Shown: positions 1 through 64,000 of the stretch, one piece after another
Layout of the letters: each line of letters begins with the position of its first letter
Numbering within the stretch: the first letter of the stretch is position 1
NCBI GenBank assembly: GCA_027533455.1
Contig: JAPZUC010000005.1
Coordinates: forward strand, 30,175 to 94,174
Direction of reading: 5' to 3'
Source of the DNA: Porphyrobacter sp.
GTDB lineage: Bacteria; Pseudomonadota; Alphaproteobacteria; Sphingomonadales; Sphingomonadaceae
DNA length: 64,000 nucleotides
Program-made: the position numbers and the translations under genes
Notes under the pieces: generated by a model
Databases searched by the model: none
What the model was told of the DNA's origin: nothing
What the model saw: the letters and a program-made list of their open reading frames with translations, nothing else

Positions 1-2778
1 GTGGGGATGGTCGCGGCCTCGGCGCCGATCGGCCACACCCGGCTGATCGGCTTCGACATGGGCGGCACCAGCACCGATGTCGCGCATTACGCGGGCGAGA
101 TCGAGCTGACGGGCGATAGCGTGGTGGCAGGCGTGCGGGTCGCGGCGCCGATGATGCAGATCCACACGGTGGCGGCAGGCGGCGGCTCGATTTGCCGGTT
201 TGACGGGTCGCGCTTCCGCGTCGGGCCGGAAAGCGCCGGAGCGGACCCCGGCCCAGCCTGTTACCGCAAAGGCGGGCCGCTGACGGTGACCGACTGCAAC
301 CTGTTTCTCGGGCGGATCGACCCCGCGTTCTTCCCCGCCGTGTTCGGCCCTGACGGCAACCTGCCGCTTGATGCGGAGGCCGCCCGCGCGCGGCTGGAGG
401 AGGTTGCTGCGGCGCTCCCGGAACCCCGCTCGCTCGAAGAGATCGCCGAGGGCTTCCTCGCGATCGCCGTCGACAGCATGGCGGCGGCGATCCGCAAGAT
501 CTCGGTCGCGCGCGGGCATGATGTGACGACCTATGCGCTGGCCTGTTTCGGCGGGGCGGGCGGCCAGCACGCCTGCCGCGTTGCCGATGCGCTGGGGATG
601 GAGACTGTGCTGGTGCATCCGCTGGCCGGGATGCTTTCGGCCTATGGCATCGGGCTTGCTCCCGTGAAGGCGATCCGGGAGGTCAGCTTGATGCGGCCCT
701 TGACCGAAAGCTTCGCCGCGGAACTCGCCGCGCTGGAACAGCAGGCGCGCGGCGACCTGCTGGCGCAGGGCATTGTTGCGGAAGCAATCCGTCTCGCACC
801 TTCGGCCCGGTTGCGCTTTGCCGGAAGCGACAGCGTGCTGACGGTCCCCTGCGGCGAGCGGCAAGCGATGGATTCCGCCTTCCGCGCCCTCCATCGCCAG
901 CGCTTCGGCTATTCCGATGCGGAAGGCGCGATCATTGTCGAGGCGCTGAGCGTTGAGGCGCAGGGGCAGGCAGGCGGGATTGCGGTGACGGTCGGCCTCC
1001 CTGAAACCACGGCGGAGGTGGCCGGGCTGATGCCAGGCAGTTGGTCGGTGATGGCGCGCAAGGCGCTGCTGGAGGGTGAGTCGGTTGCCGGGCCGCATCT
1101 GATCATCGACCCCGGCTCGACCACCGTGGTCGAGGAAGGCTGGCAGGCGCGGCTGGCACACGAAGGGAGCCTGATCCTCACCCGCGCCGTGCCCCTCTCC
1201 CGCGAGCGCGCAGCCGGAACCGCCGCCGATCCGGTTCGGCTCGAAATCTTCAACAACCTCTTCATGGCCGTGGCCGAGGAAATGGGCGTGGTGCTGCAAT
1301 CCACGGCGACCTCGGTGAACATCAAGGAGCGGCTCGATTTCTCCTGCGCGCTGTTCGACGCGGGCGGCGCGCTGATCGCCAATGCGCCGCATATTCCGGT
1401 GCATCTCGGCAGCATGGGCGACAGCATTGCGCGGGTGATCGAGGCAAGGGGTGCTGCGCGCGACGGGCGCGGATTCCGCAGGGGGGACGCCTATGTGCTC
1501 AACGATCCTTATCGCGGCGGCACGCACCTGCCCGACATCACGGTGATCGTGCCGGTGTTCTACTCCGATGAAGGGGATGAGCCTGACGCCTTTGTCGCCG
1601 CGCGCGGGCATCATGCCGATATTGGCGGGATCGCGCCCGGTTCCATGCCCCCCGAAAGCCGCACCATCGCCGAAGAGGGCGTGCTGATCGACAATGCTCT
1701 GCTGGTAGGAGAGGGCACCTTCCGCGAGGCCGAGCTGCGCGCCGTGCTGGCAGCGGCGGAGTACCCCGCCCGAAACCCCGACCGCAACCTCTCCGATCTG
1801 CGCGCGCAGCTGGCGGCCAGCACCCGCGGGGCGGAGCTGCTGGCGGGCGCGGCGCGCGAGCACGGGGCCGAGGTGCTCGCCGCCTACATGGACCACGTTC
1901 TCGCCAATGCCGAGGAAAGCGTGCGGCGCTTGATGGGCGGGCTGGAGGACGGCCGCTTCGCCTATCCGATGGACAACGGGGCAGAGGTCCAGGTCTCCAT
2001 CTCAATCGATCGCGAGGCCCGCTCGGCCGTGTTCGACTTCACCGGGACGGGCAGTCAGCTTCCCGATAATTTCAACGCCCCCCGCTCGATCACACGCGCC
2101 GCTGCGCTCTATGTCCTGCGCACGCTGATCGACGATGCGATCCCGATGAACGACGGCTGCCTGCGGCCGGTGACGCTGATCGTGCCGGAGGGCTCGATGC
2201 TGAACCCGCGTCCCGGCGCGGCGGTGGTGGCGGGGAATGTCGAGACCAGTCAGGTGGTCACCGACGCGCTGTTCGCGGCCACGGGCCGCCTCGCGCCGTC
2301 GCAAGGGACAATGAACAACTTCACCTTCGGCAACGAAGCCCACCAGTATTACGAGACGATTTGCGGCGGTTCCGGCGCGGGGCCCGACCACAATGGCACG
2401 AGCGCGGTGCAGACCCACATGACCAACAGCCGCCTGACCGATCCCGAAATCCTCGAAACCCGTCTGCCGGTGCGGCTCGATGAATTTGCCATCAGGCGCG
2501 GATCGGGCGGGGCTGGGCGGCATCGCGGCGGCGACGGGGTGGTGCGGCGTGTGACCTTCCTTGAGCCGATGCGCGCCAACATGCTGGCGAACCGACGCCG
2601 GATTGCGCCACGCGGGCTCGCCGGTGGGGGCGATGCGCTTCCCGGCAAGAACTGGGTTGAGCGGACCGACGGCACCATCGAGGAACTGGGCGCGACTGGC
2701 TCTGCCGAAATGCAGCCCGGGGACAGTTTCGTGATCCTGACGCCCGGGGGCGGCGGGTTCGGGGAGAAGGACGCATGA
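1..2778 (+). CDS. Hydantoinase/5-oxoprolinase family protein, fused A+B (ATP-hydrolysing 5-oxoprolinase type); 5' end outside window
   Basis: FDMGGTSTDV and IHTVAAGGGS (hydantoinase A) followed by VNIKERLDFSCA, APHIPVHLG, YETICGGSG and TPGGGG (hydantoinase B) in one ORF open at base 1. Confidence 0.9.
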   Translation: MGMVAASAPIGHTRLIGFDMGGTSTDVAHYAGEIELTGDSVVAGVRVAAPMMQIHTVAAGGGSICRFDGSRFRVGPESAGADPGPACYRKGGPLTVTDCNLFLGRIDPAFFPAVFGPDGNLPLDAEAARARLEEVAAALPEPRSLEEIAEGFLAIAVDSMAAAIRKISVARGHDVTTYALACFGGAGGQHACRVADALGMETVLVHPLAGMLSAYGIGLAPVKAIREVSLMRPLTESFAAELAALEQQARGDLLAQGIVAEAIRLAPSARLRFAGSDSVLTVPCGERQAMDSAFRALHRQRFGYSDAEGAIIVEALSVEAQGQAGGIAVTVGLPETTAEVAGLMPGSWSVMARKALLEGESVAGPHLIIDPGSTTVVEEGWQARLAHEGSLILTRAVPLSRERAAGTAADPVRLEIFNNLFMAVAEEMGVVLQSTATSVNIKERLDFSCALFDAGGALIANAPHIPVHLGSMGDSIARVIEARGAARDGRGFRRGDAYVLNDPYRGGTHLPDITVIVPVFYSDEGDEPDAFVAARGHHADIGGIAPGSMPPESRTIAEEGVLIDNALLVGEGTFREAELRAVLAAAEYPARNPDRNLSDLRAQLAASTRGAELLAGAAREHGAEVLAAYMDHVLANAEESVRRLMGGLEDGRFAYPMDNGAEVQVSISIDREARSAVFDFTGTGSQLPDNFNAPRSITRAAALYVLRTLIDDAIPMNDGCLRPVTLIVPEGSMLNPRPGAAVVAGNVETSQVVTDALFAATGRLAPSQGTMNNFTFGNEAHQYYETICGGSGAGPDHNGTSAVQTHMTNSRLTDPEILETRLPVRLDEFAIRRGSGGAGRHRGGDGVVRRVTFLEPMRANMLANRRRIAPRGLAGGGDALPGKNWVERTDGTIEELGATGSAEMQPGDSFVILTPGGGGFGEKDA

Positions 2779-3446
2779 ATTATTGGCCGCTGGCGGGGAT
2801 CGCCATCGTCGTTCTCGGCTTTGCCCTGCGCTTCAATCCGCTGCTGGTGGTGGTCAGCGCCGCGCTCGCGACTGGCGTGCTGGCGGGGCTGGACCTGCTT
2901 GCCGTGATCGAGGCGCTGGGCAAGGCCTTCAACGACAACCGCTATATCTCGGTGACATGGATCATCCTGCCGGTGATCGGGTTGCTCGAGCGATACGGCC
3001 TCCAGCAGCGCGCCCGCGCCGTGATCGAGGGGATGCGCGGGGCGACGATGGGCAAGCTGCTGGTCGCCTATCTCGCCTTCCGCCAGATCGCCTCGGCATT
3101 GGGGATGAAGGATATCGGCGGCCACCCGCAAGCCGTGCGCCCGCTGGTCGCGCCGATGGCGGAAGCCGCTGCGATGAAGACCCACGGCGACCTTGACGAA
3201 GCCGCGCGCGACGAGGTCAAGGCGATGGCTGCGGCGACCGACAATGTCGGGCTGTTCTTTGGCGAGGATATCTTCTTCGCCATCGCCTCGATCCTGCTGA
3301 TCCAGGGCGTGTTCGAGGCGGCTGGCTATCCGCTCACGCCCTTGGAACTCTCGGTCTGGGCGATCCCGACCGCGATCTGTGCGTTCCTGATCCACGCAGG
3401 GAGGATCCTCGCCTTCGACCGGCGGCTGGGGAGGGCGGGGAAGTGA
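2775..3446 (+). CDS. DUF969 membrane protein, predicted 5-oxoproline transporter subunit
   Basis: Hydrophobic 223 aa with GLLERYGL, GGHPQAVRPL and DNVGLFFGEDIF; 4-bp overlap with oxoprolinase. Confidence 0.85.
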   Translation: MNYWPLAGIAIVVLGFALRFNPLLVVVSAALATGVLAGLDLLAVIEALGKAFNDNRYISVTWIILPVIGLLERYGLQQRARAVIEGMRGATMGKLLVAYLAFRQIASALGMKDIGGHPQAVRPLVAPMAEAAAMKTHGDLDEAARDEVKAMAAATDNVGLFFGEDIFFAIASILLIQGVFEAAGYPLTPLELSVWAIPTAICAFLIHAGRILAFDRRLGRAGK

Positions 3447-4393
3447 TCACCTATGAATGGCTCTATGTGCTCGCCGGGGCGGCCTTTGCGGTCTGGGCGG
3501 CGCTGTCCGCGAAGGACGGGCGCTGGGGCAATGCCGCCTTGTGGGCGCTGCTGTCCGCCAGTTTTCTGCTTGGCAGCCACTTGTCCGATATGGCCAACGG
3601 CGTGCTGGTGCTGGCGCTGGTGGCGATTGCGGGGCTGGGCGGCTTGAAGCGCAGCGATCCGCTGACCACCTCGCCGCAGGAACGGCAGGCCCACGCCGAA
3701 AGCCTCGGCAACCGGCTGTTCCTGCCCGCGCTGGTCGTGCCGTTGACGGCGGTCGCGGGGACGCTGCTCTACAACTACACGCCTTTCGGCGAGACCGGGC
3801 TCTTCGAGGCGCGGCGCGAGACGCTGATCCTATTCGGCATCGGGGTACTGGCGGCACTGGCGGGAGCGATGCTCTGGCTGCGTCCGCCGCTGTTAGCTCC
3901 TGCCGAGGAAGGGCGGCGGCTGATCGATTCCATCGGCTGGGCGGCAATCCTGCCGCAGATGCTCGCCGCACTGGGCGCGGTGTTTGCGCTTGCGGGCGTG
4001 GGTGAGATCATCGGCGGCATCGCGGGCGGGATCATCCCCGAAGGCAGCGTGTTCCTGACCGTGGTCGTCTTCGCCCTCGGCATGGCGGGTTTCACGATGA
4101 TCATGGGCAATGCCTTTGCCGCCTTCCCGGTGGTGGCCGCTGCCATCGGCATTCCGCTGCTGATCGAGACCTATGACGGCAATCCGGCGGTGATCGGCGC
4201 GGTCGGGATGCTCGCAGGCTTCTGCGGTACGCTGCTCACGCCGATGGCGGCGAATTTCAACATCGTGCCGGCTGCGCTGCTCGAACTGAAAGACCAGAAC
4301 GCGGTGATCCGCCAGCAGGTGGGCACGGCGGTGCCGCTGCTGGTGTGCAATATCGTGATCATCTATGTGGGGGCGTTCTGGCTGTGGAACTGA
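3443..4393 (+). CDS. DUF979 membrane protein, predicted 5-oxoproline transporter subunit
   Basis: Polytopic 316 aa with LPQMLAALG, MGNAFAAFPV and CGTLLTPMAANFNIVP; coupled to DUF969. Confidence 0.85.
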   Translation: MITYEWLYVLAGAAFAVWAALSAKDGRWGNAALWALLSASFLLGSHLSDMANGVLVLALVAIAGLGGLKRSDPLTTSPQERQAHAESLGNRLFLPALVVPLTAVAGTLLYNYTPFGETGLFEARRETLILFGIGVLAALAGAMLWLRPPLLAPAEEGRRLIDSIGWAAILPQMLAALGAVFALAGVGEIIGGIAGGIIPEGSVFLTVVVFALGMAGFTMIMGNAFAAFPVVAAAIGIPLLIETYDGNPAVIGAVGMLAGFCGTLLTPMAANFNIVPAALLELKDQNAVIRQQVGTAVPLLVCNIVIIYVGAFWLWN

Positions 4394-5373
4394 CCGAGGA
4401 CACTGCCCGCAAGTTTGCCCGCGTGGCACTGGGCCATGTGGCGCGGGCCTATCCCTACAAGGACGACCACGTGTTCAGCGGGCCGGAAGACCTGCGGCTG
4501 CCGCAAGACGCGCATCCGGTGTTCTTCGGCAGCTTCGACTGGCACTCCTGCGTGCATGGCTGGTGGACGCTGCTGACCCTGCGGCGGCTCTACCCTGCCA
4601 TGCCCGAGGCCGCGCAGATCGAGGATTTGGCCAAGGCAACCTTCACGCCGGAAAAACTGGCGGCGGAGCTGGCATACCTCGACCGCCCCTCCGCGCGCGG
4701 GTTCGAGCGGCCCTACGGCTGGGGCTGGCTGATGTATCTGCACCACGAGGCCGAGCGGCATGGAGACAAGGCGTGGGGCGAACGGCTCGAACCGCTGGCC
4801 GGCGCCTTTGCCATACGCTTGCGCGATTACCTCCACATCCTCACCTATCCGATCACCGTCGGCACCCATTTCAACACCACCTTCGCGCTTGTGCTGGCGC
4901 GGCGCTGGGCGGTCAGCCGTGATCCGGATCTGGTGATCCTCATCGATGACTGGGCGACACGCGCCTTCTGCCACCGCCGCGATTACGCCGGGTGGGAGCC
5001 GGGGGGCGACGAGTTCCTGTCCCCCGTTCTCACCGCCGCGCTGCTGATGGCCGAGGCCTTGCCGCACCTTGCCTTCGCACCTTGGTTCGAGGCGCTGGTG
5101 ATCGAGAACGGCTGGCTGCAACGCGAATGCCGCCCGGTCACTGTCTCCGACCGCAGCGACGGCAAGATCGCCCACCTCGATGGGCTGAACCTCAGCCGCG
5201 CATGGTGCCTTGCCGCCATCGCCCGCGCGCTGGGCCGGACAGCGCCGGACGACATCTTGCAGCGCCTCGCGGAGGAACACCTCGCCGCCGCGCTGCCCCA
5301 TGTCGAGGGCGACTACATGGGCGAACACTGGCTGGCGAGTTTCGCGCTGCTGGCCCTGCTGCCCGAGGGTTGA
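4384..5373 (+). CDS. DUF2891 family protein
   Basis: HPVFFGSFDWHSCVHGWW, FERPYGWGW, HLDGLNLSRAW and YMGEHWLASFA; start moved to the in-frame GTG at 4384 overlapping the DUF979 3' end. Confidence 0.85.
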   Translation: MELTEDTARKFARVALGHVARAYPYKDDHVFSGPEDLRLPQDAHPVFFGSFDWHSCVHGWWTLLTLRRLYPAMPEAAQIEDLAKATFTPEKLAAELAYLDRPSARGFERPYGWGWLMYLHHEAERHGDKAWGERLEPLAGAFAIRLRDYLHILTYPITVGTHFNTTFALVLARRWAVSRDPDLVILIDDWATRAFCHRRDYAGWEPGGDEFLSPVLTAALLMAEALPHLAFAPWFEALVIENGWLQRECRPVTVSDRSDGKIAHLDGLNLSRAWCLAAIARALGRTAPDDILQRLAEEHLAAALPHVEGDYMGEHWLASFALLALLPEG

Positions 5374-5497
5374 GCAGCGCTGACCCTTCGACCGTAGGGT
5401 AACGTCTTGACGAGCGCGGCAAGTTGACCGCGTGCCGGTGTCTGTTAGCCTCACGCGCAACAAACACCCACAAACGGGTGACAACGGGGAGAGAACC

Positions 5498-6991
5498 TTG
5501 CGCCAATTGCAGGGAATGGATGCATCCTTCGTCGCACTGGAAACGCGCAACTCGCCGATGCACATCGGCTCGATCCTGATCTACAATCCGGAAACCGCGC
5601 CCGGCAGCTTCGTGCGCTTCAAGGATATCCTGCAATTCATCGGTGAGCGCGCGCAATTGAGCCGCACGATGCGCCAGCGGTTGGTGCGGGTGCCGTTCGA
5701 TCTCGATTACCCTTACTGGGTAGAGGATCCGGACTTCGATCTCGAATATCACGTACGCCACGTCGCCCTGCCGCAGCCGGGTGACTGGCGGCAGTTGTGC
5801 ATTCAGGCCGCGCGCATCTTCGCCCGGCCGCTCGATCTCGACCGCCCGCCTTGGGAATTCACCGTCGTCGAGGGACTCGACAATGTCCCCGGGGTTGCCA
5901 AGGGCAGTTTCGCTATGGTCACCAAGGTGCACCATTCGGCCATCGACGGGATGAGCGGGATTGACCTGATGGAGGCGCTGCACACCCTGCACCCGAACGA
6001 TCCTCCGCCCTCAACGCCCGATAACTGGAAGCCGGGGCGGATTCCCAATCCCATCAAACTGCTGGGCAAAAGCTACTTCAACGCGGTTACCAATCCGCTC
6101 AAGCAGCTGGAAGTGGCCGCTAAGGCCGCGCCGGGCCTTGCCAAGGCGATCAAGGGCCTGGTGGTGAAGGACTTCACTGTCAGCGCGGATATGCTGGCGC
6201 CCAAATCGCGCTTCAACCGCACGATCTCGCCGCACCGCGTGGTTGAAGGGCGCAGCTTCAAGCTGGCTGACATCAAGGCAATCCGCGCGCTTGCGGACGG
6301 TGCGAAGGTCAATGACGTGTTCCTCGCCATCATCGGCGGGGCCATGCGCAAATATCTGCTGGCGAAGAACGATCTGCCGAAGAAAACCCTGACCGCAATG
6401 GCGCCGATCTCGGTCCGCTCCAGCGGCGAGAAGGGCGACATGGGCAACCAGGTCGCCGCGATGATCGCGCCATTGGGCACCCATATCGAAGATTCGGCCG
6501 AACGCCTCGCCTTCGTATTCTCGCAGACCGCCAACTCCAAGGCCATGTCCGATGCCATCGGCGCGCGTAATATGACCGAGATGAGCAAGGTCTCGCCCGC
6601 CCTGTTCATGGCGCTGGGCGCACAGCTTTACACCCGGCTCGGCCTTGCCAATCGCGGGGTCGCGCCGCCGTTCACCACGGTGGTGACCAACGTCCCCGGC
6701 CCGCCGGTGCCGATCCACTTTGCTGGGGCGCGGCTGGAAAGCATGATGGGGCTGCTGTGCCTGACCGACGGTCTCGGCCTCGGCCATGTGGTGCAAAGCT
6801 ATACTGACGAGGCGACCATCGCCTTCACCGCCGACCGCGAACTGCTGCCCGATCCCGATTTCTACGTAAAATGCATCGAGGATAGTTTCGCGGAAATGCT
6901 GGCTGCTACGCAGACAGCCTCGGCCCCCAAGCAGGACAAGCCCGCCGCCCCCAAGCGCAAGCGCGCGCCGGCGAAAGCCAAGCGGGCATGA
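5498..6991 (+). CDS. Wax ester synthase/diacylglycerol acyltransferase (WS/DGAT)
   Basis: Catalytic HHSAIDG, plus PLDLDRPPWE and VTNVPGP; TTG start chosen after GGGGAGAG RBS. Confidence 0.9.
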   Translation: MRQLQGMDASFVALETRNSPMHIGSILIYNPETAPGSFVRFKDILQFIGERAQLSRTMRQRLVRVPFDLDYPYWVEDPDFDLEYHVRHVALPQPGDWRQLCIQAARIFARPLDLDRPPWEFTVVEGLDNVPGVAKGSFAMVTKVHHSAIDGMSGIDLMEALHTLHPNDPPPSTPDNWKPGRIPNPIKLLGKSYFNAVTNPLKQLEVAAKAAPGLAKAIKGLVVKDFTVSADMLAPKSRFNRTISPHRVVEGRSFKLADIKAIRALADGAKVNDVFLAIIGGAMRKYLLAKNDLPKKTLTAMAPISVRSSGEKGDMGNQVAAMIAPLGTHIEDSAERLAFVFSQTANSKAMSDAIGARNMTEMSKVSPALFMALGAQLYTRLGLANRGVAPPFTTVVTNVPGPPVPIHFAGARLESMMGLLCLTDGLGLGHVVQSYTDEATIAFTADRELLPDPDFYVKCIEDSFAEMLAATQTASAPKQDKPAAPKRKRAPAKAKRA

Positions 6992-7824
6992 CCGCCCGCA
7001 AGACCCGATCAACGAAGGACGATAGCATGGCAACAATGGCAGCGGTGGAAGCCGAATTCGATCAGGCGGCCCGACCGCCACACCGGTTCTGGACGTTCGC
7101 CGAAGGGCGCGCCTTCTTCGAGCTCGGGGCGTTCTACATGAGCCGCCCGTTCCTTTCGACCCTGCCTAAGGGTGACAGCCACGCAGTGCAGGTTCTCCCC
7201 GGCTTCATGGCCACCAACACATCGACCAGCCCGATGCGCCGCCTGCTGCGTGATCTGGGCTATGACGCCCACGGCTGGGACAGCGGGCGCAATGTGCGGG
7301 TCGACAATGCGCTGATCTCGCGGCTGGAAACGCAGCTGCAGCGTCTTAACGACGATACGGGTCGCAAGGTCTCGCTGGTGGGGTGGAGCCTCGGCGGAGT
7401 GCTTGCGCGTGAACTCGCCAAGCTTCACCCGGAGCGTGTGCGGCTGGTGATCAGCCTCGGCAGCCCGATCTCGGATGATCGCAACCATACCAGCGCTGCG
7501 CGACTGTTCGAACTCCTGAACGGCAAGGAGCCCGAGGCGATGAAGGGCGGACGCTTCCGCGGTCTCGACAAGGCCCCGCCGGTGCCGACCACCTCGATTC
7601 TCACCAAGACCGATGGCATCGTCCACTGGCGCGGCTCGGTGCAGAAACCGCAGGCGACCCCGACAGAGAATATCGAGGTCTATGCCAGCCATTGCGGGCT
7701 TGGCGTGAACCCCAGCGTCATGATGGCGATTGCCGACCGGCTGGCGCAAGGCGAAGGGCAGTGGCAGCCGTTCGAGCCGTCACTGGCGACCCAGTGGATG
7801 TTCCCCAGAACCAGCCTCGACTGA
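6988..7824 (+). CDS. Alpha/beta hydrolase (lipase/esterase-like)
   Basis: VLPGF oxyanion motif, GWSLGG nucleophile elbow, DGIV and SHCG; 4-bp overlap with WS/DGAT. Confidence 0.8.
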   Translation: MTARKTRSTKDDSMATMAAVEAEFDQAARPPHRFWTFAEGRAFFELGAFYMSRPFLSTLPKGDSHAVQVLPGFMATNTSTSPMRRLLRDLGYDAHGWDSGRNVRVDNALISRLETQLQRLNDDTGRKVSLVGWSLGGVLARELAKLHPERVRLVISLGSPISDDRNHTSAARLFELLNGKEPEAMKGGRFRGLDKAPPVPTTSILTKTDGIVHWRGSVQKPQATPTENIEVYASHCGLGVNPSVMMAIADRLAQGEGQWQPFEPSLATQWMFPRTSLD

Positions 7825-7829
7825 CAGCT

Positions 7830-8567
7830 TCAGCGGGCCGCGCTCGCCGCGGCGTAGCGCACCGAGACCTTGGCCCAGTCAACCACCTGCCACCATCCGT
7901 CGAGGTAATCGGCGCGGCGGTTCTGGTATTTGAGGTAATAGGCGTGTTCCCACACGTCATTGCCCAGCACCGGCGTGCCCTTTGCCTCGGCCACGTCCAT
8001 CAGCGGGTTGTCCTGATTGGAAGTGGAGGTGATGGCAAGCTTGCCGTCCGCGCCCACGATTAGCCACACCCAGCCTGACCCGAACCGGGCAGTACCGGCG
8101 GCCTTGAAGGCGGCCTTGAACTTGTCCATCGATCCGAACTGCGCATCGATCGCGGCGGCCAGCCTTGGCGAGATCGCGCTGACCTTAGCGACAGGAGCCA
8201 TCGTCTCCCAGAAGAAGGTGTGGTTCCAGTGGCCGCCGGCATTGTTGCGCACGGCAGGCGCCAGCGTGCCCGCCTTGGCGACCAGCGCATCGAGGCTCTG
8301 CCCCGCCAATGCAGGATCGGCGGCTACGGCCTTGTTCAGGTTGTCGACATAGGCCTGGTGGTGCTTGGAGTGGTGGATCGTCATCGTCTGCGTGTCGATC
8401 ACCGGCTCCAGCGCGTCATAGCCATAGGGCAGCGGGGCAAGGCTGAAGGCGGCGGGCGCGGGGGCAGCCGCCGGGGCCGGAGCAGCAGCGGTCTGCGCCT
8501 GCGCAGGCGAAAGCGCGAGGGCGGCGGCGCTTGCAAGGAAGAGGGTGAGAGCAAGGGGGCGGGTCAT
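7830..8567 (-). CDS. sodA: Fe/Mn superoxide dismutase, Mn-type signature, with signal peptide
   Basis: HHSKHH, NNAGGHWNH and DVWEHAYY ligands; GG and NQD are Mn-type residues; hydrophobic leader ending AQA plus Ala/Pro linker. Confidence 0.9.
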   Translation of the reverse strand: MTRPLALTLFLASAAALALSPAQAQTAAAPAPAAAPAPAAFSLAPLPYGYDALEPVIDTQTMTIHHSKHHQAYVDNLNKAVAADPALAGQSLDALVAKAGTLAPAVRNNAGGHWNHTFFWETMAPVAKVSAISPRLAAAIDAQFGSMDKFKAAFKAAGTARFGSGWVWLIVGADGKLAITSTSNQDNPLMDVAEAKGTPVLGNDVWEHAYYLKYQNRRADYLDGWWQVVDWAKVSVRYAAASAAR

Positions 8568-8787
8568 CGGGTTCTCCAGAGGCGGCGCCTAGGGCGCTTT
8601 CGGGGCGGAATATCTGCCAAGTTGCCGTCAGCCAATACAGCCCTGCACAAAGCTCGTGCGCAAATTCGACAGACTGGGCTACCTGCGGGGCAGATTACTG
8701 TGCGATCACGCATGGTTCCCGTTAGGGTCGCATTCATTCTAGGGGCGCTCAAGCACGCCTTACGCCCCACCCGTTGAGCCCCAAACG

Positions 8788-9118
8788 ATGCCCTTCATCG
8801 CCCCGGCAACATCGCTGGAAGAGGCCTTTCTTGGCAATCGCGAGCGGCTGCAGCGTTTCCTGCGCGCGCGCGGAGCGGGGGAGGGGGCCGAAGACCTTCT
8901 GCAGGACCTGTGGCTGCGCTTTGCCGCCGCGCCCGATCCAGCAGCGGCCTGCGGGCTGGCCTACATGATGCGCGCCGCAGACCGCCTGATGATCGCCGCT
9001 ATCGCTCGGCCCGGCAGGCGAGCCACCGCGATATCGCATGGGCCGGCACCCAGTCGGGCCTTGCCGACAACATCGCCCCCGCCCAGACCCCCGTCAGCGC
9101 GGTGCTTCATGTGAAACA
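8788..9118 (+). pseudogene. ECF sigma factor remnant (frameshifted, sigma4 missing)
   Basis: Region-2 motif AEDLLQDLWLR; adding one base near 8995 restores MIDRYRSARQASHRD; no region-4 helix-turn-helix follows. Confidence 0.6.
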
Positions 9119-9429
9119 TCGCTCTGGATGGCGACCATGTAGTCGACCACCTGAGCCGCCGCAGCATCATCGACCGGAGCCTTGTATAGCTTGCGCATCT
9201 TGCCGATGATCGACTCCCACTTCTCGCGGCTGACCTTGGGCTGCTGGAGCATGGTCGAAGGCGAATGGCAGGCGGTGCAGTTTTCCAGCACCACATCGCG
9301 GCCCGGGCCATCGGGAAGCTCATTGGGATCATCGGGTGGGGTGATGCTGGCGTCCTGAAAGTTCACCGTCGGCGCGCGGTCGCAGGCGGCGATCAGCAGG
9401 GTGAGCGGGAGGAGCAGGGCGGCTCTCAT
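9094..9429 (-). CDS. Monoheme c-type cytochrome lipoprotein (SorB/SorU-like acceptor)
   Basis: Start moved to MRAALLLPLTLLIAAC (lipobox); CTACH and distal KM; 4-bp overlap with the molybdoenzyme gene. Confidence 0.8.
   Translation of the reverse strand: MRAALLLPLTLLIAACDRAPTVNFQDASITPPDDPNELPDGPGRDVVLENCTACHSPSTMLQQPKVSREKWESIIGKMRKLYKAPVDDAAAAQVVDYMVAIQSDVSHEAPR
9103..9118. other. parS-like palindrome TGCTTCATGTGAAACA
   Basis: 14/16 match to the parS consensus TGTTTCACGTGAAACA; lies in the last codons of the cytochrome c gene. Confidence 0.45.
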
Positions 9430-10637
9430 TGCGCCACCAGAGTGATGCGTTCGATCACGTTGCGGGCATAGCCCGAAGGGTTCCAGACGAGCGCGTCGGG
9501 CTGTGACAAGCCATTGGCATTGGTCGACTTCGCACCGATTCCGGTCAGGTTGCCTGACACATTCGGCAGCGTCACGCTCCAGCGGCGAAAGGCATAGGGG
9601 CCGTGTTCGTCCGGCCCGAGTTCGCATGGGACGCTCCACCCGTCGCCCACCAGTTCGACCTTGGCGAGACCCTTGTCCCCGCCGAACGCCAGCCCCTCTA
9701 GCGTCAACGGTGTGCCCTTCGTCACCGTGTCGCCATCGGCATGGCTGGTGATAAAGCTGCGCGGCGGCATCGCGGTGATGGGAGCAGTCGGGAAGTCCTT
9801 ACTCTCGGGCGTCACTGGCACCTTGGGCCAGCGGTAAGTATCTGCCATATAATGGCTTTCGTCCTCATGCTCGAGCACCTCTATGGTGCTCAGCATCTTC
9901 ACCCAATAGGTCGAGAACCAGCCCGGCACGACGATCCGCAATGGGAAGCCGTGGAGGATCGAAAGCGGCTCGTCGTTCATCGCCCAGGCGACCAGCACAT
10001 CATTGCTCTGGGCCATCTGTGTGGGCAGGGATTTGATGAACTGCGGCGCGCCATCGGTCAGCGGCACGTCGAGACCGGCGAAGCGGACACGCTTCGCACG
10101 GGGCGAGATGCCGCCTGCCTTGGCGAGCACATCGCGCAGCCGCACCCCGGTCCACTTCGCGCAGGCCATCGCACCGTTGCCCCACTGGGTGCCGGTCACG
10201 CGAGGGGTCGACAGACCGCGCCCGTTGCCCGCACACTGGTTGACGGCGACGATCGAGACATGCTCGCCGGCCGCTGCGATCTCGTCGAGCGTCAGCGAAA
10301 CCGCTTTCTTCACCGCGCCGCCCACCGCCACGCGGTGCTCGCCCGCCTTCACTTCGGTGGGCATCGCCCAGTTCCAGCGGACGAAATGGCGGTCGTTGGG
10401 AGTGATCACGCCCTCGCGGAACGCCTCCATCGGGGCCTCCAGCAGTGGCGGGCGGATGCGCTGAACGATCATCTCGCGCTTGCCTGGAAAGTCTGGGGTG
10501 GTGGGGCGCAAGCTCGGCCCGCCGGGCAGGGCAAGGTCGATCATCCCGCCGCCCAGCTTCGCTAGCGCCGGTGCGGCCAGTGCCGTCGTCCCTGCGCCTG
10601 CAATGAGCGCGCGGCGGGTGAGGCGGCCCTCCGTCAT
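9426..10637 (-). CDS. Periplasmic sulfite oxidase-family molybdoenzyme (SorA/SorT-like sulfite dehydrogenase)
   Basis: Tat leader LTRRALIAG, Mo-ligand Cys in NQCAGNGR, WTGVRLRDVL, HGFPLRIVVPGW and C-terminal WNPSGY. Confidence 0.85.
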   Translation of the reverse strand: MTEGRLTRRALIAGAGTTALAAPALAKLGGGMIDLALPGGPSLRPTTPDFPGKREMIVQRIRPPLLEAPMEAFREGVITPNDRHFVRWNWAMPTEVKAGEHRVAVGGAVKKAVSLTLDEIAAAGEHVSIVAVNQCAGNGRGLSTPRVTGTQWGNGAMACAKWTGVRLRDVLAKAGGISPRAKRVRFAGLDVPLTDGAPQFIKSLPTQMAQSNDVLVAWAMNDEPLSILHGFPLRIVVPGWFSTYWVKMLSTIEVLEHEDESHYMADTYRWPKVPVTPESKDFPTAPITAMPPRSFITSHADGDTVTKGTPLTLEGLAFGGDKGLAKVELVGDGWSVPCELGPDEHGPYAFRRWSVTLPNVSGNLTGIGAKSTNANGLSQPDALVWNPSGYARNVIERITLVAQ

Positions 10638-11248
10638 GCGTCCGCTCCCTCCAGACGGGCGATCAGCGCGCCGATTTCAGCGACTTCGAGGCCATGGACG
10701 GCGATCAGATCGCCGATATCGTCGATCCGCGCCATCTCGCCATCATCGCGCATGATCGAGCAGATCACCGCCGCATCGCCCGCGCCCGCAAGGCGAGACA
10801 GGTCGATCGAAGCCTCGCAGGCCGAAGCCCGCTCCAGCACCCCGCCTGCCTTCGCGATCAGCGGGAAGACATGGCCGGGGGAGTGAATGTGCGCGGATGT
10901 GGCCGCTTCGGCAATTGCGACCTGCACGGTATGCGCGCGGTCTGCGGCGGATATGCCGGTGGAGACGCCTTCCGACGCCTCGATCGAGCGGGCGAAAGGC
11001 CGCCCGGTCTGGCGATCAGGCCCGGGGTTGACGAGGCTGAGGCTGAGCTGCCCGGCCCGCTCCGGCGTCACCGCAAGGCAGATCAACCCGCGTCCGTGGG
11101 TTGCCATGAAGTTGATCGCTTCGGGCGTGACGTGCTTGGCGGCGATCATCAGATCGATGTCGCCGCCACGCAACCGGTCGCCCGCGATGACGACGATCCG
11201 CCCGGCGGCAATCGCTGCCAGCGCCTTTTCAAGCGCGCCGCTCATCAC
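10634..11248 (-). CDS. RibB (DHBP synthase)-fold protein with degenerate active site
   Basis: INFMATHGRGLICLA, GVSTGISAADRA and PGHVFPL are RibB-like, but the RENEGD, GHTE and CE motifs are altered. Confidence 0.75.
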   Translation of the reverse strand: MMSGALEKALAAIAAGRIVVIAGDRLRGGDIDLMIAAKHVTPEAINFMATHGRGLICLAVTPERAGQLSLSLVNPGPDRQTGRPFARSIEASEGVSTGISAADRAHTVQVAIAEAATSAHIHSPGHVFPLIAKAGGVLERASACEASIDLSRLAGAGDAAVICSIMRDDGEMARIDDIGDLIAVHGLEVAEIGALIARLEGADA

Positions 11249-11817
11249 GCAAGATCCCGTCCGGCGGCGAAGCTCTTCGCGCCCAGCACCACCTGCTTGC
11301 CGACCAGTTCCAGCTGCCCGCGCGCGCGTTCATCAAGGCATTCGCCATCGGGGGAGAACAGGCCCTGATAGGTGCGGATCGTCGCCCCCATCGGGGTCGG
11401 CCAGCCGCGCAGTGCATGGGTGATGGCGCGCATGGTCAGCAGCGTGCTCATGGAGGCCTGATCGCCGAAAGCGGTGGCGATGAGGCCCACCGCGCGGCCA
11501 TCGAGATAGGGGCGCTCGTCGCACGCAAGGTCCTCAAGGTAATCGAGCGCGTTCTTGACCACGCCCGAGATCGTGCCGTGATAGCCTGGGGCAGCGACGA
11601 GAATTCCGTCCGCCGCGCGCACCGCCTCCACCATCTCGGCGCCCATCGCGGTAGTGTAGCCCGGCCCGCGATAATGGGCGAGCGCGGCCATGTATTCGCC
11701 GCCGAACACCGTCACCTCGGCGCCATCGGCTGCGGCGACGCTGGCGGCAAGGCGCAGCGCCTGCTCAGTCGAGGAGCCGGGGTTTACCGTGCCGCCGAGG
11801 GCTACGATTCGGGTCAT
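11245..11817 (-). CDS. NAD(P)H-dependent FMN reductase (SsuE/MsuE-like)
   Basis: GGTVNPGSST phosphate loop, PGYHGTISGVVKNALD and C-terminal GWPTP. Confidence 0.85.
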   Translation of the reverse strand: MTRIVALGGTVNPGSSTEQALRLAASVAAADGAEVTVFGGEYMAALAHYRGPGYTTAMGAEMVEAVRAADGILVAAPGYHGTISGVVKNALDYLEDLACDERPYLDGRAVGLIATAFGDQASMSTLLTMRAITHALRGWPTPMGATIRTYQGLFSPDGECLDERARGQLELVGKQVVLGAKSFAAGRDLA

Positions 11818-13304
11818 GCTAGGGAAGTCCTTTCAGAGAGGTAGGCCGCGAGGCGCGCGGTTTGTTCGGGCGTGAAGTGGAGGCCGAGCTTGGTGCGCCG
11901 CCACAGGATGTCTTCGGCGGTCTGCGCCCATTCGCTGGCGACAAGGTAATCGATTTCGGCAGCGGTCATACCGTGGCCGAAATCTTCACCAAGATCGGCG
12001 CGGGTTTTGGCATTCCCGAGAAAGCCGAAGGCCAACGTGCCGTAAAGGCGGATCAGGCGATGCGCTTCGACCGGCGAGAGGAAAGGGTAGCGGCGCTCAA
12101 GTTCCGCCATTTTCGCTCCCGCCTCGGTCATACCGAAATCGCCGCCGGGCAAGGATGCGGTGCCGGTCCAGTCCTTGCCTGTCAGCTTGGGCAGGAAGGG
12201 AGCAAGCTGCTCGACCGCTTCGGCTGCGAGGTGGCGGTAGGTTGTGATCTTGCCGCCGAACACCGACAGCAGCGGCGCTTCACCCTCCGCTCCGCCGTCG
12301 ATCTCGAAGCGGTAGCCACGGGTTGCCGCCTCGGGCTTGCCGGAACCATCATCGACCAGCGGACGCACGCCGGAATAGGTCCACACCACATCCGCCGGGG
12401 TTACGGGCTTGCGGAAATATTCGGAGGCGCCTTCGCACAGATAGGCGATCTCCTCGGCGCTGGCCTTCACCTCGGCCAAGCTGCCTTCGTGATCGACATC
12501 GGTGGTGCCGATCAGGGTGAAATCCTCTTCGTAAGGAATGGCGAAGAAGATGCGCCCGTCGGGCAGCTGGAAGAAATAGGCGTATTCGTGGTCGAACAGC
12601 TTGCGCACCACGATATGCGATCCGCGCACCAACCGCATCTTCTGCGCCGAAGGCTCGCCCGCGCGGCCCAGCAGGTCGAGCACGCGCGGGCCAGCGGCGT
12701 TGACCACGGCGCGGGCACGGAAGACCTTGCCGCCCGCTTCGATCCGCCACAGATCGCCTTCGCGCGTCAGGGCTGTGACTTCGCAGCGGGTGCGCACCTC
12801 GGCACCCCTGTCGGCAGCATCGCGGGCGTTGAGGATGACGAGGCGGGCATCGTCCACCCAGCCATCGGAATAGGCGAAGGCGCGGGTATATTGCGGCTTC
12901 AGCGGTGCGCCTGCGGGGTGGCGCGTCAGGTCGACGCCCTCGGCCGAAGGCAGGCGCTTCCTGCCGCCGATATGGTCATAGAGGAACAGCCCCAGCCGCA
13001 GCAGCCAGCGCGGGCGCAGGCCAGGGCGGTGGGGCAGGATGAAACGCAGCGGCCAGATGATGTGCGGCGCAATGCCCCACAGAACCTCGCGCTCGGAAAG
13101 GCTCTCGCGCACCAGAGCGAACTCGTAATGCTCGAGATAGCGCAGCCCGCCGTGGATCAGCTTGGTGGAGTTGGACGAGGTGCCCGTCGCCAGATCGCCG
13201 CGTTCCAGCAGCAGCACCTTGGCGCCGCGCCCGGCGGCATCGCGTGCAATCCCTGCGCCGTTCACGCCGCCGCCGATCACCGCAAGGTCATAGATCTGGC
13301 TCAC
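11814..13304 (-). CDS. glpD: FAD-dependent glycerol-3-phosphate dehydrogenase family protein
   Basis: IGGGVNGAGIARDAAGRG, TSSNSTKLIHGGLRYLE, YSGVRPL and GGKITTYR; start moved to GTG 13304 (GTGA overlap). Confidence 0.85.
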   Translation of the reverse strand: MSQIYDLAVIGGGVNGAGIARDAAGRGAKVLLLERGDLATGTSSNSTKLIHGGLRYLEHYEFALVRESLSEREVLWGIAPHIIWPLRFILPHRPGLRPRWLLRLGLFLYDHIGGRKRLPSAEGVDLTRHPAGAPLKPQYTRAFAYSDGWVDDARLVILNARDAADRGAEVRTRCEVTALTREGDLWRIEAGGKVFRARAVVNAAGPRVLDLLGRAGEPSAQKMRLVRGSHIVVRKLFDHEYAYFFQLPDGRIFFAIPYEEDFTLIGTTDVDHEGSLAEVKASAEEIAYLCEGASEYFRKPVTPADVVWTYSGVRPLVDDGSGKPEAATRGYRFEIDGGAEGEAPLLSVFGGKITTYRHLAAEAVEQLAPFLPKLTGKDWTGTASLPGGDFGMTEAGAKMAELERRYPFLSPVEAHRLIRLYGTLAFGFLGNAKTRADLGEDFGHGMTAAEIDYLVASEWAQTAEDILWRRTKLGLHFTPEQTARLAAYLSERTSLA

Positions 13305-14398
13305 CGGATCACCCACTCGGCAAAGGCGAGCGCCGTCACGAGCGAAGCGATGGTCGCCGCCAGCACCGGCATTACCGACCGCCAGCCGAGGCCGAGCAGA
13401 AGGTCAGTGCGGGTGCGCATTGCGGTGGCGGTAACCGCGATCAGAAGCAAAGTCTTGGACAAGGTCAGCGCGGCGCCGGCGATCTCGGCGGGCAGAGTGA
13501 CGAGCGAGTTCAGCCCCACCAGCGCCAGAAAGGCGAGGATGAAGCCCGGCAGCACCGGCACCCGCGCACGGCCCACGCCCGCGGGCAGCGGCTGGACGCG
13601 CGCGATCCACAGGGCGGCGAGCGTCACCAGCGGCGCCAGCAGGGCGACACGGGTGAGCTTCACCACGGTCGCCTGTGCGCCGGCCGCGTCGGACACGGCG
13701 AAGCCTGCGCCGATCGCTTGCGCAACGTCATGGATCGATGCCCCAACAAGGAAGCCCGCCTGCGCATCCGAAAAGCCGAGCATCTGGGTGAGCGGCGGAT
13801 AGGCGATCAGCGCGATGGCGCTGGCAGCGGCGAGGATCACCAGTGTCAGCGTGAACTGCGCCTGGTCGATCCGCTCGCGCCCGATCACGCCGTATAGCGC
13901 CAGCGCGGCCGAGGCTCCGCAGATCGCGGTCGCGCCGCCGCCGAGCAGGCCGATGGCGGGGCTTTGCCGCGTAAACCGCGCGGCGGCGAGGGCGGCGACC
14001 AGCGCCGATATCATCACCAGCGCAAGGCCGATGAAAGGCACCAGCCCCATCGCCACCACCTGCATCACCGTGACCTGAAAGCCGAGCAGCGCGATGCCTG
14101 CGCGAAGGCCGTGGCGCGACACCGCGTCCAGCCCGTCATGCGTGCGCGGATCACCGGAGGCGAAGTTGAGCGACAGGCCCAGCAGCAGTCCGGCAAGGAT
14201 CACCGGCACGCCGTAATTCTGGGCAAGCCATGCGGCAGCAGCGCCCGCGATGGCCGAGATGGCAAGCCCGGGAATGAAGCGCGAGAGCGGCTTCTTTTCC
14301 GCTTTGCCCGCGCCTGTCGCAGTGGTGTCGGCGAGCATGATTTCGCCGTACAGATCGCCTGCAAAAGCCTCGAAATCGGGGGCTGGCCCACGCTTCAT
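13301..14398 (-). CDS. YeiH/putative sulfate exporter family membrane protein
   Basis: ICGASAALA, GASIHDVAQAIGAG and VKLTRVALL; about 10 TM segments. Confidence 0.85.
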   Translation of the reverse strand: MKRGPAPDFEAFAGDLYGEIMLADTTATGAGKAEKKPLSRFIPGLAISAIAGAAAAWLAQNYGVPVILAGLLLGLSLNFASGDPRTHDGLDAVSRHGLRAGIALLGFQVTVMQVVAMGLVPFIGLALVMISALVAALAAARFTRQSPAIGLLGGGATAICGASAALALYGVIGRERIDQAQFTLTLVILAAASAIALIAYPPLTQMLGFSDAQAGFLVGASIHDVAQAIGAGFAVSDAAGAQATVVKLTRVALLAPLVTLAALWIARVQPLPAGVGRARVPVLPGFILAFLALVGLNSLVTLPAEIAGAALTLSKTLLLIAVTATAMRTRTDLLLGLGWRSVMPVLAATIASLVTALAFAEWVIR

Positions 14399-14479
14399 GC
14401 CTGATCGATCCTGCTCTGTCTCACGGTGTCACATCCCTATCCCGCACCGCATTCCTTTGCAACCATAGGCGGTGCGCGG

Positions 14480-15745
14480 TCAGTCGAACAGGCCTGCGTC
14501 TTCCACCGGGCGGCGGATCTCGGGAAGCAGCCACTGGAACCACGCCAGCGCCACGAGATAGGACCCGGCGGCGAAGACGAACAGCGGCACGAAGCCGAAG
14601 CCCGCATCGAGCACGCGGCCCGTTACCAGGCTGATCGTCACCCCGCCCATATTGCCCATGAACGCGCCGAACGCCGTCACCCGCCCGACCTTCGCGCCGG
14701 GCACCACATCGGTAATGGTCGAAAACAGCGAGAGCGAGAAGCCCTGATGTCCGGCCATGACCACGCCGATCATCACCGCCACCGGCCAGAAGGAATTGAG
14801 GCTCAGCACCAGCGGCAGCGGCAGCACGATCAGCGCACACCCCAGCATCACGCTCTTGCGGACACGGTTAGGGCTCCACCCGGCCTCCAACAGCCGCGTC
14901 GAAGCCCAGCCCGCCAGCAGCGCGCCGAGGCCTGATCCGGCAAAGGCGATGGCGAGCGGCACCGCTAGTTCAAGGGTCGAGAAACCGAAGACCTTGCGGT
15001 AGTAATCGGCGAGCCAGAAATTGATGAACCACCAGGTCATGTCCGACAGTGCCTTGGCGACGACGATCGCCCAGGTCTGGCGGTTCATCAGGATCGGACC
15101 ATAGGCCTCGCCCCCGGCGATCTCTGCTGCCGAGGTGCCGCCTCGCTCGTTGAGCTGCGACAGGCCACGCGCCAGCCACATCCACGCCAGAAGCGACAGA
15201 AAACCGCCGATCCCGCCTGCCACCAGCGCTCCGCGCCAGCCCACCGCCAATGCCAAAGCCGGAATGACAAACGGCATCCCGATTGTCCCCGCGCCGGCAA
15301 GCAGGGTGGCAAAGCCGAAGGCGAAGCTGCGCTTGTCGGGCGGGAACAGGGTGGCGACGGTCTTGATGGTCAGCGGCGTCTGTACCGCTTCGGTCACGCC
15401 CAGTCCGATGCGGGCGGCGACCACGTGGGCGGTCGTCATCGCCCAGCCGTGGGCCATCGCGGCGATCGACCAAGCGCTCGCGCCGACCTGCATCGACCGG
15501 TTGACCCCCAGCCGGTCGACCAGCCAGCCGGTGAACAGGAAGGCAAAAGCCGCGGAGAACTGCGTGACGGCTGCCAGATCGCCGAACTGGGTATCATCCC
15601 AGTTGAAGGCCGCCATCATGTCCGGCTTCAAGATGGCGATGATCGGCCGGTCCATCGCGTTGAATACCCCCGCGATGCACAGCACCGTGAACAGCGACCA
15701 GCGCAGCCGGGCGGAGATTGGCGAGGGGTGGGCAGCGGCCATCAC
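14480..15745 (-). CDS. MFS transporter, ExuT/ACS-like; candidate sulfoquinovose importer
   Basis: MDRPIIAILKP, GWLVDRLG, RIGLGVTEA and LFPPDKRSFA; 12-TM pattern. Confidence 0.8.
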   Translation of the reverse strand: MMAAAHPSPISARLRWSLFTVLCIAGVFNAMDRPIIAILKPDMMAAFNWDDTQFGDLAAVTQFSAAFAFLFTGWLVDRLGVNRSMQVGASAWSIAAMAHGWAMTTAHVVAARIGLGVTEAVQTPLTIKTVATLFPPDKRSFAFGFATLLAGAGTIGMPFVIPALALAVGWRGALVAGGIGGFLSLLAWMWLARGLSQLNERGGTSAAEIAGGEAYGPILMNRQTWAIVVAKALSDMTWWFINFWLADYYRKVFGFSTLELAVPLAIAFAGSGLGALLAGWASTRLLEAGWSPNRVRKSVMLGCALIVLPLPLVLSLNSFWPVAVMIGVVMAGHQGFSLSLFSTITDVVPGAKVGRVTAFGAFMGNMGGVTISLVTGRVLDAGFGFVPLFVFAAGSYLVALAWFQWLLPEIRRPVEDAGLFD

Positions 15746-15794
15746 GGGTTCCTAACGGGGCAGGGCGGACAAGAGCAAGCGTTGGCCGAGACAC

Positions 15795-15822
15795 AAAAGG
15801 CCGCCGGATCGCTCCGACGGCC
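15795..15822 (-). terminator. Intrinsic terminator/attenuator downstream of TonB receptor
   Basis: Minus strand GGCCGTCGGA-GCGA-TCCGGCGGCC followed by TTTT. Confidence 0.7.
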
Positions 15823-15847
15823 CTTGTGTTGTCATCGCCGGAGCGGA

Positions 15848-18175
15848 TCAGCGCGTCCGGACGCGCAGGCTCACGCCGAAGTAACGGTCGGCATCGCGTG
15901 GGATCTGCAGGCGGCGTCCGCCCTCGAGGTTAAGCAGCACGTAGCTCTCGTCCATGATGTTGCGGGCGTGCAAGGTCACACGATACTTGTCGTCCGCATC
16001 CGAAACGCCGATCGAGGCGTTCCACATCCCGTAAGGATCGATCCGGGTCGTGGCCGCCTGGCCAAGATCCGAATACTGGGTGCTGGTGTGGCGGTAATCG
16101 GTGTTGAGGTACAGCACCGCCGCATCGCCCAACTCCTTCGTGTAATCCCCGCCGATGGTATAAACGAACTCGGGCGCTAGCGGCAGCTTGGTCCCGTTGC
16201 GCGCGTCTGCCGCGCCGGTGGTGGGGTTCGGGTTGAACGCCTTGACCCGGGCATCGGCATAGGCTGCGCTGGCGCGCAGGTTCAGGCCGTCTAAGGGATT
16301 GATTACGAGGTCGGCTTCGAAGCCTTCGCTCTTGACCGTGCCCGCGTTGGTCAGGTTCGACACCGTCGCAGTGTTGACGACGATGAAGTTGTTCGCCTGG
16401 AACCCGTCATACTCGACCGTGAAGGCAGCAAGGTTGAACTGCACGCGGTCATCGAAGAACTGCGACTTCATCCCGATTTCGAAGCTGTCGGACAGCTCTT
16501 CGGAAATCGGCACCGCGTTGTTGGGCGCGGTGTGGTTGAAGAACACGTTGAAGGCCGGGCCCTTGTAGCCGCGGGTGTAGGACCCGTAGAACATAAGGTC
16601 GTCGCTCGGCTGGTATTGCAGAACGGCCTTGCCCGAAAGGTTGCCGTTGGTGGTCTCACCGCGGCTGGTATTGGTGCCATTGCCGCCGCTGGCAAGCGTT
16701 CCACCAGCCGGGTTGAGGTTGGTGCCCGGGCCAGCAGCCGGCAGGCCGGTGGCAAGGTTGATGGCCGGCGCGCGGGTGTGGGTGAATGCGAGATCATCCC
16801 AAGTGTAGCGCAGTCCACCGGTCAGCGAGAGCTGTTCGGTGAGGCGATAGGTCGCCTGCGTGAACACCGCGTAGTTCTGCGAACGCACGTCGCTGCGCGA
16901 GGTGGCCGAAGGGAACAGGGTGTTCACCGTGTCGGCCAGATTGCAGGGGACAGCCCCGCCAGGCAACGCCGCCAAGGTCGACGAGGCGCAGGTCACACCA
17001 TTGCGGGTGAAGTCCTGCGAGTTGTCCGATTGCCACGCGAACACGCCCGCCTGATAGAAGAACGGCTTGGTCTGGTCCGAAGCGATACGGATTTCGGCCG
17101 AGAGCTGCTCGGTCTTGACCACGCCGAGATCGTGCAGCTGGCCCGCCGTGGTGATCGCGCGCGGCAGGAAGTCGCCTTCGCGGTTTTCGGTGTTTTCCCA
17201 GTTGCGATAGCCGAGCACCGCACTGAGAGTGTGGGTGTCGCTGATCTCGAAATCGCCCGTCGCGGTCAGGCTCCACTGCTGGTCCTGCGTGCGGGTGTCG
17301 AGGTCGTGATTGACGAAGCGCTGGTCTTCACCAAGCGCCACGCCGCCGGGCAGAGCGAGCAGGGCATCGGCCACCGCGCCGCGGCTGGCGCCGGTCACGT
17401 CGGTGCAGCAATCGTCATCGGCGTTGTAGTAATCGGCGATCAGGCGCACGCGGTTGGCGCCGTCGTCGTAATCCATGATCCCGCGAACGCCATAGCGCTC
17501 GTAGCCGTTCACCTTGTTGTTGCGGCCGCCGTTGATGTTGGTGATGTTGCCATCGAAGGTGCCGTAGAAGCCGGTCAGGCGGGCGCTCAGGTTTTCACCG
17601 ATCGGGCCGGAGATCGCGGCGCGCAGGCGGTATTCCTCACCCTCGAACCAGTCGGCGTTGAATTCGCCTTCCAGCGTATCGGTGCCGCCCTTCGAGACAA
17701 TGTTGACGAGGCCGGCCGAGGCGTTACGGCCGAATAGCGTGCCCTGCGGGCCGCGCAGCACTTCGAGCCGTTCGAGATCGACGAGATCCATGAAGGCCTG
17801 ACCGGAACGCGAAAGCACCACACCATCGACAACGGTGGACACACTCGGCTCAGCCGCGACCGAGAAGGAGATGGTGCCGACGCCGCGCATCACGATCGCG
17901 CTGTTGGCGCTGGTGGTGCCCTTACGGAAGGTCACCGAGGGAACGACGGTCGAGACATTCTCGAGGCTGATGACGCCCGCCTGCTGCAGCCGGTCAGCCG
18001 AAACTGCGGCGATCGCGATCGGCACGTCCTGGACGTTTTCCTTGACCTTCTGAGCGGTTACAATGATTTCCTCGACCTGCGCAAAGGCCGGTGCGGCGGT
18101 GGCGAAAGCCAGCGTGCTGGCGGACAGGGCCAGTGCCTTGAGCGCAAGACGGTGCGCGATTCGGGTGGTCGGCAT
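15848..18175 (-). CDS. TonB-dependent receptor of the sulfoquinovose locus
   Basis: Signal peptide, TonB box EEIIVTAQK and plug LERLEVLRGPQGTLFGRNA; start moved to ATG 18175 behind AGAGGGGAG. Confidence 0.9.
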   Translation of the reverse strand: MPTTRIAHRLALKALALSASTLAFATAAPAFAQVEEIIVTAQKVKENVQDVPIAIAAVSADRLQQAGVISLENVSTVVPSVTFRKGTTSANSAIVMRGVGTISFSVAAEPSVSTVVDGVVLSRSGQAFMDLVDLERLEVLRGPQGTLFGRNASAGLVNIVSKGGTDTLEGEFNADWFEGEEYRLRAAISGPIGENLSARLTGFYGTFDGNITNINGGRNNKVNGYERYGVRGIMDYDDGANRVRLIADYYNADDDCCTDVTGASRGAVADALLALPGGVALGEDQRFVNHDLDTRTQDQQWSLTATGDFEISDTHTLSAVLGYRNWENTENREGDFLPRAITTAGQLHDLGVVKTEQLSAEIRIASDQTKPFFYQAGVFAWQSDNSQDFTRNGVTCASSTLAALPGGAVPCNLADTVNTLFPSATSRSDVRSQNYAVFTQATYRLTEQLSLTGGLRYTWDDLAFTHTRAPAINLATGLPAAGPGTNLNPAGGTLASGGNGTNTSRGETTNGNLSGKAVLQYQPSDDLMFYGSYTRGYKGPAFNVFFNHTAPNNAVPISEELSDSFEIGMKSQFFDDRVQFNLAAFTVEYDGFQANNFIVVNTATVSNLTNAGTVKSEGFEADLVINPLDGLNLRASAAYADARVKAFNPNPTTGAADARNGTKLPLAPEFVYTIGGDYTKELGDAAVLYLNTDYRHTSTQYSDLGQAATTRIDPYGMWNASIGVSDADDKYRVTLHARNIMDESYVLLNLEGGRRLQIPRDADRYFGVSLRVRTR

Positions 18176-18341
18176 AGTGTAATTCTCCCCTCTGGACATG
18201 ATCAGCTCTTTCGGGCGGGTGTTGCAGATTTCCGCCCGTGCGGTCGATCTTTGGCCTGTCGGGTTGCGCTGCCGGCTCGGCTATGTCAAGCGGTGTCAGA
18301 GCGAGCCAAGGGACAGGCCGGCAAAGGAATCCGGGACGGGA

Positions 18342-20324
18342 ATGGTCGAACTTACGCCATGTGAGGGGGGTGTGATGCTGCGGCTGGCGGGCCGCACGAT
18401 CCTTCGCCATATGGATAAATATCCCGCTATTTCTCTAGCTTACGGCGATCCGTGCGTGACAATGGTGCGCGGCAATTTCCGGCTCGCCGATCACGCTGTG
18501 GCCGCAGCGCCACTATCCCGGACAGAAGTGGACGGGGTCGGCCGCGTGGTGCTCGCCAGCGCCGATTCCGCTGCCCGGGTGGCGGTGTCGCTTGAAGGTG
18601 CGCGCCTGACGATCGCCGCTCTGTCGGGGCATGACCGCCTGACACTCGATTTCTCGCTTGAAGATGGCGATGTGCTGTGGGGCGGGGGCGAGCAGATGAG
18701 TTACCTTGCGCTCAATGGCCGCACCTTCCCGATCTGGACGAGCGAGCCCGGGGTCGGGCGCGAACCCGGCACACCGCTGACCGATCAGGCCAGCGCCGAT
18801 GGCAGCTTTGCGGGCGGGGATTACTGGACCACCAACTATCCTGAACCCACCGTGCTATGTACGGCGGGCTGGGGACTCAGCCTCGCCAATGCCGAATATG
18901 TGGAATTGGACGCGCGCGAGCCGGGCAGTTTGCGGATCCACGTCTGGTCGGGCGAAGTCGCCGTCGACCTGTTTGAAGGCGCGCCTGCCGACCTCACCCG
19001 CCAGCTCGGCGCACGCTTCGGCGAGCGGCAGAGCTTGCCCGATTGGGCGATTGGCGGGGCCATTGTGGGCCTCAAGCAGGGCGAGGCCTCTTTCGACCGG
19101 CTCGAAACGCTGGTCGATGCGGGCGCTGCCATCTCCGGCCTGTGGTGCGAAGACTGGGTCGGCATCCGCGAGACCAGTTTTGGCCGCCGCCTGTTCTGGG
19201 ACTGGCAGTGGAACGCGGATCGCTACCCCGAATTGCCCGCGCGGATCGCAGCGTTGAAAGCGTGCGGCATCCGCTTCCTCGGCTATGTGAACCCCTATCT
19301 CGCGGTCGATGGCCCGCTCTATCCCGAGGCGGCGGGGCGTGGCCTTCTGGCGCAATGCCTCGACAGCGATGAACCCTATGCGGTCGATTTCGGCGAGTTC
19401 CATGCGGGCGTGGTCGATTTCACCAACCCCGCCGCCGCCGAGTGGTTCGCTGAGGAGGTCATCGGCAAGCGGATGCTCGATTTCGGGCTCGATGGCTGGA
19501 TGGCCGATTTCGGCGAATATCTGCCCACCGACCTGCGCCTCCACGCGGGCGATCCGATGCAGGAGCACAACCGCTGGCCGGTGCGCTGGGCCGAGGTCAA
19601 CGCGCGCGCGGTCGCCTCGCGTGGCAAGACTGGCGAAGTTCTGTGGTTCATGCGCGCAGGCCACACCGGCGTGCAGGCCCACTGCCCCCTGCTGTGGGCG
19701 GGCGACCAGTCGGTCGATTTCAGCCGTCATGACGGTATCGGCACGGTCATCACCGCGGCGCTGTCATCCGGCCTTGTCGGCAATGCCTTCAGCCATTCGG
19801 ACGTCGGCGGCTACACCAGCCTGCTCGGCAATGTCCGCACCGAGGAGCTGATCCTCAGGTGGTACGAACTCGGCGCGTTCAGTCCGGTGTTCCGTACCCA
19901 TGAAGGCAACCGCCCGGACGACAACCTCCAGATCGACAGCACGCCGTCGCTGATCGAAGGATTCGTGCGCTGGAGCCGGGTGCACGCCGCGCTCGCGCCC
20001 TATGTCCGCCACCTGATTGCCGAGGCGCGAGACGCGGGCCTTCCCGCCCAGCGTGCGCTGTTCCTCCGCTATCCCGATGACGCGGTGACCTTCACCATTC
20101 AGGACCAGTACCTCTATGGTGGCGACGTCATGGTGGCACCAGTGATCGAAGCGGGGGCGGAAATGCGCAAAGTCTATCTGCCGAAGGGTGAATGGCGGCA
20201 CCTTTGGAGCGGGGCAGACTATACGCCCGGCTGGCATGACATTGCCGCGCCCGTCGGCGAGCCGCCCGTCTTCTACCGCCCCGGCAGCGCCTTTGCCGAT
20301 CTGTTCGCCGGAGTAGCCGCATGA
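18342..20324 (+). CDS. yihQ: Sulfoquinovosidase, GH31 (YihQ/SmoI-like)
   Basis: WCEDWVGIRETSFGRRLFWDW, nucleophile WMADFGE, acid/base WAGDQ and DVGGY; K-E-R-W-Y sulfonate-binding set present; start moved to ATG 18342. Confidence 0.85.
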   Translation: MVELTPCEGGVMLRLAGRTILRHMDKYPAISLAYGDPCVTMVRGNFRLADHAVAAAPLSRTEVDGVGRVVLASADSAARVAVSLEGARLTIAALSGHDRLTLDFSLEDGDVLWGGGEQMSYLALNGRTFPIWTSEPGVGREPGTPLTDQASADGSFAGGDYWTTNYPEPTVLCTAGWGLSLANAEYVELDAREPGSLRIHVWSGEVAVDLFEGAPADLTRQLGARFGERQSLPDWAIGGAIVGLKQGEASFDRLETLVDAGAAISGLWCEDWVGIRETSFGRRLFWDWQWNADRYPELPARIAALKACGIRFLGYVNPYLAVDGPLYPEAAGRGLLAQCLDSDEPYAVDFGEFHAGVVDFTNPAAAEWFAEEVIGKRMLDFGLDGWMADFGEYLPTDLRLHAGDPMQEHNRWPVRWAEVNARAVASRGKTGEVLWFMRAGHTGVQAHCPLLWAGDQSVDFSRHDGIGTVITAALSSGLVGNAFSHSDVGGYTSLLGNVRTEELILRWYELGAFSPVFRTHEGNRPDDNLQIDSTPSLIEGFVRWSRVHAALAPYVRHLIAEARDAGLPAQRALFLRYPDDAVTFTIQDQYLYGGDVMVAPVIEAGAEMRKVYLPKGEWRHLWSGADYTPGWHDIAAPVGEPPVFYRPGSAFADLFAGVAA

Positions 20325-21325
20325 GCCGTGCCAATATCCGCGATGTGGCGGCCCGCGCGGGCGTGGCGGTGAAGACCGTCAGCCGGGTGATGAACGGCCA
20401 CCCCTATGTCAGCGCGGCGCTGCGCGAAAAGGTCGAGGCGGCGATGGCCGAGCTCGACTACCGCCCCAGCGTGGCGGCGCGCATCCTGTCGGGCGCGAAG
20501 TCGAACCAGATCGCGCTGATCTACGACAATCACAGCCCCTACTACATGTTCCAGATCCAGAAGGGCTGCTGGGAGGTGTGCCACGAAAACGGCATCCGCC
20601 TGCTCGCACAGCCGGTCGACGTCGCCGATCCGCGCGTGGGCGATCAGGTGCGCGGCCTTGTCAGCGAAACGCATGTGGATGGCATCATCCTGTCGTCCCC
20701 CGTCACCGATTGCGATCCGGTGCTGCGGGCGCTGGAGACGATGGACGTGCCCTTCATCCGCATCTCGCCCGGCACCAACCACGCGCTGACTTCCAGCGTA
20801 TTCATGGACGACGCGCAGGCCGCCGATGACATGACCACCCACCTGATCAACGCGGGCCACCGCCGCATCGGCTTCATTAAGGGCCACACCAACCACATGG
20901 CCTCCGACGACCGCCTGTTCGGATACCGCCGCGCATTGGACCGCGTCGGCATCCCGTTCGAGCCGCAGATGGTGGTCGATGGCGAGTTCGACTTCGACAG
21001 CGGCGTGCGCGGCGCCAATGTGCTGCTCGATCAGCCCGACCGCCCGACTGCGATCTTCGCCTCCAACGACGATATGGCGGCAGGCGTGCTTGCGGTGGCG
21101 CATGATCGGGGCATCAAGGTGCCCGACGAGCTGTCGGTCGCGGGTTTCGACGACACGACGCTGGCGCGCACCGTCTGGCCGCCACTGACCACCATCCGCC
21201 AGCCGATGGCGGAACTCGCCCGCACGGCCGCCCAGATTTTGATCGCAGGCGGGGACATCACCCACAAGCGCCTGCCCCATGACCTTGTAGAGCGCGCCTC
21301 GGTCGCTCCCCCAAAGAGGAACTGA
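20321..21325 (+). CDS. LacI-family regulator of the sulfoquinovose locus
   Basis: IRDVAARAGVAVKTVSRVMN HTH; VAGFDD and PPLTTIRQP. Confidence 0.9.
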   Translation: MSRANIRDVAARAGVAVKTVSRVMNGHPYVSAALREKVEAAMAELDYRPSVAARILSGAKSNQIALIYDNHSPYYMFQIQKGCWEVCHENGIRLLAQPVDVADPRVGDQVRGLVSETHVDGIILSSPVTDCDPVLRALETMDVPFIRISPGTNHALTSSVFMDDAQAADDMTTHLINAGHRRIGFIKGHTNHMASDDRLFGYRRALDRVGIPFEPQMVVDGEFDFDSGVRGANVLLDQPDRPTAIFASNDDMAAGVLAVAHDRGIKVPDELSVAGFDDTTLARTVWPPLTTIRQPMAELARTAAQILIAGGDITHKRLPHDLVERASVAPPKRN

Positions 21326-21326
21326 T

Positions 21327-22241
21327 ATGAGTGAACTGCCCCTTCCGCCGACCACCCGGACGCTTGGTGCCAGCGGCATTGCCGTCTCGCCCATCGCCTG
21401 GGGGATGTGGCGCCTGGCCGAGAACGGCCGCACGGCTGCGGACGCCGCCAAGCTGGTCCACGCGGCTCTGGATGCAGGGATCACCTTCCTCGATACCGCC
21501 GATATCTACGGCTTCGATGGCAGCGGCGGCTTCGGCGATGCCGAGGCGCTGCTGGGCGAGGTGATCGCCGCCGAGCCTGCCTTGCGTGACCGGATGGTGC
21601 TGGCGACCAAGGGCGGCATCCTCCCGCCGCTCCCTTACGACCAGAGCGCGGATTACTTGGGGGCGGCGGTCGATGCATCGCTGCGCCGCCTGCAAGTGGA
21701 CAGCGTCGACCTGTGGCAGATCCACCGGCCCGATATTCTCGCCCACCCGCAGGAGACCGCCCGCGTGCTCGATGATGCGGTGGCCTCGGGGAAAATCCGT
21801 AGCCTCGGCGTGTCGAACTTCACGATGGCGCAGACGGCGGCGCTCCAACACTTCCTCGGCAACAAGCTGGCGACGACCCAGCCCGAGATCAGCCCGCTGC
21901 GGATCGACTGCTTCGAGAACGGGGAGCTGGATCAGGCGATGATGCTGGGCCTCACCCCGATGGCATGGTCGCCGCTGGGTGGCGGACGTCTCGCCGCGCC
22001 GGAGACTGCGCGCGACAAGGCGGTCGCCGCCGCGCTGGACGCCGTGGCGCAGGCGCAGGGCGTCTCGCGCACGGTCGCGGCCTATAGCTGGCTGATGGCG
22101 CACCCTGCCGGGATCGTGCCGATCATCGGCTCGCAGACACCTGCGCGCATTGCCGAGGGCGCACAGGCGCTCAACGTGCGCTGGACGCGGACGGATTGGT
22201 ACGCGGTGCTCGTCGCCGCGCGTGGAGAGAGGCTGCCCTGA
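21327..22241 (+). CDS. Aldo/keto reductase, probable 6-oxo-glucose reductase (SmoB/SquF-like)
   Basis: WGMWRL, DTADIYG, LATKGGI, IHRPD, LGVSNF and AWSPLGGG; lies between the SQase and the monooxygenase. Confidence 0.75.
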   Translation: MSELPLPPTTRTLGASGIAVSPIAWGMWRLAENGRTAADAAKLVHAALDAGITFLDTADIYGFDGSGGFGDAEALLGEVIAAEPALRDRMVLATKGGILPPLPYDQSADYLGAAVDASLRRLQVDSVDLWQIHRPDILAHPQETARVLDDAVASGKIRSLGVSNFTMAQTAALQHFLGNKLATTQPEISPLRIDCFENGELDQAMMLGLTPMAWSPLGGGRLAAPETARDKAVAAALDAVAQAQGVSRTVAAYSWLMAHPAGIVPIIGSQTPARIAEGAQALNVRWTRTDWYAVLVAARGERLP

Positions 22242-23326
22242 TGACACAACAATGCGAAATCGCGTGGTTCTCCGCGCTGTGCGACGACGATTACGAATTT
22301 CTCGGCGTCCCCGATCCCTATCTCGCCTCGAGCTGGGAGCATTGCCGCAATCTCGTGATGCGCGCCGAGGAAGGCGGGTTCGACAACATCCTGCTGCCCT
22401 CGGGCTACCAGCTGGGCGTGGACACCACGATCTTCGCCGCCGCCGTCGCCACCCAAGTCAAGCGCATCAAACTGCTCTGGGCGACCCGCATGGGCGAAGA
22501 CTGGCCGCCGCAGCTCGCGCGCCGCATCGCCACGCTGGACCGCATCCTCGGGCCGAATGCGAGCGGCACCGGTGGGCGGCTGAACGTCAATATCATCTCC
22601 TCGGACATGCCGGGCGAGAAGATCGAGAGCGCCCCGCGTTACCGCCGCGGCACCGAGATCATGAAGATCGTCAAGACGCTGCTGAACGGCGAGCATCTCG
22701 ATTTCGATGGCGAGTTCTACAAGCTAAAGCTCGATCCGCCGCGCATCACCACGCTCAGCGGCAAGTGCCCGCCGTTCTATTTTGGCGGCCTCAGCCACGA
22801 GGCGCGCGAATGCGCGGCCGAGGCGGCGGATGTCTACCTGATGTGGCCCGACACGATGGACAAGGTCCGCGAGAATATCGCCGACCTCAAGGTCCGCGCC
22901 GCCAACTATGGCCGGACTTTGAAGTTCGGCTACCGCGCCCACGTGATCGTGCGCGAGACCGAGGACGAGGCGCGCCACTATGCCGACCGGCTGCTGTCCA
23001 AACTGGACGATGAAACCGGCCGCGCGATCCGCGAGAAGAGCCTCGATGCCAAGAACTACGGCGTCCAGCGCCAGCAGGAACTGCGCGGGGCCGCCGATGG
23101 CGACGGCTTCGTCGAGGAGAACCTGTGGACCGGCATCGGCCGCGCGCGCTCGGGCTGCGGGGCGGCGATTGTCGGCACGCCCGATCAGGTGCTCGCCAAG
23201 CTGCGCGCCTATCAGGCCGAGGGGATCGAGGCGTTCATCCTGTCAGGCTATCCGCACATGCAGGAAGCCGACCTGTTCGCCCGCCACGTGCTGCCGCACA
23301 TCCAGCATGGGCCGCTGGAGATGTAG
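22241..23326 (+). CDS. LLM-class flavin-dependent monooxygenase, probable sulfoquinovose monooxygenase (SmoC/SquD-like)
   Basis: AWFSALCDDDYEFLG, GRLNVNIISSD, FYFGGLS, LWTGIGRARSGCGAAIVG and FILSGYPH; start overlaps the AKR stop. Confidence 0.75.
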   Translation: MTQQCEIAWFSALCDDDYEFLGVPDPYLASSWEHCRNLVMRAEEGGFDNILLPSGYQLGVDTTIFAAAVATQVKRIKLLWATRMGEDWPPQLARRIATLDRILGPNASGTGGRLNVNIISSDMPGEKIESAPRYRRGTEIMKIVKTLLNGEHLDFDGEFYKLKLDPPRITTLSGKCPPFYFGGLSHEARECAAEAADVYLMWPDTMDKVRENIADLKVRAANYGRTLKFGYRAHVIVRETEDEARHYADRLLSKLDDETGRAIREKSLDAKNYGVQRQQELRGAADGDGFVEENLWTGIGRARSGCGAAIVGTPDQVLAKLRAYQAEGIEAFILSGYPHMQEADLFARHVLPHIQHGPLEM

Positions 23327-23337
23327 TTTGCGTTCAA

Positions 23338-23419
23338 CGTCACCCCAGCGAAAGCTGGGGCCTAGGGCGGCAAGCGCTGCGCTCGGTAGCTCCAGGTCCC
23401 AGCTTGCGCTGGGATGACG
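23338..23419. repeat. REP-like palindromic element
   Basis: CGTCACCCCAGC-GAAA-GCTGGGG ... CCCAGC-TT-GCGCTGGGATGACG; two hairpins in inverted arrangement after a stop codon. Confidence 0.75.
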
Positions 23420-23479
23420 AATTGGGATGAGAGGAAAACTCCTACAGCCCGCACGACAAAAAATGTTGGTCGGTCTGGC

Positions 23480-23548
23480 GACCCCCTCGCGCGACTCAAA
23501 CCGGCCTTTGACCCCCTCCAGCCCCCCCCTTTGACCCCGCCAGACCCC
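23480..23548 (+). repeat. Phased GACCCC/C-tract motifs upstream of parS-like site
   Basis: GACCCC at 23480, 23510, 23533 and 23543, and GCCCCC at 23521. Confidence 0.55.
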
Positions 23549-23569
23549 TTTCAGGGGTGCCCTAAAACG

Positions 23570-23585
23570 TGTTTCTCGTGAAACA
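23570..23585. other. parS-like palindrome TGTTTCTCGTGAAACA
   Basis: 15/16 match to TGTTTCACGTGAAACA, intergenic. Confidence 0.65.
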
Positions 23586-23701
23586 TTCCCCTACTGCATG
23601 GCCGCCTTGCGGAACGCCTCGCTAAATCCCTCTTTTCCGCGTCCGCAGGGCATGACAAAGCGTATGGCAAAGAGCGAAACCATAGGCGGAGAGACCAAGC
23701 C

Positions 23702-24898
23702 ATGAACCTCGAATTCACCCCCGAAGAGCAGGCCTTCCGCGAGGAAGTCCGCAGCTTCATCGCCGAAAACTATCCCAAGCACCTCGCCGACTTCGGGATG
23801 CGCGAAGACATGAGCCGCGAGGACTTCCTCGCCTGGCACAAGATCCTCGGCAAAAAGGGCTGGTCCGTCCCCGCATGGCCGGTCGAATATGGCGGCACCG
23901 GCTGGACGCCGACGCAGCGCTACATCTGGTCGGAAGAAAACGCCCGCGCCAGCACCGTCATGCCGCTGCCCTTCGGCGTTTCGATGGTCGGCCCGGTGAT
24001 CTACACCTTCGGCAATGCCGAGCAGAAAGCGAAGCACCTTCCCGGCATCGTCTCGGGCGATGTGTGGTGGTGTCAGGGTTACTCGGAGCCGGGCGCCGGT
24101 TCCGACCTCGCCAGCCTCAAGACCACCGCCGTGCGTGACGGCGATCACTATGTGATCAACGGCCAGAAGACCTGGACGACGCTGGCCCAGCACGCGGACT
24201 GGGGCTTCTTCCTGTGCCGCACCGATCCGACTGCCAAGGCGCAGGAAGGCATCAGCTTCATCCTCGTCGACATGAAGACGCCGGGCGTGGAAGTGAAGCC
24301 GATCAAGCTGCTGGACGGCGGCTACGAGGTCAACGAGACCTGGCTGACCGACGTGCGCGTGCCGGTCGAAAACCTCGTCGGGGTCGAGAACAAGGGCTGG
24401 ACCTATGCCAAGTTCCTGCTCGCCCACGAACGCTCCGGCATTGCCGGCGTGGCGCGCTCGAAGCGCGGGATCGAGAAGCTGCGCGAGATCGCCGCGAACG
24501 AGACCCTTGATGGCGCTCCGCTGATCAAGGACTTCGATTTCGCCAAGAAGGTGAGCCAGCTCGAGATCGATCTGGCCGCGCTGGAAATCACTGAACTGCG
24601 CACCCTTGCTGGCGAGCAGGCGGGCAAGGGACCGGGGCCGGAAAGCTCGATCCTCAAGATCAAGGGCACCGAAATCCAGCAGCGCCTGACCGAGCTGACG
24701 CTGGAAGCGGTCGGCACCTATTCCGCGCCGTACATGGGCGGGGTCTCGAACGACAACGGCTCCAACGAGCATCCGGTCGGCCCCGATTATGCCCAACACG
24801 CCGCGGCGACCTATTTCAACATGCGCAAGACCTCGATCTACGGCGGATCGAACGAGATCCAGCGCAACATCATCACCAAGATGATCCTCGGCCTCTAA
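23702..24898 (+). CDS. Acyl-CoA dehydrogenase, catalytic subunit (PimC-like)
   Basis: WCQGYSEPGAGSDLASL, NGQKTWTT and IYGGSNEIQRNII with catalytic Glu. Confidence 0.9.
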   Translation: MNLEFTPEEQAFREEVRSFIAENYPKHLADFGMREDMSREDFLAWHKILGKKGWSVPAWPVEYGGTGWTPTQRYIWSEENARASTVMPLPFGVSMVGPVIYTFGNAEQKAKHLPGIVSGDVWWCQGYSEPGAGSDLASLKTTAVRDGDHYVINGQKTWTTLAQHADWGFFLCRTDPTAKAQEGISFILVDMKTPGVEVKPIKLLDGGYEVNETWLTDVRVPVENLVGVENKGWTYAKFLLAHERSGIAGVARSKRGIEKLREIAANETLDGAPLIKDFDFAKKVSQLEIDLAALEITELRTLAGEQAGKGPGPESSILKIKGTEIQQRLTELTLEAVGTYSAPYMGGVSNDNGSNEHPVGPDYAQHAAATYFNMRKTSIYGGSNEIQRNIITKMILGL

Positions 24899-24922
24899 GC
24901 GGCTGAAGACGGGAGAGAATTC

Positions 24923-26053
24923 GTGGATTTCAACTTCACCGAAGAACAGGACATGGTGCGCGACGGCCTCTCGCGGCTGGTGCGTGAACAATATGACTGG
25001 GAAACCCGCCGCAAGGCGATCGCCAGCGGTGCAGGCTGGCGGCCCGAAGTCTGGGCGCAGCTAGCTGAACTGGGCATCCTCGGCATGCCCTTCTCCGAGG
25101 CCGACGGCGGCTTTGGCGGCGGCGCGGTCGATGCGATGATCATCATGCAGGAATTCGGCAAGGGCTTGGTAATCGAGCCTTTTGTGCCCACCGTGGTGTG
25201 TGCGGGCGGCTTCCTCAAGCACGGCGGAACGGCGGCCCAGAAGGAAGAGCATATCGGCGGGATCGTGGCCGGGAGCTCGGTCTTTGCCTTCGCCTATGCC
25301 GAGCCCAAGGGCCGCTATGACTATGCCGATCTCGAAACCACCGCGAAGAAGGACGGCGCAGGCTATGTGCTGAACGGGCACAAGGCGGTCGTGATCGGTG
25401 CGCCGTGGGCGAGCCACCTTGTCGTCACGGCACGCACCGGCGGCGAGCGGCGCGATCGCTCGGGCGTTTCGGTGTTCGTCCTGCCCAAGGACACTCCGGG
25501 CGTCACCACCCGCGACTATGTGACCGTCGATGGCCGCCGCGCTTCGGAAGTCTATTTGGAGAACGTGTCCGTTGGTGCCGGTGCACTGATCGGGGCCGAG
25601 GGTGAAGGCCTTGCGCTGATCGAACTGGTCACCGACGAAGCCATCGCCGCGCTCTGCGCGGAAGCCTGCGGGGCGATGAAGGTCGCCCATGCGATGACGG
25701 TCGAATACAGCCGCCAGCGCAAGCAGTTCGGTGTGCCGATCGGTAGCTTCCAGGTGCTCCAGCACCGCATGGTCGACATGTACACCGCCTACGAGCAGGC
25801 GCTGTCGCTGACCTATCTGGCCACCCTGCGCCTCGGCTCTGACGAAGTGGAGCGCAAGAAGGCGGTTTCGGCCGCGAAGGTCGGCGTTGGTCAGGCCGCG
25901 CGGCTCATCGGGCAGGAAGCGGTACAGATCCACGGCGGCAACGGCGTGACCGACGAATATGCCATCGGCCACTTCTTCAAGCGCCTGACGATCTTCGACA
26001 GTGAGTTCGGGAACGTCGACCACCACCTGAAGCGCCACGTCGCGCTGTCCTGA
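24923..26053 (+). CDS. Acyl-CoA dehydrogenase, partner subunit (PimD-like)
   Basis: RKQFGVPIGSFQVLQHR and QIHGGNGVTDE; no C-terminal catalytic Glu motif. Confidence 0.85.
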   Translation: MDFNFTEEQDMVRDGLSRLVREQYDWETRRKAIASGAGWRPEVWAQLAELGILGMPFSEADGGFGGGAVDAMIIMQEFGKGLVIEPFVPTVVCAGGFLKHGGTAAQKEEHIGGIVAGSSVFAFAYAEPKGRYDYADLETTAKKDGAGYVLNGHKAVVIGAPWASHLVVTARTGGERRDRSGVSVFVLPKDTPGVTTRDYVTVDGRRASEVYLENVSVGAGALIGAEGEGLALIELVTDEAIAALCAEACGAMKVAHAMTVEYSRQRKQFGVPIGSFQVLQHRMVDMYTAYEQALSLTYLATLRLGSDEVERKKAVSAAKVGVGQAARLIGQEAVQIHGGNGVTDEYAIGHFFKRLTIFDSEFGNVDHHLKRHVALS

Positions 26054-26076
26054 GCTTCGGCCCGGAAATGATATCG

Positions 26077-26111
26077 GCCCCGCTCTCGGATAACCGGGGG
26101 CGGGGCTTTTT
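26077..26111 (+). terminator. Rho-independent terminator
   Basis: GCCCCGCTCTCGG-ATAA-CCGGGGGCGGGGC followed by TTTTT. Confidence 0.85.
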
Positions 26112-26121
26112 CGTGAGTAAT

Positions 26122-26147
26122 GTAACCGTGCTGCGCTGCATCGCGAA
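26122..26147 (+). promoter_or_regulatory. SigF (ECF16)-type promoter GTAACC-N16-CGAA
   Basis: Exact match to the Caulobacter sigma-F consensus, ending 9 bp before the sigma ATG. Confidence 0.75.
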
Positions 26148-26156
26148 CAGCACGCC

Positions 26157-26681
26157 ATGAGAGCCGACGAAGCCACGCTTGCCCGGTTGATGGCGCTGCC
26201 GCAGCAGGGCAACAAGGAGGCTTACGCCGCACTGCTCGAAGCGTGTCAGCGGTGGCTTCGCGGATACTACAGCCGCCGCATCGCGCCCTCCAGCCTCTAT
26301 GACCTCGTGCAGGAGACGCTGATCGCCCTACACACCAAGCGCGCCTCGTGGGATCCGTCCCGCCCTTTCCTACCCTGGCTGGCGGCGATCGCGCGCTACC
26401 GCTGGGTCGATCACCTGCGCCGCCTCTATCGCGCGGACGAGCGCGAATTGCATGAGGACCTGATCGGCACGGACGATGAACCAGCGGTCGCTGCGCGCAT
26501 CAGCCTCGACCGACTGCTGGGCCTGCTGCCGCCCGCGCAGGAGCGTGCCATCGCGCTCGTCAAGATTGAGGGGCTAAGCATCGCCGAAGCCTCTGCCGCG
26601 ACGGGACAGAGCGAAAGCCTCGTCAAAGTGAACATCCACCGCGGCCTGAAAAGGCTCGCCACCCTGATCGAGAAAGAATGA
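26157..26681 (+). CDS. sigF: ECF sigma factor, SigF-like
   Basis: DLVQETLIALH, PWLAAIARYRWVDHLRR and sigma4 KVNIHRGLKRL; followed by NrsF. Confidence 0.8.
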   Translation: MRADEATLARLMALPQQGNKEAYAALLEACQRWLRGYYSRRIAPSSLYDLVQETLIALHTKRASWDPSRPFLPWLAAIARYRWVDHLRRLYRADERELHEDLIGTDDEPAVAARISLDRLLGLLPPAQERAIALVKIEGLSIAEASAATGQSESLVKVNIHRGLKRLATLIEKE

Positions 26682-27328
26682 CAATGCCACGTGATTCCAG
26701 TGCTTTGATTGCCGAACTGGTGGATGGTCTCGCACCGGTCAAACCGCTGCGGTTCGGCGAGGGCGTGGCACTGGCGCTCGCCGGGGCGGGGGTGACGGCG
26801 GTGCTGGTCATCGCGCTGTTCGGCTTGCGCGAGGAGTGGCTGGAAGGACACCTCGATCCGATGCAGCTGGTCTCTACCGGACTGTTCCTCGGCCTTGCAC
26901 TGTCGGCGACGGTGACGGTGGTGATGATGGGTCGCCCGCAAGTGGGCAATGACCATGGCGGTTGGCGCTGGGCCGCGGCGATGGCGGGGCTGCTGCCGGT
27001 TGCGGGTGCGATTGTCGCGATGGGGCGCGGAACAACGACCATGTCGCCCGAGCTGATGAGTCATGGCGCGCAATGCATGGCGGGCGGAAGCATCGCCTCG
27101 CTGCTGGTGTTCACGATGCTGGTGCTATGGCTGCGACGGGGCGCGCCGACCTCGCCCGATCGCGCGGGACTGGTGGCCGGAGTGGCGGCGGGTGCCTTCG
27201 GTATATTCGCCGCCTCGCTCCACTGCGGGGACAATGATATCGTCCACATCGGGCTGTGGCACAGCGCGGCGGTGGTGTTGATGGGGCTGGCGGGGCGCGT
27301 GCTCGTTCCGCGCCTGATCCGCTGGTGA
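26678..27328 (+). CDS. nrsF: NrsF/DUF1109 anti-sigma factor
   Basis: Six TM segments, LRRGAPT, LHC and GLWH with conserved Cys pair; 4-bp overlap with sigF. Confidence 0.85.
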   Translation: MTMPRDSSALIAELVDGLAPVKPLRFGEGVALALAGAGVTAVLVIALFGLREEWLEGHLDPMQLVSTGLFLGLALSATVTVVMMGRPQVGNDHGGWRWAAAMAGLLPVAGAIVAMGRGTTTMSPELMSHGAQCMAGGSIASLLVFTMLVLWLRRGAPTSPDRAGLVAGVAAGAFGIFAASLHCGDNDIVHIGLWHSAAVVLMGLAGRVLVPRLIRW

Positions 27329-27343
27329 TCTGCCGGCGGCGCG

Positions 27344-28375
27344 TCAAGCCGTTTCGCGCAGCACCAGTTCCGGCGGCAGCACGAAGCTTTCGGTCGTTTC
27401 GCCCGCCAGCCTGCGCAGCAGCAGGTCGACGAGTCCGCGTGCACCTGCCGCGATGTCCTGCCGCACGGTGGTGAGCGCAGGCACGGTCTGGCGCGCGACC
27501 GGCAGGTCATCGAAACCGACCAACTTCACATCCTCCGGTACCGCCAGACCCTGGGCGCGCAGTTCGGTGAGGCACAGCGCGGCAAGCGTGTCGGTCGCGG
27601 CGAAGATGCCGTCGATGGCGTGGCCGTGGACCGCGAGGTGCTGGGCGATCTCGGCGCTGGCACGGTTGGGCGAAAGGTGGGTGGGGAGCGGCAAGATTGG
27701 CGACAGACCCATGCGCGCCGCCACATCCTGCGCGCCGGCGAAGCGCGCGGCGAATTCCATCGGGCCGGTATCGCCGAGGAAGGCAAGGCGGGTCGCACCG
27801 GCCGCGATCAGGCGTTCGGCCGCCATCCTTCCGCCGAGGCGGTTGTCGGTGCCCACGACGCAGTGGCGCTGGCCCTCGGTATGGTTGCCCCACACCACCA
27901 TCGCGCGGTAGCCATCGGCGACATCCTCGATCCGCTCGAACTGGTCGGACTGGCCGATCACGATCACCCCGTCGATCATGCCCGATCCGATGAAGCGGTC
28001 GAGCCAGTCGGGGTCGGTTTCGGGAACCACTCGGCGCAGCATCAGGTCATAGCCGTGGGTGGTCAGCTCGTCGGCGAGATAGCCGAGCAGGGTCATGAAG
28101 AAGCTGTCGGAAATCTGCTGGCGGGTGTCGTGGCCGAGCGGGATCACGACCCCGATCACCCCGGTCTTCTGGCGGCGCAACCCGCTCGCCATCTGGTTGG
28201 GGCGGAAGCCGTGTTCGCGGGCGAGCGCCTCGATCTTTTCGCGGGTCTGGGTGTTGACGAGGCTCTTGCCCGCCAGCGCGCGAGACACCGTGCCAGGAGA
28301 GACCCCCGCCAGCCGCGCCAGATCGGTGATGGTGCGCACCGTGGTGCGCGTAGTCCTGCCTTCGCTGTCGGCCAT
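27344..28375 (-). CDS. LacI-family regulator of the sucrose locus
   Basis: TITDLARLAGVSPGTVSRAL; VGFDD and LTTVRQD. Confidence 0.9.
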   Translation of the reverse strand: MADSEGRTTRTTVRTITDLARLAGVSPGTVSRALAGKSLVNTQTREKIEALAREHGFRPNQMASGLRRQKTGVIGVVIPLGHDTRQQISDSFFMTLLGYLADELTTHGYDLMLRRVVPETDPDWLDRFIGSGMIDGVIVIGQSDQFERIEDVADGYRAMVVWGNHTEGQRHCVVGTDNRLGGRMAAERLIAAGATRLAFLGDTGPMEFAARFAGAQDVAARMGLSPILPLPTHLSPNRASAEIAQHLAVHGHAIDGIFAATDTLAALCLTELRAQGLAVPEDVKLVGFDDLPVARQTVPALTTVRQDIAAGARGLVDLLLRRLAGETTESFVLPPELVLRETA

Positions 28376-28384
28376 GTGTTCCCT

Positions 28385-29725
28385 CTAGCCGGCCGCAAGC
28401 CCCTGTTCACGGGGTTGGCGGTGTCCGGCGTCCACCTTCAGCGTAGCGAGCGCGCCTGCCAGCATCAAGACACCGCTGAGCAACAGCACATGGCGTGGAT
28501 CACCGCCCAGCAGCGGGCGATAGATCAGCGGTATGGTCAACGTCTGGATCAGCATGGGCACGACGATGAACAGGTTGAAGATGCCCATGTAGATGCCGTT
28601 GCGCTCCGGCGGGATGCAGTCGGCGAGCATGACGTAGGTGTTGCCCATCATCCCAGCCCAGCCGATGCCGATGCCGATCATCAGCACGAAGAGCGCGGCG
28701 GGGGTGGATGCGCCCGGGATCATCACCATCGCCGCGCCCGATGCGGCAAGGCACACCGCGTGGGTCGGCCGCGCGCCGAAACGCTTCACCACCGGGATCA
28801 GGACCAGCGCGCCAAGGAAGGCGATGAAATTGTAAAGCGCACCCGCCTGCTGCGCGGTCAGCGTCGCTTCGCGGAACAGCGCGCTGGCGGGATCGGAGGT
28901 GTTGTAGATCGAGCGGCCCACTGCGAAGGTCATGTACTGCCAGTACGCGAACATCGCATACCACTGGCACAGCATCGCGCCTGCCAGCTGGCGCATCGGG
29001 CGCGGCATCTGCGCGATCGCGTCGCGGATTTCGGCCAGCGTGGCGCGGACGGTGAGGGGCTTGCCCGCCAGTTCAGCCTGCTCCGCTTCGTCCAGCGGCA
29101 GTTCGCGCACCCGCAGCACCGACCACAGGATTGTCGAAAGCGAGAGGATCGCGCCGATCACGAAGGCCACCCGTACGATCACCGGAATGCCGTTGGCATC
29201 CAGCACATCGCGCGCCACGAAAACTGTCAGCAACGACGGCGCCAGATAGGACAGGGTTTGCGCAAGGCCGGTGAAGGCGCTCTGGGTCAGGAACCCGGTC
29301 GAACGCTGGTCGGGTGCGAGCCTGTCAGCCACGTAAGCGCGGTAGGGCTCCATCGTGATGTTGTTGCCGGCATCGAGAATCCACAGCAGCGATGCCGCCA
29401 TCAACAAGGTGCTGGAATAGGGCATGGCGAACAGGGCGAGGGTGCAGATCACCGCGCCGACGAGGAAATAAGGGGTGCGGCGGCCAAGGCGGGTGTTGGT
29501 CCGGTCGCTCATCGCCCCGACGATCGGCTGGATGATCAGCCCCGTCATCGGCCCCGCCAGCCACAGCAGCGGCATCGAGGCTTCATCTGCGCCGAGGAAG
29601 CCGTAGATCGGCCCCATATTGGCCTGCTGCAGCCCGAACGAGAACTGTAGGCCGAAGAAGCCGATGTTCATCTCGATGACTCTGAGCAGCGAAAGACGCG
29701 GCTTTCCCGCCATTTGTTGCCTCAT
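28385..29725 (-). CDS. MFS/GPH disaccharide:H+ symporter (SuxC/MalT-like)
   Basis: [40 protein letters not shown] and [10 protein letters not shown]. Confidence 0.85.
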
Positions 29726-29791
29726 CCCATTCTCTCCACATGCACCTTATAAGCGATGCTGTGGCGAAGAGGTGACATGATTCCGATTCAT

Positions 29792-29831
29792 TTGCAAACG
29801 ATTGCAAGATTGCTGTTGCAATCGTTTGCAA
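29792..29831. promoter_or_regulatory. Twin LacI-type operators in inverted orientation
   Basis: TTGCAAACGATTGCAA (29792-29807) and its exact reverse complement TTGCAATCGTTTGCAA (29816-29831) in the divergent promoter. Confidence 0.75.
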
Positions 29832-29891
29832 GATGATTAGTCCTCGCATCGTCAGCGCCCAGAGAAGCGCGAACCCGAGAGGAGACCAACC

Positions 29892-32354
29892 ATGAAATTG
29901 CGTACCGCGCTTTGCGCCAGTGCCGCCCTGTCGGGCCTGCTTGCCGCCACTACTGCCTTCGCGCAGGACACCTCTGGCGAAACCGTCGAGGGCGAGGAAA
30001 TCATCGTCACCGCGGTCGCTCGCGGCCAGAACCGGATCGAAAGCTCGGTTTCGGTCAGCGCCATCGGTGCCGAAACCATCGCCAATCTTGCTGCGCCGTC
30101 CGCGGCTGACCTCGTCCGCCAGATCCCGGGCATCCGCTCGGAAGCTTCGGGCGGTGAAGGCAACGCCAACATCGCTGTGCGCGGTATCCCCGTGTCGACC
30201 GGCGGCGCGCGTTACATCCAGCTTCAGGAAGACGGCCTGCCGATCCTCGAATTCGGCGACATCATCTTCGGCAATGCCGACAACTTCCTGCGCGCCGACC
30301 GCTCGGTCGCCCGCGTCGAAGCAGTGCGCGGCGGTTCGGCCTCGACCTTCGCGTCGAACGCCCCGGGTGCGGTGATCAACTTCATCTCCAAGACCGGCGA
30401 GACCGAAGGCGGCGCGATCCAGGCCAGCGTCGGCCTCGACTTCGAAAGCTATCGCCTCGATTTCGATTACGGCGGTCCGCTTGCGGACGATCTCTACTTC
30501 CACGTCGGCGGCTTCTACCGCACCGGCGAAGGCCCGCGCAACATTGGCTACAACGGCTATGATGGCGGCCAGATCAAGGCCAACATCACCAAGGAATTCG
30601 ACGGCGGCTATATCCGCTTCAGCGCGAAGTATCTCGACGATACCACCCCGACCATCCTGCCGCAGCCGGTGCGCGTCACGGGCAGCAACGCCAGCCCGAA
30701 CTATCAGGCGATCCCCGGCTTCGATCCGCGGACGGATTCGCTCTACAGCCCCTTCCTCACCCCGGCGCGTTCGCTGGACGGCAACAACAACCCGGCCAGC
30801 TACGATTTCCGTGACGGCCTGTCGGTCCAGAGCAAGACCTTCGGGATCGAGAGCGAGATCGACGTGGGCGGCGGCTGGACGCTGACCAACCGCTTCCGCT
30901 TCTCGGACAATTCGGGCAGCTTCCAATCGCCCTTCCCGGCGGGTGTGGACAGCGCGCAGGCAGTGGCCAACTCCATCGGCGGCGCAGGTTCCAGCATCGT
31001 CTTCGCCTCCGGCCCCAACGCGGGGCAAACCGCCAATGCGGCCAATATAGGCGGCAACGGCCTGCTGACCAACGTGGTGGTGTTTAACACCCGCCTCAAC
31101 AGCCTCGACAACGTCACCAATGATTTCCGCGTCAACAAGTCGTTCGACATCGGCGGCGGCACGGCCAACTTCACCAGCGGCTTCTACCTGTCACGCCAGA
31201 CGGTCGATACCGACTGGCTGTGGACCAGCCATGTGCAGACCGTGCAGGGTGACGGGCAGGCGGTGCTGGTGGACATCCGCAATGCGGGCGGCCAGATCGT
31301 CACCGCGAACGGCACCGTGGGTTACGGCGCGACCTTCTTCGGCAATTGCTGCCGCCGGTCGTATGATGTCGATTACTCGACCTATGCGCCCTTCGCCTCG
31401 CTTTCGGTCGAACTTGATCGCCTGACCATCGATGCTTCGATGCGTTACGACTTCGGCGATGCCAGCGGCACGATCACCGGCGCCGACGCCGGCTTCGGCG
31501 TTGGCCTCGGCAGCTTCGATTTCGACGGCAATGGCACGATCAACCCGGCCGAGGGCCAGACCTCGATCCTGCCGCTTGGTAGCGCCCGTCCGGTCAACTA
31601 CAGCTTCGATTACTTCAGCTTCTCGCTGGGTGCGAACTACCTGCTGACCGACGATCTGGGCATCTTCGCTCGCTACAGCCAGGGCGGCCGTCACACTGCT
31701 GACCGCTCGCTGTTCTCTCCCGCTGTCAGCACCACCGACGGCAGCCTGCCGGGCGGCGATGCCGGTGTGGTTGCCAGCGTCGACCAGCTGGAAGTCGGCG
31801 TGAAGTATCAGGGCAACGGCCTCTCGCTGTTCGCCACGGGCTTCTTCGCCAAGACCGCCGAAACCAACGTCGAACTCGCTCCGCTGGAACTGTTCGACAG
31901 CACCTACGAGGCCTACGGTCTGGAACTTGAAGGTTCCTACCGCACCGGCCCGTTCATGCTCTCGGCTGGCGCGACCTGGACCGATGCGGAGATCAAGGAT
32001 GCGCTCGACGCTTCCGTGATCGGCAACACCCCGCGCCGCCAGGCCGACCTCGTCTATCAAGCGACCGCCCAGTACGAAGCCGACATGTTCACCGTGGGCG
32101 CCAACGTGGTCGGCACCACGGAAAGCTTCACGCAGGACAGCAACCAGCTGACGCTGCCCGCCTACGCTCAGGTCAACGCCTTCCTGGCGGTGCGCCCGAT
32201 CGAGCGGATCGAACTGGGGCTCAACGCCACCAACCTCTTCAACGCCACCGGTTTCACCGAGGCCGAAGAAGGTTCGATCCCGGGCAACGGCTTCGTGCGC
32301 GCGCGCTCGATTGCCGGACGTACGGTACTGGCTTCGGTGCGGTTCGACTTCTGA
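29892..32354 (+). CDS. TonB-dependent receptor, probable sucrose/fructoside uptake
   Basis: Signal peptide, EEIIVTA TonB box, VEAVRGGSAS and terminal RFDF. Confidence 0.9.
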   Translation: MKLRTALCASAALSGLLAATTAFAQDTSGETVEGEEIIVTAVARGQNRIESSVSVSAIGAETIANLAAPSAADLVRQIPGIRSEASGGEGNANIAVRGIPVSTGGARYIQLQEDGLPILEFGDIIFGNADNFLRADRSVARVEAVRGGSASTFASNAPGAVINFISKTGETEGGAIQASVGLDFESYRLDFDYGGPLADDLYFHVGGFYRTGEGPRNIGYNGYDGGQIKANITKEFDGGYIRFSAKYLDDTTPTILPQPVRVTGSNASPNYQAIPGFDPRTDSLYSPFLTPARSLDGNNNPASYDFRDGLSVQSKTFGIESEIDVGGGWTLTNRFRFSDNSGSFQSPFPAGVDSAQAVANSIGGAGSSIVFASGPNAGQTANAANIGGNGLLTNVVVFNTRLNSLDNVTNDFRVNKSFDIGGGTANFTSGFYLSRQTVDTDWLWTSHVQTVQGDGQAVLVDIRNAGGQIVTANGTVGYGATFFGNCCRRSYDVDYSTYAPFASLSVELDRLTIDASMRYDFGDASGTITGADAGFGVGLGSFDFDGNGTINPAEGQTSILPLGSARPVNYSFDYFSFSLGANYLLTDDLGIFARYSQGGRHTADRSLFSPAVSTTDGSLPGGDAGVVASVDQLEVGVKYQGNGLSLFATGFFAKTAETNVELAPLELFDSTYEAYGLELEGSYRTGPFMLSAGATWTDAEIKDALDASVIGNTPRRQADLVYQATAQYEADMFTVGANVVGTTESFTQDSNQLTLPAYAQVNAFLAVRPIERIELGLNATNLFNATGFTEAEEGSIPGNGFVRARSIAGRTVLASVRFDF

Positions 32355-32375
32355 CGAACCGGTTCTGAGGCAAAG

Positions 32376-32411
32376 GGGCTGGCCGCCATTCTCCCCCCCG
32401 GCGGCCAGCCC
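32376..32411 (+). other. 12-bp GC-rich stem-loop between TBDR and GH68 (no U-tract)
   Basis: GGGCTGGCCGCC ... GGCGGCCAGCCC; probably an mRNA-stabilising or attenuating hairpin. Confidence 0.55.
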
Positions 32412-32438
32412 TATACCTTGTTGATGTGACGTGACGGG

Positions 32439-33557
32439 ATGAAGCGCGCGATGACCACCGCGATGATGGGCGTCTGGACAGCCGAACAGGTCCGCGGGAT
32501 CGCAGGCCCGCCCGGTCCGGCGACGCTGATCCCGGCGGTTGCAACGGCGGATCGATCCGCGCTCGATCCCGCCCGGCTGTATTGGGATATGTGGCCGGTG
32601 CAGGACGCGGCCGGGCACCGCGTGACCATCGCCGGAAGGCAGATGTGGATGGCGCTGACCGCGCCTGATCGCGGCGATCCGGCGCTCCGCCATTTCGAGG
32701 CAAAGATCCACTGGCTCGAACGCAAAGACGAGTGCTGGTACGACCTCGGCCCTGTGCTGCCTTCAGGCAGAACCGTACCTTACGAACGCGAATGGGCCGG
32801 CTCCGCATTGCTCGATGATGGCGTGGTGACGCTGTTCTTCACCGCTGCGGGAACCTCGGCGCGGGCAGGGGGCTACCAGCAGGAATTGTGGGCCGCCCAT
32901 GCCGCCGTCGGCGCGGATGGCTGGCCGGGCGAATGGTCCGATCCCGCGCCGCTCGTGACCGGATACGGCCCGCACTACATGCCGGCCGATGCGCACGAGG
33001 GCGAGGCCGGCAAGATCAAGGCCTTCCGCGATCCGGCCTATTTTCGCGATCCGGCGGACGGCGCCGAATATATCGCTTTCACCGCCTCGCTGGCGGGATC
33101 GGGCAGCGCGTTCAACGGTGCGCTCGGAATGGCGCGTCGCACCCCTTCAGGGTGGGTCTTGACCCCCCCTTGCCTCCACGCAGAGGGCGTCAACAACGAG
33201 CTTGAGCGCGCCCATCTGGTGTTCCACGGGAAACATTACTACGCGTTCTGGTCGACGCAGACCGTGACCTTTGCTGAAGGGCTGCGGCATGCACCGGGGG
33301 GATTGTACGGCATGGTGGCAGACAGCATGGCAGGCCCGTGGCGGCCGCTGAATGGCACCGGACTGGTGCTCGCCAATCCGGCAGACCGGCCCCAGCAGAC
33401 CTATAGCTGGTATGTCGACGCCAGCCTCACTGTATGCAGCTTCGTTGATGTTCTGCCTGATGGCAGCTTTGGCGGCCTGCCCGCCCCGCTGATGCAGCTG
33501 GAGCTTGAAGGCGAGAAGGCGGCGCTGCGCCCGCTGGCTTCGCAGAGCGCCGCGTGA
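32439..33557 (+). CDS. GH68 levansucrase/invertase-family glycoside hydrolase, no signal peptide
   Basis: Catalytic triad motifs YWDMWP, EWAGS, FRDP and NELER, plus YSW. Confidence 0.85.
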   Translation: MKRAMTTAMMGVWTAEQVRGIAGPPGPATLIPAVATADRSALDPARLYWDMWPVQDAAGHRVTIAGRQMWMALTAPDRGDPALRHFEAKIHWLERKDECWYDLGPVLPSGRTVPYEREWAGSALLDDGVVTLFFTAAGTSARAGGYQQELWAAHAAVGADGWPGEWSDPAPLVTGYGPHYMPADAHEGEAGKIKAFRDPAYFRDPADGAEYIAFTASLAGSGSAFNGALGMARRTPSGWVLTPPCLHAEGVNNELERAHLVFHGKHYYAFWSTQTVTFAEGLRHAPGGLYGMVADSMAGPWRPLNGTGLVLANPADRPQQTYSWYVDASLTVCSFVDVLPDGSFGGLPAPLMQLELEGEKAALRPLASQSAA

Positions 33558-34429
33558 TGCCCCGAGAGACGCTGGGCGCGATCGAGGCGGGCGGCACCAA
33601 GTTCGTCCTTGCCGTAGGGCCTTCGCCGGATCGCATCCTTGCCCGCCATACCATTCCAACCCGCGACCCTGCCGAAACGCTGGCCGAGGCGGCGGCGTGG
33701 TTCGCGGCGCAGGGCGGGGTAAGCGCGCTCGGCATCGCCAGCTTCGGCCCGGTCGAGCTTGATCGCACCGCACCCAAATGGGGCTTCATCACCAACACGC
33801 CCAAGCCGGGCTGGGCGGATTGCGATCTGGTGGGTTACTTTACCCGGGCGCTGGGCGTGCCGGTCGGCTTCGATACCGACGTCAACGCCGCCGCGCTGGC
33901 CGAGCATGCCGCTACGGGCGGAACGGGCGGGGGCCTGGCCTATCTCACCATCGGTACCGGGATCGGCGGCGGCTTGGTGATCAATGGCCAACCTGTCCAC
34001 GGCATCGCCCACCCCGAAATCGGGCACATCTACCCTCGCCGCCATCCGCTCGATACCGAATTCGCCGGGATCTGCACCGCGCATGGCGATTGCCTCGAAG
34101 GGCTCGCCTGCGGACCGGCGATCATTGCGCGGTGGGGTAAGTCGCTCTCCGAACTGCCGGCCGATCATCCCGGTCATGCCATCATCGCCGATTACATCGC
34201 GCAAGCCTGCCACACGCTGTTCGCCAGCGTGGCGGTGGAGGAGGTGGTGATCGGCGGCGGCGTGGCGCAAACACCGGACCTTGTCGATCGGGTCGCGGCC
34301 CGCGCGCGCGAACTCGACAACGGCTATCTCCCGGGCGGCGCGCGCCACGCGATCATCGCCCCACGCCTCGGCACCGACAGCGGGATCACCGGCGCGATGA
34401 TGCTGGCCAAGGCCGCCGCCGAGACTTGA
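33554..34429 (+). CDS. ROK-family fructokinase
   Basis: IEAGGTKF, GIASFGP, TPKPGW, DTDVNAAA, GTGIGGG, EIGH and HGDCLEGLACG. Confidence 0.85.
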   Translation: MMPRETLGAIEAGGTKFVLAVGPSPDRILARHTIPTRDPAETLAEAAAWFAAQGGVSALGIASFGPVELDRTAPKWGFITNTPKPGWADCDLVGYFTRALGVPVGFDTDVNAAALAEHAATGGTGGGLAYLTIGTGIGGGLVINGQPVHGIAHPEIGHIYPRRHPLDTEFAGICTAHGDCLEGLACGPAIIARWGKSLSELPADHPGHAIIADYIAQACHTLFASVAVEEVVIGGGVAQTPDLVDRVAARARELDNGYLPGGARHAIIAPRLGTDSGITGAMMLAKAAAET

Positions 34430-34471
34430 GAATTCTCCCGCCTCCCGTGATAAGTGCGGACAGAGAGGGAG

Positions 34472-35391
34472 ATGACGATGTTCCGAATGCTTGCCGCGCT
34501 CTTCGCGCTGATCGGGTTTGCCACGCCGCTGTCGGCGCAGGAACAGGGGCGCTTCGTCGAATACCAGAGTGTCTCGGCCGAGGGCCTGCCGGACCAGCGC
34601 CTCTCGATATGGCTGCCGCCCGGCTATGACGCGCCGGGCAGCCGCCGCTTTCCGGTGCTTTACATGCATGATGGGCACAACCTGTTCGACGTGAAGAACA
34701 GCAACTTCAACAAGATCTGGGCCGCCGATCAGGCGATGCTGGCCGTGGGTGCGAGCGGCAAGGTCGAGCCGCACATCATTGTCGGCATCTGGCACCGGGG
34801 CCGGACCGCTACCGCCAATACCTCCCCCGCAGCGCCTATGACGCGGCTCCACCCGCCGTGCGCGCCCAGATGGACGCCATGGCGAACGGCGGCGCGGTGG
34901 TCTCGGACCGCTACCTCGCCTGGATTACAGGCCCCCTGAAATCGTGGGTCGATGCAAGTTTCCGCACCCGACCGGGCCGCGACGATACCGCGATTGTCGG
35001 ATCCAGCATGGGCGGGCTAATGAGCTGCTATGCCTTCCTCGATCGCCCCGAGGTGTTCGGCAAAGCGGGCTGTGTGTCCTCGCACTGGCCCGCGGTCGAT
35101 CCGCGGGTGGTCGCTGGCGAGGACAGCGGGGTGAAGCAGATATGGGACGCGTGGTTTGCGGCCCGGCTCGGGAAGCCTGACGGGCGGCGGGTGTGGATGG
35201 ACCACGGCACGGCCACGCTCGACCAGTTCTACGCGCCCTACCAGCAGGTCGTCGATGCGCGTTTTGCGGCCGCAGGCTGGCAGAAGGGCCGCGACTGGGA
35301 GAGCAAGGTCTACGAAGGCGCCGAGCATGAGGAAAACGCCTGGGCGGCGCGGTTGCCCGAGATCTTCGTGTGGTTGCTGGCTAAGGACTAG
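34472..35391 (+). pseudogene. Secreted alpha/beta-hydrolase (IroE/Fes-like esterase) split by a 1-nt frameshift near 34792
   Basis: N half has signal, PPGY and VLYMHDGHNLF; C half has GSSMGG and HEENAW; one added base gives continuous W-x-PGPDRYRQYLP. Could be a sequencing error. Confidence 0.7.
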
Positions 35392-35999
35392 CGCAGCGCG
35401 AAGGCTTCTTTCGCCAGCGCCTCGATCACTGCCTTGTCAGGCGCGCCCTTGGGCGAAACCCAGCTGCCGCCGACGCACAGGACCGGGTCAAAGGCGAGCC
35501 ATTCGGGTGCGTTTTCCAGGCTGATCCCGCCCGTCGGGCAGAACCTGCACTGGCCAAACGGCGCGGCGAGGGCCTTCAACGCGGGCAGGCCCCCTGCCGC
35601 CATCGCCGGGAAGAACTTGAACCGGTCGAGGCCCAGATCGAGCCCGCGCATGATATCGCCCGCATTGGCGATACCGGGGAGGAAGGGCACGCCCGCCGCG
35701 ATCGCCGCCTTGCCCAGCGTGTCGGTGAGGCCGGGGGAGACGATGAACTCGCTCCCCGCCTCCAGTGCCGCATCAAGCTCGCGCGGGTTGGTGACAGTGC
35801 CCGCCCCGACAATCGCGCCCGGCACCTGCTTCATCGCCCGGATCGCGCCGAGCGCGGCAGGCGTGCGCAGCGTGACTTCGAGTACGCGCAATCCGCCCGC
35901 AACCAGCGCCTCGGCCAGCGGAACGGCGTGGGCTTCGTCTTCGATTACGATAACCGGAATGACCGGCGCCGTGCGCATGATGGCGTCGATGTTCATCAC
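35388..35999 (-). CDS. eda: KDPG aldolase
   Basis: LEVTLRT, GAGTV, FIVSPG, KFFPA and FCPTGG. Confidence 0.95.
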
Positions 36000-37807
36000 A
36001 TTCCTCCGGTGTCGAGCATCGCGGATGCGCCCTGTTCGGCCCCGTCGGCAAAGCGGCGCATCATGCCGAACAGCTCGCGGCCCGTGCCGCTATCGGGGTG
36101 GGGATCGGCGGCGATTTCGCGCGCCGGGAGATCGGCGCTGGTCGAAAGCCCGCCCGTCACCGCGCAGACGCGCACGATGTCGCCATCACGCAGGCGCGCC
36201 AGCGGCCCGCCGCCCAATGCTTCGGGTGTGCAGTGGATCGCGGCGGGGACCTTGCCGCTCGCGCCCGACATGCGGCCATCGGTGACCAGCGCGACCTTGA
36301 AGCCGCGGTCCTGCAACACGCCCAAGGGCGGGGTGAGCTTGTGGAGTTCGGGCATCCCGTTGGCGCGCGGGCCCTGGAAGCGGACGACGACCACCACGTC
36401 GCGGTCAAGCTCCCCGGCCTTGAAGGCGTTGGCGACCGAGACCTGATCCTCGAACACGCGGCACGGGGCTTCCACCGTCCAGCGGCTTTCGTCTACAGCC
36501 GAAGTCTTGAAGCAGGCGCGACCGAGATTGCCTTCGAGCAGCCGCATCCCGCCGTCGGGCTTGAAAGCCCTGGCGACCGGGCGGAGCATCGTGTCGTCGC
36601 CCGAGGGGCCGACCTCGCGCCACACCAGATCCTCGCCCTCGAAACCCGGCTCCTTCGCATATTCGGCAAAGCCCCCGCGCCCGACGGTGAGGATATCGGG
36701 GTGGGCCAGCCCTTCGGCCAGCAGTTCCCCGATCACGAAGCCCATGCCGCCCGCGTTGTGGAAGTGGTTCACGTCGCCCGCGCCGTTGGGATAGACCTGC
36801 GCGATCAGCGGCACGGCGCTGGAAAGGTCCGAAAGGTCGTTCCAGTCGAAGATCACCCCCGCCGCGCGCGCCATTGCAGGCAGGTGGATCGCGTGGTTGG
36901 TCGATCCGCCGGTCGCCAGCAGGCCCACGGCCGCGTTAACGATCGCCTTTTCGTCCACGACGAGGCCGAGCGGGCGGTAATCATCGCCCTTGCGGCCGAT
37001 CTGTGCGACGCGGTGCACCGCCTCGCGGTCGAGCGCCTGCCGCAGCTTGGTGCCCGGATTGATGAAGGCGCTGTTGGGGACGTGCAGCCCCATCATTTCC
37101 ATCATCATCTGGTTGGAATTGGCCGTGCCGAAGAAGGTGCAGGTGCCCTGCGAATGGTAGCTGCCCATCTCGCTGGCGAGCAGTTCGGCGCGGGTCGCCT
37201 TGCCTTCGGCATAGAGCTGGCGGACGCGCTGCTTTTCCTTGTTGGGGATGCCGCTCGGCATCGGCCCGCCGGGGACGAAGATCATCGGCAGGTGGCCGAA
37301 CCGCAGCGCGCCCATCAACAGCCCCGGCACGATCTTGTCGCAGATGCCCAGCATCAGCGCGCCGTCGAACATCGCGTGGCTGAGCGCAACCGCAGTTGAG
37401 AGGGCGATCACATCGCGGCTGAAGAGCGAGAGCTCCATCCCCGTCTCGCCCTGCGTCACCCCGTCGCACATCGCCGGAACGCCGCCCGCAACCTGCGCGG
37501 TGGCGCCGATCTCGCGGGCGTAGATCTTCAGACGCTCGGGGTAGCGGTAATAGGGCGCATGAGCCGAGAGCATGTCGTTGTAGGCGGTGACGATGCCGAT
37601 ATTCGCGCCCCGGCCTGCGACCAGTGCCGCCTTGTCCTCCTCCATCCCCGCATAGGCATGGGCGAGGTTCGAGCACGAGACGGCATTGCGCTCGCCCATG
37701 TTGTCGCCCTCGCGGCGGATCAGGTCGAGATAGGCGCTGCGGCTCGCGCGCGAGTTTTCGGTCACGCGCTGCGTCACCTTGTGGAGGGTGTCGTTGAGGC
37801 TACTCAT
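35996..37807 (-). CDS. edd: 6-phosphogluconate dehydratase
   Basis: [35 protein letters not shown] and [10 protein letters not shown]. Confidence 0.95.
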
Positions 37808-39239
37808 GCCACGTTACTCCGTCGCGTTCGGCGAGCGCGATCGCCGCAGAAGGCCCCCAGCTGCCGGCGGTGTAGGTCTTGGGGGTGAGGCCGTCCGCCG
37901 CCCAGCCGGCGCGGATCGCGTCGACCCATTCCCACTGCGCTTCCACCTCGTCGCGGCGGACAAACAGCGTCTGGTCACCCTCGACCAGATCGAGCAACAG
38001 GCGTTCATAGGCGATGCGCCGCACCGCGCCGCTGAAGGCATCGGGCATGGCGATGTTGAGCGGGACGGAACGCAGGCGGATGCCCTCGCGGTCCAGCCCG
38101 GGCACCTTGGCCATCAGCGAGAGGGTGATGTTCTCTTCGGGCTGGATGCCGATCACCAGCTGGTTGGGCCGCATCGTCGCGCCTTTTCCGGCGAAGATCG
38201 AGTGCGGCACGCAGCGGAACTGGATCACGATCTCGGTCACGCGCTTGGGCATGCGCTTGCCGGTGCGCAGGTAGAAGGGCACGCCCTTCCAGCGCCAGTT
38301 ATCGACATGCGCCTTGATTGCGACGAAGGTTTCGGTGTCGCTGCCCTTGCCGAGCTCCTCGTCATAGCCCGGCACCGCCTGCCCGCCGATCGCGCCGGCA
38401 CGGTACTGGCCGGTGACGGTCTCCTGCGAGGTGACACCGCGCAGCGCGCGCAGCACCTTGACCTTCTCGTCACGCACCGCGGTCGCATCGAAATGCGCGG
38501 GCGGCTCCATCGCCACCAGCGCGAGCAGTTGAAGCATGTGGTTCTGCACCATGTCGCGGATGGCACCGGCATCGTCGTAGAAGGCAACGCGCCCTTCCAG
38601 GCCGACGGTCTCGGCCACGGTGATCTGCACATGGTCGATGTGGGCCGCATTCCACAGCGGCTCGAACATAAGGTTGGCAAAGCGCAGCGCGAGCAGGTTC
38701 TGCACCGTCTCCTTGCCGAGATAGTGATCGATCCGGAAGATGCGGCTCTCGGGGAAGGCCCCGGCCACCGCGTCGTTGATCTCGCGGCTGGTGGCGAGAT
38801 TGGTGCCGAGGGGCTTTTCGAGGCACATCCGCACCGTCTCGCCCGTCAGCCCGGCTGATTGCAGCCCCTTGATGGTCGGCTCGAACAGGCTCGGCGCGGT
38901 CGAGAGGAAGATCGCAAGGCCGCGCTCCGGCGCGCCGACTTTCTCGGCCAGCGCGGCATAGCCCTCCAGCGTGGTCGCATCGAGCGGCTGGTAGGACAGG
39001 CGGTTGAGGAACCCCGCCATGCTCCCGCGGCGTTCGGCAGGGAGATACTTCTCCAGTGCGGCGCGGGCAAAGTTGCGGTATTCGCCATCGGACATGCTGC
39101 TGCGCGCGGTGCCGACGATCTTGAGATCAGGCGCGAGCAATCCGTCGGCATCAAGCGCGAACAGGCTCGGCAACAGCATGCGCTGGGCAAGGTCGCCGGT
39201 GGCTCCGAACAGCAGCAGGCGGTCAGCGGTGAAGCTCAT
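37800..39239 (-). CDS. zwf: Glucose-6-phosphate 1-dehydrogenase
   Basis: [22 protein letters not shown] and [13 protein letters not shown]. Confidence 0.95.
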
Positions 39240-39300
39240 GCACGTGGCCCTTTCCCTCGTGCGTCCTACCTAGGCGCGCGGGGGATTATCCGCCAGTAGG

Positions 39301-39316
39301 CGCATACTTATTCAAG
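39301..39316. promoter_or_regulatory. Candidate LacI operator upstream of zwf
   Basis: CGCATACTTATTCAAG, identical to 45743-45758; pseudo-palindromic core GAATAAGTATGC on the minus strand. Confidence 0.55.
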
Positions 39317-40601
39317 CAGGCTTGCGGGCGAAGATTCCGAAGCCCGCGATGATCGCGTAGCACGCTGCCGGCAGAACCAGCGCGAAGGCGAGGCTCGTCG
39401 CATCTGCGAGCGCGGCATACATCGGCGGGATGATCGCGCCGCCGCAGATCGCGACGTTGATGATCCCCGATCCATCGGCCGCGCGCGGACCCAGCTTCTC
39501 GCAGGCAAGGGAGAAGATGGTCGGGAACATGATCGCGTTCATCAGACCCACGGCGAGCAGCGAATAACCCGCGACCGCGCCAGTCGTGTTAGCCGAGATC
39601 GCGATGAGCGTGATCGCGCCAGCGGCTACACCCGCGAGCGTCAGGCCCGGGCTGACCATGCGCAGAACGACCGAGCCGATAAAGCGGCCCACCAGCGCGC
39701 CGCCCCAATACAGCGAGATCAGCTTGCCAGCATCCTGTTCGGCGATGTTCAGCACTTCGGCCTGCATCAGGTAATTGACGATGAAGCTGCCGATCGCGAC
39801 CTCCGCGCCGACATAGAGGAAGATGCAGGCCGCGCCGTATCCGAAGCGCGGACGCTTCAGCAGCGCGAGGCCATCGGAAAGGCTGGTCTGTTCGTGCTTC
39901 TCGCCCTTGAGGCGATTGCGGAACAGCCACACTACGCCCGCCACCACAGCCAGCGCGGCAGCAAGGCCGAGGTAGCCGTTGACGATGGCCTGGCTTTCCG
40001 CGGTGCGATAGGCGACGAGTTCCGCGCCGGACAGTTCGGCTGCGGTTACAGTGGCAAGGCTGCCAAGGATCAGGATCGCGCCGACATAGGGAAAGATCGT
40101 CGTCCCCAGCGAATTGAATGCTTGCGCGAAGGTCAGGCGGCTGTGCGTCGTACGCTCCGGCCCAAGCAGGCTGATAAGCGGGTTGGCGACGATCTGCACC
40201 AGCACCACGCCGGTCGCGAGCACGAAATAGGCGAACAGGAACATCGGGAACAGCGCAGTCTGGCTCGCCGGAATGAACATCAGGCAGCCCGCCATCATGG
40301 TGACGAGGCCCGCGACCGCGCCGCGCATGTAGCCCAGCTTCTTGACCAGCCGCGCGCCCGGAATGCCGACCACCGCATAGGCGATGAAGAAGCAGAACTG
40401 GACAAGGCTCGCTTCGAAGAAGTTGAGGGTAAACAGCTCTTTCAGCTTGGGAATGATCACATCGTTCAGCGAGGTGATCCCGCCGAAGATGAAGAACAGC
40501 GCGAAGACGAAATAATTGAGGCCCGGGGCATGCACCTGCGGCGCATCGCTCGACCCATCACCCACGGCAGTCGCCGCACTCACCCCAGGTGCCATCGCCA
40601 T
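39312..40601 (-). CDS. gluP: Glucose/galactose MFS transporter (GluP/FucP family)
   Basis: FFIFGGITSLND, ANPLISLLG, QAFNSLG, YVGAEV and MFPTIFSL; start moved to ATG 40601 behind GGGAGAG. Confidence 0.85.
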   Translation of the reverse strand: MAMAPGVSAATAVGDGSSDAPQVHAPGLNYFVFALFFIFGGITSLNDVIIPKLKELFTLNFFEASLVQFCFFIAYAVVGIPGARLVKKLGYMRGAVAGLVTMMAGCLMFIPASQTALFPMFLFAYFVLATGVVLVQIVANPLISLLGPERTTHSRLTFAQAFNSLGTTIFPYVGAILILGSLATVTAAELSGAELVAYRTAESQAIVNGYLGLAAALAVVAGVVWLFRNRLKGEKHEQTSLSDGLALLKRPRFGYGAACIFLYVGAEVAIGSFIVNYLMQAEVLNIAEQDAGKLISLYWGGALVGRFIGSVVLRMVSPGLTLAGVAAGAITLIAISANTTGAVAGYSLLAVGLMNAIMFPTIFSLACEKLGPRAADGSGIINVAICGGAIIPPMYAALADATSLAFALVLPAACYAIIAGFGIFARKPA

Positions 40602-40756
40602 TGTCGCTCTCTCCCATAGCGCGCTGTGCTTATTGCTAACGTTCACAATCCGCGCGCAATCTCAGAAATGCAAGCCCCGGCTGCACAAATCCAGTGCGAA
40701 TAGCAATGCAAGCGCGGCTTGCGCCCTGAGGCCCAGAGGCCCTAGAAGCTTCGGCC

Positions 40757-41794
40757 ATGAGCGGGGGACCGAAAAGACGGCCGACATCTTTCGATGTGGC
40801 GGAGCGGGCGGGCGTCAGCCAGCCGACGGTCAGCCGTGCGCTGTCCGGTTCGCCCGCGATTGCCGAAGCGACCCGTCGCAAAGTCATCGAAGCTGCCGAG
40901 GCGCTTGGTTATTTCGTTGATGAACGCGCCGCGCGGCTGCGGCGCGGATCGACCGGGACGCTGGCGGTGGTGGTCATCTGCCGCGAAGGCGACAGCGCGT
41001 CGAGCATCAATCCCTTCGCCTATGCGCTGCTCGGCTCGGTCTGCGTGGCGGCATCGGAACGCGGGTTCGAGACGCTGGTGAGCTTCCAGGCGCGGCCCGA
41101 GGATTTCTTCGGCCACTATCAGGAGCAGGGCCGCGCGGACGGCCTCGTGGTGATCGGCACCACCACCAACGCTGCCGCGTGGGAGCATTTCCGCGCGCTG
41201 GAAGACGAGGGGCGCAAGGTCGTCTACTGGGGCTCGCCCTATGACGAACTTGATTGGGTGCGTTCGGATAACCGCGCCGCAGGGCGCCTCGCGGTCGAGC
41301 ATCTCTTGGCGCAGGGCTACAAGCGCCCGTGCTTCCTCGGCGCGCTGAACACGCCGCAGGTGCAGTTCACCGAACGCTATGAAGGCTATGCCGAAGGGAT
41401 GCGCGCGGCGGGGCTGGAGCCATGCCTTGCCCCCACCGTCAACGCCGCTTCCCGCGAGGAGGAAGGCCGCCGCGCCGCGCGCCGGCTGATCGAGCGCGGC
41501 ATGATCGAACAGGGGGATGTCGACGCGGTGTTCGCCGCCTGCGACGCGATGGCGCTGGGCGCGATCGAAGCCTTTGCCTCCGCCGATCTCAGCGTGCCGC
41601 AGGCCGTGGGCGTTATGGGGTTCGACGATCTGGTCGCAGGCCGCTTCAGCCGACCGCCTCTCACCACGCTTGCGCCAGATCCGGCCGAAGCGGGCGCGGC
41701 GCTGGTCGAAGCGGTGCTCGACGATTATACCGCGAATGCCCGCCGCCGCGTGCCGGTAAAACTGATCGCGCGCGGTAGTTCGATGCGCGCCTGA
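40757..41794 (+). CDS. LacI-family regulator, probable glucose/ED regulator
   Basis: TSFDVAERAGVSQPTVSRAL; MGFDD and PPLTT; divergent from gluP. Confidence 0.9.
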   Translation: MSGGPKRRPTSFDVAERAGVSQPTVSRALSGSPAIAEATRRKVIEAAEALGYFVDERAARLRRGSTGTLAVVVICREGDSASSINPFAYALLGSVCVAASERGFETLVSFQARPEDFFGHYQEQGRADGLVVIGTTTNAAAWEHFRALEDEGRKVVYWGSPYDELDWVRSDNRAAGRLAVEHLLAQGYKRPCFLGALNTPQVQFTERYEGYAEGMRAAGLEPCLAPTVNAASREEEGRRAARRLIERGMIEQGDVDAVFAACDAMALGAIEAFASADLSVPQAVGVMGFDDLVAGRFSRPPLTTLAPDPAEAGAALVEAVLDDYTANARRRVPVKLIARGSSMRA

Positions 41795-41804
41795 CCGGCG
41801 GTCA

Positions 41805-41863
41805 GACCCCTCCAGATCGCGTTATGCTTGGGCTAGACCCCGCTTCGACCCCCACCAGACCCC
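41805..41863 (+). repeat. Phased GACCCC motifs upstream of parS-like site
   Basis: GACCCC at 41805, 41836, 41847 and 41858 (last three exactly 11 bp apart). Confidence 0.6.
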
Positions 41864-41885
41864 GTTTTCGCGGGGTTCGCGGCGC

Positions 41886-41901
41886 GGTTTCACGTGAAAT
41901 A
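41886..41901. other. parS-like palindrome GGTTTCACGTGAAATA
   Basis: 14/16 match with intact 12-bp core TTTCACGTGAAA, between convergent genes. Confidence 0.6.
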
Positions 41902-41918
41902 TCGGCAGGGGGAGGAGA

Positions 41919-44684
41919 TCAGCCGTGCGCCCCGAATTCATTGGCGATGGCGGTGCTGATCCTGAGGCTTAACTCATGCGCCCGGGCAATCGGCGTCATG
42001 AAGTCGCGTTCGTAGGCGCCGTAACCTTCCTCGCCGCCGTCGGGATAGTCTGACGGCTCGTCGAGAGGGAAGTCGCGCGGGCCGGGCACCCGGACAGGGA
42101 ACGCGCGGCGCAGCTGGGCAAGGGCCTCGTCGATGCGCAAAGTCATAACCATATCAACTACATCGCGGCGACTGATATCGTTGGCGCGGCTGAAGGCGGG
42201 GACCGCGACGACCTTCAGGAACATGTGCTGGAGCAGCGCCAGCCGCAGCGCCTGAAGCACGCCAATGCGGCGGCGCACATGCTCGCGCGCCTCGGCATCT
42301 TCCGCTTCGCGCGGGAGCAGATCGAGCAGGCGGTGGAACTTCAGCGCGTCGATCCGGAGACGAGAGGCAAGGCGGCGGAATACCCCCGTCCGGTCGTCGG
42401 CCACCAGATACTCCGCCAAAGCAGCGCAGGAGCCTGCCAGATGATCCTCGGTCCCGCGATAGGTCCGGCTCGCCCAATAGGCCGAGTTGAACAGCTCGCC
42501 ATAGGCCGCCACGGTCTTGATGCTGGCGAGCGAATTGGCGGCGCGCACCAGCCGCAGGATCTGGCTTCCGCGCGCAGATTCCGTAATCAAAGCAGCGATT
42601 TCCTCGCGGTTGCCATCCGCCGCACTGCCAATTCCGGCGATGACGTTGACGGGGTAACCGAGCTGCTGGAGGATCGCGTTGTGCGGGATCGCGCGGATTT
42701 GCCGCAGGCTCATTTCGCGGTCGGCGTTGATGTCGCTCTGGCGGCGCGAGACGCGGCTGCCGGTGGGGTTGAGCAGGCCGAGACCGAAAGCGGTTACCGC
42801 GCGGGCATAGGTGCGGCTGGCGAGGTGATCGCCCTGATGTTCCTTCACCGCGCGATAGAAATCGAGGCTGAGATCGGTGCGGTGGTAGAAGGGATCGGCA
42901 GGCGCGGCGAGGTCGGTCTCGGCCGGGCGCAGTTCGGCAATGCGGGAGAGGGTCGCCAGCGCCAGTTCGGGGGTGGCGAAGAACAGGTAGCCATCGCCGC
43001 CCTGAAAGCTGACCTCGGGCTCCAGCCTTATCCCGGCGCGGGCGAAGCGTCGCCGCGCCCAGGGAGAGAGCGGCCATTCGATCCGGTCGCGGAAGGATGC
43101 CGGGTGCGCGCCGCGCCCCATGCTCTCGCCGTGGGTGTTGAAGACCAGCGCGGCGATGTTGCCGAGGCCGTTGGCGGCCATCGCCTCGGCAAGGCGGCCC
43201 TGAAGGCGCTCTATGGCGAGTGCGGCGGGGACCTGTCCGACGAAACGCCCGGCGTCGGAGAACCCGGTCTGCACCGCGACGCGTCCACGGACGCGGGCAT
43301 AGGCGCGGTAGGCGGGCTCGGCCAGAAGGGCGTCGAGGAAGCGTCCGCCATGTTCCAGCGCGGTCTCGGTCTCGAACAAGGGCGAGACATCGACCTTGTC
43401 GTCGACCCCGAACAACTTGGCGAAATAGAGCGCGGCGAGCACCGTGGCGGGCTGCTCGCACTCGGCCACCAGCATCCGGATCGGGGCATCGGCATCGATG
43501 TGCTTGACGATCTGCGCCATCGCGATGAATTGGCGGATCGCAGTCGAGCTTTCGGTGGCGAGCGCGGCGAAGTTGGTGCGCAGCGGCTTCGCCTCTTCGA
43601 CCAGTCGTCGCAGCGTGGCGATGGCGCCCTTGCTCGCGAGATCGATCGCCTCGTGGTCGCCCAGCCGGCGGCGTACCGCGTTGTGGAGCTGCTTGGCATT
43701 TACCCTGAAATGGATCCAGCCCATTCCCAACCCGTCGGCCCGCATCGCGGCTGAAAGGGTGAGGAGACCCACGGCGCGGGCCGGTTCGGCCGTCCCAGCC
43801 TCGGCTTCGAGCGCGGCGATCAGTGGGGCGAGCGACAACAGGTTGTCGTCGCTGTGGGTGGTCAGCCGGTTCGCGGCGGCAGCCAGCGCCTCGGCGCTCG
43901 ACAGGTCAGCGGTGAAATCGGCGGCGCGGGCGGCGGCGAAGGCGGCTGCGGGGCGCAGCGTGCCAAGCACCGGGTGCGCGGGATCGAGCGCTTCGAGGCT
44001 AGTAGTGTAGCGCGCCAGCCGCCGGGCTTTCTCCTGAAGGCGGAAGGCGATGGAGGTGTGCCAGCCGATATCGGTGCGCCCGTCCATGTCGTAACCGACC
44101 CAGCTGGCGAAGCGGAACGGCAGAGGGCGCAAGGTCAGCCAGCTATCGGGCCAGCGCTTGCAAGCCTCCTTCAGCAAGCGTGCGACGATCACGTCGCGGG
44201 CGTCCTGCGCGCGGGCCATCGCGTCAATCGCCGCGCGGTGTTCGTGCTCGAGCGTCACGGCGCTGCGGGTGGCAGGCACCGCGCAGACGGTGTCGTCCAC
44301 GCCCTGCGGCGCGGAGGCCGCAATCGCCACCGCTTTGGCCTGTGCCGGGGCAAGCAGGAAGGTCGGGTGGGCGGTGAATACAGCGTGGAGCTGCGGACGT
44401 TCCCAGCGCTCGCAGAAAGCCTCGAAGTCGTCATCCTCGCCCACCAGCGGCGCGGGCGCGGCGGGCGGCGCGAGCAGCGTGCGCAGCTTGTGCGCGCGGG
44501 CTTTCAAGCCGTCACACTCCAGCTCGGTCACCAGCGCGGCCAGATCATCGAGGCTGACCTCGCCTCCCTCCAAAGCACGCGACAGATCGAGCGAGAGCTG
44601 GAAGACCGGATTGAATAGCGGCGTTTCGCGGGTGCGTTGGTGCAATTCGCCGAGGCGTGCCTCCAGCGCCGCAATCGTCTTCAC
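41919..44684 (-). CDS. ppc: Divergent phosphoenolpyruvate carboxylase
   Basis: VFTAHPT, WVGYDMDGR, PLFET, GFSD, HGESMGRG and IRAIP occur in PEPC order; 921 aa. Confidence 0.75.
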   Translation of the reverse strand: MKTIAALEARLGELHQRTRETPLFNPVFQLSLDLSRALEGGEVSLDDLAALVTELECDGLKARAHKLRTLLAPPAAPAPLVGEDDDFEAFCERWERPQLHAVFTAHPTFLLAPAQAKAVAIAASAPQGVDDTVCAVPATRSAVTLEHEHRAAIDAMARAQDARDVIVARLLKEACKRWPDSWLTLRPLPFRFASWVGYDMDGRTDIGWHTSIAFRLQEKARRLARYTTSLEALDPAHPVLGTLRPAAAFAAARAADFTADLSSAEALAAAANRLTTHSDDNLLSLAPLIAALEAEAGTAEPARAVGLLTLSAAMRADGLGMGWIHFRVNAKQLHNAVRRRLGDHEAIDLASKGAIATLRRLVEEAKPLRTNFAALATESSTAIRQFIAMAQIVKHIDADAPIRMLVAECEQPATVLAALYFAKLFGVDDKVDVSPLFETETALEHGGRFLDALLAEPAYRAYARVRGRVAVQTGFSDAGRFVGQVPAALAIERLQGRLAEAMAANGLGNIAALVFNTHGESMGRGAHPASFRDRIEWPLSPWARRRFARAGIRLEPEVSFQGGDGYLFFATPELALATLSRIAELRPAETDLAAPADPFYHRTDLSLDFYRAVKEHQGDHLASRTYARAVTAFGLGLLNPTGSRVSRRQSDINADREMSLRQIRAIPHNAILQQLGYPVNVIAGIGSAADGNREEIAALITESARGSQILRLVRAANSLASIKTVAAYGELFNSAYWASRTYRGTEDHLAGSCAALAEYLVADDRTGVFRRLASRLRIDALKFHRLLDLLPREAEDAEAREHVRRRIGVLQALRLALLQHMFLKVVAVPAFSRANDISRRDVVDMVMTLRIDEALAQLRRAFPVRVPGPRDFPLDEPSDYPDGGEEGYGAYERDFMTPIARAHELSLRISTAIANEFGAHG

Positions 44685-45676
44685 GCGCCCTCTCCGTGCT
44701 CGGAAGCGAAGGCGGCGGCGGCGCCGAATAGGCCGGGCTGCGGGTGGACGATCAGCTTGACGGGGATGCCTGCCATCAGCGTCTCGAACCGGCCCTTGGC
44801 CCTGAAGCGCGCGGCAAAGCCCGACGTCAGGATCGTCTCGCGAATGCGGTAGCCAAGCCCGCCTGCAATCACCACGCCCGCAAAGCCGCCCTGCGCCAGC
44901 GCAAGATCGCCCGCCACCGACCCGAGCGAGAGGCAGAAACGGTCAACTGCGGCGGCGGCAAGGCTGTCCTCGCCAGTAGTGCCGAGGTTCCAGATCTCGA
45001 TCGTATCGCGCTCCGGCACGGTGCGGCCTTCCAGGGCGGCCAATGCCTGATAGATATCGACGATCCCCGGTCCTGCCACCACACGCTCCACCGAAACGCG
45101 GTTGTGGCGGCTGCGCAGGCGGGCAAGGATCGCGTCCTCGATGGAATCGAGCGGGGCGAAATCGATATGCCCGCCCTCGGTCGCTTGGACGCGGTAGCTG
45201 CCGCCGGAACGGTAGAGATGGGCAACACCCAAGCCGGTGCCGGGGCCGAGCACGCTGATCGTGCCTTCGCGCCCGAGCGGCGTGCCAGGGCCTGCAAGGT
45301 GCAGGAACTGGCTATCATCCGCGCGCGCGACGGCATGGGCGACGGCCGCGAAATCATTGACGAGAGTATAGTGGGTGACGCCCAGCTTTTCCGGGATCAT
45401 GGCCGGGCGGATGATCCACGGATTGTTGGTGAAGCGGATCACCGGATTGGGCTTGCCGGGGCTGCCGACGGGGCCGGCAATAGCGATGCTGACTGCAGGG
45501 GGTAGCGTGCCGCCCTTGCGTGTCCGGAAGGCCTCCCAAGCGGTCTGGAAGCTGGCGTGGTCGGCGGTGTGGAGCGTTTCCGGCTCGTCGAGACTGATCG
45601 CCCCGTCAGCACCTATGCTGGCAATGGCAAAGCGGGCATGCGTCCCGCCGATATCGACCGCTACCATTTCGCGCAT
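44681..45676 (-). CDS. glk: Glucokinase
   Basis: DIGGTHARF, FTNNPW, LVNDF, GPGTGLG and TEGGH. Confidence 0.92.
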   Translation of the reverse strand: MREMVAVDIGGTHARFAIASIGADGAISLDEPETLHTADHASFQTAWEAFRTRKGGTLPPAVSIAIAGPVGSPGKPNPVIRFTNNPWIIRPAMIPEKLGVTHYTLVNDFAAVAHAVARADDSQFLHLAGPGTPLGREGTISVLGPGTGLGVAHLYRSGGSYRVQATEGGHIDFAPLDSIEDAILARLRSRHNRVSVERVVAGPGIVDIYQALAALEGRTVPERDTIEIWNLGTTGEDSLAAAAVDRFCLSLGSVAGDLALAQGGFAGVVIAGGLGYRIRETILTSGFAARFRAKGRFETLMAGIPVKLIVHPQPGLFGAAAAFASEHGEGA

Positions 45677-45742
45677 GTTTCATCCCCGTCCGTTACCCGA
45701 GCGGGGCAGGTGTAGCAGGCGGCGCGCGGGAATCCCACGCGC

Positions 45743-45758
45743 CGCATACTTATTCAAG
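45743..45758. promoter_or_regulatory. Candidate LacI operator upstream of glk
   Basis: CGCATACTTATTCAAG, identical to 39301-39316, at a similar distance from the start codon. Confidence 0.55.
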
Positions 45759-45760
45759 TG

Positions 45761-47899
45761 TCACTCGCCCGAAACGCCCATTTCGGCGAGCAGCCGGTCG
45801 GCACCGTCGACCTTCTCCATGGTCCACAGCATGAAGCGGCTGTCGACGTGGATCGTGCGGTTGATGGCCGGATCGAACATCCAGTCGGACACCACGCCCT
45901 CGATCGTGCCGTCGAAGGCAAGGCCCACGAACTCGCCCCGCGCATTCAGCGTCGAAGAGCCCGAGTTGCCGTTGGTGATGTCGACGGTTGACAGGAAATC
46001 GACCGGCAGGGTGCCCAGTTCGGGCGCGGCCCAGTGGCCATAATCCTTTGCCTTGATCAGCTCGATCATCTTGTCCGGCGCATCGAATTCGCCGCGGCCG
46101 GTGTGCTTGGCGACTATCCCTTCGGCGGTGGTGAACGGGGTCCACACTTGTCCGTCGACCTTCTTGCCGGTGACCTTGCCATAGGTGAACCGCAGCGAGC
46201 CGTTGGCGTCGGGATACATCGTCTTGCCCTGCGATGCGGCATAGGCGAGGCGGGCTTCCATCACCTTCGAACGGGCCTTCTGCACTTGGCCCGAACGCTC
46301 CTTGTCGGCGGCTTCGGCGGCCATAGCCTCTTCATAGGTGGCGACCGCAAGCTGGATGAAGGGATCGTTCGATGCCTTGAAGTCGGCCGGGGTCTTGCCC
46401 ATCCACTCCATCCGCTTAGCGGTGGTGCCGAGCTCGCTGGTAGCATAGAGCGAAGCCAAGTCCTTGCCTTCGAGGAATGCATCGAAACTGGCGATGCGCT
46501 GATCGGCGGGCAGCGTGAGGTATTCGGCGATGGCATCGGCGAAAAGCTGCTGGTCGATCGCTTGGACATAGCGGCGCTCGATTACTGCCATGCGCTGCGT
46601 CAAGAAGGCCTTGTCGCGCGCCTGGAAACCCGGCTCGCGGTCCTTGTCGGGCTTGGCCTGTTCGTTCGCCCAGCGATAGAGCGTGCGCGCCGCGCCGTAG
46701 AGCTGGCCGCGCCCGAGCAGCCCGCGCTTGGCATCGGCGAGGGCGACGGCGTTGCCCTCGGTGATCATGCGGTCATAATCGGCTAGCGCGGCGCCATACT
46801 GTGCCTCGCGCTCGGGATCGGCCCTCAGCCATGCGCGGAAACCGGCCTCTTCGGCTTGCTTCTTGGCGACCAGCGAGATCGCCTCGGCACCCGCCATCTG
46901 GCCGGCGATCTTCTTTTCGTAATTCTCCACGCCTTGCAGCGTCGCGGCATAGGCGATGGTCGCCGCCTGGTTGCCTGCGGTCAGCTCGTCGATGCGGTCG
47001 CCATAGGTCGCGAGCATGTTCTGCTGATAGGGGTAGAGCTCCTCGTAATAGAAGCGCGCTTCATCGGCGGTGCGCAGGCGCTCGGTGGTGCCGGGGAAGC
47101 CTGCGACCATGATGAAGTCGCCGTCCTTCACGCCCTGCTTGGCGATGGGGAGCCATGCCTTGGGCTCGAACGGCACATTGTCCTTGCTGAACGCCGCCGA
47201 AGAGCCATCGGGCGCCACATAGGCGCGGTAGAACGAGAAGTCGCCGGTGTGGCGCGGCCACATCCAGTTGTCCTTCTCGCCGCCGAAATTGCCGACACCG
47301 CCAGCGGGGGCATAGACGAGGCGCACGTCCTGGATTTCGAGCTGTTGCTGGAGCCAGTATTGCTGCCCGCCGAAATAGGCGCGCACATCGCACCGGCGGT
47401 TGGCCTGCTTCTCGCACGCAGCGATCAGCGCCGCGCGGTTGGCCTGCAGGCGGTCATAGCGCGCGCGGCCATCCAGCTTGTCGGCGCCCTTGAGCATATC
47501 CTTGGAAACGTCGCGCAGGTCTTCGATCACATAGATGCGGCTACCGGGGGCGGCGGGGAGTTCATCGCCGAGCGTCTTCGCAAGGAAGCCGTCGGTCAGG
47601 TAGTCGTTCTCGGGCGAGGAATTGTACTGGAGCGAGCCTGCAACACAGTGGTGGTTGGTCGCCACTAGGCCCTGCGGCGAAAGGAACGCCGCCGAGCAGC
47701 CGCCCAGCGAAGCAATGGCTGTCAGCGGCGGGCGCTGCAAATCGCCGAGCGTCTTAGCGTCAAGCTCAAGGCCCGCAGCCTTCATCTGGTCGGCGATGGC
47801 GCCGGTCTGGCTCGGCAGCCACATGCCTTCATCGGCTTGCACGGCGGCAGGAGCCGCAATCAACAGGGCGCTGGCCCCGGCGAGCAGGAACTTCTTCAT
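45761..47899 (-). CDS. S46-family dipeptidyl peptidase (DPP7/DAP BII-like)
   Basis: Signal peptide then ADEGMWLP; TNHHC, NWMWPRHTGDFS and DITNGNSGS. Confidence 0.9.
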   Translation of the reverse strand: MKKFLLAGASALLIAAPAAVQADEGMWLPSQTGAIADQMKAAGLELDAKTLGDLQRPPLTAIASLGGCSAAFLSPQGLVATNHHCVAGSLQYNSSPENDYLTDGFLAKTLGDELPAAPGSRIYVIEDLRDVSKDMLKGADKLDGRARYDRLQANRAALIAACEKQANRRCDVRAYFGGQQYWLQQQLEIQDVRLVYAPAGGVGNFGGEKDNWMWPRHTGDFSFYRAYVAPDGSSAAFSKDNVPFEPKAWLPIAKQGVKDGDFIMVAGFPGTTERLRTADEARFYYEELYPYQQNMLATYGDRIDELTAGNQAATIAYAATLQGVENYEKKIAGQMAGAEAISLVAKKQAEEAGFRAWLRADPEREAQYGAALADYDRMITEGNAVALADAKRGLLGRGQLYGAARTLYRWANEQAKPDKDREPGFQARDKAFLTQRMAVIERRYVQAIDQQLFADAIAEYLTLPADQRIASFDAFLEGKDLASLYATSELGTTAKRMEWMGKTPADFKASNDPFIQLAVATYEEAMAAEAADKERSGQVQKARSKVMEARLAYAASQGKTMYPDANGSLRFTYGKVTGKKVDGQVWTPFTTAEGIVAKHTGRGEFDAPDKMIELIKAKDYGHWAAPELGTLPVDFLSTVDITNGNSGSSTLNARGEFVGLAFDGTIEGVVSDWMFDPAINRTIHVDSRFMLWTMEKVDGADRLLAEMGVSGE

Positions 47900-47980
47900 C
47901 GAGCAGGTACCTCTTGCGAACGATGCACCGCGTGCGCGGCCATCGGAGTGGATCGCGCCCGCGGGCGCATGGCGCGGCTG

Positions 47981-48637
47981 TTAGGCGAGATTCCATGGCC
48001 GCGGAAGGGGCGATTCCATGCTATCGACGGACGGACGACTGGCCGGGTTGAGCACCAGCAGCAGCCGCGCGCCGTGCGCAGTTTCGGCGATCGGCGGGGA
48101 ACGGTGGATCGCCGGCTGGTCGGTCGCAAGCTTGCCCTTGAACAGCCCCACGTCGAAGGCGGCGAGGCGGTTGATGTACTCCGGTTCTGCCCCTTCGGTA
48201 ACGCGCCGCGCGCCGGCCTGCTCGAGCCAGTCGGTGCCTTCGCCGACATAGGTCGTGATGAGGCGGGCAGTCACATAGTCGGCGTGGAACTTGCGGCACG
48301 AATCGGTGCGCACAACTTCGAGCCGAAGCTCGAAGGTGCCGAGATCCATCGCGGTGCAGAACAGGCCGGCGAGGCGTGCTGCATCCTCAATGAGCGCCCG
48401 ATGCAGGGTATGGTCTCCTGCAAAGCCGTTTTGCCGCAGCCCGAGGGCGAGTGTGTCGGGTAGCTTCTCGACCTCGCTCACGAAGCGCAGATCTTGCGGC
48501 GTGCCCAAGGTCAGCGGGGCAAAATCGGCAAAGGGCGCGCGCTGCCAGATCGCAAGGTTACAATCGGGATCGCGGATCGCGTGGAGAACCTCGGCTTCTG
48601 CGGCGATGCGGGACAGGCGGTCGAGCAAGGTTGCCAT
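47981..48637 (-). CDS. DUF1826 family protein
   Basis: NLAIWQR, CRKFHADYV, RLITTYVGEGTDW and IHRSPPI. Confidence 0.85.
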   Translation of the reverse strand: MATLLDRLSRIAAEAEVLHAIRDPDCNLAIWQRAPFADFAPLTLGTPQDLRFVSEVEKLPDTLALGLRQNGFAGDHTLHRALIEDAARLAGLFCTAMDLGTFELRLEVVRTDSCRKFHADYVTARLITTYVGEGTDWLEQAGARRVTEGAEPEYINRLAAFDVGLFKGKLATDQPAIHRSPPIAETAHGARLLLVLNPASRPSVDSMESPLPRPWNLA

Positions 48638-48666
48638 CGGGGGGTGCGACTCTTTAGTTGTTTTAT

Positions 48667-48684
48667 GAGACGTTGTAACATAGC
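48667..48684. promoter_or_regulatory. Candidate Zur box
   Basis: GAGACGTTGTAACATAGC resembles the TGTTAT(A/T)ACA core; about 30 bp upstream of DUF1826. Confidence 0.45.
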
Positions 48685-48734
48685 GTTATCGCTACGGCAG
48701 TGCATAAGCAAGCCCCCGTGCTGCAATAGGCTCT

Positions 48735-48749
48735 TGCGAACCATTCTCA
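48735..48749. promoter_or_regulatory. Candidate Fur-type box
   Basis: TGCGAAC-C-ATTCTCA, a 7-1-7 imperfect inverted repeat of TGAGAATnATTCTCA type. Confidence 0.5.
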
Positions 48750-48801
48750 CCTGCGCCATGTCGAGAATTGAACGATTCCCCCGCATGAGGACGCCCTCGC
48801 G

Positions 48802-49662
48802 ATGAACAGCACGCTCAAACTCTGGACCCAGCTTGGCCTCGGCACGGCGCTTGCCGGCGGGCTGCTTGCAGCCTGCGGCGGCGAAGCGGGCGGCGAGGCG
48901 GGTGCTGGCGAGGCAGGCGTTGCCCCAGACACCGCCGCTACCGCTGGCGAAGGTGAAGGCGGTTCGGGTGCCGGAGAAGGTGGCGCTGATGCTGCGGGCG
49001 GTGAAGGCGAAGGCGGCGTCGCTACTGCCGATGCGGCCAAGGACCCGGTCGCCTACGGCATCGCCCTTGCGGTGACCGAGGCCCACGTCGTCGCCGCGCG
49101 CGATGCCTATGCCGCCGGCAATAAGCAGGCGGCGGGCGAGATGTTCGCCCACCCGGTCAGCGAAGTGCTGCTCGATATGGATCCGGCTTTCACCGCGCTT
49201 GGTGTTGCCGACTTCAAGCCGACGCTGACCGCGGCGTCAGAAGCTGCGCTTGACGGCAAGAGCGTGGCGGAGGTCACCAAGGCTTACGACGCCATCATCG
49301 CCAGCCTGCGCGGGGCTGCTACTAAGGCACCCAAGTCGGACGCGAGTCAGGCCAAGGTGGCCGCCAGCGTGATCGCGGAAATGATTGAGCGCTCCAGTAC
49401 GATGTATCGCGGCCTGCCCAAGAACGACAGTTACGAGCCCTATCTTGACGGCTACGGCTTTGCGGTTGTCGCGGAGCGCCAGTTCGCTGCCTCGGGCGCG
49501 GGCATCAAGGCTGAAAACCCGATGCTCCACGCCCGAATCACCGAGGCGCTAGCGCTGCTCAAGCGGGCCTATCCGGGTGCTGCGCGTCCGGCCAAGCTGC
49601 CGACCGATCCCGGTGCGCTGTCGGGCGCGTCGGCCAAGGTGATGCTCGCTCTGGCAGGTTAA
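48802..49662 (+). CDS. Lipoprotein with Gly/Glu-rich (GEGG) linker and helical domain, function unknown
   Basis: Lipobox LAAC, repeated GEAG/GEGG, and EAH...AHPVSE putative metal ligands. Confidence 0.75.
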   Translation: MNSTLKLWTQLGLGTALAGGLLAACGGEAGGEAGAGEAGVAPDTAATAGEGEGGSGAGEGGADAAGGEGEGGVATADAAKDPVAYGIALAVTEAHVVAARDAYAAGNKQAAGEMFAHPVSEVLLDMDPAFTALGVADFKPTLTAASEAALDGKSVAEVTKAYDAIIASLRGAATKAPKSDASQAKVAASVIAEMIERSSTMYRGLPKNDSYEPYLDGYGFAVVAERQFAASGAGIKAENPMLHARITEALALLKRAYPGAARPAKLPTDPGALSGASAKVMLALAG

Positions 49663-49665
49663 ACG

Positions 49666-50520
49666 CTACCCAGGCTGGTAGAAGACGGAGCAGCCACCTG
49701 CCCCTGATTCACCGCCGCCATCACAGCCGAATTGTTGGTCGGTCGTGGGATCGCGTTCGAACGTCCGCTCGCGGCCCGGGATCGGGCGTACGCCCAGAAG
49801 ATCGCGCAAGGACACGATGCCGCGCTGCGACAGCAAGAAGGGGCCGATCGGCGCCTGACCCGGCCCGGGTATGAACAGAGCCATGCCGGCATCCTCCAGC
49901 GGGATGACCTGATCGCCCACGGTCACGTCGATCGCGCCGCGTTGCACGCCTTGCGCGTTGCGGCCCGGGCCGCGCAGCACGATCAGGCTGGCGGTTTCCG
50001 GATCCGCGGTTGTGTTGCGGTCGATCACGCCCTCGCGCCGCGCGATTGCGATCGCTTCTTCGCCCACCACACCTTCGACGATGGTCCCGCGAATGCCGAT
50101 CGAGGCGACCGGAGTCTTGATCGAAGAGCCTTCGCCGCCCTTCTTCAGCCCGCGGCCGGACATGAATCGGAACGCTCCCTTCGCGACCGACGTACTGACC
50201 GAACTTGCATTGCGTGCAGGATCGTACACAAACCGGTCGATACGCACGCGCGCGTTGGCACCGACGGTGAAACTGGTCTTATCGAGCAGCAACAGCTGGG
50301 TCATGCTGCTTCCGCCGGTCACGATGTCGTTGCCGAGCGCGATCCGCTCGCGCGGTTTGGCCTTGTGGAGCGTCGGATTGGCCGGGGTGGTAACCTTCAC
50401 GTCGTTCCGCACCACCGCGGTGATGCCGACTTCTTGACCCAGGGCAATTGCCGGGATGATCGCTGCCGAGAGTGCTGCGGCGAGCGTGATCTTGCGGGTG
50501 AATGCTGTCATGGTGGGCAT
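49666..50520 (-). CDS. Secreted FecR-domain protein
   Basis: Signal peptide; GNDIVTG, LLDKTSFTVGANARVRID, GAFRFMSG and IKTPVASIGIRGT. Confidence 0.8.
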   Translation of the reverse strand: MPTMTAFTRKITLAAALSAAIIPAIALGQEVGITAVVRNDVKVTTPANPTLHKAKPRERIALGNDIVTGGSSMTQLLLLDKTSFTVGANARVRIDRFVYDPARNASSVSTSVAKGAFRFMSGRGLKKGGEGSSIKTPVASIGIRGTIVEGVVGEEAIAIARREGVIDRNTTADPETASLIVLRGPGRNAQGVQRGAIDVTVGDQVIPLEDAGMALFIPGPGQAPIGPFLLSQRGIVSLRDLLGVRPIPGRERTFERDPTTDQQFGCDGGGESGAGGCSVFYQPG

Positions 50521-50523
50521 CCC

Positions 50524-51753
50524 TTAAAACCTCCACACCAGGGTCAGATCGCCCCCGAAGCTGCTGAATGTCTGGATGAAATCACGATTGGTGTCGCGGG
50601 TTCGGTAACGCGCTGCCCCTTCGAGAAACAGGCTGCGCCCGATCAGCGGCATACCCACGCCGGCGCGCGCGAAGAAGCGCCATTCGCGCGGGCCCGGTCC
50701 GAATTCGTTATTCTGGAAGTCCACGTAACGAAGGGTCGACGACACCGTCCCGTAGATGCCCGCTTCATGGAGCGGAAACTGTCCGCCTGCGGCAAGGCTA
50801 AATGCATCATAGCTGTAGAACTCGAACGGCGCGTCCTTCGTTTCGGCCGCGAGAGCAACGAAATACGAGCTCTGCAGTGTGGGCTGGCGCTCGTAGGCGA
50901 GCTGCGCGGTGTAGTGCCAGCCATCGAAACTGGGGTTGTTAAATTCCTCGTCGACCGCCTCGACGCGGAGCGCAATCTGATCCGTATCGCCCACGCGGAA
51001 ACTGGCGCGCGCTTCGGCCCCGAGGGCAGTCAGATATTCGTCGCCGAACAGCCGGCCATGGCGCACCAGCGCACCGGCGCTGAACACGCTCGCGCCGGTT
51101 TCAATCCCGAAACCCGCCGCAGCATCGCCGAACTGGTAGATCGATTCCGGTCCAGAAAGACTGTTATGTGTCAGGCCAAACAGGTCGCCGTAAACAAAGG
51201 CGTCGCCGACCGGGAATTGCGCGTTGATCTGGCTGCGCGCGACAAAGGCCAGCCCCTCGGTTGATCCGGGGCCGAAGAACGTGCCGATATTGAGCTCGCC
51301 AAAGGCATCCTCGTCATAGGCGAGGCCGATGCTGACACTGCCGCCGATCCGGCCAGTCGGGCGGACAGACTTGCCCAGATCCTCGCCGCAGACCGCGATC
51401 ATTTTCTGCCACGCATCGCCGGAGGCCGGGCGCGAGCGGAGCGCGCTCAGCTCGGCGCGGGCGGCTTCGGGATCGTCGAGCCGGCACAGCAGCCCAGCAT
51501 AGGCCAAGCGCACGTCGTCCGCCTGCGGATTTTCGATCAGTGCACGCTCGAGCGTCGAGGCGGCACCAAGGAGATCGCCCTCCGCCTCCTGCTGCGAAGC
51601 CGTTGCCAGTGCGGTTTCGGGCCGCTCGGCCGCTGCGCTCAAAGCGTCGAGCGCCGCATCGGCATCGCTGTCCTGCGCCGCGGCGGCTGGCGCATAGAGG
51701 GCAAGCCCGGCCACAGAAATAGCCAGCACCATCCGATTACATGATCGGTACAT
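50524..51753 (-). CDS. TPR plus C-terminal outer-membrane beta-barrel protein (Slam/DUF560-like)
   Basis: Start moved to ATG 51753 behind GAAGGGGGA; TPR-like LERALIENP..DDVRLAYA, alternating beta strands and terminal LVWRF. Confidence 0.65.
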   Translation of the reverse strand: MYRSCNRMVLAISVAGLALYAPAAAAQDSDADAALDALSAAAERPETALATASQQEAEGDLLGAASTLERALIENPQADDVRLAYAGLLCRLDDPEAARAELSALRSRPASGDAWQKMIAVCGEDLGKSVRPTGRIGGSVSIGLAYDEDAFGELNIGTFFGPGSTEGLAFVARSQINAQFPVGDAFVYGDLFGLTHNSLSGPESIYQFGDAAAGFGIETGASVFSAGALVRHGRLFGDEYLTALGAEARASFRVGDTDQIALRVEAVDEEFNNPSFDGWHYTAQLAYERQPTLQSSYFVALAAETKDAPFEFYSYDAFSLAAGGQFPLHEAGIYGTVSSTLRYVDFQNNEFGPGPREWRFFARAGVGMPLIGRSLFLEGAARYRTRDTNRDFIQTFSSFGGDLTLVWRF

Positions 51754-51891
51754 CGACAGTTCCCCCTTCATCCAGAAGCACCTTAGCACAAACCTGACTT
51801 CATAAACAGCCCAACCCGGTGAGCGACCGGGTTTACCGCAGGGCGATCGGTTTGCTAAGGCAGTCGGGGCGGACGGGGGGCATAAAAGGGC

Positions 51892-54126
51892 GTGAGCAGG
51901 ATCAAGGCCTTTTTCAAGAGCACCGGCGCCACCGGCCTGCTTGCGCTGGTCACGATCTTTCTGTTCCAGATCAACTATTCGGGCTCGCTCTCGGCGCTCG
52001 GCAATCTGGTCTTCGACACCTTTGTGCGCGCGCAACCGCGCGAATACCGGCCCGCGCCTGTCCGGATTGTTGATATCGACGAGGAATCCCTGCGGCGCGG
52101 AGGGCAGTGGCCGTGGCCGAGGCCAGACGTCGCGCGGTTGTTGCAGCGGCTGACCGATGCCGGAGCGGCCACGATCGCGCTCGACGTGGTCTTTGCCGAA
52201 CCGGATCGTACCTCGCCGGCGCGTCTCGCCGAAGCGCTCGCGCGGCAGGGCGCATCCCCGGAGGCCATCGATGTGCTGCGCACGCTGCCCGACAATGACC
52301 GGCAATTTGCCGAGGCGATATCGCAGATGCCGGTCGTCAATGGCTTCTTCCTGACCCAGGATCCCCTGCGCAGCGCCGCCGTGCCGATCGCCGGGATCGC
52401 GATTTCGGGATCGGCTGATGTCGAGGCGCTCCCGGAATATTCCAATGCGGTGCTGCCGCTCGCGCAGCTCGACGAAGCAGCGCAGGGTCGGGGGTTCCTG
52501 ACACTGTCAGGCGATAGCGACGGGATCGTGCGACGGGCCCCGCTGCTTGCGCGGCAGGGCGACCAGATCCTTCCCGCGCTGTCGATCGAGGCCTTGCGCG
52601 TCGCGCAAGGGGCGGGTTCGGTGCTGGTCAAGATGAGCGACGGCAGTGGCAATATCGCCGCCGGAACCGAGCCGGGCGTGGTGTCAATGAAAGTCGGCGA
52701 CTTCGAAATGCCCACCAACCGCGCCGGCGAATTGTGGATGCATTATACCGATCCCGTGCCGGAGCGGACCATTCCAGCCTGGAAGGTGCTCGATCCCGCC
52801 ACCTCCGATGCCGAACTTGCCCGCCTGTTCGAAGGGCAGATCGTGCTGGTCGGGACGGGAGCGATAGGCTTGCGCGATCTGGTCGCGACCCCGCTGCGCG
52901 AACGTGAGCTAGGTGTGATGGTCCATGCCCAGGCCATCGAGCAGATGATCCTCGGAGAGTTCCTGGTTCGCCCTGATTGGGCGGTCGGGCTGGAGCGCAC
53001 GCTGGTGCTGCTGACCGGCCTTGCCCTGCTCCTGCTCATGCCGCGGCTGGGCGCGACTGGCGGTGCAGTGCTGGGACTGGCGATGATCCTGTTGGTGAGC
53101 GCGGGCAGCTGGTGGGCGTTCAGCGAAGAACGCTTCCTTCTCGATCCGACCTTTCCGGTGCTGGCGATCCTCGCAGTCTATCTCACCGTCACCGTGCTCG
53201 ATTATTACCGCGAGGAGCAGGCGCGCAGCTACATCCACCAGGCCTTCGACCGCTATCTTTCGCCCGAGCTGGTCAAGCGTATCGCGGCCGATCCGCACCA
53301 GCTCGATCTGGGCGGTGAGGAACGCGACATGACGGTGCTGTTCTGCGATATCCGCAGCTTCTCGCGCATTTCGGAGAAGCTCGAGCCGCGCTCGATCATC
53401 GCGTTCCTGATCGGTTTCCTGACCCCGATGTGCGACATCCTGCTCGACCGGAAGGCGACGATCGACAAGTTCATCGGCGATGCCATTCTGGCGTTCTGGA
53501 ACGCGCCGCTGGACGACCCCGACCAGCACGCTAACGCCGCCCGCGCCGCGCTGGCGATGCAGGAGCGGCTGAAACAGCTCAATGCGGAGATGCCGGGGCG
53601 CAAGGACCAGACATGGCCCGGCGACGTCGCGATCGGGATCGGACTCAACTCCGGCCCGTGCTGCGTCGGCAACATGGGTTCGGCCCAGCGCCTGTCCTAT
53701 TCGATCATCGGCGATGCGGTTAACCTTGCATCGCGGATCGAGGGGCTGACGAAGCTGTATGGCGTGCCGATCGCGATGGGCAGCGCCTTGCAGCGCCGCC
53801 TGCCCGAGTTCGCCTCGGTTGAACTTGATCTGGTTCGGGTGGTGGGACGCGATACGCCCGAAGCGATTTACGCTTTGCTGGGCGATGAGACGTTGGCGGC
53901 CAGCAGCGCGTTTCAGGGTTTCGCGACGGGCCATGCGGCAATGCTGGCCGCCTATCGCGCGAGGGATTGGGACAGCGCCGACCGTTTGCTTGACGAATGG
54001 CGCGGCGAGGCGGAGACTTACGGCCTGGGTACGTTGTACGCGATGTATCGCGAACGCACGGCGCAATTGCAGGGCGCGCCGCCGCCGGACAGTTGGGACG
54101 GTGTATTCGCCGCCCGCGAAAAGTAG
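51892..54126 (+). CDS. CHASE2-domain class III adenylate cyclase
   Basis: CHASE2 IVDIDEESL/GQWPWPR and GVMVHAQ, three TM helices, then LFCDIRSF, IDKFIGDA and GDAVNLASRIEG (Lys suggests ATP specificity). Confidence 0.9.
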   Translation: MSRIKAFFKSTGATGLLALVTIFLFQINYSGSLSALGNLVFDTFVRAQPREYRPAPVRIVDIDEESLRRGGQWPWPRPDVARLLQRLTDAGAATIALDVVFAEPDRTSPARLAEALARQGASPEAIDVLRTLPDNDRQFAEAISQMPVVNGFFLTQDPLRSAAVPIAGIAISGSADVEALPEYSNAVLPLAQLDEAAQGRGFLTLSGDSDGIVRRAPLLARQGDQILPALSIEALRVAQGAGSVLVKMSDGSGNIAAGTEPGVVSMKVGDFEMPTNRAGELWMHYTDPVPERTIPAWKVLDPATSDAELARLFEGQIVLVGTGAIGLRDLVATPLRERELGVMVHAQAIEQMILGEFLVRPDWAVGLERTLVLLTGLALLLLMPRLGATGGAVLGLAMILLVSAGSWWAFSEERFLLDPTFPVLAILAVYLTVTVLDYYREEQARSYIHQAFDRYLSPELVKRIAADPHQLDLGGEERDMTVLFCDIRSFSRISEKLEPRSIIAFLIGFLTPMCDILLDRKATIDKFIGDAILAFWNAPLDDPDQHANAARAALAMQERLKQLNAEMPGRKDQTWPGDVAIGIGLNSGPCCVGNMGSAQRLSYSIIGDAVNLASRIEGLTKLYGVPIAMGSALQRRLPEFASVELDLVRVVGRDTPEAIYALLGDETLAASSAFQGFATGHAAMLAAYRARDWDSADRLLDEWRGEAETYGLGTLYAMYRERTAQLQGAPPPDSWDGVFAAREK

Positions 54127-54151
54127 CGGCGCGATGGAGAGGGAAGGGGAA

Positions 54152-55519
54152 ATGGTCGATCAGGCGAGGCCGCAGCGCAAAGGGCAGCTCCGCATCCTTA
54201 CCGCAGTCCTGCTGCTGGCGCTGCTTCCGGCGTCACAGGCGACCGGCAATCCCACATTCGAAGGTGTTGCCACCTGCGCCGGATCGACCTGCCACGGCCG
54301 TGCCGAAGGTAATGGCGCGGTCGTCCGGCAAGACGAGATTGCCACTTGGCAGGAACCTTCCTCGCCCTCGGGTGCCCACAGCCGCGCCTATGCAGTGCTC
54401 GGCGGCAGGCGCGGCCAGCAGATCGCCGCCAGCCTCGGGCTCGGTAATGCGCAGAGTGCACCTGCCTGCCTCGGTTGCCACGCCACCAACGCGCCCGTGG
54501 GCCAGCGCGGCGCAAAGTTTACTCTTAACGACGGGGTCGGCTGCGAGAGCTGCCACGGACCATCCGGCGGCACGTGGCTCGCCGAGCACTATGCGCTGCC
54601 CGCAACTCACGCCTCTAACATCGCGGCAGAGCTTACCCCACTCGACAACCCCAAGGCGCGGGCAGGCGTGTGCCTCGATTGCCATTACGGCTCGTCCAAG
54701 CCCGGGCAGTTCGTGACCCATTCGATGATGGCCGCCGGGCACCCGCGCATCTCGTTCGATCTCGACCTGTTCAGCGCCCTCCAGCAGCACCATGACATCG
54801 ATGCCGACTATGTGCGCCGCAAGGGCCCGCCGGATCCGGTGCGCTTCTGGGCCGTAGGGCAAGCCGAGGCGGTGCGCCGTTCGACCAGCCTGTTCGCCCA
54901 GCCGCAGTTCGCCTTTGAAGGCGCCTTCCCGCAGTTCTATTTCTACGACTGCCATTCGTGCCACCGCACGATCACCGACGGGCCGAACCGCAAACTCACC
55001 TTCGAGACCAATCCCGGCCGCCCGATCCCCTTCGGCAACCCGCCCTTCAATGACGAGAACATGATCATGCTCTCGGCTGTCGCGGGCGCATTGGCGCCAG
55101 GCGAGGCAGGGGCATTCCAGACCGCCGCGCGCGACTTCCACAAGGCGATGGGGCAGGGGCCGGGCGAAGCGCGCGCCGCCGCGCAGGCGCTTGCGGCCCG
55201 CGCCGGCGCGCTGTCGGAGGCGCTCTCGGCGCGCGCCTATGGCGATGCCGACGCGTTCCGGGTGATCGCGATCATCGCGGGCGAGGCAACCTCGGCGCGC
55301 TTCACCGACTATGCCGGTTCGGTGCAGGCGGTGATGGCGATCGACACGCTGCTCAATGCACTGGTGCGCGAAGGCCGGGTGACGCAGGGCGCTGCGGCGG
55401 GCATCCGCGGCGATATCGCGCGGGCGTACAAGGCGGTCGATGAGCCCAACGCCTACCGGCCGGCCGATTTCCGCGCGGCGCTGAAATCGGCAGCGGGCGC
55501 AATCGGCAGGCTGCAATAG
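54152..55519 (+). CDS. Exported multiheme c-type cytochrome (c554-like domain), 4 CxxCH plus 1 CX4CH
   Basis: Start moved to ATG 54152 behind GGGAAGGGGA; CAGSTCH, CLGCH, CESCH, CLDCH and CHSCH. Confidence 0.85.
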   Translation: MVDQARPQRKGQLRILTAVLLLALLPASQATGNPTFEGVATCAGSTCHGRAEGNGAVVRQDEIATWQEPSSPSGAHSRAYAVLGGRRGQQIAASLGLGNAQSAPACLGCHATNAPVGQRGAKFTLNDGVGCESCHGPSGGTWLAEHYALPATHASNIAAELTPLDNPKARAGVCLDCHYGSSKPGQFVTHSMMAAGHPRISFDLDLFSALQQHHDIDADYVRRKGPPDPVRFWAVGQAEAVRRSTSLFAQPQFAFEGAFPQFYFYDCHSCHRTITDGPNRKLTFETNPGRPIPFGNPPFNDENMIMLSAVAGALAPGEAGAFQTAARDFHKAMGQGPGEARAAAQALAARAGALSEALSARAYGDADAFRVIAIIAGEATSARFTDYAGSVQAVMAIDTLLNALVREGRVTQGAAAGIRGDIARAYKAVDEPNAYRPADFRAALKSAAGAIGRLQ

Positions 55520-55521
55520 CC

Positions 55522-57471
55522 ATGCGGCGGGGGGGCACCACAGGCTGGCTGGCGGCAAGCGCTCTGGTGCTTGCATCCTGCGGCGGAGGGGGAAGCTCAG
55601 GTGGGGGCAGCCCGACCCCGACACCCACCCCGACGCCCACGCCGCCGCCCGGCGGACAGGTCTTCGCCGTGCCAGCCGCCGAAAGCTTGTCGAGTGTGGA
55701 GGTCGGCACCATCATCGCGCAGGCCGCTGCCGAAGCGCGGGCGCGGGGCGCGGCGGCAACGATTGCGGTGACCGACCGCGTGGGCAACGTGCTCGCCGTG
55801 TTCGCCATGCCCGGGGCGGCGGCGACCGCCAGCATCCCGCCCGCACCCGACGGCACCAGCCGCGATGCCCAGGGGCTCACCATCCCGAGCGCCGGCGCGG
55901 CCATCGCCAAGGCCATCACCGGGGCCTACCTGTCGAGCGGGGGCAACGCGTTCTCGAGCCGCACTGCGAGCATGATCGTGCAGGAGCATTTCCCGCCCGC
56001 GCCCACCACCGCCGGGCTCGAAAGCGGGCCGCTGTTCGGGGTGCAGTTCAGCCAGCTGCCCTGTTCCGATCTTGCCGCGCGGGCGAGTGACGGGCTGATC
56101 GGCCCCAAGCGGTCGCCGCTCGGTCTTGCCGCTGACCCGGGGGGCTTCCCGCTCTACCAGAACGGCGTAGTGGTTGGCGGCATCGGGGTGATCGCCGACG
56201 GGGTCTACGGCCTCGACCCCAACGTGCTTGACCGTGACAATGACCTCGACGAGGCGATTGCGCTGGCCGGCACGGTCGGCTTCGAGGCACCCACGGGGAT
56301 CCGTGCCGAGCGGATCACCGCCGATGGCACTTCGCTGCGCTACTCTGACATCGAATACGCCCAGATCGGCAGTGTCGCAGGGGCGAGCTTTGCGGCCACG
56401 GCGGGCGCGCTGGTGGCGGTCATGGGATATCATAGCGGCGCCGGGCTGCTCGCGGGCGCGACCTATGGCACCGAGGCTTCGGGCGTGCGCGCTTCGACCG
56501 CCGCCGAGTTCGCCAACCGCGATGCCTTCGTGCTCACTAACGGGGTGGGGGTGAACCGCTATCCGGTGCGCAGCGGCACCGACGCTGGCGATGTCGCCAC
56601 CCCGCTCGCCGCCGCCGAGGCGCGGGCGATCCTTGAAGAAGCCTTCGCCGTCATGAGCCGCGCGCGGGCACAGATCCGCCAGCCCTTAGATAGCCGCGCG
56701 CAGGTGACGATCAGCCTCGTCGATACACGCGGGGCCGTGCTGGGTATCGTGCGATCACCAGATGCGCCGGTGTTCGGGATCGATGTCAGCTTGCAGAAGG
56801 CGCGCACGGCCAACTTTTTCTCCGGCAGCTTCGCCGCGGTCGAGCTTTCGGGGGCGGCGGGCGAGGTGCCGCAGTTCGTGACACGGCTGCGCAGCTTCCT
56901 CGGCGATCCGGCGGCGCTTATCGGAAGCACCGCCTTTTCCGACCGCGCCCACGGGAACCTCTCGCGCCCCTATTTCCCCGATGGCGAGGTGGGGCAGCCC
57001 AATGGGCCGTTCTCCCGCCCGATCCAGCAGTTCAGCCCCTTCTCGACCGGCTTGCAGAGCGCGCTGGTGGTCGGCAACCTCGCGCAGCATCTGGGCTTCG
57101 TGACCGGTGCGAGCGGGACGGATACGCCGCGGGCCTGCACTACGCTGCCGGGCGCGGGCGGCGGCAATCCACGTCTGGCCAACGGCATCCAGATCTTCCC
57201 TGGATCGGTCCCTGTCTATCGCGGCGGAGTGCTCGTCGGTGGGATCGGCGTATCGGGCGACGGGATCGATCAGGACGACATGATCAGTTTCCTCGGCCTT
57301 CACAACGGCGCGGTGCGCGCAGGCGGCGCGCTCGGCAACGCGCCTGCCGCGATCCGTGCCGACCGGATCTTGGTGCAGGTGGGCGGACGTCAGGTGCGGC
57401 TGCGCTATGTGAATTGTCCCTTCGCACCGTTCATCGGCACCGATGTGCAGAACGTGTGTCAGGGGCTGTAG
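55522..57471 (+). CDS. Lipoprotein with two GlcG/HbpS-like heme-binding domains
   Basis: Lipobox LASC and G/S then PT linker; duplicated IAVTDRVG..AKAITG..GGFPL..GGIGV and ISLVDTRG..QKART..GSVPV..GGIGVSG. Confidence 0.75.
   Translation: MRRGGTTGWLAASALVLASCGGGGSSGGGSPTPTPTPTPTPPPGGQVFAVPAAESLSSVEVGTIIAQAAAEARARGAAATIAVTDRVGNVLAVFAMPGAAATASIPPAPDGTSRDAQGLTIPSAGAAIAKAITGAYLSSGGNAFSSRTASMIVQEHFPPAPTTAGLESGPLFGVQFSQLPCSDLAARASDGLIGPKRSPLGLAADPGGFPLYQNGVVVGGIGVIADGVYGLDPNVLDRDNDLDEAIALAGTVGFEAPTGIRAERITADGTSLRYSDIEYAQIGSVAGASFAATAGALVAVMGYHSGAGLLAGATYGTEASGVRASTAAEFANRDAFVLTNGVGVNRYPVRSGTDAGDVATPLAAAEARAILEEAFAVMSRARAQIRQPLDSRAQVTISLVDTRGAVLGIVRSPDAPVFGIDVSLQKARTANFFSGSFAAVELSGAAGEVPQFVTRLRSFLGDPAALIGSTAFSDRAHGNLSRPYFPDGEVGQPNGPFSRPIQQFSPFSTGLQSALVVGNLAQHLGFVTGASGTDTPRACTTLPGAGGGNPRLANGIQIFPGSVPVYRGGVLVGGIGVSGDGIDQDDMISFLGLHNGAVRAGGALGNAPAAIRADRILVQVGGRQVRLRYVNCPFAPFIGTDVQNVCQGL
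55612..55650 (+). repeat. Coding Pro-Thr tandem repeat (linker)
   Basis: CCGACC/ACACCC/ACGCCC units encoding PTPTPTPTPTPPP. Confidence 0.8.
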
Positions 57472-59325
57472 ATGGGGCCGCTGCTTCCCGCCTTGCTGCT
57501 GCTTCAGGCTGCACCGCCGCAAGACGTGGATGCACCGCCCGCGCCTCCCGGCGAACAGTCAGCTCCGCAGGATTGGGAGCAGGATATCCCTCCCGTCGAT
57601 CCCGAGATTATCGAGGGCCGCCAGCGTCCCGGCTACACCGCGCCGCTGCCCGAACGGATCGAGCAGAACAACGAGGGCGCTGTGCGCGCTCCCCCGCCGC
57701 AGGCCTTTCCGGCTGATCAGGTGCCGATCCCCGATCGCTGGCGGCTGATCGAGAGTCTCGGGCTGGTCAAAGAGAACCTCCTCGATCCCTACAACCAGAA
57801 CACCCTGAAAGGCGACCGGCCCATCAACCGCGCCAAGGTGCCGTGGCTGCCGATCAAGGAAGATGACTGGTTCTTCGTCGCCAACCTGATTTCCGACACC
57901 GTCTATGAACCGCGCAGCTTCCCCATTCCGGTCGGCGTGCAGACCACCGAGGACCCGGACCGCAACGATGTGTTCGGCAATGCCTTCAGCCAGGTATTCA
58001 GCCAGACCTTCATCGCCGGTTTCGCGCTGCTGAAAGGATCGACCACCTTCAAGCCGCCGAGCATCGAATACCGCGTCACCTTTGCCTACAACGTCAACTA
58101 TGTCGACGTGCCCGAGCGCCGCGTGCTGTTCGTGGAGCCGTCGCGTCCGAGCCACCGGCTCGACCACTTCCTCGGGGTGCAGGAAGCCTTCGTCGATTAC
58201 CACTTCGGCCAATTCGACAACGACCGGTTCGACTTCATCTCACTGCGCGCCGGAATCCAGCCGTTCCAGTCCGACTTCCGCGGTTTCCTGTTCAACGACC
58301 AGCAGCTCGGCGTGCGCCTGTTCGGATCGCGCGACAACAATCGCTTCCAGTTCAACTTGGGCGCGTTCTGGAGGCTGGAGAAGGACACCAATTCGGGCCT
58401 CAATTCGGTGGTGCAGGCCCCACGCGATGATTTCGTGTTCGTCGCCAATGCTTACCGGCAGGATTTCCTGATCCCGGCGCTCACCAGTCAGGTCACGGTT
58501 GTCTACAACCGCAACCGCGAGGCCGACGATATCGAGATCGACGACAACGGCTTCCCCGTGCGCCCGGCCTTGCTGGGCACGCTGAGAGGCCGTGACTATG
58601 ACGCGGTCTATCTCGGCTACAACATGGATGGCCGGATCGGCCGGGTGAACTTGACGGGCAGTTTCTACTGGGCGCTGGGGGAGGACCGGAACAGCTTTTT
58701 CACCGATCGACCGGCCAGCATCAACGCGCAGTTCGCCGCCCTCGAGGCGAGTTATGACCGCGACTGGATGCGCTTCCGCGTCTCGGCCGCCTATGCCAGC
58801 GGCGACAGCGATCCTTATGACGACACCGAAGGCGGGTTCGACGCGATCTTCGAGAACCCGGTCTTTGCGGGCGCTGATACCTCGTACTGGATCCGCCAGA
58901 CCATTCCCTTTGCGGGCGGCGGGCGCGCGATTGCGCTGAATGGCCGCAACGGCATCCTCAATTCGCTGCGCTCCTCCAAGGAGCAGGGACAGTCGAACTT
59001 CAACAATCCGGGCCTGATCCTTACGGGGGCGGGCGCGGATTTCGACCTGACCCCGCAGCTGCGCGTCTCGGCCAATGCCAATCACCTGTGGTTCGAGGAT
59101 ACCTCCACCTTGCAGGTGCTGCGCAACGAAGGCTCGATCCCGAAAGATATCGGCTTTGACCTTTCAGCCTCGGCGATCTGGCGGCCCAAGGCCAACCAGA
59201 ATTTCGTCTTCCGCCTCTCCGCCGCGACGCTGCTGGCGGGTGACGGTTTCCGCGACCTGTTCACTTCCCGCGGAGGTGGAAAGGAATTCGTCTCGATCCT
59301 CGCCAACGTGGTACTGACCTACTGA
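57472..59325 (+). CDS. Predicted outer-membrane beta-barrel protein, function unknown
   Basis: Signal peptide, Pro-rich N-terminus, aromatic alternating strands, GVQEAFVDYH and terminal NVVLTY. Confidence 0.7.
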   Translation: MGPLLPALLLLQAAPPQDVDAPPAPPGEQSAPQDWEQDIPPVDPEIIEGRQRPGYTAPLPERIEQNNEGAVRAPPPQAFPADQVPIPDRWRLIESLGLVKENLLDPYNQNTLKGDRPINRAKVPWLPIKEDDWFFVANLISDTVYEPRSFPIPVGVQTTEDPDRNDVFGNAFSQVFSQTFIAGFALLKGSTTFKPPSIEYRVTFAYNVNYVDVPERRVLFVEPSRPSHRLDHFLGVQEAFVDYHFGQFDNDRFDFISLRAGIQPFQSDFRGFLFNDQQLGVRLFGSRDNNRFQFNLGAFWRLEKDTNSGLNSVVQAPRDDFVFVANAYRQDFLIPALTSQVTVVYNRNREADDIEIDDNGFPVRPALLGTLRGRDYDAVYLGYNMDGRIGRVNLTGSFYWALGEDRNSFFTDRPASINAQFAALEASYDRDWMRFRVSAAYASGDSDPYDDTEGGFDAIFENPVFAGADTSYWIRQTIPFAGGGRAIALNGRNGILNSLRSSKEQGQSNFNNPGLILTGAGADFDLTPQLRVSANANHLWFEDTSTLQVLRNEGSIPKDIGFDLSASAIWRPKANQNFVFRLSAATLLAGDGFRDLFTSRGGGKEFVSILANVVLTY

Positions 59326-62300
59326 TGCGCGCGCTCACTCAGCCTTTCGCCCGTCACCTCGCGCTGATCGCCGCGGCCATTGTGCTGGCTGTCAGCCTGT
59401 TTGCCGGTAGCCCGATGGCGTCCGACAAGGAAAAGCCGGTCAAGCGTGATTACTCCGCCGTCTTCGCAGCCCCCGCGCCGCAGCGGCAATCGGTGGCTCA
59501 GATGGAAGCCAAGTCGGAAGGCTGCAACACCTGCCACGTCAAGAGTGATGCCCCGACCATGCACGTCACCCCGGCGGTGCGGCTGGGCTGCACCGATTGC
59601 CACGGCGGGAATCCGGCCGTGCGCGGCAATTCAGAGCTGCCGCACGATCACCCCGATTATGTGGCCGCCCGAGACAGCGCGCACGTGCTGCCAACCTACC
59701 CCAAATCGTGGCACTTCCCGTCCTCGGCCAACCCGCAGCGGTCCTATGCCCTGCTCAATCAGGAATCGCCCGAGTTCGTGAAGTTCATCAACCCGTCGGA
59801 CTACCGCGTGGCGCGCGATGCTTGCGGGGCGTGCCACATTCAGGCGATCGAGGCGGCGGAACGCTCGATCATGGCGACCGGCGCGATGCTGTGGGGCGGG
59901 GCGAGCTACAACAACGGAATTCTCCCGTTCAAAAACTACCTCCTCGGCGAGGCCTATTCCCGCGAGGGCGATCCCGCGAAGATCACCTCGCCGGGCGCCG
60001 GGCCCGGAGGCAAGCTCAGCGAGGATCAGGTTGCGCGCGGGGTGCTGGCCGAGATGTATCCGCTGCCCACGTGGCAGGTGATCCCGCCCGGCGACGTGTT
60101 CCGCGTTTTCGAGCGCGGCGGGCGCAACATCAACACGCAATTCGCCGAAGTCGGCTTGCCCAATCCGACCGGCCTGATCCAGCGTTTGGATGAGCCGGGC
60201 CGCCCCGATCTCAAGCAATCGAACCGCGGTCCCGGCACAGGCCTGCGCGTCGCGATCCCGGCGCTCAACATCCACAAGACCCGCCTCAACGATCCCTTCA
60301 CGTGGTTCATGGGCACCAACGACCAGCCGGGCGACTACCGCCACTCGGGCTGCGCGAGTTGCCACGTGGTCTACGCCAATGACCGCGAGCCGCGCCATTC
60401 GCTGACTTATGCGCAATACGGGCGCGACGGGCAGTCGATCACGGTCGATCCGACCATTGCCGATAAGATCGAGCATGCTGCGGGCTATGGCGAGAAGACC
60501 AGCGGGCACGGGGCGGTGAAGCAGCCGGGGCATCACGCGGAAGAAGACAGCCACGGCGACAAGCCCAAGGATGACGGCGCGCTTCGCACGGCATCGGGCG
60601 AGGTCAAGGAGAAGGGGCACCCGCTCCAGCACGTCTTCACCCGCGCCATCCCGACCGCGCAGTGCATGAATTGCCACATGCACCAGCCGAACATCTTCCT
60701 GAACAGCTTCCTCGGCTACACCATGTGGGATTACGAGAGCGACGCGCCCTCGATGTGGCCCAAGCAGCAGAAATATCCCACAGCTGCCGAGGTTCGCGCC
60801 ATCACTGATCGCAACCCGGAAGGCGCCGCGCCGAAGGGCAACTGGTCCGACCTCGATTTCCTGCGCAACGTCTATGACCTGAACCCGACGCTGAAGGACA
60901 CCCAGTTCGCCGATTACCACGGCCACGGCTGGAACTTCCGCGCGATCTTCAAGCGCGACCGTGAGGGCAATCTGCTCGACGCGGACGGGAACATCGTCGA
61001 CCCCGACGATCCCGAGAAGTGGCGGAAAGAAGGCGAGGGCAAGTTCGTGCCCCCCGGCACCAACCCGGGCAAGACCGTACACATGATGGACATCCATGCC
61101 GAAAAGGGGATGCAGTGCGCCGATTGCCACTTCGAGCAGGACAGCCACGGCAATGGCCTCATCTATGGCGAGGTGGCGAACGCGATCGAGATCACCTGCA
61201 AGGATTGCCACGGCACGCCCGACGCCTACCCGACCTTGCGCACCAGTGGCCCCGCTGCGCCGCCCGAAGGTCATGACCTCGCCCTGCTGCGCAACCCCGA
61301 TGGCAAGCGCCGCTTCGAATGGATGGAAGGGGCCGATGGCAGGCGCAAACTTGTTCAGCGCTCAATTGTCGACCCCAACCTCGAATGGGACATGAGCCTC
61401 GTCAAGGACACGGTCGATCCTGCGACGCCCGTGTTCAACGCCAAGGCCGCGCGGGCGAAGCTCGTCAGCCGTTACGGCGCGGAGACCGGCAATTTCGAAT
61501 TCGGCACCGGCATCGCGGAAGGCGACCGCGCGCACCGCGATCCCGAGATGGCGTGCTTCACCTGCCACCTGTCATGGACCACCAGCTGCGGCGGGTGCCA
61601 CCTGCCCATCGAGGCCAACTGGAAGACCAAGATCCACCGCTATGAAGGCGGCGAGACACGCAACTTTGCCACCTACAACCCGCAGGTCGCGCGCGACGAA
61701 ATGTTCCAGCTCGGCAAGCACATGACCACCAAAGGCGGGCAGGTGGCTCCGGTGCGCTCGTCCTCGGCGCTGGTGCTGTCGTCCACCAACACCAATCGCG
61801 AACGCATTTATGTGCAGCAGCCGCCGATCAGTGCGATCGGCTTCTCCAGCCAGGCCTTCGCGCCGCACTTCCCGCATACGGTGCGTCTGACCGAGACCAA
61901 GACCTGCACCGATTGCCACCTGTCGGCCAAAGACGACAACAACGCGATCATGGCGCAGCTCTTCCTGCTGGGGACGAGCTACGTCAATTTCGTCGGGCTC
62001 AATGCATGGACCGGGCTAGAGGGCGGCTTCCAGGCCACCCGCGTCACCGAATATGACGAACCGCAGGCAGTGATCGGGTCCTATCTCCAGCGCTATGCCT
62101 ATCCCGATTACTGGAAGCTCCATGTCGAGCAGAACGGGCGCGAGCTGAAGAACTGGGTGCGCGGCAAGACCTTCGACAAGAACCTCTCGGGCGAGACCCA
62201 GCCGTTCGAGGAGTTTGCTAATGTCCACGAAGGTACGCCGGGCCGGGTCGGCTGCCTGCAGCTGCGCGGCGAATACATGTTCGTGGCCGAAGGCAAGGGC

Positions 62301-63446
62301 GGCTTTGTCGCCTATGACGTTGCCAGCATCGCCAACAAGGGCGTGTCCGAGCGGATCCTCAAGGGCCCGTTCTCGGGCCTCGGGCATGACACGCAGGTCA
62401 GGACCACCAACGCCACCTGCATGGCACTGGCGACCAACCAGCCGATCGCGCCGACCCGCAGCACGCCCGAACTGCGCATCATCAACCAGGAGCAGGCGTT
62501 CAAGCCGATCTACAACTACGCCGCCGTCACCGATGCGGTGGAGGGCCTGATCCTCGTCAACGTCAACACGCTGGCGGACGGGGAATTCCGCAACAACCAG
62601 CTGAGGCGCAAGGCCTATGCCGATGGTTCGACCGCGTGGAACCCGGGCGGTGTGCTGAAGGGCGCGCGGCATATCGTGCTGGCGGGCGAAGTTGCCTATA
62701 TCACCGCCGACCGCGGCCTTGTGGTGGTCGATCTTGCCGATCCCGACACGCCGAAACTTGCCGCCGTGCGCGAGCTGCGCGATGCGCGGGCCTCCGCGGT
62801 GCAGTTCCGCTACCTGTGGGTGACGGACGCCGGCGGGGTGAAGCTGTTCGATATCACGTCACTGCGCGATCCGGTCGCCGTGCCCGAGGCGACCGTGCCG
62901 CTGGCCGATGCGCGGCGGATGTATGTCGCGCGCACCTATGCCTATGTCGCGGCGAAAAGGGATGGTCTGGTGATCCTCAACGTCACCAACCCGCGCGCGC
63001 CCAAGGTCTATCAGAAGGTCACGCTGGGCGGGACGCTCAACGATGCCGAGGATGTGATCGTCGGCACCACCAACGCCTCGCTGTTCGCTTACGTGGCGGA
63101 CGGGCGCAACGGAATGAAGGTGCTGCAACTCACCAGCCCCGACAGCCAGCGCAACTTCTACGGCTTCAGCCCTGCGCCCATGCCGGAACTGATCGCCTGG
63201 GCGAAAACGCCGACACCTGCCATCGCGCTCAGCAAGGGACTCGACCGCGATCGTGCGGTGGACGAGACCGGTGGACAGATGGCGGTGTTCGGGCGATTGG
63301 GTTCGCGGCCCTTCACTAGGTCGGAGATGGAGCGGATGTTTATGACCCGCTCGGGCGTGCCGTGGAAGGTCGCGGACGAGATCGACATGAAGCGCTGGGT
63401 GGGCACCGCGCCAACGGGGGCGCAGCGGGCGGCAGTGCGCAAGTAG
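59325..63446 (+). CDS. Large exported decaheme c-type cytochrome with C-terminal LVIVD-type beta-propeller
   Basis: Ten CxxCH (CNTCH, CTDCH, CGACH, CASCH, CMNCH, CADCH, CKDCH, CFTCH, CGGCH, CTDCH); repeats such as AYITADRGLVVVDLADP and AYVAAKRDGLVILNVTNP. Confidence 0.88.
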   Translation: MRALTQPFARHLALIAAAIVLAVSLFAGSPMASDKEKPVKRDYSAVFAAPAPQRQSVAQMEAKSEGCNTCHVKSDAPTMHVTPAVRLGCTDCHGGNPAVRGNSELPHDHPDYVAARDSAHVLPTYPKSWHFPSSANPQRSYALLNQESPEFVKFINPSDYRVARDACGACHIQAIEAAERSIMATGAMLWGGASYNNGILPFKNYLLGEAYSREGDPAKITSPGAGPGGKLSEDQVARGVLAEMYPLPTWQVIPPGDVFRVFERGGRNINTQFAEVGLPNPTGLIQRLDEPGRPDLKQSNRGPGTGLRVAIPALNIHKTRLNDPFTWFMGTNDQPGDYRHSGCASCHVVYANDREPRHSLTYAQYGRDGQSITVDPTIADKIEHAAGYGEKTSGHGAVKQPGHHAEEDSHGDKPKDDGALRTASGEVKEKGHPLQHVFTRAIPTAQCMNCHMHQPNIFLNSFLGYTMWDYESDAPSMWPKQQKYPTAAEVRAITDRNPEGAAPKGNWSDLDFLRNVYDLNPTLKDTQFADYHGHGWNFRAIFKRDREGNLLDADGNIVDPDDPEKWRKEGEGKFVPPGTNPGKTVHMMDIHAEKGMQCADCHFEQDSHGNGLIYGEVANAIEITCKDCHGTPDAYPTLRTSGPAAPPEGHDLALLRNPDGKRRFEWMEGADGRRKLVQRSIVDPNLEWDMSLVKDTVDPATPVFNAKAARAKLVSRYGAETGNFEFGTGIAEGDRAHRDPEMACFTCHLSWTTSCGGCHLPIEANWKTKIHRYEGGETRNFATYNPQVARDEMFQLGKHMTTKGGQVAPVRSSSALVLSSTNTNRERIYVQQPPISAIGFSSQAFAPHFPHTVRLTETKTCTDCHLSAKDDNNAIMAQLFLLGTSYVNFVGLNAWTGLEGGFQATRVTEYDEPQAVIGSYLQRYAYPDYWKLHVEQNGRELKNWVRGKTFDKNLSGETQPFEEFANVHEGTPGRVGCLQLRGEYMFVAEGKGGFVAYDVASIANKGVSERILKGPFSGLGHDTQVRTTNATCMALATNQPIAPTRSTPELRIINQEQAFKPIYNYAAVTDAVEGLILVNVNTLADGEFRNNQLRRKAYADGSTAWNPGGVLKGARHIVLAGEVAYITADRGLVVVDLADPDTPKLAAVRELRDARASAVQFRYLWVTDAGGVKLFDITSLRDPVAVPEATVPLADARRMYVARTYAYVAAKRDGLVILNVTNPRAPKVYQKVTLGGTLNDAEDVIVGTTNASLFAYVADGRNGMKVLQLTSPDSQRNFYGFSPAPMPELIAWAKTPTPAIALSKGLDRDRAVDETGGQMAVFGRLGSRPFTRSEMERMFMTRSGVPWKVADEIDMKRWVGTAPTGAQRAAVRK

Positions 63447-63455
63447 GCGGCGGCC

Positions 63456-64000
63456 TTATTCCCGCTCGGCGAACATGCCTTCGATCATCGGCTGCAGCGC
63501 GGCGTGGAAGCGCGCCAGCACCTGCCAATCGCCGACCTGCTCGTAATGCGAGACGAGGGTTTCCCCGTCCCAGCGATGCAGGGCATAGGAGGGCGGCTCA
63601 GTGATGATTAGCTCGCGGTCGTCGGGCAACGCGGCGTCGATCGGGTTGAGGTCCATCCCTACCAGCGGCGCGACCGAGGGCGTTACCCCGAGCGGAATTC
63701 CGGCAAAGCGGGTGCTGATCTGGCGGTGCAGGTGTCCGCAATGCACCGCCAGCACCTGGCGCTGCCCTTCGAGCACGGCGCGCAGCCGGGTGATCCAGTG
63801 TTCGTCAGGTGCAGGGTCCATCCAGTCGATCCCGGCGACGACGGGAGGGTGATGCATGAAGATCAGGGTCGGTGCCTCTGGCGCCTCGGCCAGCCGGTCC
63901 GCCAGCCAGCGCGCCCGCGCCGTGCAGAAAGCGCCGCCGTGGCGGCCATCCTCCAGCGTGTCTAGGCAGATGATCCTGAGGCCCATCGGCGCCTCGACCA
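63456..64000 (-). CDS. Metallophosphoesterase, CpdA/GpdQ-like phosphodiesterase; 5' end outside window
   Basis: ICLDT, LIFMHHPP and HCGHLHR; frame open to the window edge. Confidence 0.75.
   Translation of the reverse strand, partial: VEAPMGLRIICLDTLEDGRHGGAFCTARARWLADRLAEAPEAPTLIFMHHPPVVAGIDWMDPAPDEHWITRLRAVLEGQRQVLAVHCGHLHRQISTRFAGIPLGVTPSVAPLVGMDLNPIDAALPDDRELIITEPPSYALHRWDGETLVSHYEQVGDWQVLARFHAALQPMIEGMFAERE

Follow-up and report, generated by a model that had tools for sequence, protein, structure and literature searches.

The window analysed here, a stretch of 64,000 nucleotides, raises the question of why three parS-like palindromes within it should each be preceded by a row of C-rich motifs set about one helical turn apart. 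ParB-parS is the textbook bacterial centromere, with few sites lying near the origin, and chromosomal centromere sites of this type, bound by ParB (Spo0J), were reportedly described by Lin and Grossman in 1998 and by Livny, Yamaichi and Waldor in 2007. The expectation of a small, origin-proximal set comes from model species, in which ectopic parS disturbs segregation and the SMC-driven alignment of chromosome arms. The features concerned are:

9071-9102, + strand: site 1 array, short, decayed and phased (catcgccccc 9071-9080, cccagaccccc 9082-9092)
9103-9118, no strand: site 1 palindrome TGCTTCATGTGAAACA, parS-like with 2 mismatches, possibly a weak or decaying copy
22196-23326, + strand: luciferase-like monooxygenase gene, neighbour of site 2
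23478-23569, + strand: site 2 array of phased units (gcgaccccc from 23478, ctttgaccccc 23506-23516, tccagcccccc 23518-23528, ctttgaccccg 23529-23539, ccagacccc 23540-23548)
23570-23585, no strand: site 2 palindrome TGTTTCTCGTGAAACA, parS-like with 1 mismatch
23702-24898, + strand: acyl-CoA dehydrogenase gene, neighbour of site 2
33220-33235, no strand: fourth parS-like 16-mer TGTTCCACGGGAAACA, 2 mismatches, no phased array, lying within a GH68 levansucrase-like gene
40757-41794, + strand: LacI-family gene, on one side of the convergent spacer of site 3
41802-41885, + strand: site 3 array (tcagacccc 41802-41810, degenerate tccagatcg 41811-41819, ctagacccc 41833-41841, ttcgaccccc 41844-41853, ccagacccc 41855-41863, then a 22-bp proximal stretch)
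41886-41901, no strand: site 3 palindrome GGTTTCACGTGAAATA, parS-like with 2 mismatches
41919-44684, - strand: PEPC-like gene, on the other side of that spacer

The palindromes of the window differ from TGTTTCACGTGAAACA by one or two mismatches, and only 0.03 such sites per window would be expected by chance; whether the fourth 16-mer belongs to the same set is uncertain. GACCCC by itself is not enriched in the window (38 copies observed, 42 expected); the non-random feature is the arrangement of the motifs and not their number. An earlier note on this DNA had pointed to C-rich motifs before each palindrome (9103, 23570 and 41886) on the + strand, and these indeed prove to be units of the form YYAGACCCC, spaced by 11 bp and in register with the palindrome. 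The GACCCC positions that it listed are exact at 9086, at 23480, 23510, 23533 and 23543, and at 41805, 41836, 41847 and 41858, but those at 9075 (CGCCCC) and 23521 (AGCCCC) are degenerate units; the offsets of 17, 27 and 28 bp from the last unit to the palindrome are correct, the A of AGACC at site 1 lying 18 bp before the palindrome. The CCCC-loop-GGGG hairpin reported for two of the sites can be seen there, but it is not a general part of the element, being found in 4 of 52 copies in this genome (two of them those of the window) and 1 of 41 in the complete relative G003, where it is absent from the orthologue of site 2; in the window copy of that site it forms by chance (CCCCT/AGGGG) in the 21-bp proximal stretch that follows the last unit.

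The 2.9-Mb genome from which the window derives (G000) contains 68 parS-like 16-mers with at most two mismatches (15 perfect, 32 with one mismatch and 21 with two), 52 of which bear a one-sided array. As these sites are mostly imperfect and all three in the window are mismatched, the dispersed sites may be weak or decaying in this genome. At least two units on one side accompany 52 of 73 palindromes, as against 5.7% of random positions, and strict arrays of at least three phased units number 31 in the genome and none in the reversed genome; in 24 of these 31 a palindrome follows within 80 bp downstream, and in none is there one upstream. Phased arrays are thus almost confined to parS flanks and are not equally common at random positions. 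Most intergenic copies have an array of 80-110 bp on a single side, made up of 3-8 tandem units with the 11-bp consensus YYAGACCCCNN and an AGACCC core, which grades into YTTTGSC toward the palindrome; genome-wide, the spacing of adjacent units is exactly 11 bp in 45 of 82 cases. These are tandem direct repeats with a conserved core, one per helical turn, as in iteron arrays. Their polarity is invariant: read along the C-rich strand, the array always comes 5' of the palindrome. Unit and palindrome are also in helical register, their separation clustering within a single third of the turn in 45 of 50 copies (Rayleigh p ~1e-15), the in-register values being 18, 29/30, 40, 51 or 62 bp. The periodic T/C composition runs on through the apparent spacer next to the palindrome.

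The complete relative G003 has 63 sites, 52 of them perfect copies of TGTTTCACGTGAAACA, in the centromere cluster and among the dispersed sites alike. At 49 of its 52 mappable sites a palindrome (with at most 3 mismatches) is found at the same place in G000, the genes flanking these shared sites being only ~80% identical. Between the two genomes identity is ~0.92 within the 16-mer and ~0.33 outside it, with peaks of 0.55-0.6 every 11 bp; orthologous arrays keep the 11-bp periodic pattern, their sequence being otherwise randomised. The dispersed sites are thus old and under strong purifying selection, and not the product of a recent repeat burst. Of the window sites, site 1 has an orthologue in G003 (1,791.8 kb) with a three-unit array and a parS interrupted by a ~22-bp insert, and the array of site 2 has orthologous arrays in G003 (1,806,4xx) and in G059 (locus L187), beside a palindrome that is a perfect TGTTTCACGTGAAACA in the former (1,806,477) and TGTTCCACGTGGAACA in the latter. 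The palindrome of site 3 lies 18 bp past the stop codon of the PEPC-like gene, and the element recurs at the orthologous site downstream of that gene in L001, L002, L003, L006, L007 and L016, where the spacers are unalignable with GGGGTCT units kept; the palindrome is perfect in L002, L003 and L007.

The same 16-mer links the dispersed sites to the centromere. G000 has seven perfect or near-perfect sites at C17:338.5-343.3 kb, without arrays and adjoining parB at C17:337.2 kb (ParB_N at C17:337194-337475, 113 bits, with a full-length alignment made), a normal parAB-side cluster being of 7-8 sites; the G003 cluster lies at 950.1-954.9 kb. Dispersed and centromere 16-mers both match the parS palindrome TGTTNCACGTGAAACA, and the dispersed ones have the same sequence as the centromere sites of their own genome and change with them. 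In G059 there are 52 perfect TGTTCCACGTGGAACA sites, including a seven-site parAB-adjacent cluster, and only 3 T-variant sites, the TGTTCCACGTGGAACA sites occupying loci orthologous to T-variant sites elsewhere. As the dispersed sites track the centromere variant, ParB is their presumed reader, and we infer that it occupies them. The intragenic parS at C12:97471 is perfect in five genomes possessing dispersed sites, and genomes without dispersed sites have GCTTCGACATGGAGCA-like codons at that position; this parS arose inside the gene by point substitutions.

The expansion is narrow in phyletic terms. Across the 301 genomes sampled from the order and the 401 from the class, parS counts are typically 0-7, and expansion is seen only within one genus among the 85 sampled in the order (in a Porphyrobacter/Erythrobacter lineage). 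Arrays recur at the parS sites of relatives, as the earlier note would predict, with another flavour or none in three genomes: G004, G001 and G016 have 19-25 parS and no AGACCCC arrays, some sites of G004 showing a GCTTTGSC flavour and many others lacking any array. The unit flavour is genome-specific even at orthologous loci. Arrays are dispensable for the retention of parS, given the intragenic sites and the ~9 of 55 dispersed G003 sites that lack one.

In G003, whose origin and terminus were placed at ~0.95 Mb and ~2.55 Mb from GC skew, the sites span the whole 3.09-Mb chromosome including the terminus and are not confined to the origin-proximal part. Outside the cluster the minimum spacing between sites is 8.3 kb (0 of 20,000 randomisations); only this short-range avoidance is significant, regular spacing being unsupported (gap CV 0.85 versus 0.98 random, p 0.13). 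Imperfect sites concentrate toward the terminus (rho 0.42, p 0.0016, for a gradient noticed post hoc), with 7 of 8 sites imperfect at 2.40-2.86 Mb as against 4 of 47 elsewhere, and the density near the terminus is not reduced. The suggestion that the arrays signal polarity relative to replichore or origin fails, as 22 in G003 are ori-proximal and 25 ori-distal, and a KOPS-like bias is likewise rejected (right arm 12+/13-, left arm 12+/10-).

Based on these observations we propose, with a probability of roughly 0.6 on the strength of sequence comparison, that the elements form a network of additional ParB-binding parS sites on the chromosome, peculiar to this lineage and vertically inherited, beyond the centromere cluster. 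The three window sites are probably members of this conserved set of about 45-80 per genome, or roughly one per 55 kb. The earlier note was right in part, in seeing an oriented accessory element tied to parS, with a fixed polarity, a helical register and a periodicity kept in orthologues, but it missed the scale, its three sites being among ~45-60 dispersed ones per genome. The single chromosomal ParB would load onto the dispersed sites in the same way as at the centromere, in the form of a CTP clamp (CTP-clamp loading is the subject of PMC7053999 and PMC8494293), and the array would be a cis-acting accessory module. Polarity, register, retained periodicity and genome-specific flavour are together consistent with a bending tract or with a cis element that a trans factor recognises, and our best guess is that the array may serve as a platform of binding or bending for a second factor. 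Most likely it would be a platform resembling an iteron array, bound by a second DNA-binding factor that co-evolves with it, and/or a tract of anisotropic bendability, the latter in view of the alternation of T-rich and C-rich half-turns. Either way, it would render the loading site asymmetric, with DNA held, bent or blocked at one flank of ParB. The genes whose 5' ends face arrays are unremarkable and include no obvious DNA-binding protein that could be a candidate array-binding factor. The output would most likely be the positioning of ParB, with its partners MipZ and SMC, throughout the nucleoid, rather than segregation proper; MipZ is encoded in all these genomes, and SMC is encoded too (judged from an SMC ORF found directly, since the Pfam SMC_hinge control missed Caulobacter). 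Two features could have other causes: the helical register could partly be a by-product of 11-bp slippage growth from a fixed start, and the homogeneity within a genome could stem from gene conversion instead of selection. The ~45 copies of one architecture also imply that copying took place at the outset, so that part of the pattern is due to history and not to function.

A bolder version, which we consider tentative and on balance unlikely, is that ParB was co-opted as a genome-wide organiser, with ~50-80 selected, array-directed loading sites coating the nucleoid with ParB clamps. On one reading MipZ, an FtsZ inhibitor, could then act in a Noc-like manner in nucleoid occlusion, with weakened sites at the terminus; on another, SMC could load at numerous positions, the arrays acting as one-sided barriers with an orientation, much like CTCF. 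On both, a clade-specific array-binding factor co-evolving with the arrays would explain the genome-specific unit flavours.

We hold it improbable that the elements are a selfish non-autonomous repeat (MITE-, REP- or BIME-like) with parS or a mimic of it as its end, in which the arrays would bind a transposase or have a structural role, the present copies being neutral relics. One architecture at ~45 loci does call for a copying step, and the many similar intergenic copies (52 with arrays) occupy non-disruptive places, with 50-52% in convergent spacers against a 19% background and 3-11% in divergent ones. They occupy the spacer from end to end, stop codon and palindrome being 1-32 bp apart. 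The PEPC locus is filled in some members of one clade and empty in others, a case of loss or gain that requires at least three changes, and the split-parS variant with a similar ~22-bp insert is found at three different loci. Against this, 49 of 52 positions are shared at ~80% nucleotide identity, which is not the insertion polymorphism of a mobile repeat; the palindrome is near-perfect and the rest randomised, so that copies have motifs and not sequence in common; one parS originated within a gene through substitutions; the variant found at the centromere is matched by all copies; and they avoid one another within 8 kb. Inspection of the aligned copies by eye showed neither a second end nor a partner for a terminal inverted repeat, and a plasmid origin was rejected, two representative elements having no BLAST match and there being no plasmid counterpart. 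Mobility may thus describe the origin of the elements and not their maintenance.

It is equally doubtful that the array is a C-rich Rho-utilisation tract or terminator, or a G-quadruplex or i-motif on the G-rich strand, that shields parS from transcription at gene 3' ends or couples it thereto. In 83% of the copies in G000 and 74% in G003 the array is on the side of a gene 3' end, so that the incoming mRNA would carry the C-rich strand, but the palindrome side is likewise 3'-end-prone (63-67%), the co-directional cases (array-first 16, palindrome-first 8) do not differ significantly, and some elements lie between co-directional, probably co-transcribed genes; this absence of transcriptional polarity weakens the Rho-terminator version. 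A motif of four G3+ runs with loops of 1-7 nt occurs in 25% of the copies in G000, 41% in G003 and 79% in G059 versus 0.26% of random windows, yet most G000 copies lack it, it is found in 5% of G004 elements, and at least four G3+ runs with loops of up to 7 nt are not conserved across copies and lineages. Further, the arrays of G004 are neither C-rich nor endowed with G-runs, AGA is conserved in the unit though needless for a rut site or G-quadruplex, and folding is inconsistent among elements (z -3.0 to +0.9). An RNA element was rejected on the same inconsistent folding and the lack of an Rfam hit in the window; the sequencing runs holding this sequence, in which transcript evidence was sought, are of metagenome DNA only. 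Least probable is that the palindromes are read mainly by another protein than the chromosomal ParB (an unrelated regulator, for instance, or a paralogue of the Noc type), with the arrays as its extended operator: in being so numerous (~50-80) and so scattered, the sites recall the Noc or SlmA sets, and G000 has a second ParB_N-containing ORF of 680 aa at C9:12182, but the sites are canonical parS that equal the centromere sequence and switch variant with it in G059, and G003, G004 and G011 have a single ParB_N gene, so that a dedicated paralogue is not required.

Like chromosomal parS in general, the network described here combines a 16-bp palindrome identical to the consensus and to its own parAB-adjacent sites with one canonical ParB, but it differs in having 45-86 sites, including the terminus, most of them with a one-sided array that is absent from centromere sites. 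In plasmid RK2 (KorB-OB with KorA-OA) and in P1 parS (box A and box B with an IHF bend), where helical phasing matters, a ParB-family site also works beside a second-protein site or a phased bend. Those are plasmid systems with a single IHF bend or partner site close to promoters, whereas here 3-8 tandem 11-bp units with a putative partner lie on a chromosome, mostly at gene 3' ends. The type II centromere parC of plasmid R1, with its ten 11-bp ParR iterons, offers a parallel: its direct repeats also stand in tandem with one to each helical turn, an arrangement that would fit a DNA-bending protein filament or ring. In the present case the units have a different sequence, genes for ParM or ParR are not evident, and the coupling is to a type I parS palindrome. 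REP and BIME elements are likewise short, multi-copy, intergenic and enriched between convergent genes, but the present elements have conserved positions, a 16-bp part that is selected and centromere-covarying, and no conserved hairpin. SlmA and its SBS sites in E. coli form a comparable scattered set. The nucleoid-occlusion sites (NBS) of Noc in Bacillus subtilis are treated in PMC4331003. With these sets the network shares tens of palindromic sites for a ParB-type clamp round the chromosome, and there is a hint that its sites weaken near the terminus; the sites here are true parS and not NBS and include imperfect ones in the terminus region, Noc sites are not known to have flanking arrays, and an occlusion role would act through ParB and MipZ. 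In Pseudomonas aeruginosa (PMC5961200, PMC10419367), dispersed parS5-10 and half-parS sites mean that ParB binds away from the origin, possibly in a nucleoid-associated role. That set comprises a few full sites and many heptameric half-sites with no accessory DNA, whereas the sites here are full 16-mers, conserved in position between species and accompanied by arrays.

The earlier note knew of no prior description, and a full-text literature search found no account of parS in Erythrobacteraceae or of phased arrays beside dispersed parS. A lineage thus naturally retains 45-86 full parS 16-mers chromosome-wide, conserved in position and co-evolving with the centromere, which implies that ParB loading sites can serve beyond origin segregation. 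The one-sided, helically registered array amounts to a natural experiment on directional ParB or SMC loading, and the system is testable in cultivable Porphyrobacter/Erythrobacter isolates.

The parS-like 16-mers of the window are the three palindromes with a phased array of GACCCC-type units on their 5' side and a fourth copy lying within a gene:

9103-9118, palindrome of window site 1, TGCTTCATGTGAAACA
23570-23585, palindrome of window site 2, TGTTTCTCGTGAAACA
41886-41901, palindrome of window site 3, GGTTTCACGTGAAATA
33220-33235, fourth 16-mer, TGTTCCACGGGAAACA, inside a GH68 levansucrase-like gene (32439-33557, + strand)

Allowing at most 3 mismatches, the window shows 4 matches to TGTTTCACGTGAAACA, with 0.03 expected. 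The central CGGG/CCCG variant seen in TGTTCCACGGGAAACA (33220-33235) was also found at several sites of two other genomes (G062 and G152). Exact GACCCC hexamers were recovered at the positions which the earlier note had listed 5' of the palindromes, other than 9075 and 23521, where there are only degenerate units. Since GACCCC is no commoner in the window than chance would give (38 occurrences vs 42 expected), the signal resides in its arrangement.

The window corresponds to positions 30175-94174 of contig C3 in the Porphyrobacter assembly (G000; 2.89 Mb, 64.5% G+C), and the relatives found for one flanking gene belong to Porphyrobacter/Erythrobacter (family Erythrobacteraceae). The assembly contains 68 such palindromes with at most 2 mismatches and 73 with at most 3, and nearly every contig is represented. 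On one side of 52 of these palindromes there are at least 2 AGACCC-type units within 100 bp, as against 5.7% of random positions. Genome-wide, the array unit takes the form YYAGACCCC(N2), with an exact 11-bp spacing in 45 of 82 adjacent pairs. The 31 strict arrays are markedly one-sided, with a palindrome at most 80 bp downstream in 24 and upstream in none, and a reversed-genome control yielded no strict arrays. Units lie 18, 29/30, 40, 51 or 62 bp from the palindrome, and 45 of 50 copies are in phase (Rayleigh p ~1e-15). In the phase table the apparent spacer is also periodic, with 3 T-rich and 4 C-rich phases half a turn apart, which implies that the array reaches the palindrome. The centromere cluster of 7 sites (contig C17, 338.5-343.3 kb), which adjoins parB (C17, 337.2 kb), is devoid of arrays.

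The complete chromosome of the relative G003 (3,090,363 bp) carries 63 sites spanning the entire circle, of which 52 are perfect, 11 have one mismatch and none has two. By sampled GC skew, its origin coincides with the parAB cluster (~0.95 Mb) and its terminus lies at ~2.55 Mb. With site flanks at ~80% nucleotide identity between the two genomes, 49 of the 52 mappable G003 sites have a palindrome (at most 3 mismatches) at the same place in the Porphyrobacter genome. Across 39 orthologous pairs the ungapped identity is ~0.92 over the 16-mer and ~0.33, i.e. near random, elsewhere, with peaks of 0.55-0.6 at 11-bp intervals. These peaks are roughly those which two independent draws from a periodic profile would give, suggesting that the pattern has been retained and the sequence has not. 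The aligned sequences thereby point to sites that are old and under selection, and not to a recent burst.

Palindrome and pattern are likewise conserved at the orthologue of window site 3, downstream of a PEPC-like gene, in 6 relatives, all belonging to one well-supported clade, and the element is absent from ~20 other relatives. In relatives without the parS element at this locus (L004, L013, L014, L020 and L026) the spacer 3' of the PEPC-like gene carries other hairpin repeats, e.g. tcccctcccttgagggagggga and ggggaccgcgacccgcagggtcggggtgga, and is hence a hot spot of several repeat families. The intragenic site at C12:97471 is a perfect parS in five relatives (G003, G004, G005, G007 and G018), and has 1 mismatch in G001 and 2 in the Porphyrobacter genome, whereas genomes without dispersed sites show unrelated, GCTTCGACATGGAGCA-like codons at this position; this implies that here parS arose by substitutions and was then retained. 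Another parS, which is perfect and lacks an array, overlaps the putative start (GTG TTT CAC GTG AAA CAT) of a gene for an Ada-like methyltransferase/regulator, an overlap conserved in 3 species (C13:138575 in G000, position 99,999 in G003 and locus L152 in G004). At three loci parS is split by a similar insert of ~22 bp, in the form TGTTTCACGTGGAAGC-gaagctctacgaagta-GAAACA:

L154, at 1,791.8 kb in G003, orthologue of window site 1
L155, at 899.8 kb in G003
C13:181135 in G000

The split form may be a variant that spread by copying, or it may contain a second right half-site at a distance of two helical turns.

The dispersed parS set with arrays is restricted to one lineage. Among the 19 nearest genomes of the same genus, 10 have 12-69 sites and 9 have 1-4, and every other genus in an order-wide sample (301 genomes, 85 genera) has 0-8. 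In a class-wide sample of 401 genomes 0-7 sites are typical, with 12-36 in a few unrelated lineages. Many parS-type sites were observed in the unrelated alphaproteobacterial genomes G529, G550, G808 and G515 (36 in 2.0 Mb, 29 in 0.8 Mb, 18 and 16, respectively). Of the 151 genomes sampled within the genus, ~30 have array dimers, and all of these ~30 have 16-86 parS-type sites with the sole exception of G059, which has 3 sites of the T-variant found in G000 and G003. In the relatives G001, G016 and G011, 12-22 sites were counted alongside 0-1 AGACCCC dimers. The relative G004 has perfect dispersed parS at orthologous positions (loci L135-L153) without AGACCCC units, its flanks showing 11-bp arrays of GCTTTGSC units at some sites and no array at many.

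Outside the cluster, the minimum inter-site distance in G003 is 8.3 kb, a value matched in none of 20,000 randomisations. Site quality declines away from the origin, imperfect sites clustering towards the terminus with a Spearman coefficient of 0.42 (p 0.0016). In G003, 7 of 11 imperfect sites and only 1 perfect site lie within ~300 kb of the terminus, and in G000, perfect sites make up 6 of 12 within 400 kb of the origin vs 2 of 31 elsewhere. These patterns were spotted post hoc.

These palindromes conform to the sequence definition of parS but depart from its usual origin-proximal placement. They are reminiscent of the Noc/NBS system in number and scatter, although the dedicated paralogue is absent here. 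KorB/KorA and P1 parS likewise have an accessory element next to a ParB site, and the 11-bp units resemble the iterons of R1 parC. Full-text literature searches found no description of dispersed parS with phased arrays.

Of the roles considered for the array, a polarity signal relative to the replichores is not supported, array orientation showing no replichore bias, and the CCCC-loop-GGGG hairpin which the note included in the composite is rare among the copies. No Rfam family was matched and no consistent fold was found across elements. Canonical G4 motifs are not a general feature: many elements have one, but by no means all, and they are virtually absent from G004. The elements prefer gene 3' ends on both sides and are enriched in convergent spacers (~50% vs 19%); their transcriptional polarity (16 vs 8) is not significant. 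At orthologous loci the AGACCC core is conserved and the preceding dinucleotide is genome-specific (CC/TT/CT in G000, CC/TC in G003, CT/TT in G059). Such concerted change of tandem units, one per helical turn, looks like that of iterons, which a co-evolving protein would read. Gene conversion and an intrinsic bending role are also possible. Given that intragenic and other array-less parS are retained, the arrays would modulate rather than define the site.

The relative G059 has 83 array dimers vs only the 3 T-variant sites. Its arrays (loci L180-L194, including L187, the orthologue of window site 2) lead into a variant palindrome, TGTTCCACGTGGAACA, with 52 perfect copies, among them 7 sites clustered at the spacings that typify the parAB locus. 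As cluster and dispersed sites share TGTTCCACGTGGAACA, the dispersed sites track the centromere variant, genome by genome. A single ParB_N gene was found in each of G003, G004 and G011. The recognition-helix segment of ParB reads KSRSHIANMHRL in G059 vs KSRSHVANMMRL in G003 and G000, with two substitutions (V to I and M to H), and the link of this difference to the variant palindrome is suggestive only. MipZ and SMC are both encoded. Based on the co-variation with the centromere variant, we infer that ParB is the probable reader of the dispersed sites.

Follow-up and report, generated by a model that had tools for sequence, protein, structure and literature searches.

Sulfoquinovose (SQ) is among the most abundant organosulfur compounds, and the sulfo-ASMO pathway, with its three core enzymes, was described only in 2021–2022. 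This SQ pathway, also termed SMO, is known from the smoA-I genes of A. tumefaciens and from SquD, SsuE and SquF of N. aromaticivorans (PMC8795539, PMC12890257). No RibB-like component has been described for sulfo-ASMO, and our literature search found no paper mentioning both sulfoquinovose and dihydroxy-2-butanone. Within a 64,000-nucleotide stretch of Porphyrobacter sp. DNA (the window), a 203-aa protein that has the DHBP-synthase fold without its metal ligands (RibB*; 10634–11245, minus strand; assigned from PF00926, PDB alignments, AF2 and Foldseek) is encoded in an SQ cluster directly after the FMN reductase. RibB* probably serves the SQ pathway as an undescribed helper rather than acting in vitamin B2 synthesis; literature searches on RibB pseudoenzymes, RibBX and SQ clusters returned no description of it.

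Judged from its best structural matches, the locus is a sulfo-ASMO SQ cluster. A GH31 sulfoquinovosidase gene (SmoI/YihQ-like; 18198–20324, plus strand; best PDB matches 5ohy and 5ohs (YihQ), E 1e-225) is divergent from a minus-strand operon and is followed on the plus strand by a LacI-family regulator (20321–21325; LacI and Peripla_BP_3 domains), an aldo-keto reductase resembling the 6-oxo-glucose reductases SmoB and SquF (21327–22241; PF00248; best PDB matches 7bbz and 7bby, which we take to be A. tumefaciens SmoB, E 2e-56) and a luciferase-like, FMNH2-dependent monooxygenase resembling the SQ monooxygenases SmoC and SquD (22196–23326; PF00296). The monooxygenase matches PDB entries 7olf (E 4e-108) and 7oh2 (6e-106), while SsuD is far weaker (~1e-54). 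With the NAD(P)H-dependent FMN reductase of the minus-strand operon (11245–11817; PF03358 FMN_red, 82 bits) the sulfo-ASMO set of sulfoquinovosidase, monooxygenase, flavin reductase and SmoB/SquF-type reductase is complete within 10634–23326. An earlier note on this DNA had placed it in a sulfosugar context, which is borne out by the best PDB matches of the sulfoquinovosidase, monooxygenase and aldo-keto reductase. The locus thus has in common with described sulfo-ASMO clusters close homologues of these three enzymes as well as an FMN reductase.

The remainder of the minus-strand operon departs from the described clusters. Its first gene encodes a TonB-dependent outer-membrane receptor (15848–18199; Plug and TonB_dep_Rec_b-barrel domains), also found by the cluster in related loci whose fetched stretch extends that far, and then come an MFS transporter (14480–15745; PF07690, 146 bits), a YeiH-family membrane protein and putative sulfite/sulfate exporter (13301–14398; PF03601, 157.5 bits; TIGR00698, 86 bits and sub-cut-off) and the aerobic glycerol-3-phosphate dehydrogenase GlpD (11814–13316; NF009906, 744.7 bits against a cut-off of 352). 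Downstream of the reductase and RibB* lie the molybdopterin subunit of a SorA-type sulfite dehydrogenase (9426–10637, minus strand; NF052245, 395 bits against a cut-off of 600; PF00174) and a SorB-type c-type cytochrome subunit (9094–9639, minus strand; NF052246, 63.7 bits over residues 97–170 only). The mechanically called SorB ORF overlaps SorA by ~210 nt, and the true SorB start therefore probably lies further downstream. Uptake here would involve the TonB-dependent receptor and the MFS transporter, whereas described sulfo-ASMO systems use an ABC system, and GlpD, YeiH and SorAB are built into the cluster, unlike in those systems. The GlpD of the cluster was considered as a specialised paralogue (e.g. 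for the sulfonate analogue DHPS), a reading set aside since it is the only GlpD of the genome, scores far over the equivalog cut-off and has GlpK present elsewhere. A scan of the whole window with Rfam returned no FMN riboswitch and no other RNA family.

RibB* lies on the minus strand, which the earlier note leaves unstated, and can be read from two starts, ATG giving 10634–11245 (203 aa) and GTG giving 10634–11248 (204 aa); the database entry is the 203-aa ATG version and bears the name DHBP synthase. Pfam DHBP_synthase (PF00926) matches at 204 bits, covering all but one of its 191 profile positions (190), and NCBIfam PRK14019 is the top-scoring model, while the RibB equivalog TIGR00506 reaches 175.6 bits, ~2 bits short of its cut-off of 177.45. 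The AF2 model (pLDDT 91.6) aligns in Foldseek with DHBPS structures at TM 0.88–0.93 (rmsd of 1.6–2.4 Å), and the alignment with known RibB, RibBA and RibBX proteins is gap-free at 39–47% identity: RibB* has the α/β fold of DHBP synthase (RibB). Its gene is joined to the FMN reductase by a TGATG (or GTGA) overlap and, at its stop codon, to SorA by an ATGA overlap, the GlpD/reductase junction being likewise an ATGA overlap; these overlapping junctions on both sides confirm the translational coupling that the earlier note had given for the intact ORF. The gene lies outside any rib operon and is not the sole copy in the genome, which encodes elsewhere a canonical RibBA whose motifs are all intact. 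RibB*, itself a paralogue of the RibBA/RibBX DHBP-synthase domain, is 47% identical to this RibBA and sits on a different branch of the tree.

The active site of RibB* was read from HMMER alignments, free of gaps, to the RibB of E. coli (1g57) and the RibBX of A. baumannii (6mnz). The acidic loop DDEDRENEGD becomes GDRLRGGDID, replacing E38 by G, E40 by D and D33 by G and leaving most of its acidic residues gone, R(G/A)GHTEA becomes RASACEA (H153 to A, T154 to C) and (L/I)CE(L/I) becomes ICSI (E174 to S). The ICL, PGHVFPL and GISAADR motifs are unchanged, and the putative acid/base residues D42, C67, H136 and E155 are retained, as is D34. The earlier note had listed E38, H153 and E174 as lost and the ICL, GH(V)FPL and ISAADR motifs as kept, and both lists stand in these alignments to solved RibB structures. 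It had also described the lost residues as metal-binding or catalytic, in agreement with V. cholerae DHBPS, where Glu39 and His154 are metal ligands and the E39A, E41A and H154A mutants are reported to be inactive (PMC5228156, PMC9305975). Because both metal ligands and E174 are lost, and the alanine mutants are reported inactive, RibB* is almost certainly not a DHBP synthase, as far as its sequence can tell.

Comparison of 143 canonical DHBPS domains with 29 members of the RibB* clade places these changes in a wider pattern. In the canonical domains the positions altered in RibB* are 96–100% conserved, with E at both 38 and 174 in 98% and H or Q at 153 in 141 (99%), and the combined loss at 38, 153 and 174 occurs in none of the 143. 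In the clade, by contrast, position 38 is G, R or E (G or R in the 29-member alignment; G in RibB*), position 153 is Ala or Thr (Ala in RibB*) and position 174 is Ser or Ala (Ser in RibB*). The 29 members show complete or near-complete fixation of G22, G28, D29, R82, P83, A142, S163 and R166, and an Arg-Pro in lid loop 2 is new and invariant. Of 61 columns that are at least 90% conserved in canonical enzymes the clade keeps 44, including R37, D42, C67, TGISAADR, PGH, R150 and E155, and most altered positions fall in the loop-1, H153 and E174 motifs. The pattern points to a pocket that is remodelled, not eroded.

The gene is also maintained by selection. Values of dN/dS for RibB* are 0.08–0.24 (12 pairs), a range equal to that of GlpD, GH31 and the TonB-dependent receptor, and the relaxed selection among homologues that would have spoken for decay is not seen in these pairs. 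The motifs are identical across 123 near homologues, and the substitutions are fixed in one clade over more than 120 metagenomic proteins and at least eight genera of the order sample. Eighteen of the 19 copies examined are intact, the exception being a same-genus genome (G249, locus L102) with a ~61-nt frameshifting deletion by which lid loop 1 is lost. By these substitution rates RibB* is under purifying selection, and with its essential catalytic residues lost it has the sequence hallmarks of a pseudoenzyme; the same dN/dS values and clade-wide fixed replacements bear out the earlier note, which had favoured a pseudo-enzyme over decay.

In the tree the RibB* clade forms a single branch (SH-aLRT 100) on a long stem of ~0.75 changes per site, indicating a single origin. 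It is found only in the Sphingomonadales, mostly in Erythrobacteraceae. A RibB* profile tells the clade from canonical enzymes by score alone, and its search of 400 alphaproteobacterial genomes gave at best 249 bits or less, against 361 for the window protein, with no clade members outside the Sphingomonadales. One member (P0124, 313 aa) still has part of a second domain (GTP cyclohydrolase II or X), which in alignment extends into the linker of 6mnz; Pfam finds no match in this C-terminal extension, and the remnant is visible solely by the 6mnz alignment. Among proteins of 357–2000 aa, searched for fused or longer forms, the only matches were canonical RibBA, none above 59% identity, and RibB* was nowhere fused to the reductase, a weak negative. 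Conserved synteny in so narrow a clade is partly a matter of common descent.

The most constant neighbour of RibB* is the FMN reductase. In 19 of 19 contexts RibB* begins at −4 to +3 nt relative to the reductase stop codon, and the pairing holds over at least four operon layouts while the GlpD, YeiH, SorAB and monooxygenase junctions vary. SorAB stands downstream of RibB* in six loci only (the window, its three relatives of the same genus and two other Erythrobacter-like MAGs), so that of the two flanks named in the earlier note the FMN reductase holds throughout and the sulfite dehydrogenase does not hold as a constant neighbour. All 19 contexts are SQ clusters. Among a 301-genome sample of the order, each of the 13 RibB*-positive genomes (called at E ≤ 1e-55) also encodes a SmoC-like monooxygenase, as do three more with divergent RibB* copies. 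Reductase orthologues without RibB* exist inside SQ clusters (L133, L117) and outside them (L125–L128), and those outside SQ clusters all lack it. The protein is not required for the pathway: of 12 SmoC-positive genomes that lack a close RibB* and whose loci were inspected, neither gene lies within ~10 kb in nine, the reductase stands by itself in one and a divergent pair occurs in another. No residue distinguished the 19 reductases paired with RibB* from the 11 unpaired ones, and complex prediction for the FMN reductase and RibB*, run without controls, gave a score of 0.00, which speaks neither for nor against binding.

The reading we prefer, to which we assign a probability of roughly 45%, is that RibB* assists the reductase/monooxygenase step as an accessory protein that binds an anion without metal, and is not a riboflavin enzyme. 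RibB* keeps its fold together with the mobile lid loops and, at R37 and R150 (E. coli numbering), the pair of arginines that bind anions, while the di-metal centre would be replaced by a metal-free, far less acidic pocket with the Arg-Pro, and the riboflavin precursor would no longer be made. Translational coupling may set the ratio of RibB* to the NAD(P)H:FMN reductase, the pocket may bind an anionic pathway molecule (SQ, a sulfite/6-oxo-glucose adduct, or FMN), and RibB* would thereby aid or adjust how FMNH2 reaches the SQ monooxygenase. The inferred parts of this scheme are that a ligand is bound, which ligand it is, and that RibB* physically touches the reductase or the monooxygenase. A more specific form, which we regard as unlikely, makes RibB* a ligand-sensing subunit that binds SQ or the sulfite/6-oxo-glucose adduct and gates the FMN reductase, so that free FMNH2 is formed only when the monooxygenase has its substrate; if true, such a ligand-gated reductase would be a previously unknown control of a two-component flavin monooxygenase.

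The alternative that survives best, possible though doubtful in our view, is that RibB* is a neofunctionalised metal-free enzyme acting on a pathway intermediate through its retained acid/base residues and arginines, for example by interconverting the hydrate and hemiacetal of 6-oxo-glucose or by breaking an α-hydroxysulfonate (aldehyde-bisulfite) adduct for the SmoB-like reductase. Strong constraint on the pocket and on both lid loops, with new fixed residues, would suit such an enzyme, as would retention of D42, C67, H136, E155, R37 and R150 and the confinement of the gene to SQ clusters. The chemistry offers it candidate substrates, 6-oxo-glucose being an unstable mixture of hemiacetal and hydrate and an α-hydroxysulfonate intermediate being one proposed route (PMC8795539). 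However, an enzyme of this kind leaves unexplained why the linkage is to the reductase and not to the monooxygenase or aldo-keto reductase, many SQ clusters function without RibB*, including the characterised one of A. tumefaciens, and we found no literature precedent for metal-free catalysis in the DHBPS fold.

In the DHBPS dimer, loop 4 reaches over from one subunit to cover its partner's active site (PMC5228156). This suggests a different role, namely that RibB* acts like a prozyme, forming a heterodimer with the DHBPS domain of RibBA and turning riboflavin synthesis up or down when the flavin-demanding SQ monooxygenase system is induced. Regulation of active enzymes by their dead paralogues is a known theme (PMC5201418), and the invariance of TGISAADR (loop 4) and PGH, with changes mostly in the loop-1, H153 and E174 motifs, is what this would predict; but RibB* shares only 47% identity with its own RibBA and branches apart from it, the newly fixed R82, P83 and S163 would be superfluous for pure dimerisation, and strict adjacency to the reductase is again unexplained, leaving this role improbable.

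Rib genes sit in the lux-rib operons of luminous bacteria, and by analogy RibB* might still be a DHBP synthase with unusual residues that boosts flavin supply from the operon. This agrees with the database annotation, the strong Pfam match, the TIGR00506 score only 2 bits under cut-off and the retention of D34, E40 (as D), D42, C67, H136 and E155, yet it is made very improbable by the loss of the metal ligands (G/R at 38, A/T at 153) with S or A at 174, a combination found in 0/143 canonical domains, by the reported inactivity of alanine mutants at these positions, and by the complete canonical RibBA in the genome. The selection data weigh strongly against the least probable reading of all, in which RibB* is the functionless remains of an earlier RibB(X) gene under loss. 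This reading could draw on the frameshifted same-genus copy, the absence of the gene from many related SQ clusters and the stepwise reduction documented by the 313-aa member, but faces dN/dS values equal to those of clearly functional neighbours, 18/19 intact copies and replacements fixed over at least eight genera and more than 120 metagenomic proteins.

That Erythrobacter/Porphyrobacter-type bacteria conserve such a gene, under purifying selection and tied to the reductase, suggests that sulfo-ASMO has a component or control point not yet recognised. RibB* also sets an annotation trap, by which metabolic reconstructions could overcount the riboflavin pathway, and to enzymologists it would offer a natural case of a DHBPS pocket that has been rebuilt in metal-free form. 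We know of no catalytically remodelled RibB of this kind.

With canonical RibB the protein has in common the fold, R37, D42, C67, loop 4 (TGISAADR), PGH, R150 and E155, and it differs in lacking E38, H153, T154, E174 and most of the acidic loop while gaining the Arg-Pro of lid loop 2 and R166. Its best match in both sequence and structure is the RibBX of A. baumannii (6mnz; E 4e-52, 47% identity). In RibBX the RibB half has canonical motifs and the C-terminal GTP cyclohydrolase II-like half is the degenerate one, whereas RibB* is a single 203-aa domain in which the RibB half is degenerate and the second domain is gone. Among luminous bacteria, lumazine protein and yellow fluorescent protein derive from riboflavin synthase, and ribB/luxH occurs in lux operons. 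The likeness to RibB* would be one of analogy, a riboflavin-enzyme paralogue standing alongside a luciferase-like flavin monooxygenase and a flavin reductase, but the lux-linked proteins are riboflavin-synthase derivatives or active RibB, whereas RibB* is a remodelled RibB.

RibB*, a paralogue of the DHBP synthase RibB, is encoded on the minus strand by an ORF that is intact, as the earlier note had claimed, and runs through window positions 10634-11248 from a GTG or 10634-11245 from the ATG chosen in database entries (203 residues). The protein matches the Pfam DHBP_synthase family end to end (204 bits), and its confident AlphaFold2 model (pLDDT 91.6) fits solved structures of RibB at a TM of 0.88-0.93. 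Aligned without gaps by HMMER to E. coli RibB (1g57) and the two-domain A. baumannii RibBX (6mnz), the protein shows exactly the motif losses listed in that note and retains ICL, PGHVFPL and GISAADR. The acidic loop DDEDRENEGD is replaced by GDRLRGGDID (D33, E38 and N39 to G, E40 to D, G41 to I; E. coli numbering), RxGHTEA by RASACEA (H153 to A, T154 to C) and (I/L)CE(I/L) by ICSI (E174 to S). The altered positions are 96-100% conserved in 143 canonical DHBPS domains (position 153 counted as H or Q), while 44 of the 61 columns with at least 90% canonical conservation are kept, including R37, D42, C67, loop 4, PGH, R150 and E155. E38 and H153 correspond to Glu39 and His154 of the V. cholerae enzyme, the metal ligands supplied by the protein (PMC9305975), and the mutants E39A, E41A and H154A were inactive in experiments cited in PMC5228156. 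RibB* is predicted to be unable to hold the catalytic Mg2+, making DHBP synthesis by this protein very unlikely.

By homology, the neighbourhood is a sulfo-ASMO sulfoquinovose (SQ) cluster. On the plus strand lie genes for a GH31 sulfoquinovosidase (matching 5ohy at E 1e-225), a LacI regulator and an aldo-keto reductase (matching 7bbz at E 2e-56), followed by one for a luciferase-like monooxygenase that is matched best by the SQ monooxygenase entries 7olf and 7oh2 (E about 1e-108). Divergent from these, the operon on the minus strand consists of TonB-dependent receptor, MFS transporter, YeiH, GlpD, FMN reductase, RibB*, SorA, SorB, and the proposed translational coupling of RibB* is evident in overlapping junctions (reductase/RibB* TGATG, RibB*/SorA ATGA; also GlpD/reductase ATGA). 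GlpD (11814-13316, minus strand) is the sole glycerol-3-phosphate dehydrogenase gene of the genome, and the glycerol kinase gene glpK lies on a separate contig (C16), an arrangement that fits use of glycerol freed from SQ-glycerol; thus glycerol catabolism may be co-regulated with SQ-glycerol use. The SorB ORF (9094-9639) overlaps the preceding gene by ~210 nt with homology beginning at residue 97, and the monooxygenase ORF overlaps its predecessor by ~46 nt (22196-22241) with homology from about residue 19, so that both true start codons probably lie further downstream. An Fe/Mn superoxide dismutase gene downstream of SorAB (7830-8567, minus strand), which did not recur next to RibB* in any other locus examined, encodes ~40 additional N-terminal residues ahead of the Pfam domains, so the enzyme may be exported. 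Positions 1-7824 (plus strand) hold genes unrelated to RibB*: those for a hydantoinase/oxoprolinase fusion that is incomplete because the window starts within it, for DUF969, DUF979 and DUF2891 proteins, for a WS/DGAT wax-ester synthase and for an alpha/beta hydrolase.

In a sample of 301 Sphingomonadales genomes, 53 encode a SmoC-like monooxygenase, including all of the RibB* genomes (13 at E<=1e-55); divergent copies in three further genomes (L114, L129, L130) are recognised by context only, and no clade members were seen in 400 other alphaproteobacterial genomes. In 19/19 contexts (the window, 14 close loci, L114, L124, L129 and L130) the RibB* start lies between -4 and +3 nt relative to the FMN reductase stop codon, within an SQ cluster. 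Its proposed placement between flavin reductase and sulfite dehydrogenase therefore holds on the reductase side, but SorAB follows only in the six type A loci: the one in the window, plus L015, L016, L098, L099 and L102, which come from three genomes of the same genus and two related MAGs. These share the layout receptor-MFS-YeiH-GlpD-reductase-RibB*-SorAB, divergent from GH31-LacI-AKR-monooxygenase. Type B loci (L095, L096, L100, L101, L103, L104, L106, L107) form a single string, GH31-LacI-AKR-monooxygenase-GlpD-reductase-RibB*, without SorAB, and L105 has this arrangement without GlpD, which is absent from four of the 19 loci. Depending on the locus, the reductase-RibB* pair sits behind the monooxygenase or within the divergent operon, with YeiH ahead of or behind it. 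The converse of the linkage fails: reductase orthologues (57-72% identity) exist without RibB*, some of them inside an SQ cluster (L133, and L117 at 52% identity), and in many SQ clusters both genes are missing from the vicinity. Outside any SQ cluster, at L125:7998-10021 and L128:8024-10062, the reductase is paired with GlpD (62-72% identity to the window's pair) but not with RibB*, and no SQ genes lie within 8 kb. The association of the reductase with GlpD may therefore be the older one and functional in its own right, perhaps with the enzyme acting as a quinone or flavin reductase independently of the SQ monooxygenase.

Four features indicate that the pocket still binds a ligand, probably an anion, without metal: conservation of the two lid loops and of the pocket itself with new identities, retention of both phosphate-binding arginines, a shift in the net charge of the acidic loop from about -6 to -1, and the additional arginines R82 and R166. 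The restriction to SQ clusters and a coupled reductase junction unbroken through several rearrangements argue for a role tied to the reductase/monooxygenase step. Together these features lead us to favour, at a probability of about 0.45, an accessory ligand-binding protein that would support or tune FMNH2 supply. Some lineages evidently do without RibB*, as would be expected of a protein that optimises or protects the pathway and not of one that carries out a core step. The same pocket could instead belong to a new metal-free enzyme acting on 6-oxo-glucose or its sulfite adduct, a possible if doubtful reading. Prozyme-like control of RibBA, of which the genome encodes a canonical copy with every motif intact on another contig (47% identity to RibB*), is unlikely. 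Residual DHBPS activity is less likely still given the predicted loss of Mg2+ binding, even though RibB* scores only slightly below the cut-off of the curated RibB equivalog TIGR00506 (175.6 versus 177.45). That RibB* is a functionless relic is highly improbable, as the gene is not decaying: pairwise dN/dS among cluster-linked homologues, a check proposed in the earlier note, is 0.08-0.24, equal to that of GlpD, GH31 and the TonB-dependent receptor of the same loci.

Intact copies are present in 18/19 contexts. In the exception (L102:9725-9960, from the same-genus genome G249) an internal deletion of ~61 nt takes out lid loop 1 (residues ~23-43) and causes a frameshift; the gene is either naturally knocked out or misassembled, the genome being a draft of ~40 contigs. 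The replacement motifs GD..R(G/R/E)GD(I/M/L/V)D, R..(A/T).E(A/G) and (I/L)C(S/A)(I/V) are shared by 123 close homologues from Erythrobacter/Porphyrobacter and metagenomes (84-100% identity) and by all more distant members, with G22, G28, D29, R82-P83 (lid loop 2), A142, S163 and R166 fixed or almost fixed clade-wide, and the clade forms one branch (SH-aLRT 100) on a long stem. One 313-residue member, from a metagenome contig (L124:9001-9942), carries ~110 C-terminal residues whose alignment with 6mnz extends into its linker and the beginning of its second domain; they matched no family in a Pfam search. This extension appears to be a vestige of a GTP cyclohydrolase II or X domain, indicating that the lineage descends from a RibBA or RibBX gene with two domains.

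The SQ-pathway papers PMC8795539, PMC12890257, PMC10507154 and PMC13372026 describe no RibB-like gene, and a literature search found no paper containing both 'sulfoquinovose' and 'dihydroxy-2-butanone'. Public databases annotate RibB* as DHBP synthase, an assignment that is probably wrong.

Follow-up and report, generated by a model that had tools for sequence, protein, structure and literature searches.

A four-gene barrel and multihaem cytochrome unit of Porphyrobacter sp. as the candidate outer half of a two-module electron-transfer system

Closest described systems

The closest described system, likened here by the description of its parts, is ptdABCDEFG, a putative porin-cytochrome cluster known from in silico and transcription data, whose function is described there as completely unknown and whose hosts are marine Alphaproteobacteria of UBA11136 and members of other phyla (bioRxiv 10.1101/2023.11.21.568154). 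The hosts in the rows listed in that source are marine or saline, with no Sphingomonadales among them, and a role in the nitrogen cycle was raised by its authors (bioRxiv 10.1101/2023.11.21.568154). Its parts are given as an FAD/NAD(P) oxidoreductase (PtdC), a cNMP-binding and 4Fe-4S protein (PtdE), a ferric-reductase-like membrane protein (PtdF), a decahaem protein (PtdG), a periplasmic tetrahaem protein (PtdD), a porin (PtdB) and a pentahaem protein with a beta-sandwich (PtdA) (bioRxiv 10.1101/2023.11.21.568154). By these descriptions, each of the six domain types other than that of PtdA has a counterpart in the four-gene unit studied here (g1 to g4; Table 1) taken together with the operon downstream of it. 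The two systems differ in that the flavoprotein and cNMP/Fe-S parts are fused here, the decahaem protein bears an FHA domain, the gene order is another, and an HbpS-like lipoprotein (g2) is present that Ptd lacks; whereas PtdA combines pentahaem and beta-sandwich parts, g4 combines a decahaem part with an LVIVD propeller. A distant locus described below (L085) looks intermediate between the ptd cluster and the present system.

A cluster in Ferrigenium straubiae, also of unknown function, encodes an FHA-nonahaem cytochrome, a 5-TM protein and a 4Fe-4S protein, for which its authors suggested inward flow of electrons from Fe(II) oxidases, with no redox motif in the membrane protein (bioRxiv 10.64898/2026.01.22.701106). 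Both systems combine a multihaem protein, which has a cytoplasmic FHA domain and one transmembrane helix, with a 4Fe-4S protein and a small membrane protein that is polytopic; the haems number nine there and ten here, and no outer module of g2/g3/g4 type is described for Ferrigenium. An earlier note on this DNA had named the four genes as a candidate new system. No characterised orthologue was found among profile models and PDB sequences, and no experimental characterisation in the literature searched, but the ptd cluster and the FHA-multihaem module had already appeared in these two preprints.

MtrCAB, PioAB and MtoAB resemble the present system in joining an outer-membrane barrel and multihaem c-type cytochromes in one operon and in their trans-envelope electron logic. 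However, none of the four proteins falls in their sequence families, their barrel has 26 strands against about 18 in the model of g3, no lipoprotein decahaem is found here, and MtrCAB is fed by quinol via CymA whereas an NAD(P)H flavoprotein and a cytochrome b are proposed here. The remark that the four proteins do not look like MtrA or MtrB was upheld, since no Mtr, Dms, OmcA or MtrB-PioB model was matched at its cut-off and MtrB was absent from the top 50 Foldseek matches of the g3 model. Of the suggested trans-envelope redox or haem-handling machine, the distinctness from MtrCAB, PioAB and the Geobacter Pcc and Ext systems is supported, and the haem handling is a label taken solely from the Pfam family name HbpS.

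The four-gene unit and its proteins

Table 1. Features of the four-gene unit and its neighbours, with positions counted from the first letter of the window, the whole 64,000-nucleotide stretch of Porphyrobacter sp. DNA that was analysed.
Feature	Position	Strand	Length	Description
FecR-domain exported protein	49666-50520	-		Pfam FecR 1.1e-06
TPR-containing exported protein	50524-51756	-		Pfam TPR_19; ends ...VWRF
CHASE2-sensor class III nucleotidyl cyclase	51892-54126	+		Candidate regulator; ends 25 bp before g1
g1	54152-55519	+	455 aa	Exported 5-haem cytochrome
g2	55522-57471	+	649 aa	Lipoprotein, two HbpS/GlcG (DUF336)-like domains
g3	57472-59325	+	617 aa	Predicted outer-membrane beta-barrel; C-terminus ...VVLTY
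g4	59325-63446	+	1373 aa	Exported decahaem cytochrome with C-terminal LVIVD-repeat beta-propeller
Metallophos gene, 3' part	63456-64000	-		Class III cyclic-nucleotide phosphodiesterase-like; runs past window end

The open reading frames and junctions agree with the earlier description of four tightly coupled genes: g1 and g2 are separated by 2 bp, g2 and g3 by 0 bp, and g3 and g4 overlap by 1 bp (TGATG). Export signals, likewise described before, were found on all four products (a hydrophobic N-terminal segment in g1, a lipobox in g2, a short and weak signal peptide in g3 and a signal peptide in g4), and the 14 to 15 haem motifs previously reported are counted as 15, namely five in g1 with its CX4CH motif included and ten CXXCH in g4.

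The genes co-occur across genomes and phyla. Among loci with at least 5.6 kb of sequence upstream of g4 (n = 59), g3 and g2 were each present in 59/59 and g1 in 56/59; g1 lies immediately 5' of g2 in 56 loci. Since the same order is kept in dozens of genomes across Sphingomonadales and Caulobacterales, the arrangement is far beyond chance. The g3-g4 pair was also found in Planctomycetota (41% and 42% identity for g3 and g4, respectively), where a g2 homologue (26% identity) and ResB/CcsA genes lie alongside it, and in Xenobia (28% and 34% identity), g3 always standing directly upstream of g4.

The g1 product has four CXXCH motifs and one CX4CH motif (C42AGSTC47H48). At least 93% of 56 homologues keep the latter, as they do every CXXCH, so that the best count for g1 is five predicted haems, at the upper end of the four to five first suggested. 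Its N-terminal half matches Pfam Cytochrome_C554 (46.7 bits, cut-off 20.8), while the score against the equivalog model for cytochrome c554 of Nitrosomonas (CycA; NF043010) was 12.8 bits (cut-off 400), so that the predicted likeness to c554 is one of fold family only. The C-terminal part of about 180 aa gave no family match, and scores fell below cut-off for both the MtrA/DmsE family (TIGR03508, 20.7 bits, cut-off 192.2) and the OmcA/MtrC family (TIGR03507, 15.5 bits, cut-off 209.3).

In g2, the lipobox LASC is followed by a Gly/Ser/Pro/Thr linker, and both are kept in Sphingomonadales and Caulobacterales and not in Rhodospirillaceae. Three stretches over two domains match the Pfam HbpS-like family (PF03928; 68.1 bits, cut-off 25), in keeping with the earlier reading as a two-domain HbpS/GlcG-like lipoprotein, and weak matches to EfgA/GlcG-like chains were obtained in the PDB. 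The conserved residues include four Cys and only one His (H523).

No Pfam or NCBIfam match was found for g3 at E<=0.1, and neither g3 nor g4 has sequence relatives in the PDB, apart from weak NrfB/NrfA-like profile matches of g4 (see below). An AlphaFold2 model of g3, built from an alignment of 79 sequences (pLDDT 76.8, pTM 0.76), contains a barrel of about 18 long strands over residues ~133-616, preceded by an N-terminal extension that is disordered in the model and partly conserved; a loop of about 70 residues (~443-514) between strands 13 and 14 is very highly conserved, with invariant columns. The best Foldseek match was AlgE (3rbh_A, E 5.8e-17, TM 0.64 normalised to AlgE), followed by OprD/Occ, MOMP and chitoporin. 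The model and its matches thus bear out the proposal that the product encoded from 57472 forms an outer-membrane barrel, predicted to be of the AlgE/OprD type rather than a 26-strand sheath of MtrB type. AlgE (3rbh, 4afk) and OprD are 18-stranded, but identity to g3 is only 13-14%. The window protein has no match to Alginate_exp (PF13372); 3/21 homologues match it weakly (best E 0.016), one distant homologue carries a precomputed PF13372 match, and two are named 'Alginate export domain-containing' in UniRef. AlgE has a lipoprotein partner encoded beside it, AlgK, as g2 is encoded beside g3; no alginate or polysaccharide genes were found near g3, whose neighbours are the cytochromes, the HbpS-like lipoprotein, the cyclase and a redox module.

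The ten predicted haems of g4 are spread over residues ~67-865, and in relatives with as little as 39% identity each of the ten CXXCH motifs is either invariant or shows conservation of 90% or more. Nine further His and two Met are conserved, a predicted ligand count that fits electron transfer better than catalysis at an open haem. LVIVD repeats (Pfam, E 1.4e-11) make up a propeller at residues ~950-1300, and generic multihaem families are also matched. The N-terminus of the mature protein, after the signal peptide, is conserved as (S/A)(D/E)EEKPV; neither TIGR03508 nor TIGR03507 matches g4, which is no lipoprotein. Relatives of g4 form 676 clusters (50% identity) at E<=1e-30.

Adjoining redox and cyclic-nucleotide genes

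A convergent operon, of which the Metallophos gene is the last gene, starts 9 bp after g4. Contig L084 stems from this genome or from one almost identical to it (553/554 identical where the two overlap), and on it g4 is directly followed, all on the minus strand, by genes for the Metallophos protein (289 aa), an FHA and decahaem protein (601 aa), a membrane protein (292 aa) and an FAD/FeS protein (at least 808 aa). The L001 orthologue of the Metallophos protein matches SpdA (E 5.5e-37), CpdA (7e-19) and Rv0805 (4e-20). The FAD/FeS protein, a predicted cytoplasmic flavoprotein of NAD(P)H type, combines Pyr_redox_2/3 with two cNMP_binding domains (1.3e-30) and a ferredoxin part resembling HydN/DmsB/NrfC, with four CxxCxxCxxxC (4Fe-4S) motifs. 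Ten conserved CXXCH motifs, one transmembrane helix and a cytoplasmic FHA domain were found in the FHA protein. In the membrane subunit, two His pairs with the spacing i, i+14 are conserved in hydrophobic segments; the subunit scores 26 bits against cytochrome b561 (cut-off 30), and its distant homologue at L085 scores 27.6 bits against Ferric_reduct (cut-off 28). The conserved His spacing and these sub-threshold scores are the grounds on which it is taken for a putative di-haem cytochrome b.

In 32/44 loci with long flanks, the genes for the flavoprotein, the membrane subunit and the FHA protein (the inner module) are all found no more than 10 kb from the unit; in the other 12/44 the module is missing from that distance and may lie elsewhere in the genome or be absent. 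The two modules form one operon in Rhodospirillaceae MAGs (Rhodospirillales), at L081 and in Ferrovibrio (L086), and at L085 a single operon contains a g4 relative (40% identity) along with multihaem, c554-like, cNMP/Fer4 and Ferric_reduct-like genes. The earlier note described a four-gene operon: the four genes do form a unit, but a conserved inner-membrane and cytoplasmic module adjoins them past the end of the window.

In the Hmc and Tmc complexes of sulfate reducers, multihaem c-type cytochromes lie outside, cytochrome b in the membrane and Fe-S or flavin parts inside, and in the NOX and FRE enzymes electrons pass outward from NAD(P)H to FAD and two b-haems. The present domain matches follow the same outside/membrane/inside plan; however, the family matches are sub-threshold or local (HmcB, 37 bits against a cut-off of 420; Ferric_reduct as above), the subunit composition is another, and Hmc/Tmc and NOX/FRE have no cNMP-binding or FHA domains.

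The cyclase upstream of g1 matches Pfam CHASE2 (8.7e-56) and Guanylate_cyc (5.1e-16). Orthologues with at least 55% identity lie no more than 10 kb from the system in 9 other loci, at varying positions, and stand within or at the head of the inner operon in a Caulobacter locus (L059, inside it) and at L025; within the flanks examined, a CHASE2 cyclase is linked in a minority of loci. The theme of cyclase, phosphodiesterase and cyclic-nucleotide receptor belongs to the system.

Proposed electron path and alternatives

The analysis establishes which genes are present, how they are conserved and linked, their domain families, the fold of the barrel and the conserved haem ligands; beyond this we infer a direction of flow, an order of carriers, roles for g3 and g2 and gating by cyclic nucleotides. 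The chances are about even, in our estimate, that g1 to g4 make up one half, in periplasm and outer membrane, of a multihaem electron-transfer system of two modules that is fed by NAD(P)H and gated by cNMP. Electrons would pass from NAD(P)H through FAD, the 4Fe-4S clusters and two b-haems across the inner membrane, then to the FHA-anchored decahaem protein, to g1 as a periplasmic shuttle (5 haems) and to g4 (10 haems), the haem, flavin and Fe-S cofactors all being predicted from sequence. At the outer membrane, the barrel (g3) and the lipoprotein (g2) would form a station for docking by the beta-propeller of g4. With only about 18 strands, g3 is more likely a specific channel or docking partner than a sheath; a soluble acceptor could reach the haems there, or a reduced product leave, the candidate acceptors being ferric chelates, other metal or oxyanion species and O2. 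Since an 18-strand barrel offers no obvious electron route across the outer membrane, the periplasm may be where the system ends. Cyclic nucleotides probably gate the flow, given the cNMP receptors of the flavoprotein, the phosphodiesterase-like gene and the recurrently linked CHASE2 cyclase; the outward direction of flow is argued from redox logic alone.

That the whole is a cyclic-nucleotide-gated, NAD(P)H-fed electron-export machine across the entire envelope, a bacterial counterpart of NOX and ferric reductases, we regard as doubtful. If true, some 25 c-haems would extend the NOX/ferric-reductase principle to a station of AlgE-like channel, HbpS-like lipoprotein and cytochrome-propeller, and the system, which is widely found among aerobic Alphaproteobacteria and extends to other phyla, would be a new class of envelope redox machinery for on-demand use such as reductive iron acquisition or extracellular production of reactive oxygen.

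A conduit of MtrAB/PioAB type, with g1 or the N-terminal part of g4 inserted in g3 and electrons handed straight on to minerals or electrodes outside the cell, is improbable. The operon does pair a barrel with multihaem proteins, a haem chain of 10+5+10 is long enough to span the periplasm, and the conserved N-terminal extension and 443-514 loop of g3 are as expected of a protein-protein interface. However, threading of a cytochrome through g3 is unlikely because the modelled barrel is of AlgE/OprD size rather than resembling MtrB, and with ~80-100 residues per haem and a large propeller g4 appears too bulky to thread; moreover, MtrB/PioB, DmsE/MtrA and OmcA/MtrC family models were not matched, g4 is no lipoprotein, and no secretion system is encoded nearby.

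Inward uptake, in which the outer module would oxidise a donor, extracellular or periplasmic, that enters via g3 (Fe(II), Mn(II), reduced humics or sulfur species) and pass electrons to the di-haem b/Fe-S/flavoprotein complex, is improbable to the same degree. NAD(P)+ reduction from high-potential donors is uphill with no energy-coupling subunit visible, and the system is common in ordinary aerobic heterotrophs (Sphingomonas, Sphingobium, Caulobacter), although homologues also occur in Ferrovibrio, a homologous FHA-multihaem/membrane/4Fe-4S module has been proposed to carry inward electrons from Fe(II) in Ferrigenium, and the organism of the window belongs to a group of photoheterotrophs, which could draw on further donors.

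Slightly poorer prospects attach to g4 as a periplasmic terminal enzyme of NrfA or octahaem type, its substrate, an N-oxide or oxyanion (e.g. nitrite, hydroxylamine, selenite or tellurite), entering via g3. Profile matches of g4 in the PDB to NrfB (E 0.0017) and NrfA (E 0.009-0.012) are weak, that to NrfA (E 0.009) covers only ~100 residues, and models for NrfA and NrfH scored far below cut-off. A strong local match to ExtM (NF040943), of a Geobacter selenite/tellurite-reduction operon, is confined to 53 residues with a di-haem motif (587-639, E 7.3e-18; 64.2 bits, cut-off 800). The nitrogen-cycle role raised for the related ptd cluster would fit such an enzyme, but neither CXXCK nor another atypical motif for a catalytic haem occurs in g4, its conserved His and Met suffice for ten six-coordinate haems, and in its propeller no His or Cys that could serve a metal site is conserved.

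Least probable is a haem-handling or redox-sensing device in which g2 would bind or break down haem, or detect redox stress in the manner of HbpS with SenS/SenR, while the cytochromes and the cNMP parts would pass on a signal instead of a metabolic flux: g2 matches the HbpS-like family, and FHA, cNMP-binding, CHASE2 and phosphodiesterase-like parts are typical of signalling, but the GlcG/HbpS fold has many unrelated roles, g2 has the one conserved His, genes for a haem transporter, a haem oxygenase or a two-component system are not linked, a sensor of twenty-five c-haems with Fe-S clusters and FAD would be costly, and g2 is absent in Xenobia and at L085, whereas g4 and the inner module persist.

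Farther upstream, the TPR protein is probably an outer-membrane protein and part of a FecR/CHASE2 trio, in which the FecR protein is possibly the sensor partner of the cyclase. TPR, FecR and cyclase genes adjoin the system in L004, L025, L032, L043, L060 and L072, and the links of the TPR and FecR proteins to it are tentative. In a wastewater metatranscriptome, assembled contigs from relatives, which may include DNA, cover g1 to g4 and hardly the upstream genes.

The four-gene operon and its spread

The four genes g1 to g4 form a real, conserved and uncharacterised system. Their coordinates (Table) and spacing agree with those in the earlier note, with a gap of 2 bp between g1 and g2, a gap of 0 bp between g2 and g3 and an overlap of 1 bp between g3 and g4. 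The export signals that it had assigned to all four products were recovered as a hydrophobic leader on g1, a lipobox (LASC) followed by a Gly/Ser/Pro/Thr linker at the N-terminus of g2, a short and weak signal peptide on g3, and, on g4, a signal peptide ahead of a mature N-terminus that is conserved. Pfam searches matched g1 to a c554-like family and g2 to an HbpS-like family in three stretches across two domains, which together with the lipobox bears out its description as a two-domain HbpS/GlcG-like lipoprotein. LVIVD repeats and generic multihaem families were matched in g4, but neither Pfam nor NCBIfam assigned g3 to any family or g4 to a family over its full length.

Four CXXCH motifs and one CX4CH motif are present in g1, and since the latter is kept in at least 93% of 56 homologues, g1 is a five-haem protein. 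All ten CXXCH motifs of g4 are conserved among relatives as low as 39% identity, and outside these motifs a further nine His and two Met residues are conserved. As these suffice for ten six-coordinate haems, g4 looks like a wire, not an enzyme with an open haem; conservation among homologues identified no His or Cys in its propeller able to hold a metal site.

The g4 family is large, with 676 clusters reaching E≤1e-30 in a library clustered at 50% identity and at least 595 confirmed matches in a scan of one genome per species. The best 80 of these loci come from Sphingomonadales, Caulobacterales and Rhodospirillaceae; among the 59 of these 80 with enough upstream DNA, g3 and g2 were each present in 59/59 and g1 in 56/59, with gene order kept, and the genes thus clearly co-occur across genomes, as expected of the single system proposed earlier. 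In a Planctomycetota genome, a g3 homologue (41% identity) lies directly upstream of a g4 homologue (42%), adjoined by a g2-like gene and cytochrome c maturation genes, and a Xenobia contig carries g3-like (28%) and g4-like (34%) genes together. Genes for the system occur in hundreds of species that are ordinary aerobic heterotrophs or photoheterotrophs, among them Sphingomonas, Sphingobium, Novosphingobium, Erythrobacter and Caulobacter, and in Planctomycetota and Xenobia as well. Most known multihaem envelope conduits belong to specialists that respire metals or oxidise iron. Cytochrome c maturation genes adjoin the system in distant lineages, which fits a heavy demand for haem attachment.

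Table. Coordinates of features in the window and in compared loci (L-numbers)
Feature	Locus	Position	Strand	Remark
g1	window	54152-55519	+	5-haem c554-like cytochrome
g2	window	55522-57471	+	HbpS-like lipoprotein
g3	window	57472-59325	+	outer-membrane barrel (modelled)
g4	window	59325-63446	+	decahaem cytochrome with LVIVD repeats
Inner operon	window	63456-64000 and beyond	-	
Inner operon	L084	7691-13703	-	Metallophos 289 aa, FHA-decahaem 601 aa, membrane protein 292 aa, flavoprotein at least 808 aa
Inner operon	L001	14246-20334		
Small exported protein (~140 aa)	L078	5843-6256		
Small exported protein (~140 aa)	L086 (Ferrovibrio)	7741-8166		
Small exported protein (~140 aa)	L081	7741-8151		
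CcmH/CycH-like TPR protein	L001	20409-21392		beside system
Likely ccm-type (System I) operon	L049 and L066	~13.9-18.4 kb		from ORF lengths and sequence only
ResB/CcsA	L082	1138-5208		beside system
FecR/TPR/CHASE2 trio	window	49666-54126		FecR-domain protein, TPR/outer-membrane-like protein, CHASE2 class III cyclase
Neighbours	window	41919-48637		PEP carboxylase-like, glucokinase, peptidase S46, DUF1826; housekeeping-like, without link to system

The g3 barrel and known complexes

An AlphaFold2 model of g3 built from 14 near-identical sequences was unusable (pLDDT 26). A further homology search, started from a Rhodospirillaceae homologue of 50% identity, yielded a diverse alignment of 79 sequences, and the AlphaFold2 model built on it (pLDDT 76.8, pTM 0.76) contains 18 long antiparallel strands over residues 133-616. 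The top Foldseek match of this model was the 18-stranded alginate exporter AlgE (E 5.8e-17), followed by OprD/Occ channels, MOMP and chitoporins, and MtrB was absent from the top 50. On this predicted fold and its porin matches g3 is an outer-membrane barrel, as the earlier note had held, and the strand number and the AlgE and OprD matches make it AlgE-like and of substrate-channel size, not a wide sheath.

Two segments of g3 are conserved well beyond the strands, namely part of the N-terminal extension (residues ~85-117) and a loop of roughly 70 residues between strands 13 and 14 (residues ~443-514, window ~58798-59013). The loop holds many invariant Gly, Asp, Asn and Arg residues, and no other part of g3 is as well conserved across families at 50% identity. 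By strand parity in the model it would be extracellular. Its conservation hints at a fold into the barrel lumen, and a pore constriction or an interface is its probable role.

The proteins had been judged by eye to differ from MtrA/MtrB, and this judgement stands, as no NCBIfam model of MtrA/DmsE, OmcA/MtrC, GSU2203, NrfA/H or Ext proteins came near its cut-off with g1-g4 and the g3 model is not MtrB-like. The match of g4 to the ExtM model was strong but covered 53 residues only. Sequence searches of PDB structures returned no relatives of g3 or g4, a PDB profile search with g3 gave no match, and that with g4 gave weak NrfB- and NrfA-like matches only; clear orthology to a characterised complex emerged from none of the NCBIfam, PDB sequence and PDB profile searches. 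The closest homologues (80-100% identity, in Erythrobacter and Porphyrobacter) are all annotated as 'hypothetical' or 'LVIVD repeat-containing', and their affiliation places the window in an Erythrobacteraceae genome. Literature searches returned no paper describing the g2-g3-g4 module and no experimental study of any part of the system. The uet cluster of Tenderia and the cytochrome/NHL-propeller clusters of Desulfovibrio ferrophilus were considered as matches and rejected as different systems.

The inner module

The g1-g4 operon is half of a larger cNMP-linked system that extends past the window end. In Rhodospirillaceae MAGs, L081 and Ferrovibrio, g2-g3-g4 are the tail of a single operon headed by genes for a flavoprotein (~800 aa), a membrane protein (~272 aa), a protein with an FHA domain and ten CXXCH motifs (~590 aa) and a protein of ~140 aa. 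In most Sphingomonadales, the flavoprotein, membrane protein and FHA-decahaem genes follow g4 at close range, on the opposite strand, and all three were found within 10 kb in 32 of the 44 loci with long flanks. On L084, a contig of the same or a nearly identical genome (553/554 identical over the overlap), the minus-strand inner operon is separated from g4 by nine bp; the window end falls inside its Metallophos gene, the first after g4. In the more distant locus L085, a g4 relative (40% identity) shares one operon with c554-like, cNMP/Fer4, Ferric_reduct-like and multihaem genes. In the single-operon form, which is that of Rhodospirillales, the gene between those for the FHA-decahaem and g2 encodes the ~140-aa protein, which is exported and has no family; neither the window nor any Sphingomonadales locus yielded a homologue.

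In the flavoprotein, a pyridine-nucleotide-disulfide-oxidoreductase fold (YpdA/TrxR-like) is joined by two cNMP-binding domains, and four Cys motifs (4Fe-4S) mark its ferredoxin domain, which is HydN/DmsB/NrfC-like. Two pairs of conserved His, each with a spacing of 14, fall in hydrophobic segments of the membrane protein. This pattern is classic for a transmembrane di-haem cytochrome b, and the protein is predicted to be one; it scored slightly under the threshold of the cytochrome b561 family, as did its distant L085 homologue with the ferric-reductase transmembrane family. In the FHA protein a single transmembrane helix separates the FHA domain from the ten conserved haem motifs, and the Metallophos protein is similar to SpdA, CpdA and Rv0805, which are class III cyclic-nucleotide phosphodiesterases.

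By description, the system is of the multihaem envelope electron-transfer kind and is closest to the uncharacterised Ptd cluster (ptdABCDEFG). In its preprint (bioRxiv 10.1101/2023.11.21.568154), Ptd is reported from marine Alphaproteobacteria and other phyla and comprises a large pentahaem subunit with a beta-sandwich, a porin, an FAD/NAD(P) oxidoreductase, a tetrahaem, a cNMP-binding 4Fe-4S protein, a decahaem and a ferric-reductase-like membrane protein, with a function that its authors call 'completely unknown'. The inner parts list is common to both, compared by description only, whereas here the pentahaem is replaced by a decahaem-propeller fusion, an HbpS-like lipoprotein is added, the flavoprotein/cNMP/Fe-S subunit is fused, the decahaem bears an FHA domain and the gene order is not the same. 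A Ferrigenium cluster of an FHA-nonahaem, a membrane protein and a 4Fe-4S protein is described as novel and, likewise, of unknown function (bioRxiv 10.64898/2026.01.22.701106).

Proposed electron path, cyclic nucleotides and expression

In the proposed path, electrons would pass from NAD(P)H through FAD, 4Fe-4S, two b-haems in the inner membrane, the decahaem and g1 to g4, whose propeller would be seated at an outer-membrane station of g3 and the g2 lipoprotein, and the acceptor would be a soluble species passing through g3. Outward flow is argued from redox potentials and by analogy with NOX/FRE and Hmc/Tmc-type complexes.

A class III cyclase with a CHASE2 sensor is encoded directly upstream of g1, stopping 25 bp before it. 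Its orthologues adjoin the system in nine other loci at differing positions; an orthologue lies inside the inner operon of one Caulobacter MAG, and another at the inner-operon head in L025. From the grouping of this cyclase with a phosphodiesterase-like enzyme and a cNMP receptor domain about a single redox chain, we infer that the chain is under cyclic-nucleotide control. If NAD(P)H electrons are exported under such control, bacteria of oxic waters and soils would have a new route of extracytoplasmic reduction, directed at iron, at other species or at making reactive oxygen outside the cytoplasm, and cAMP/cGMP signalling would gain an unexpected function. Since several hosts can be cultured and manipulated genetically, direct tests are feasible.

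A Fur-box search within the window found none, leaving iron regulation without sequence support. In one wastewater metatranscriptome (run X25), contigs of related sphingomonads covered g1-g4 at a mean depth of 2-65 (window 54300-64000), with almost no coverage further upstream, over window 50-52.4 kb, which suggests that the operon is expressed in these relatives. The FecR/TPR/CHASE2 trio recurs beside the cytochrome system in several genomes, its position differing among them.
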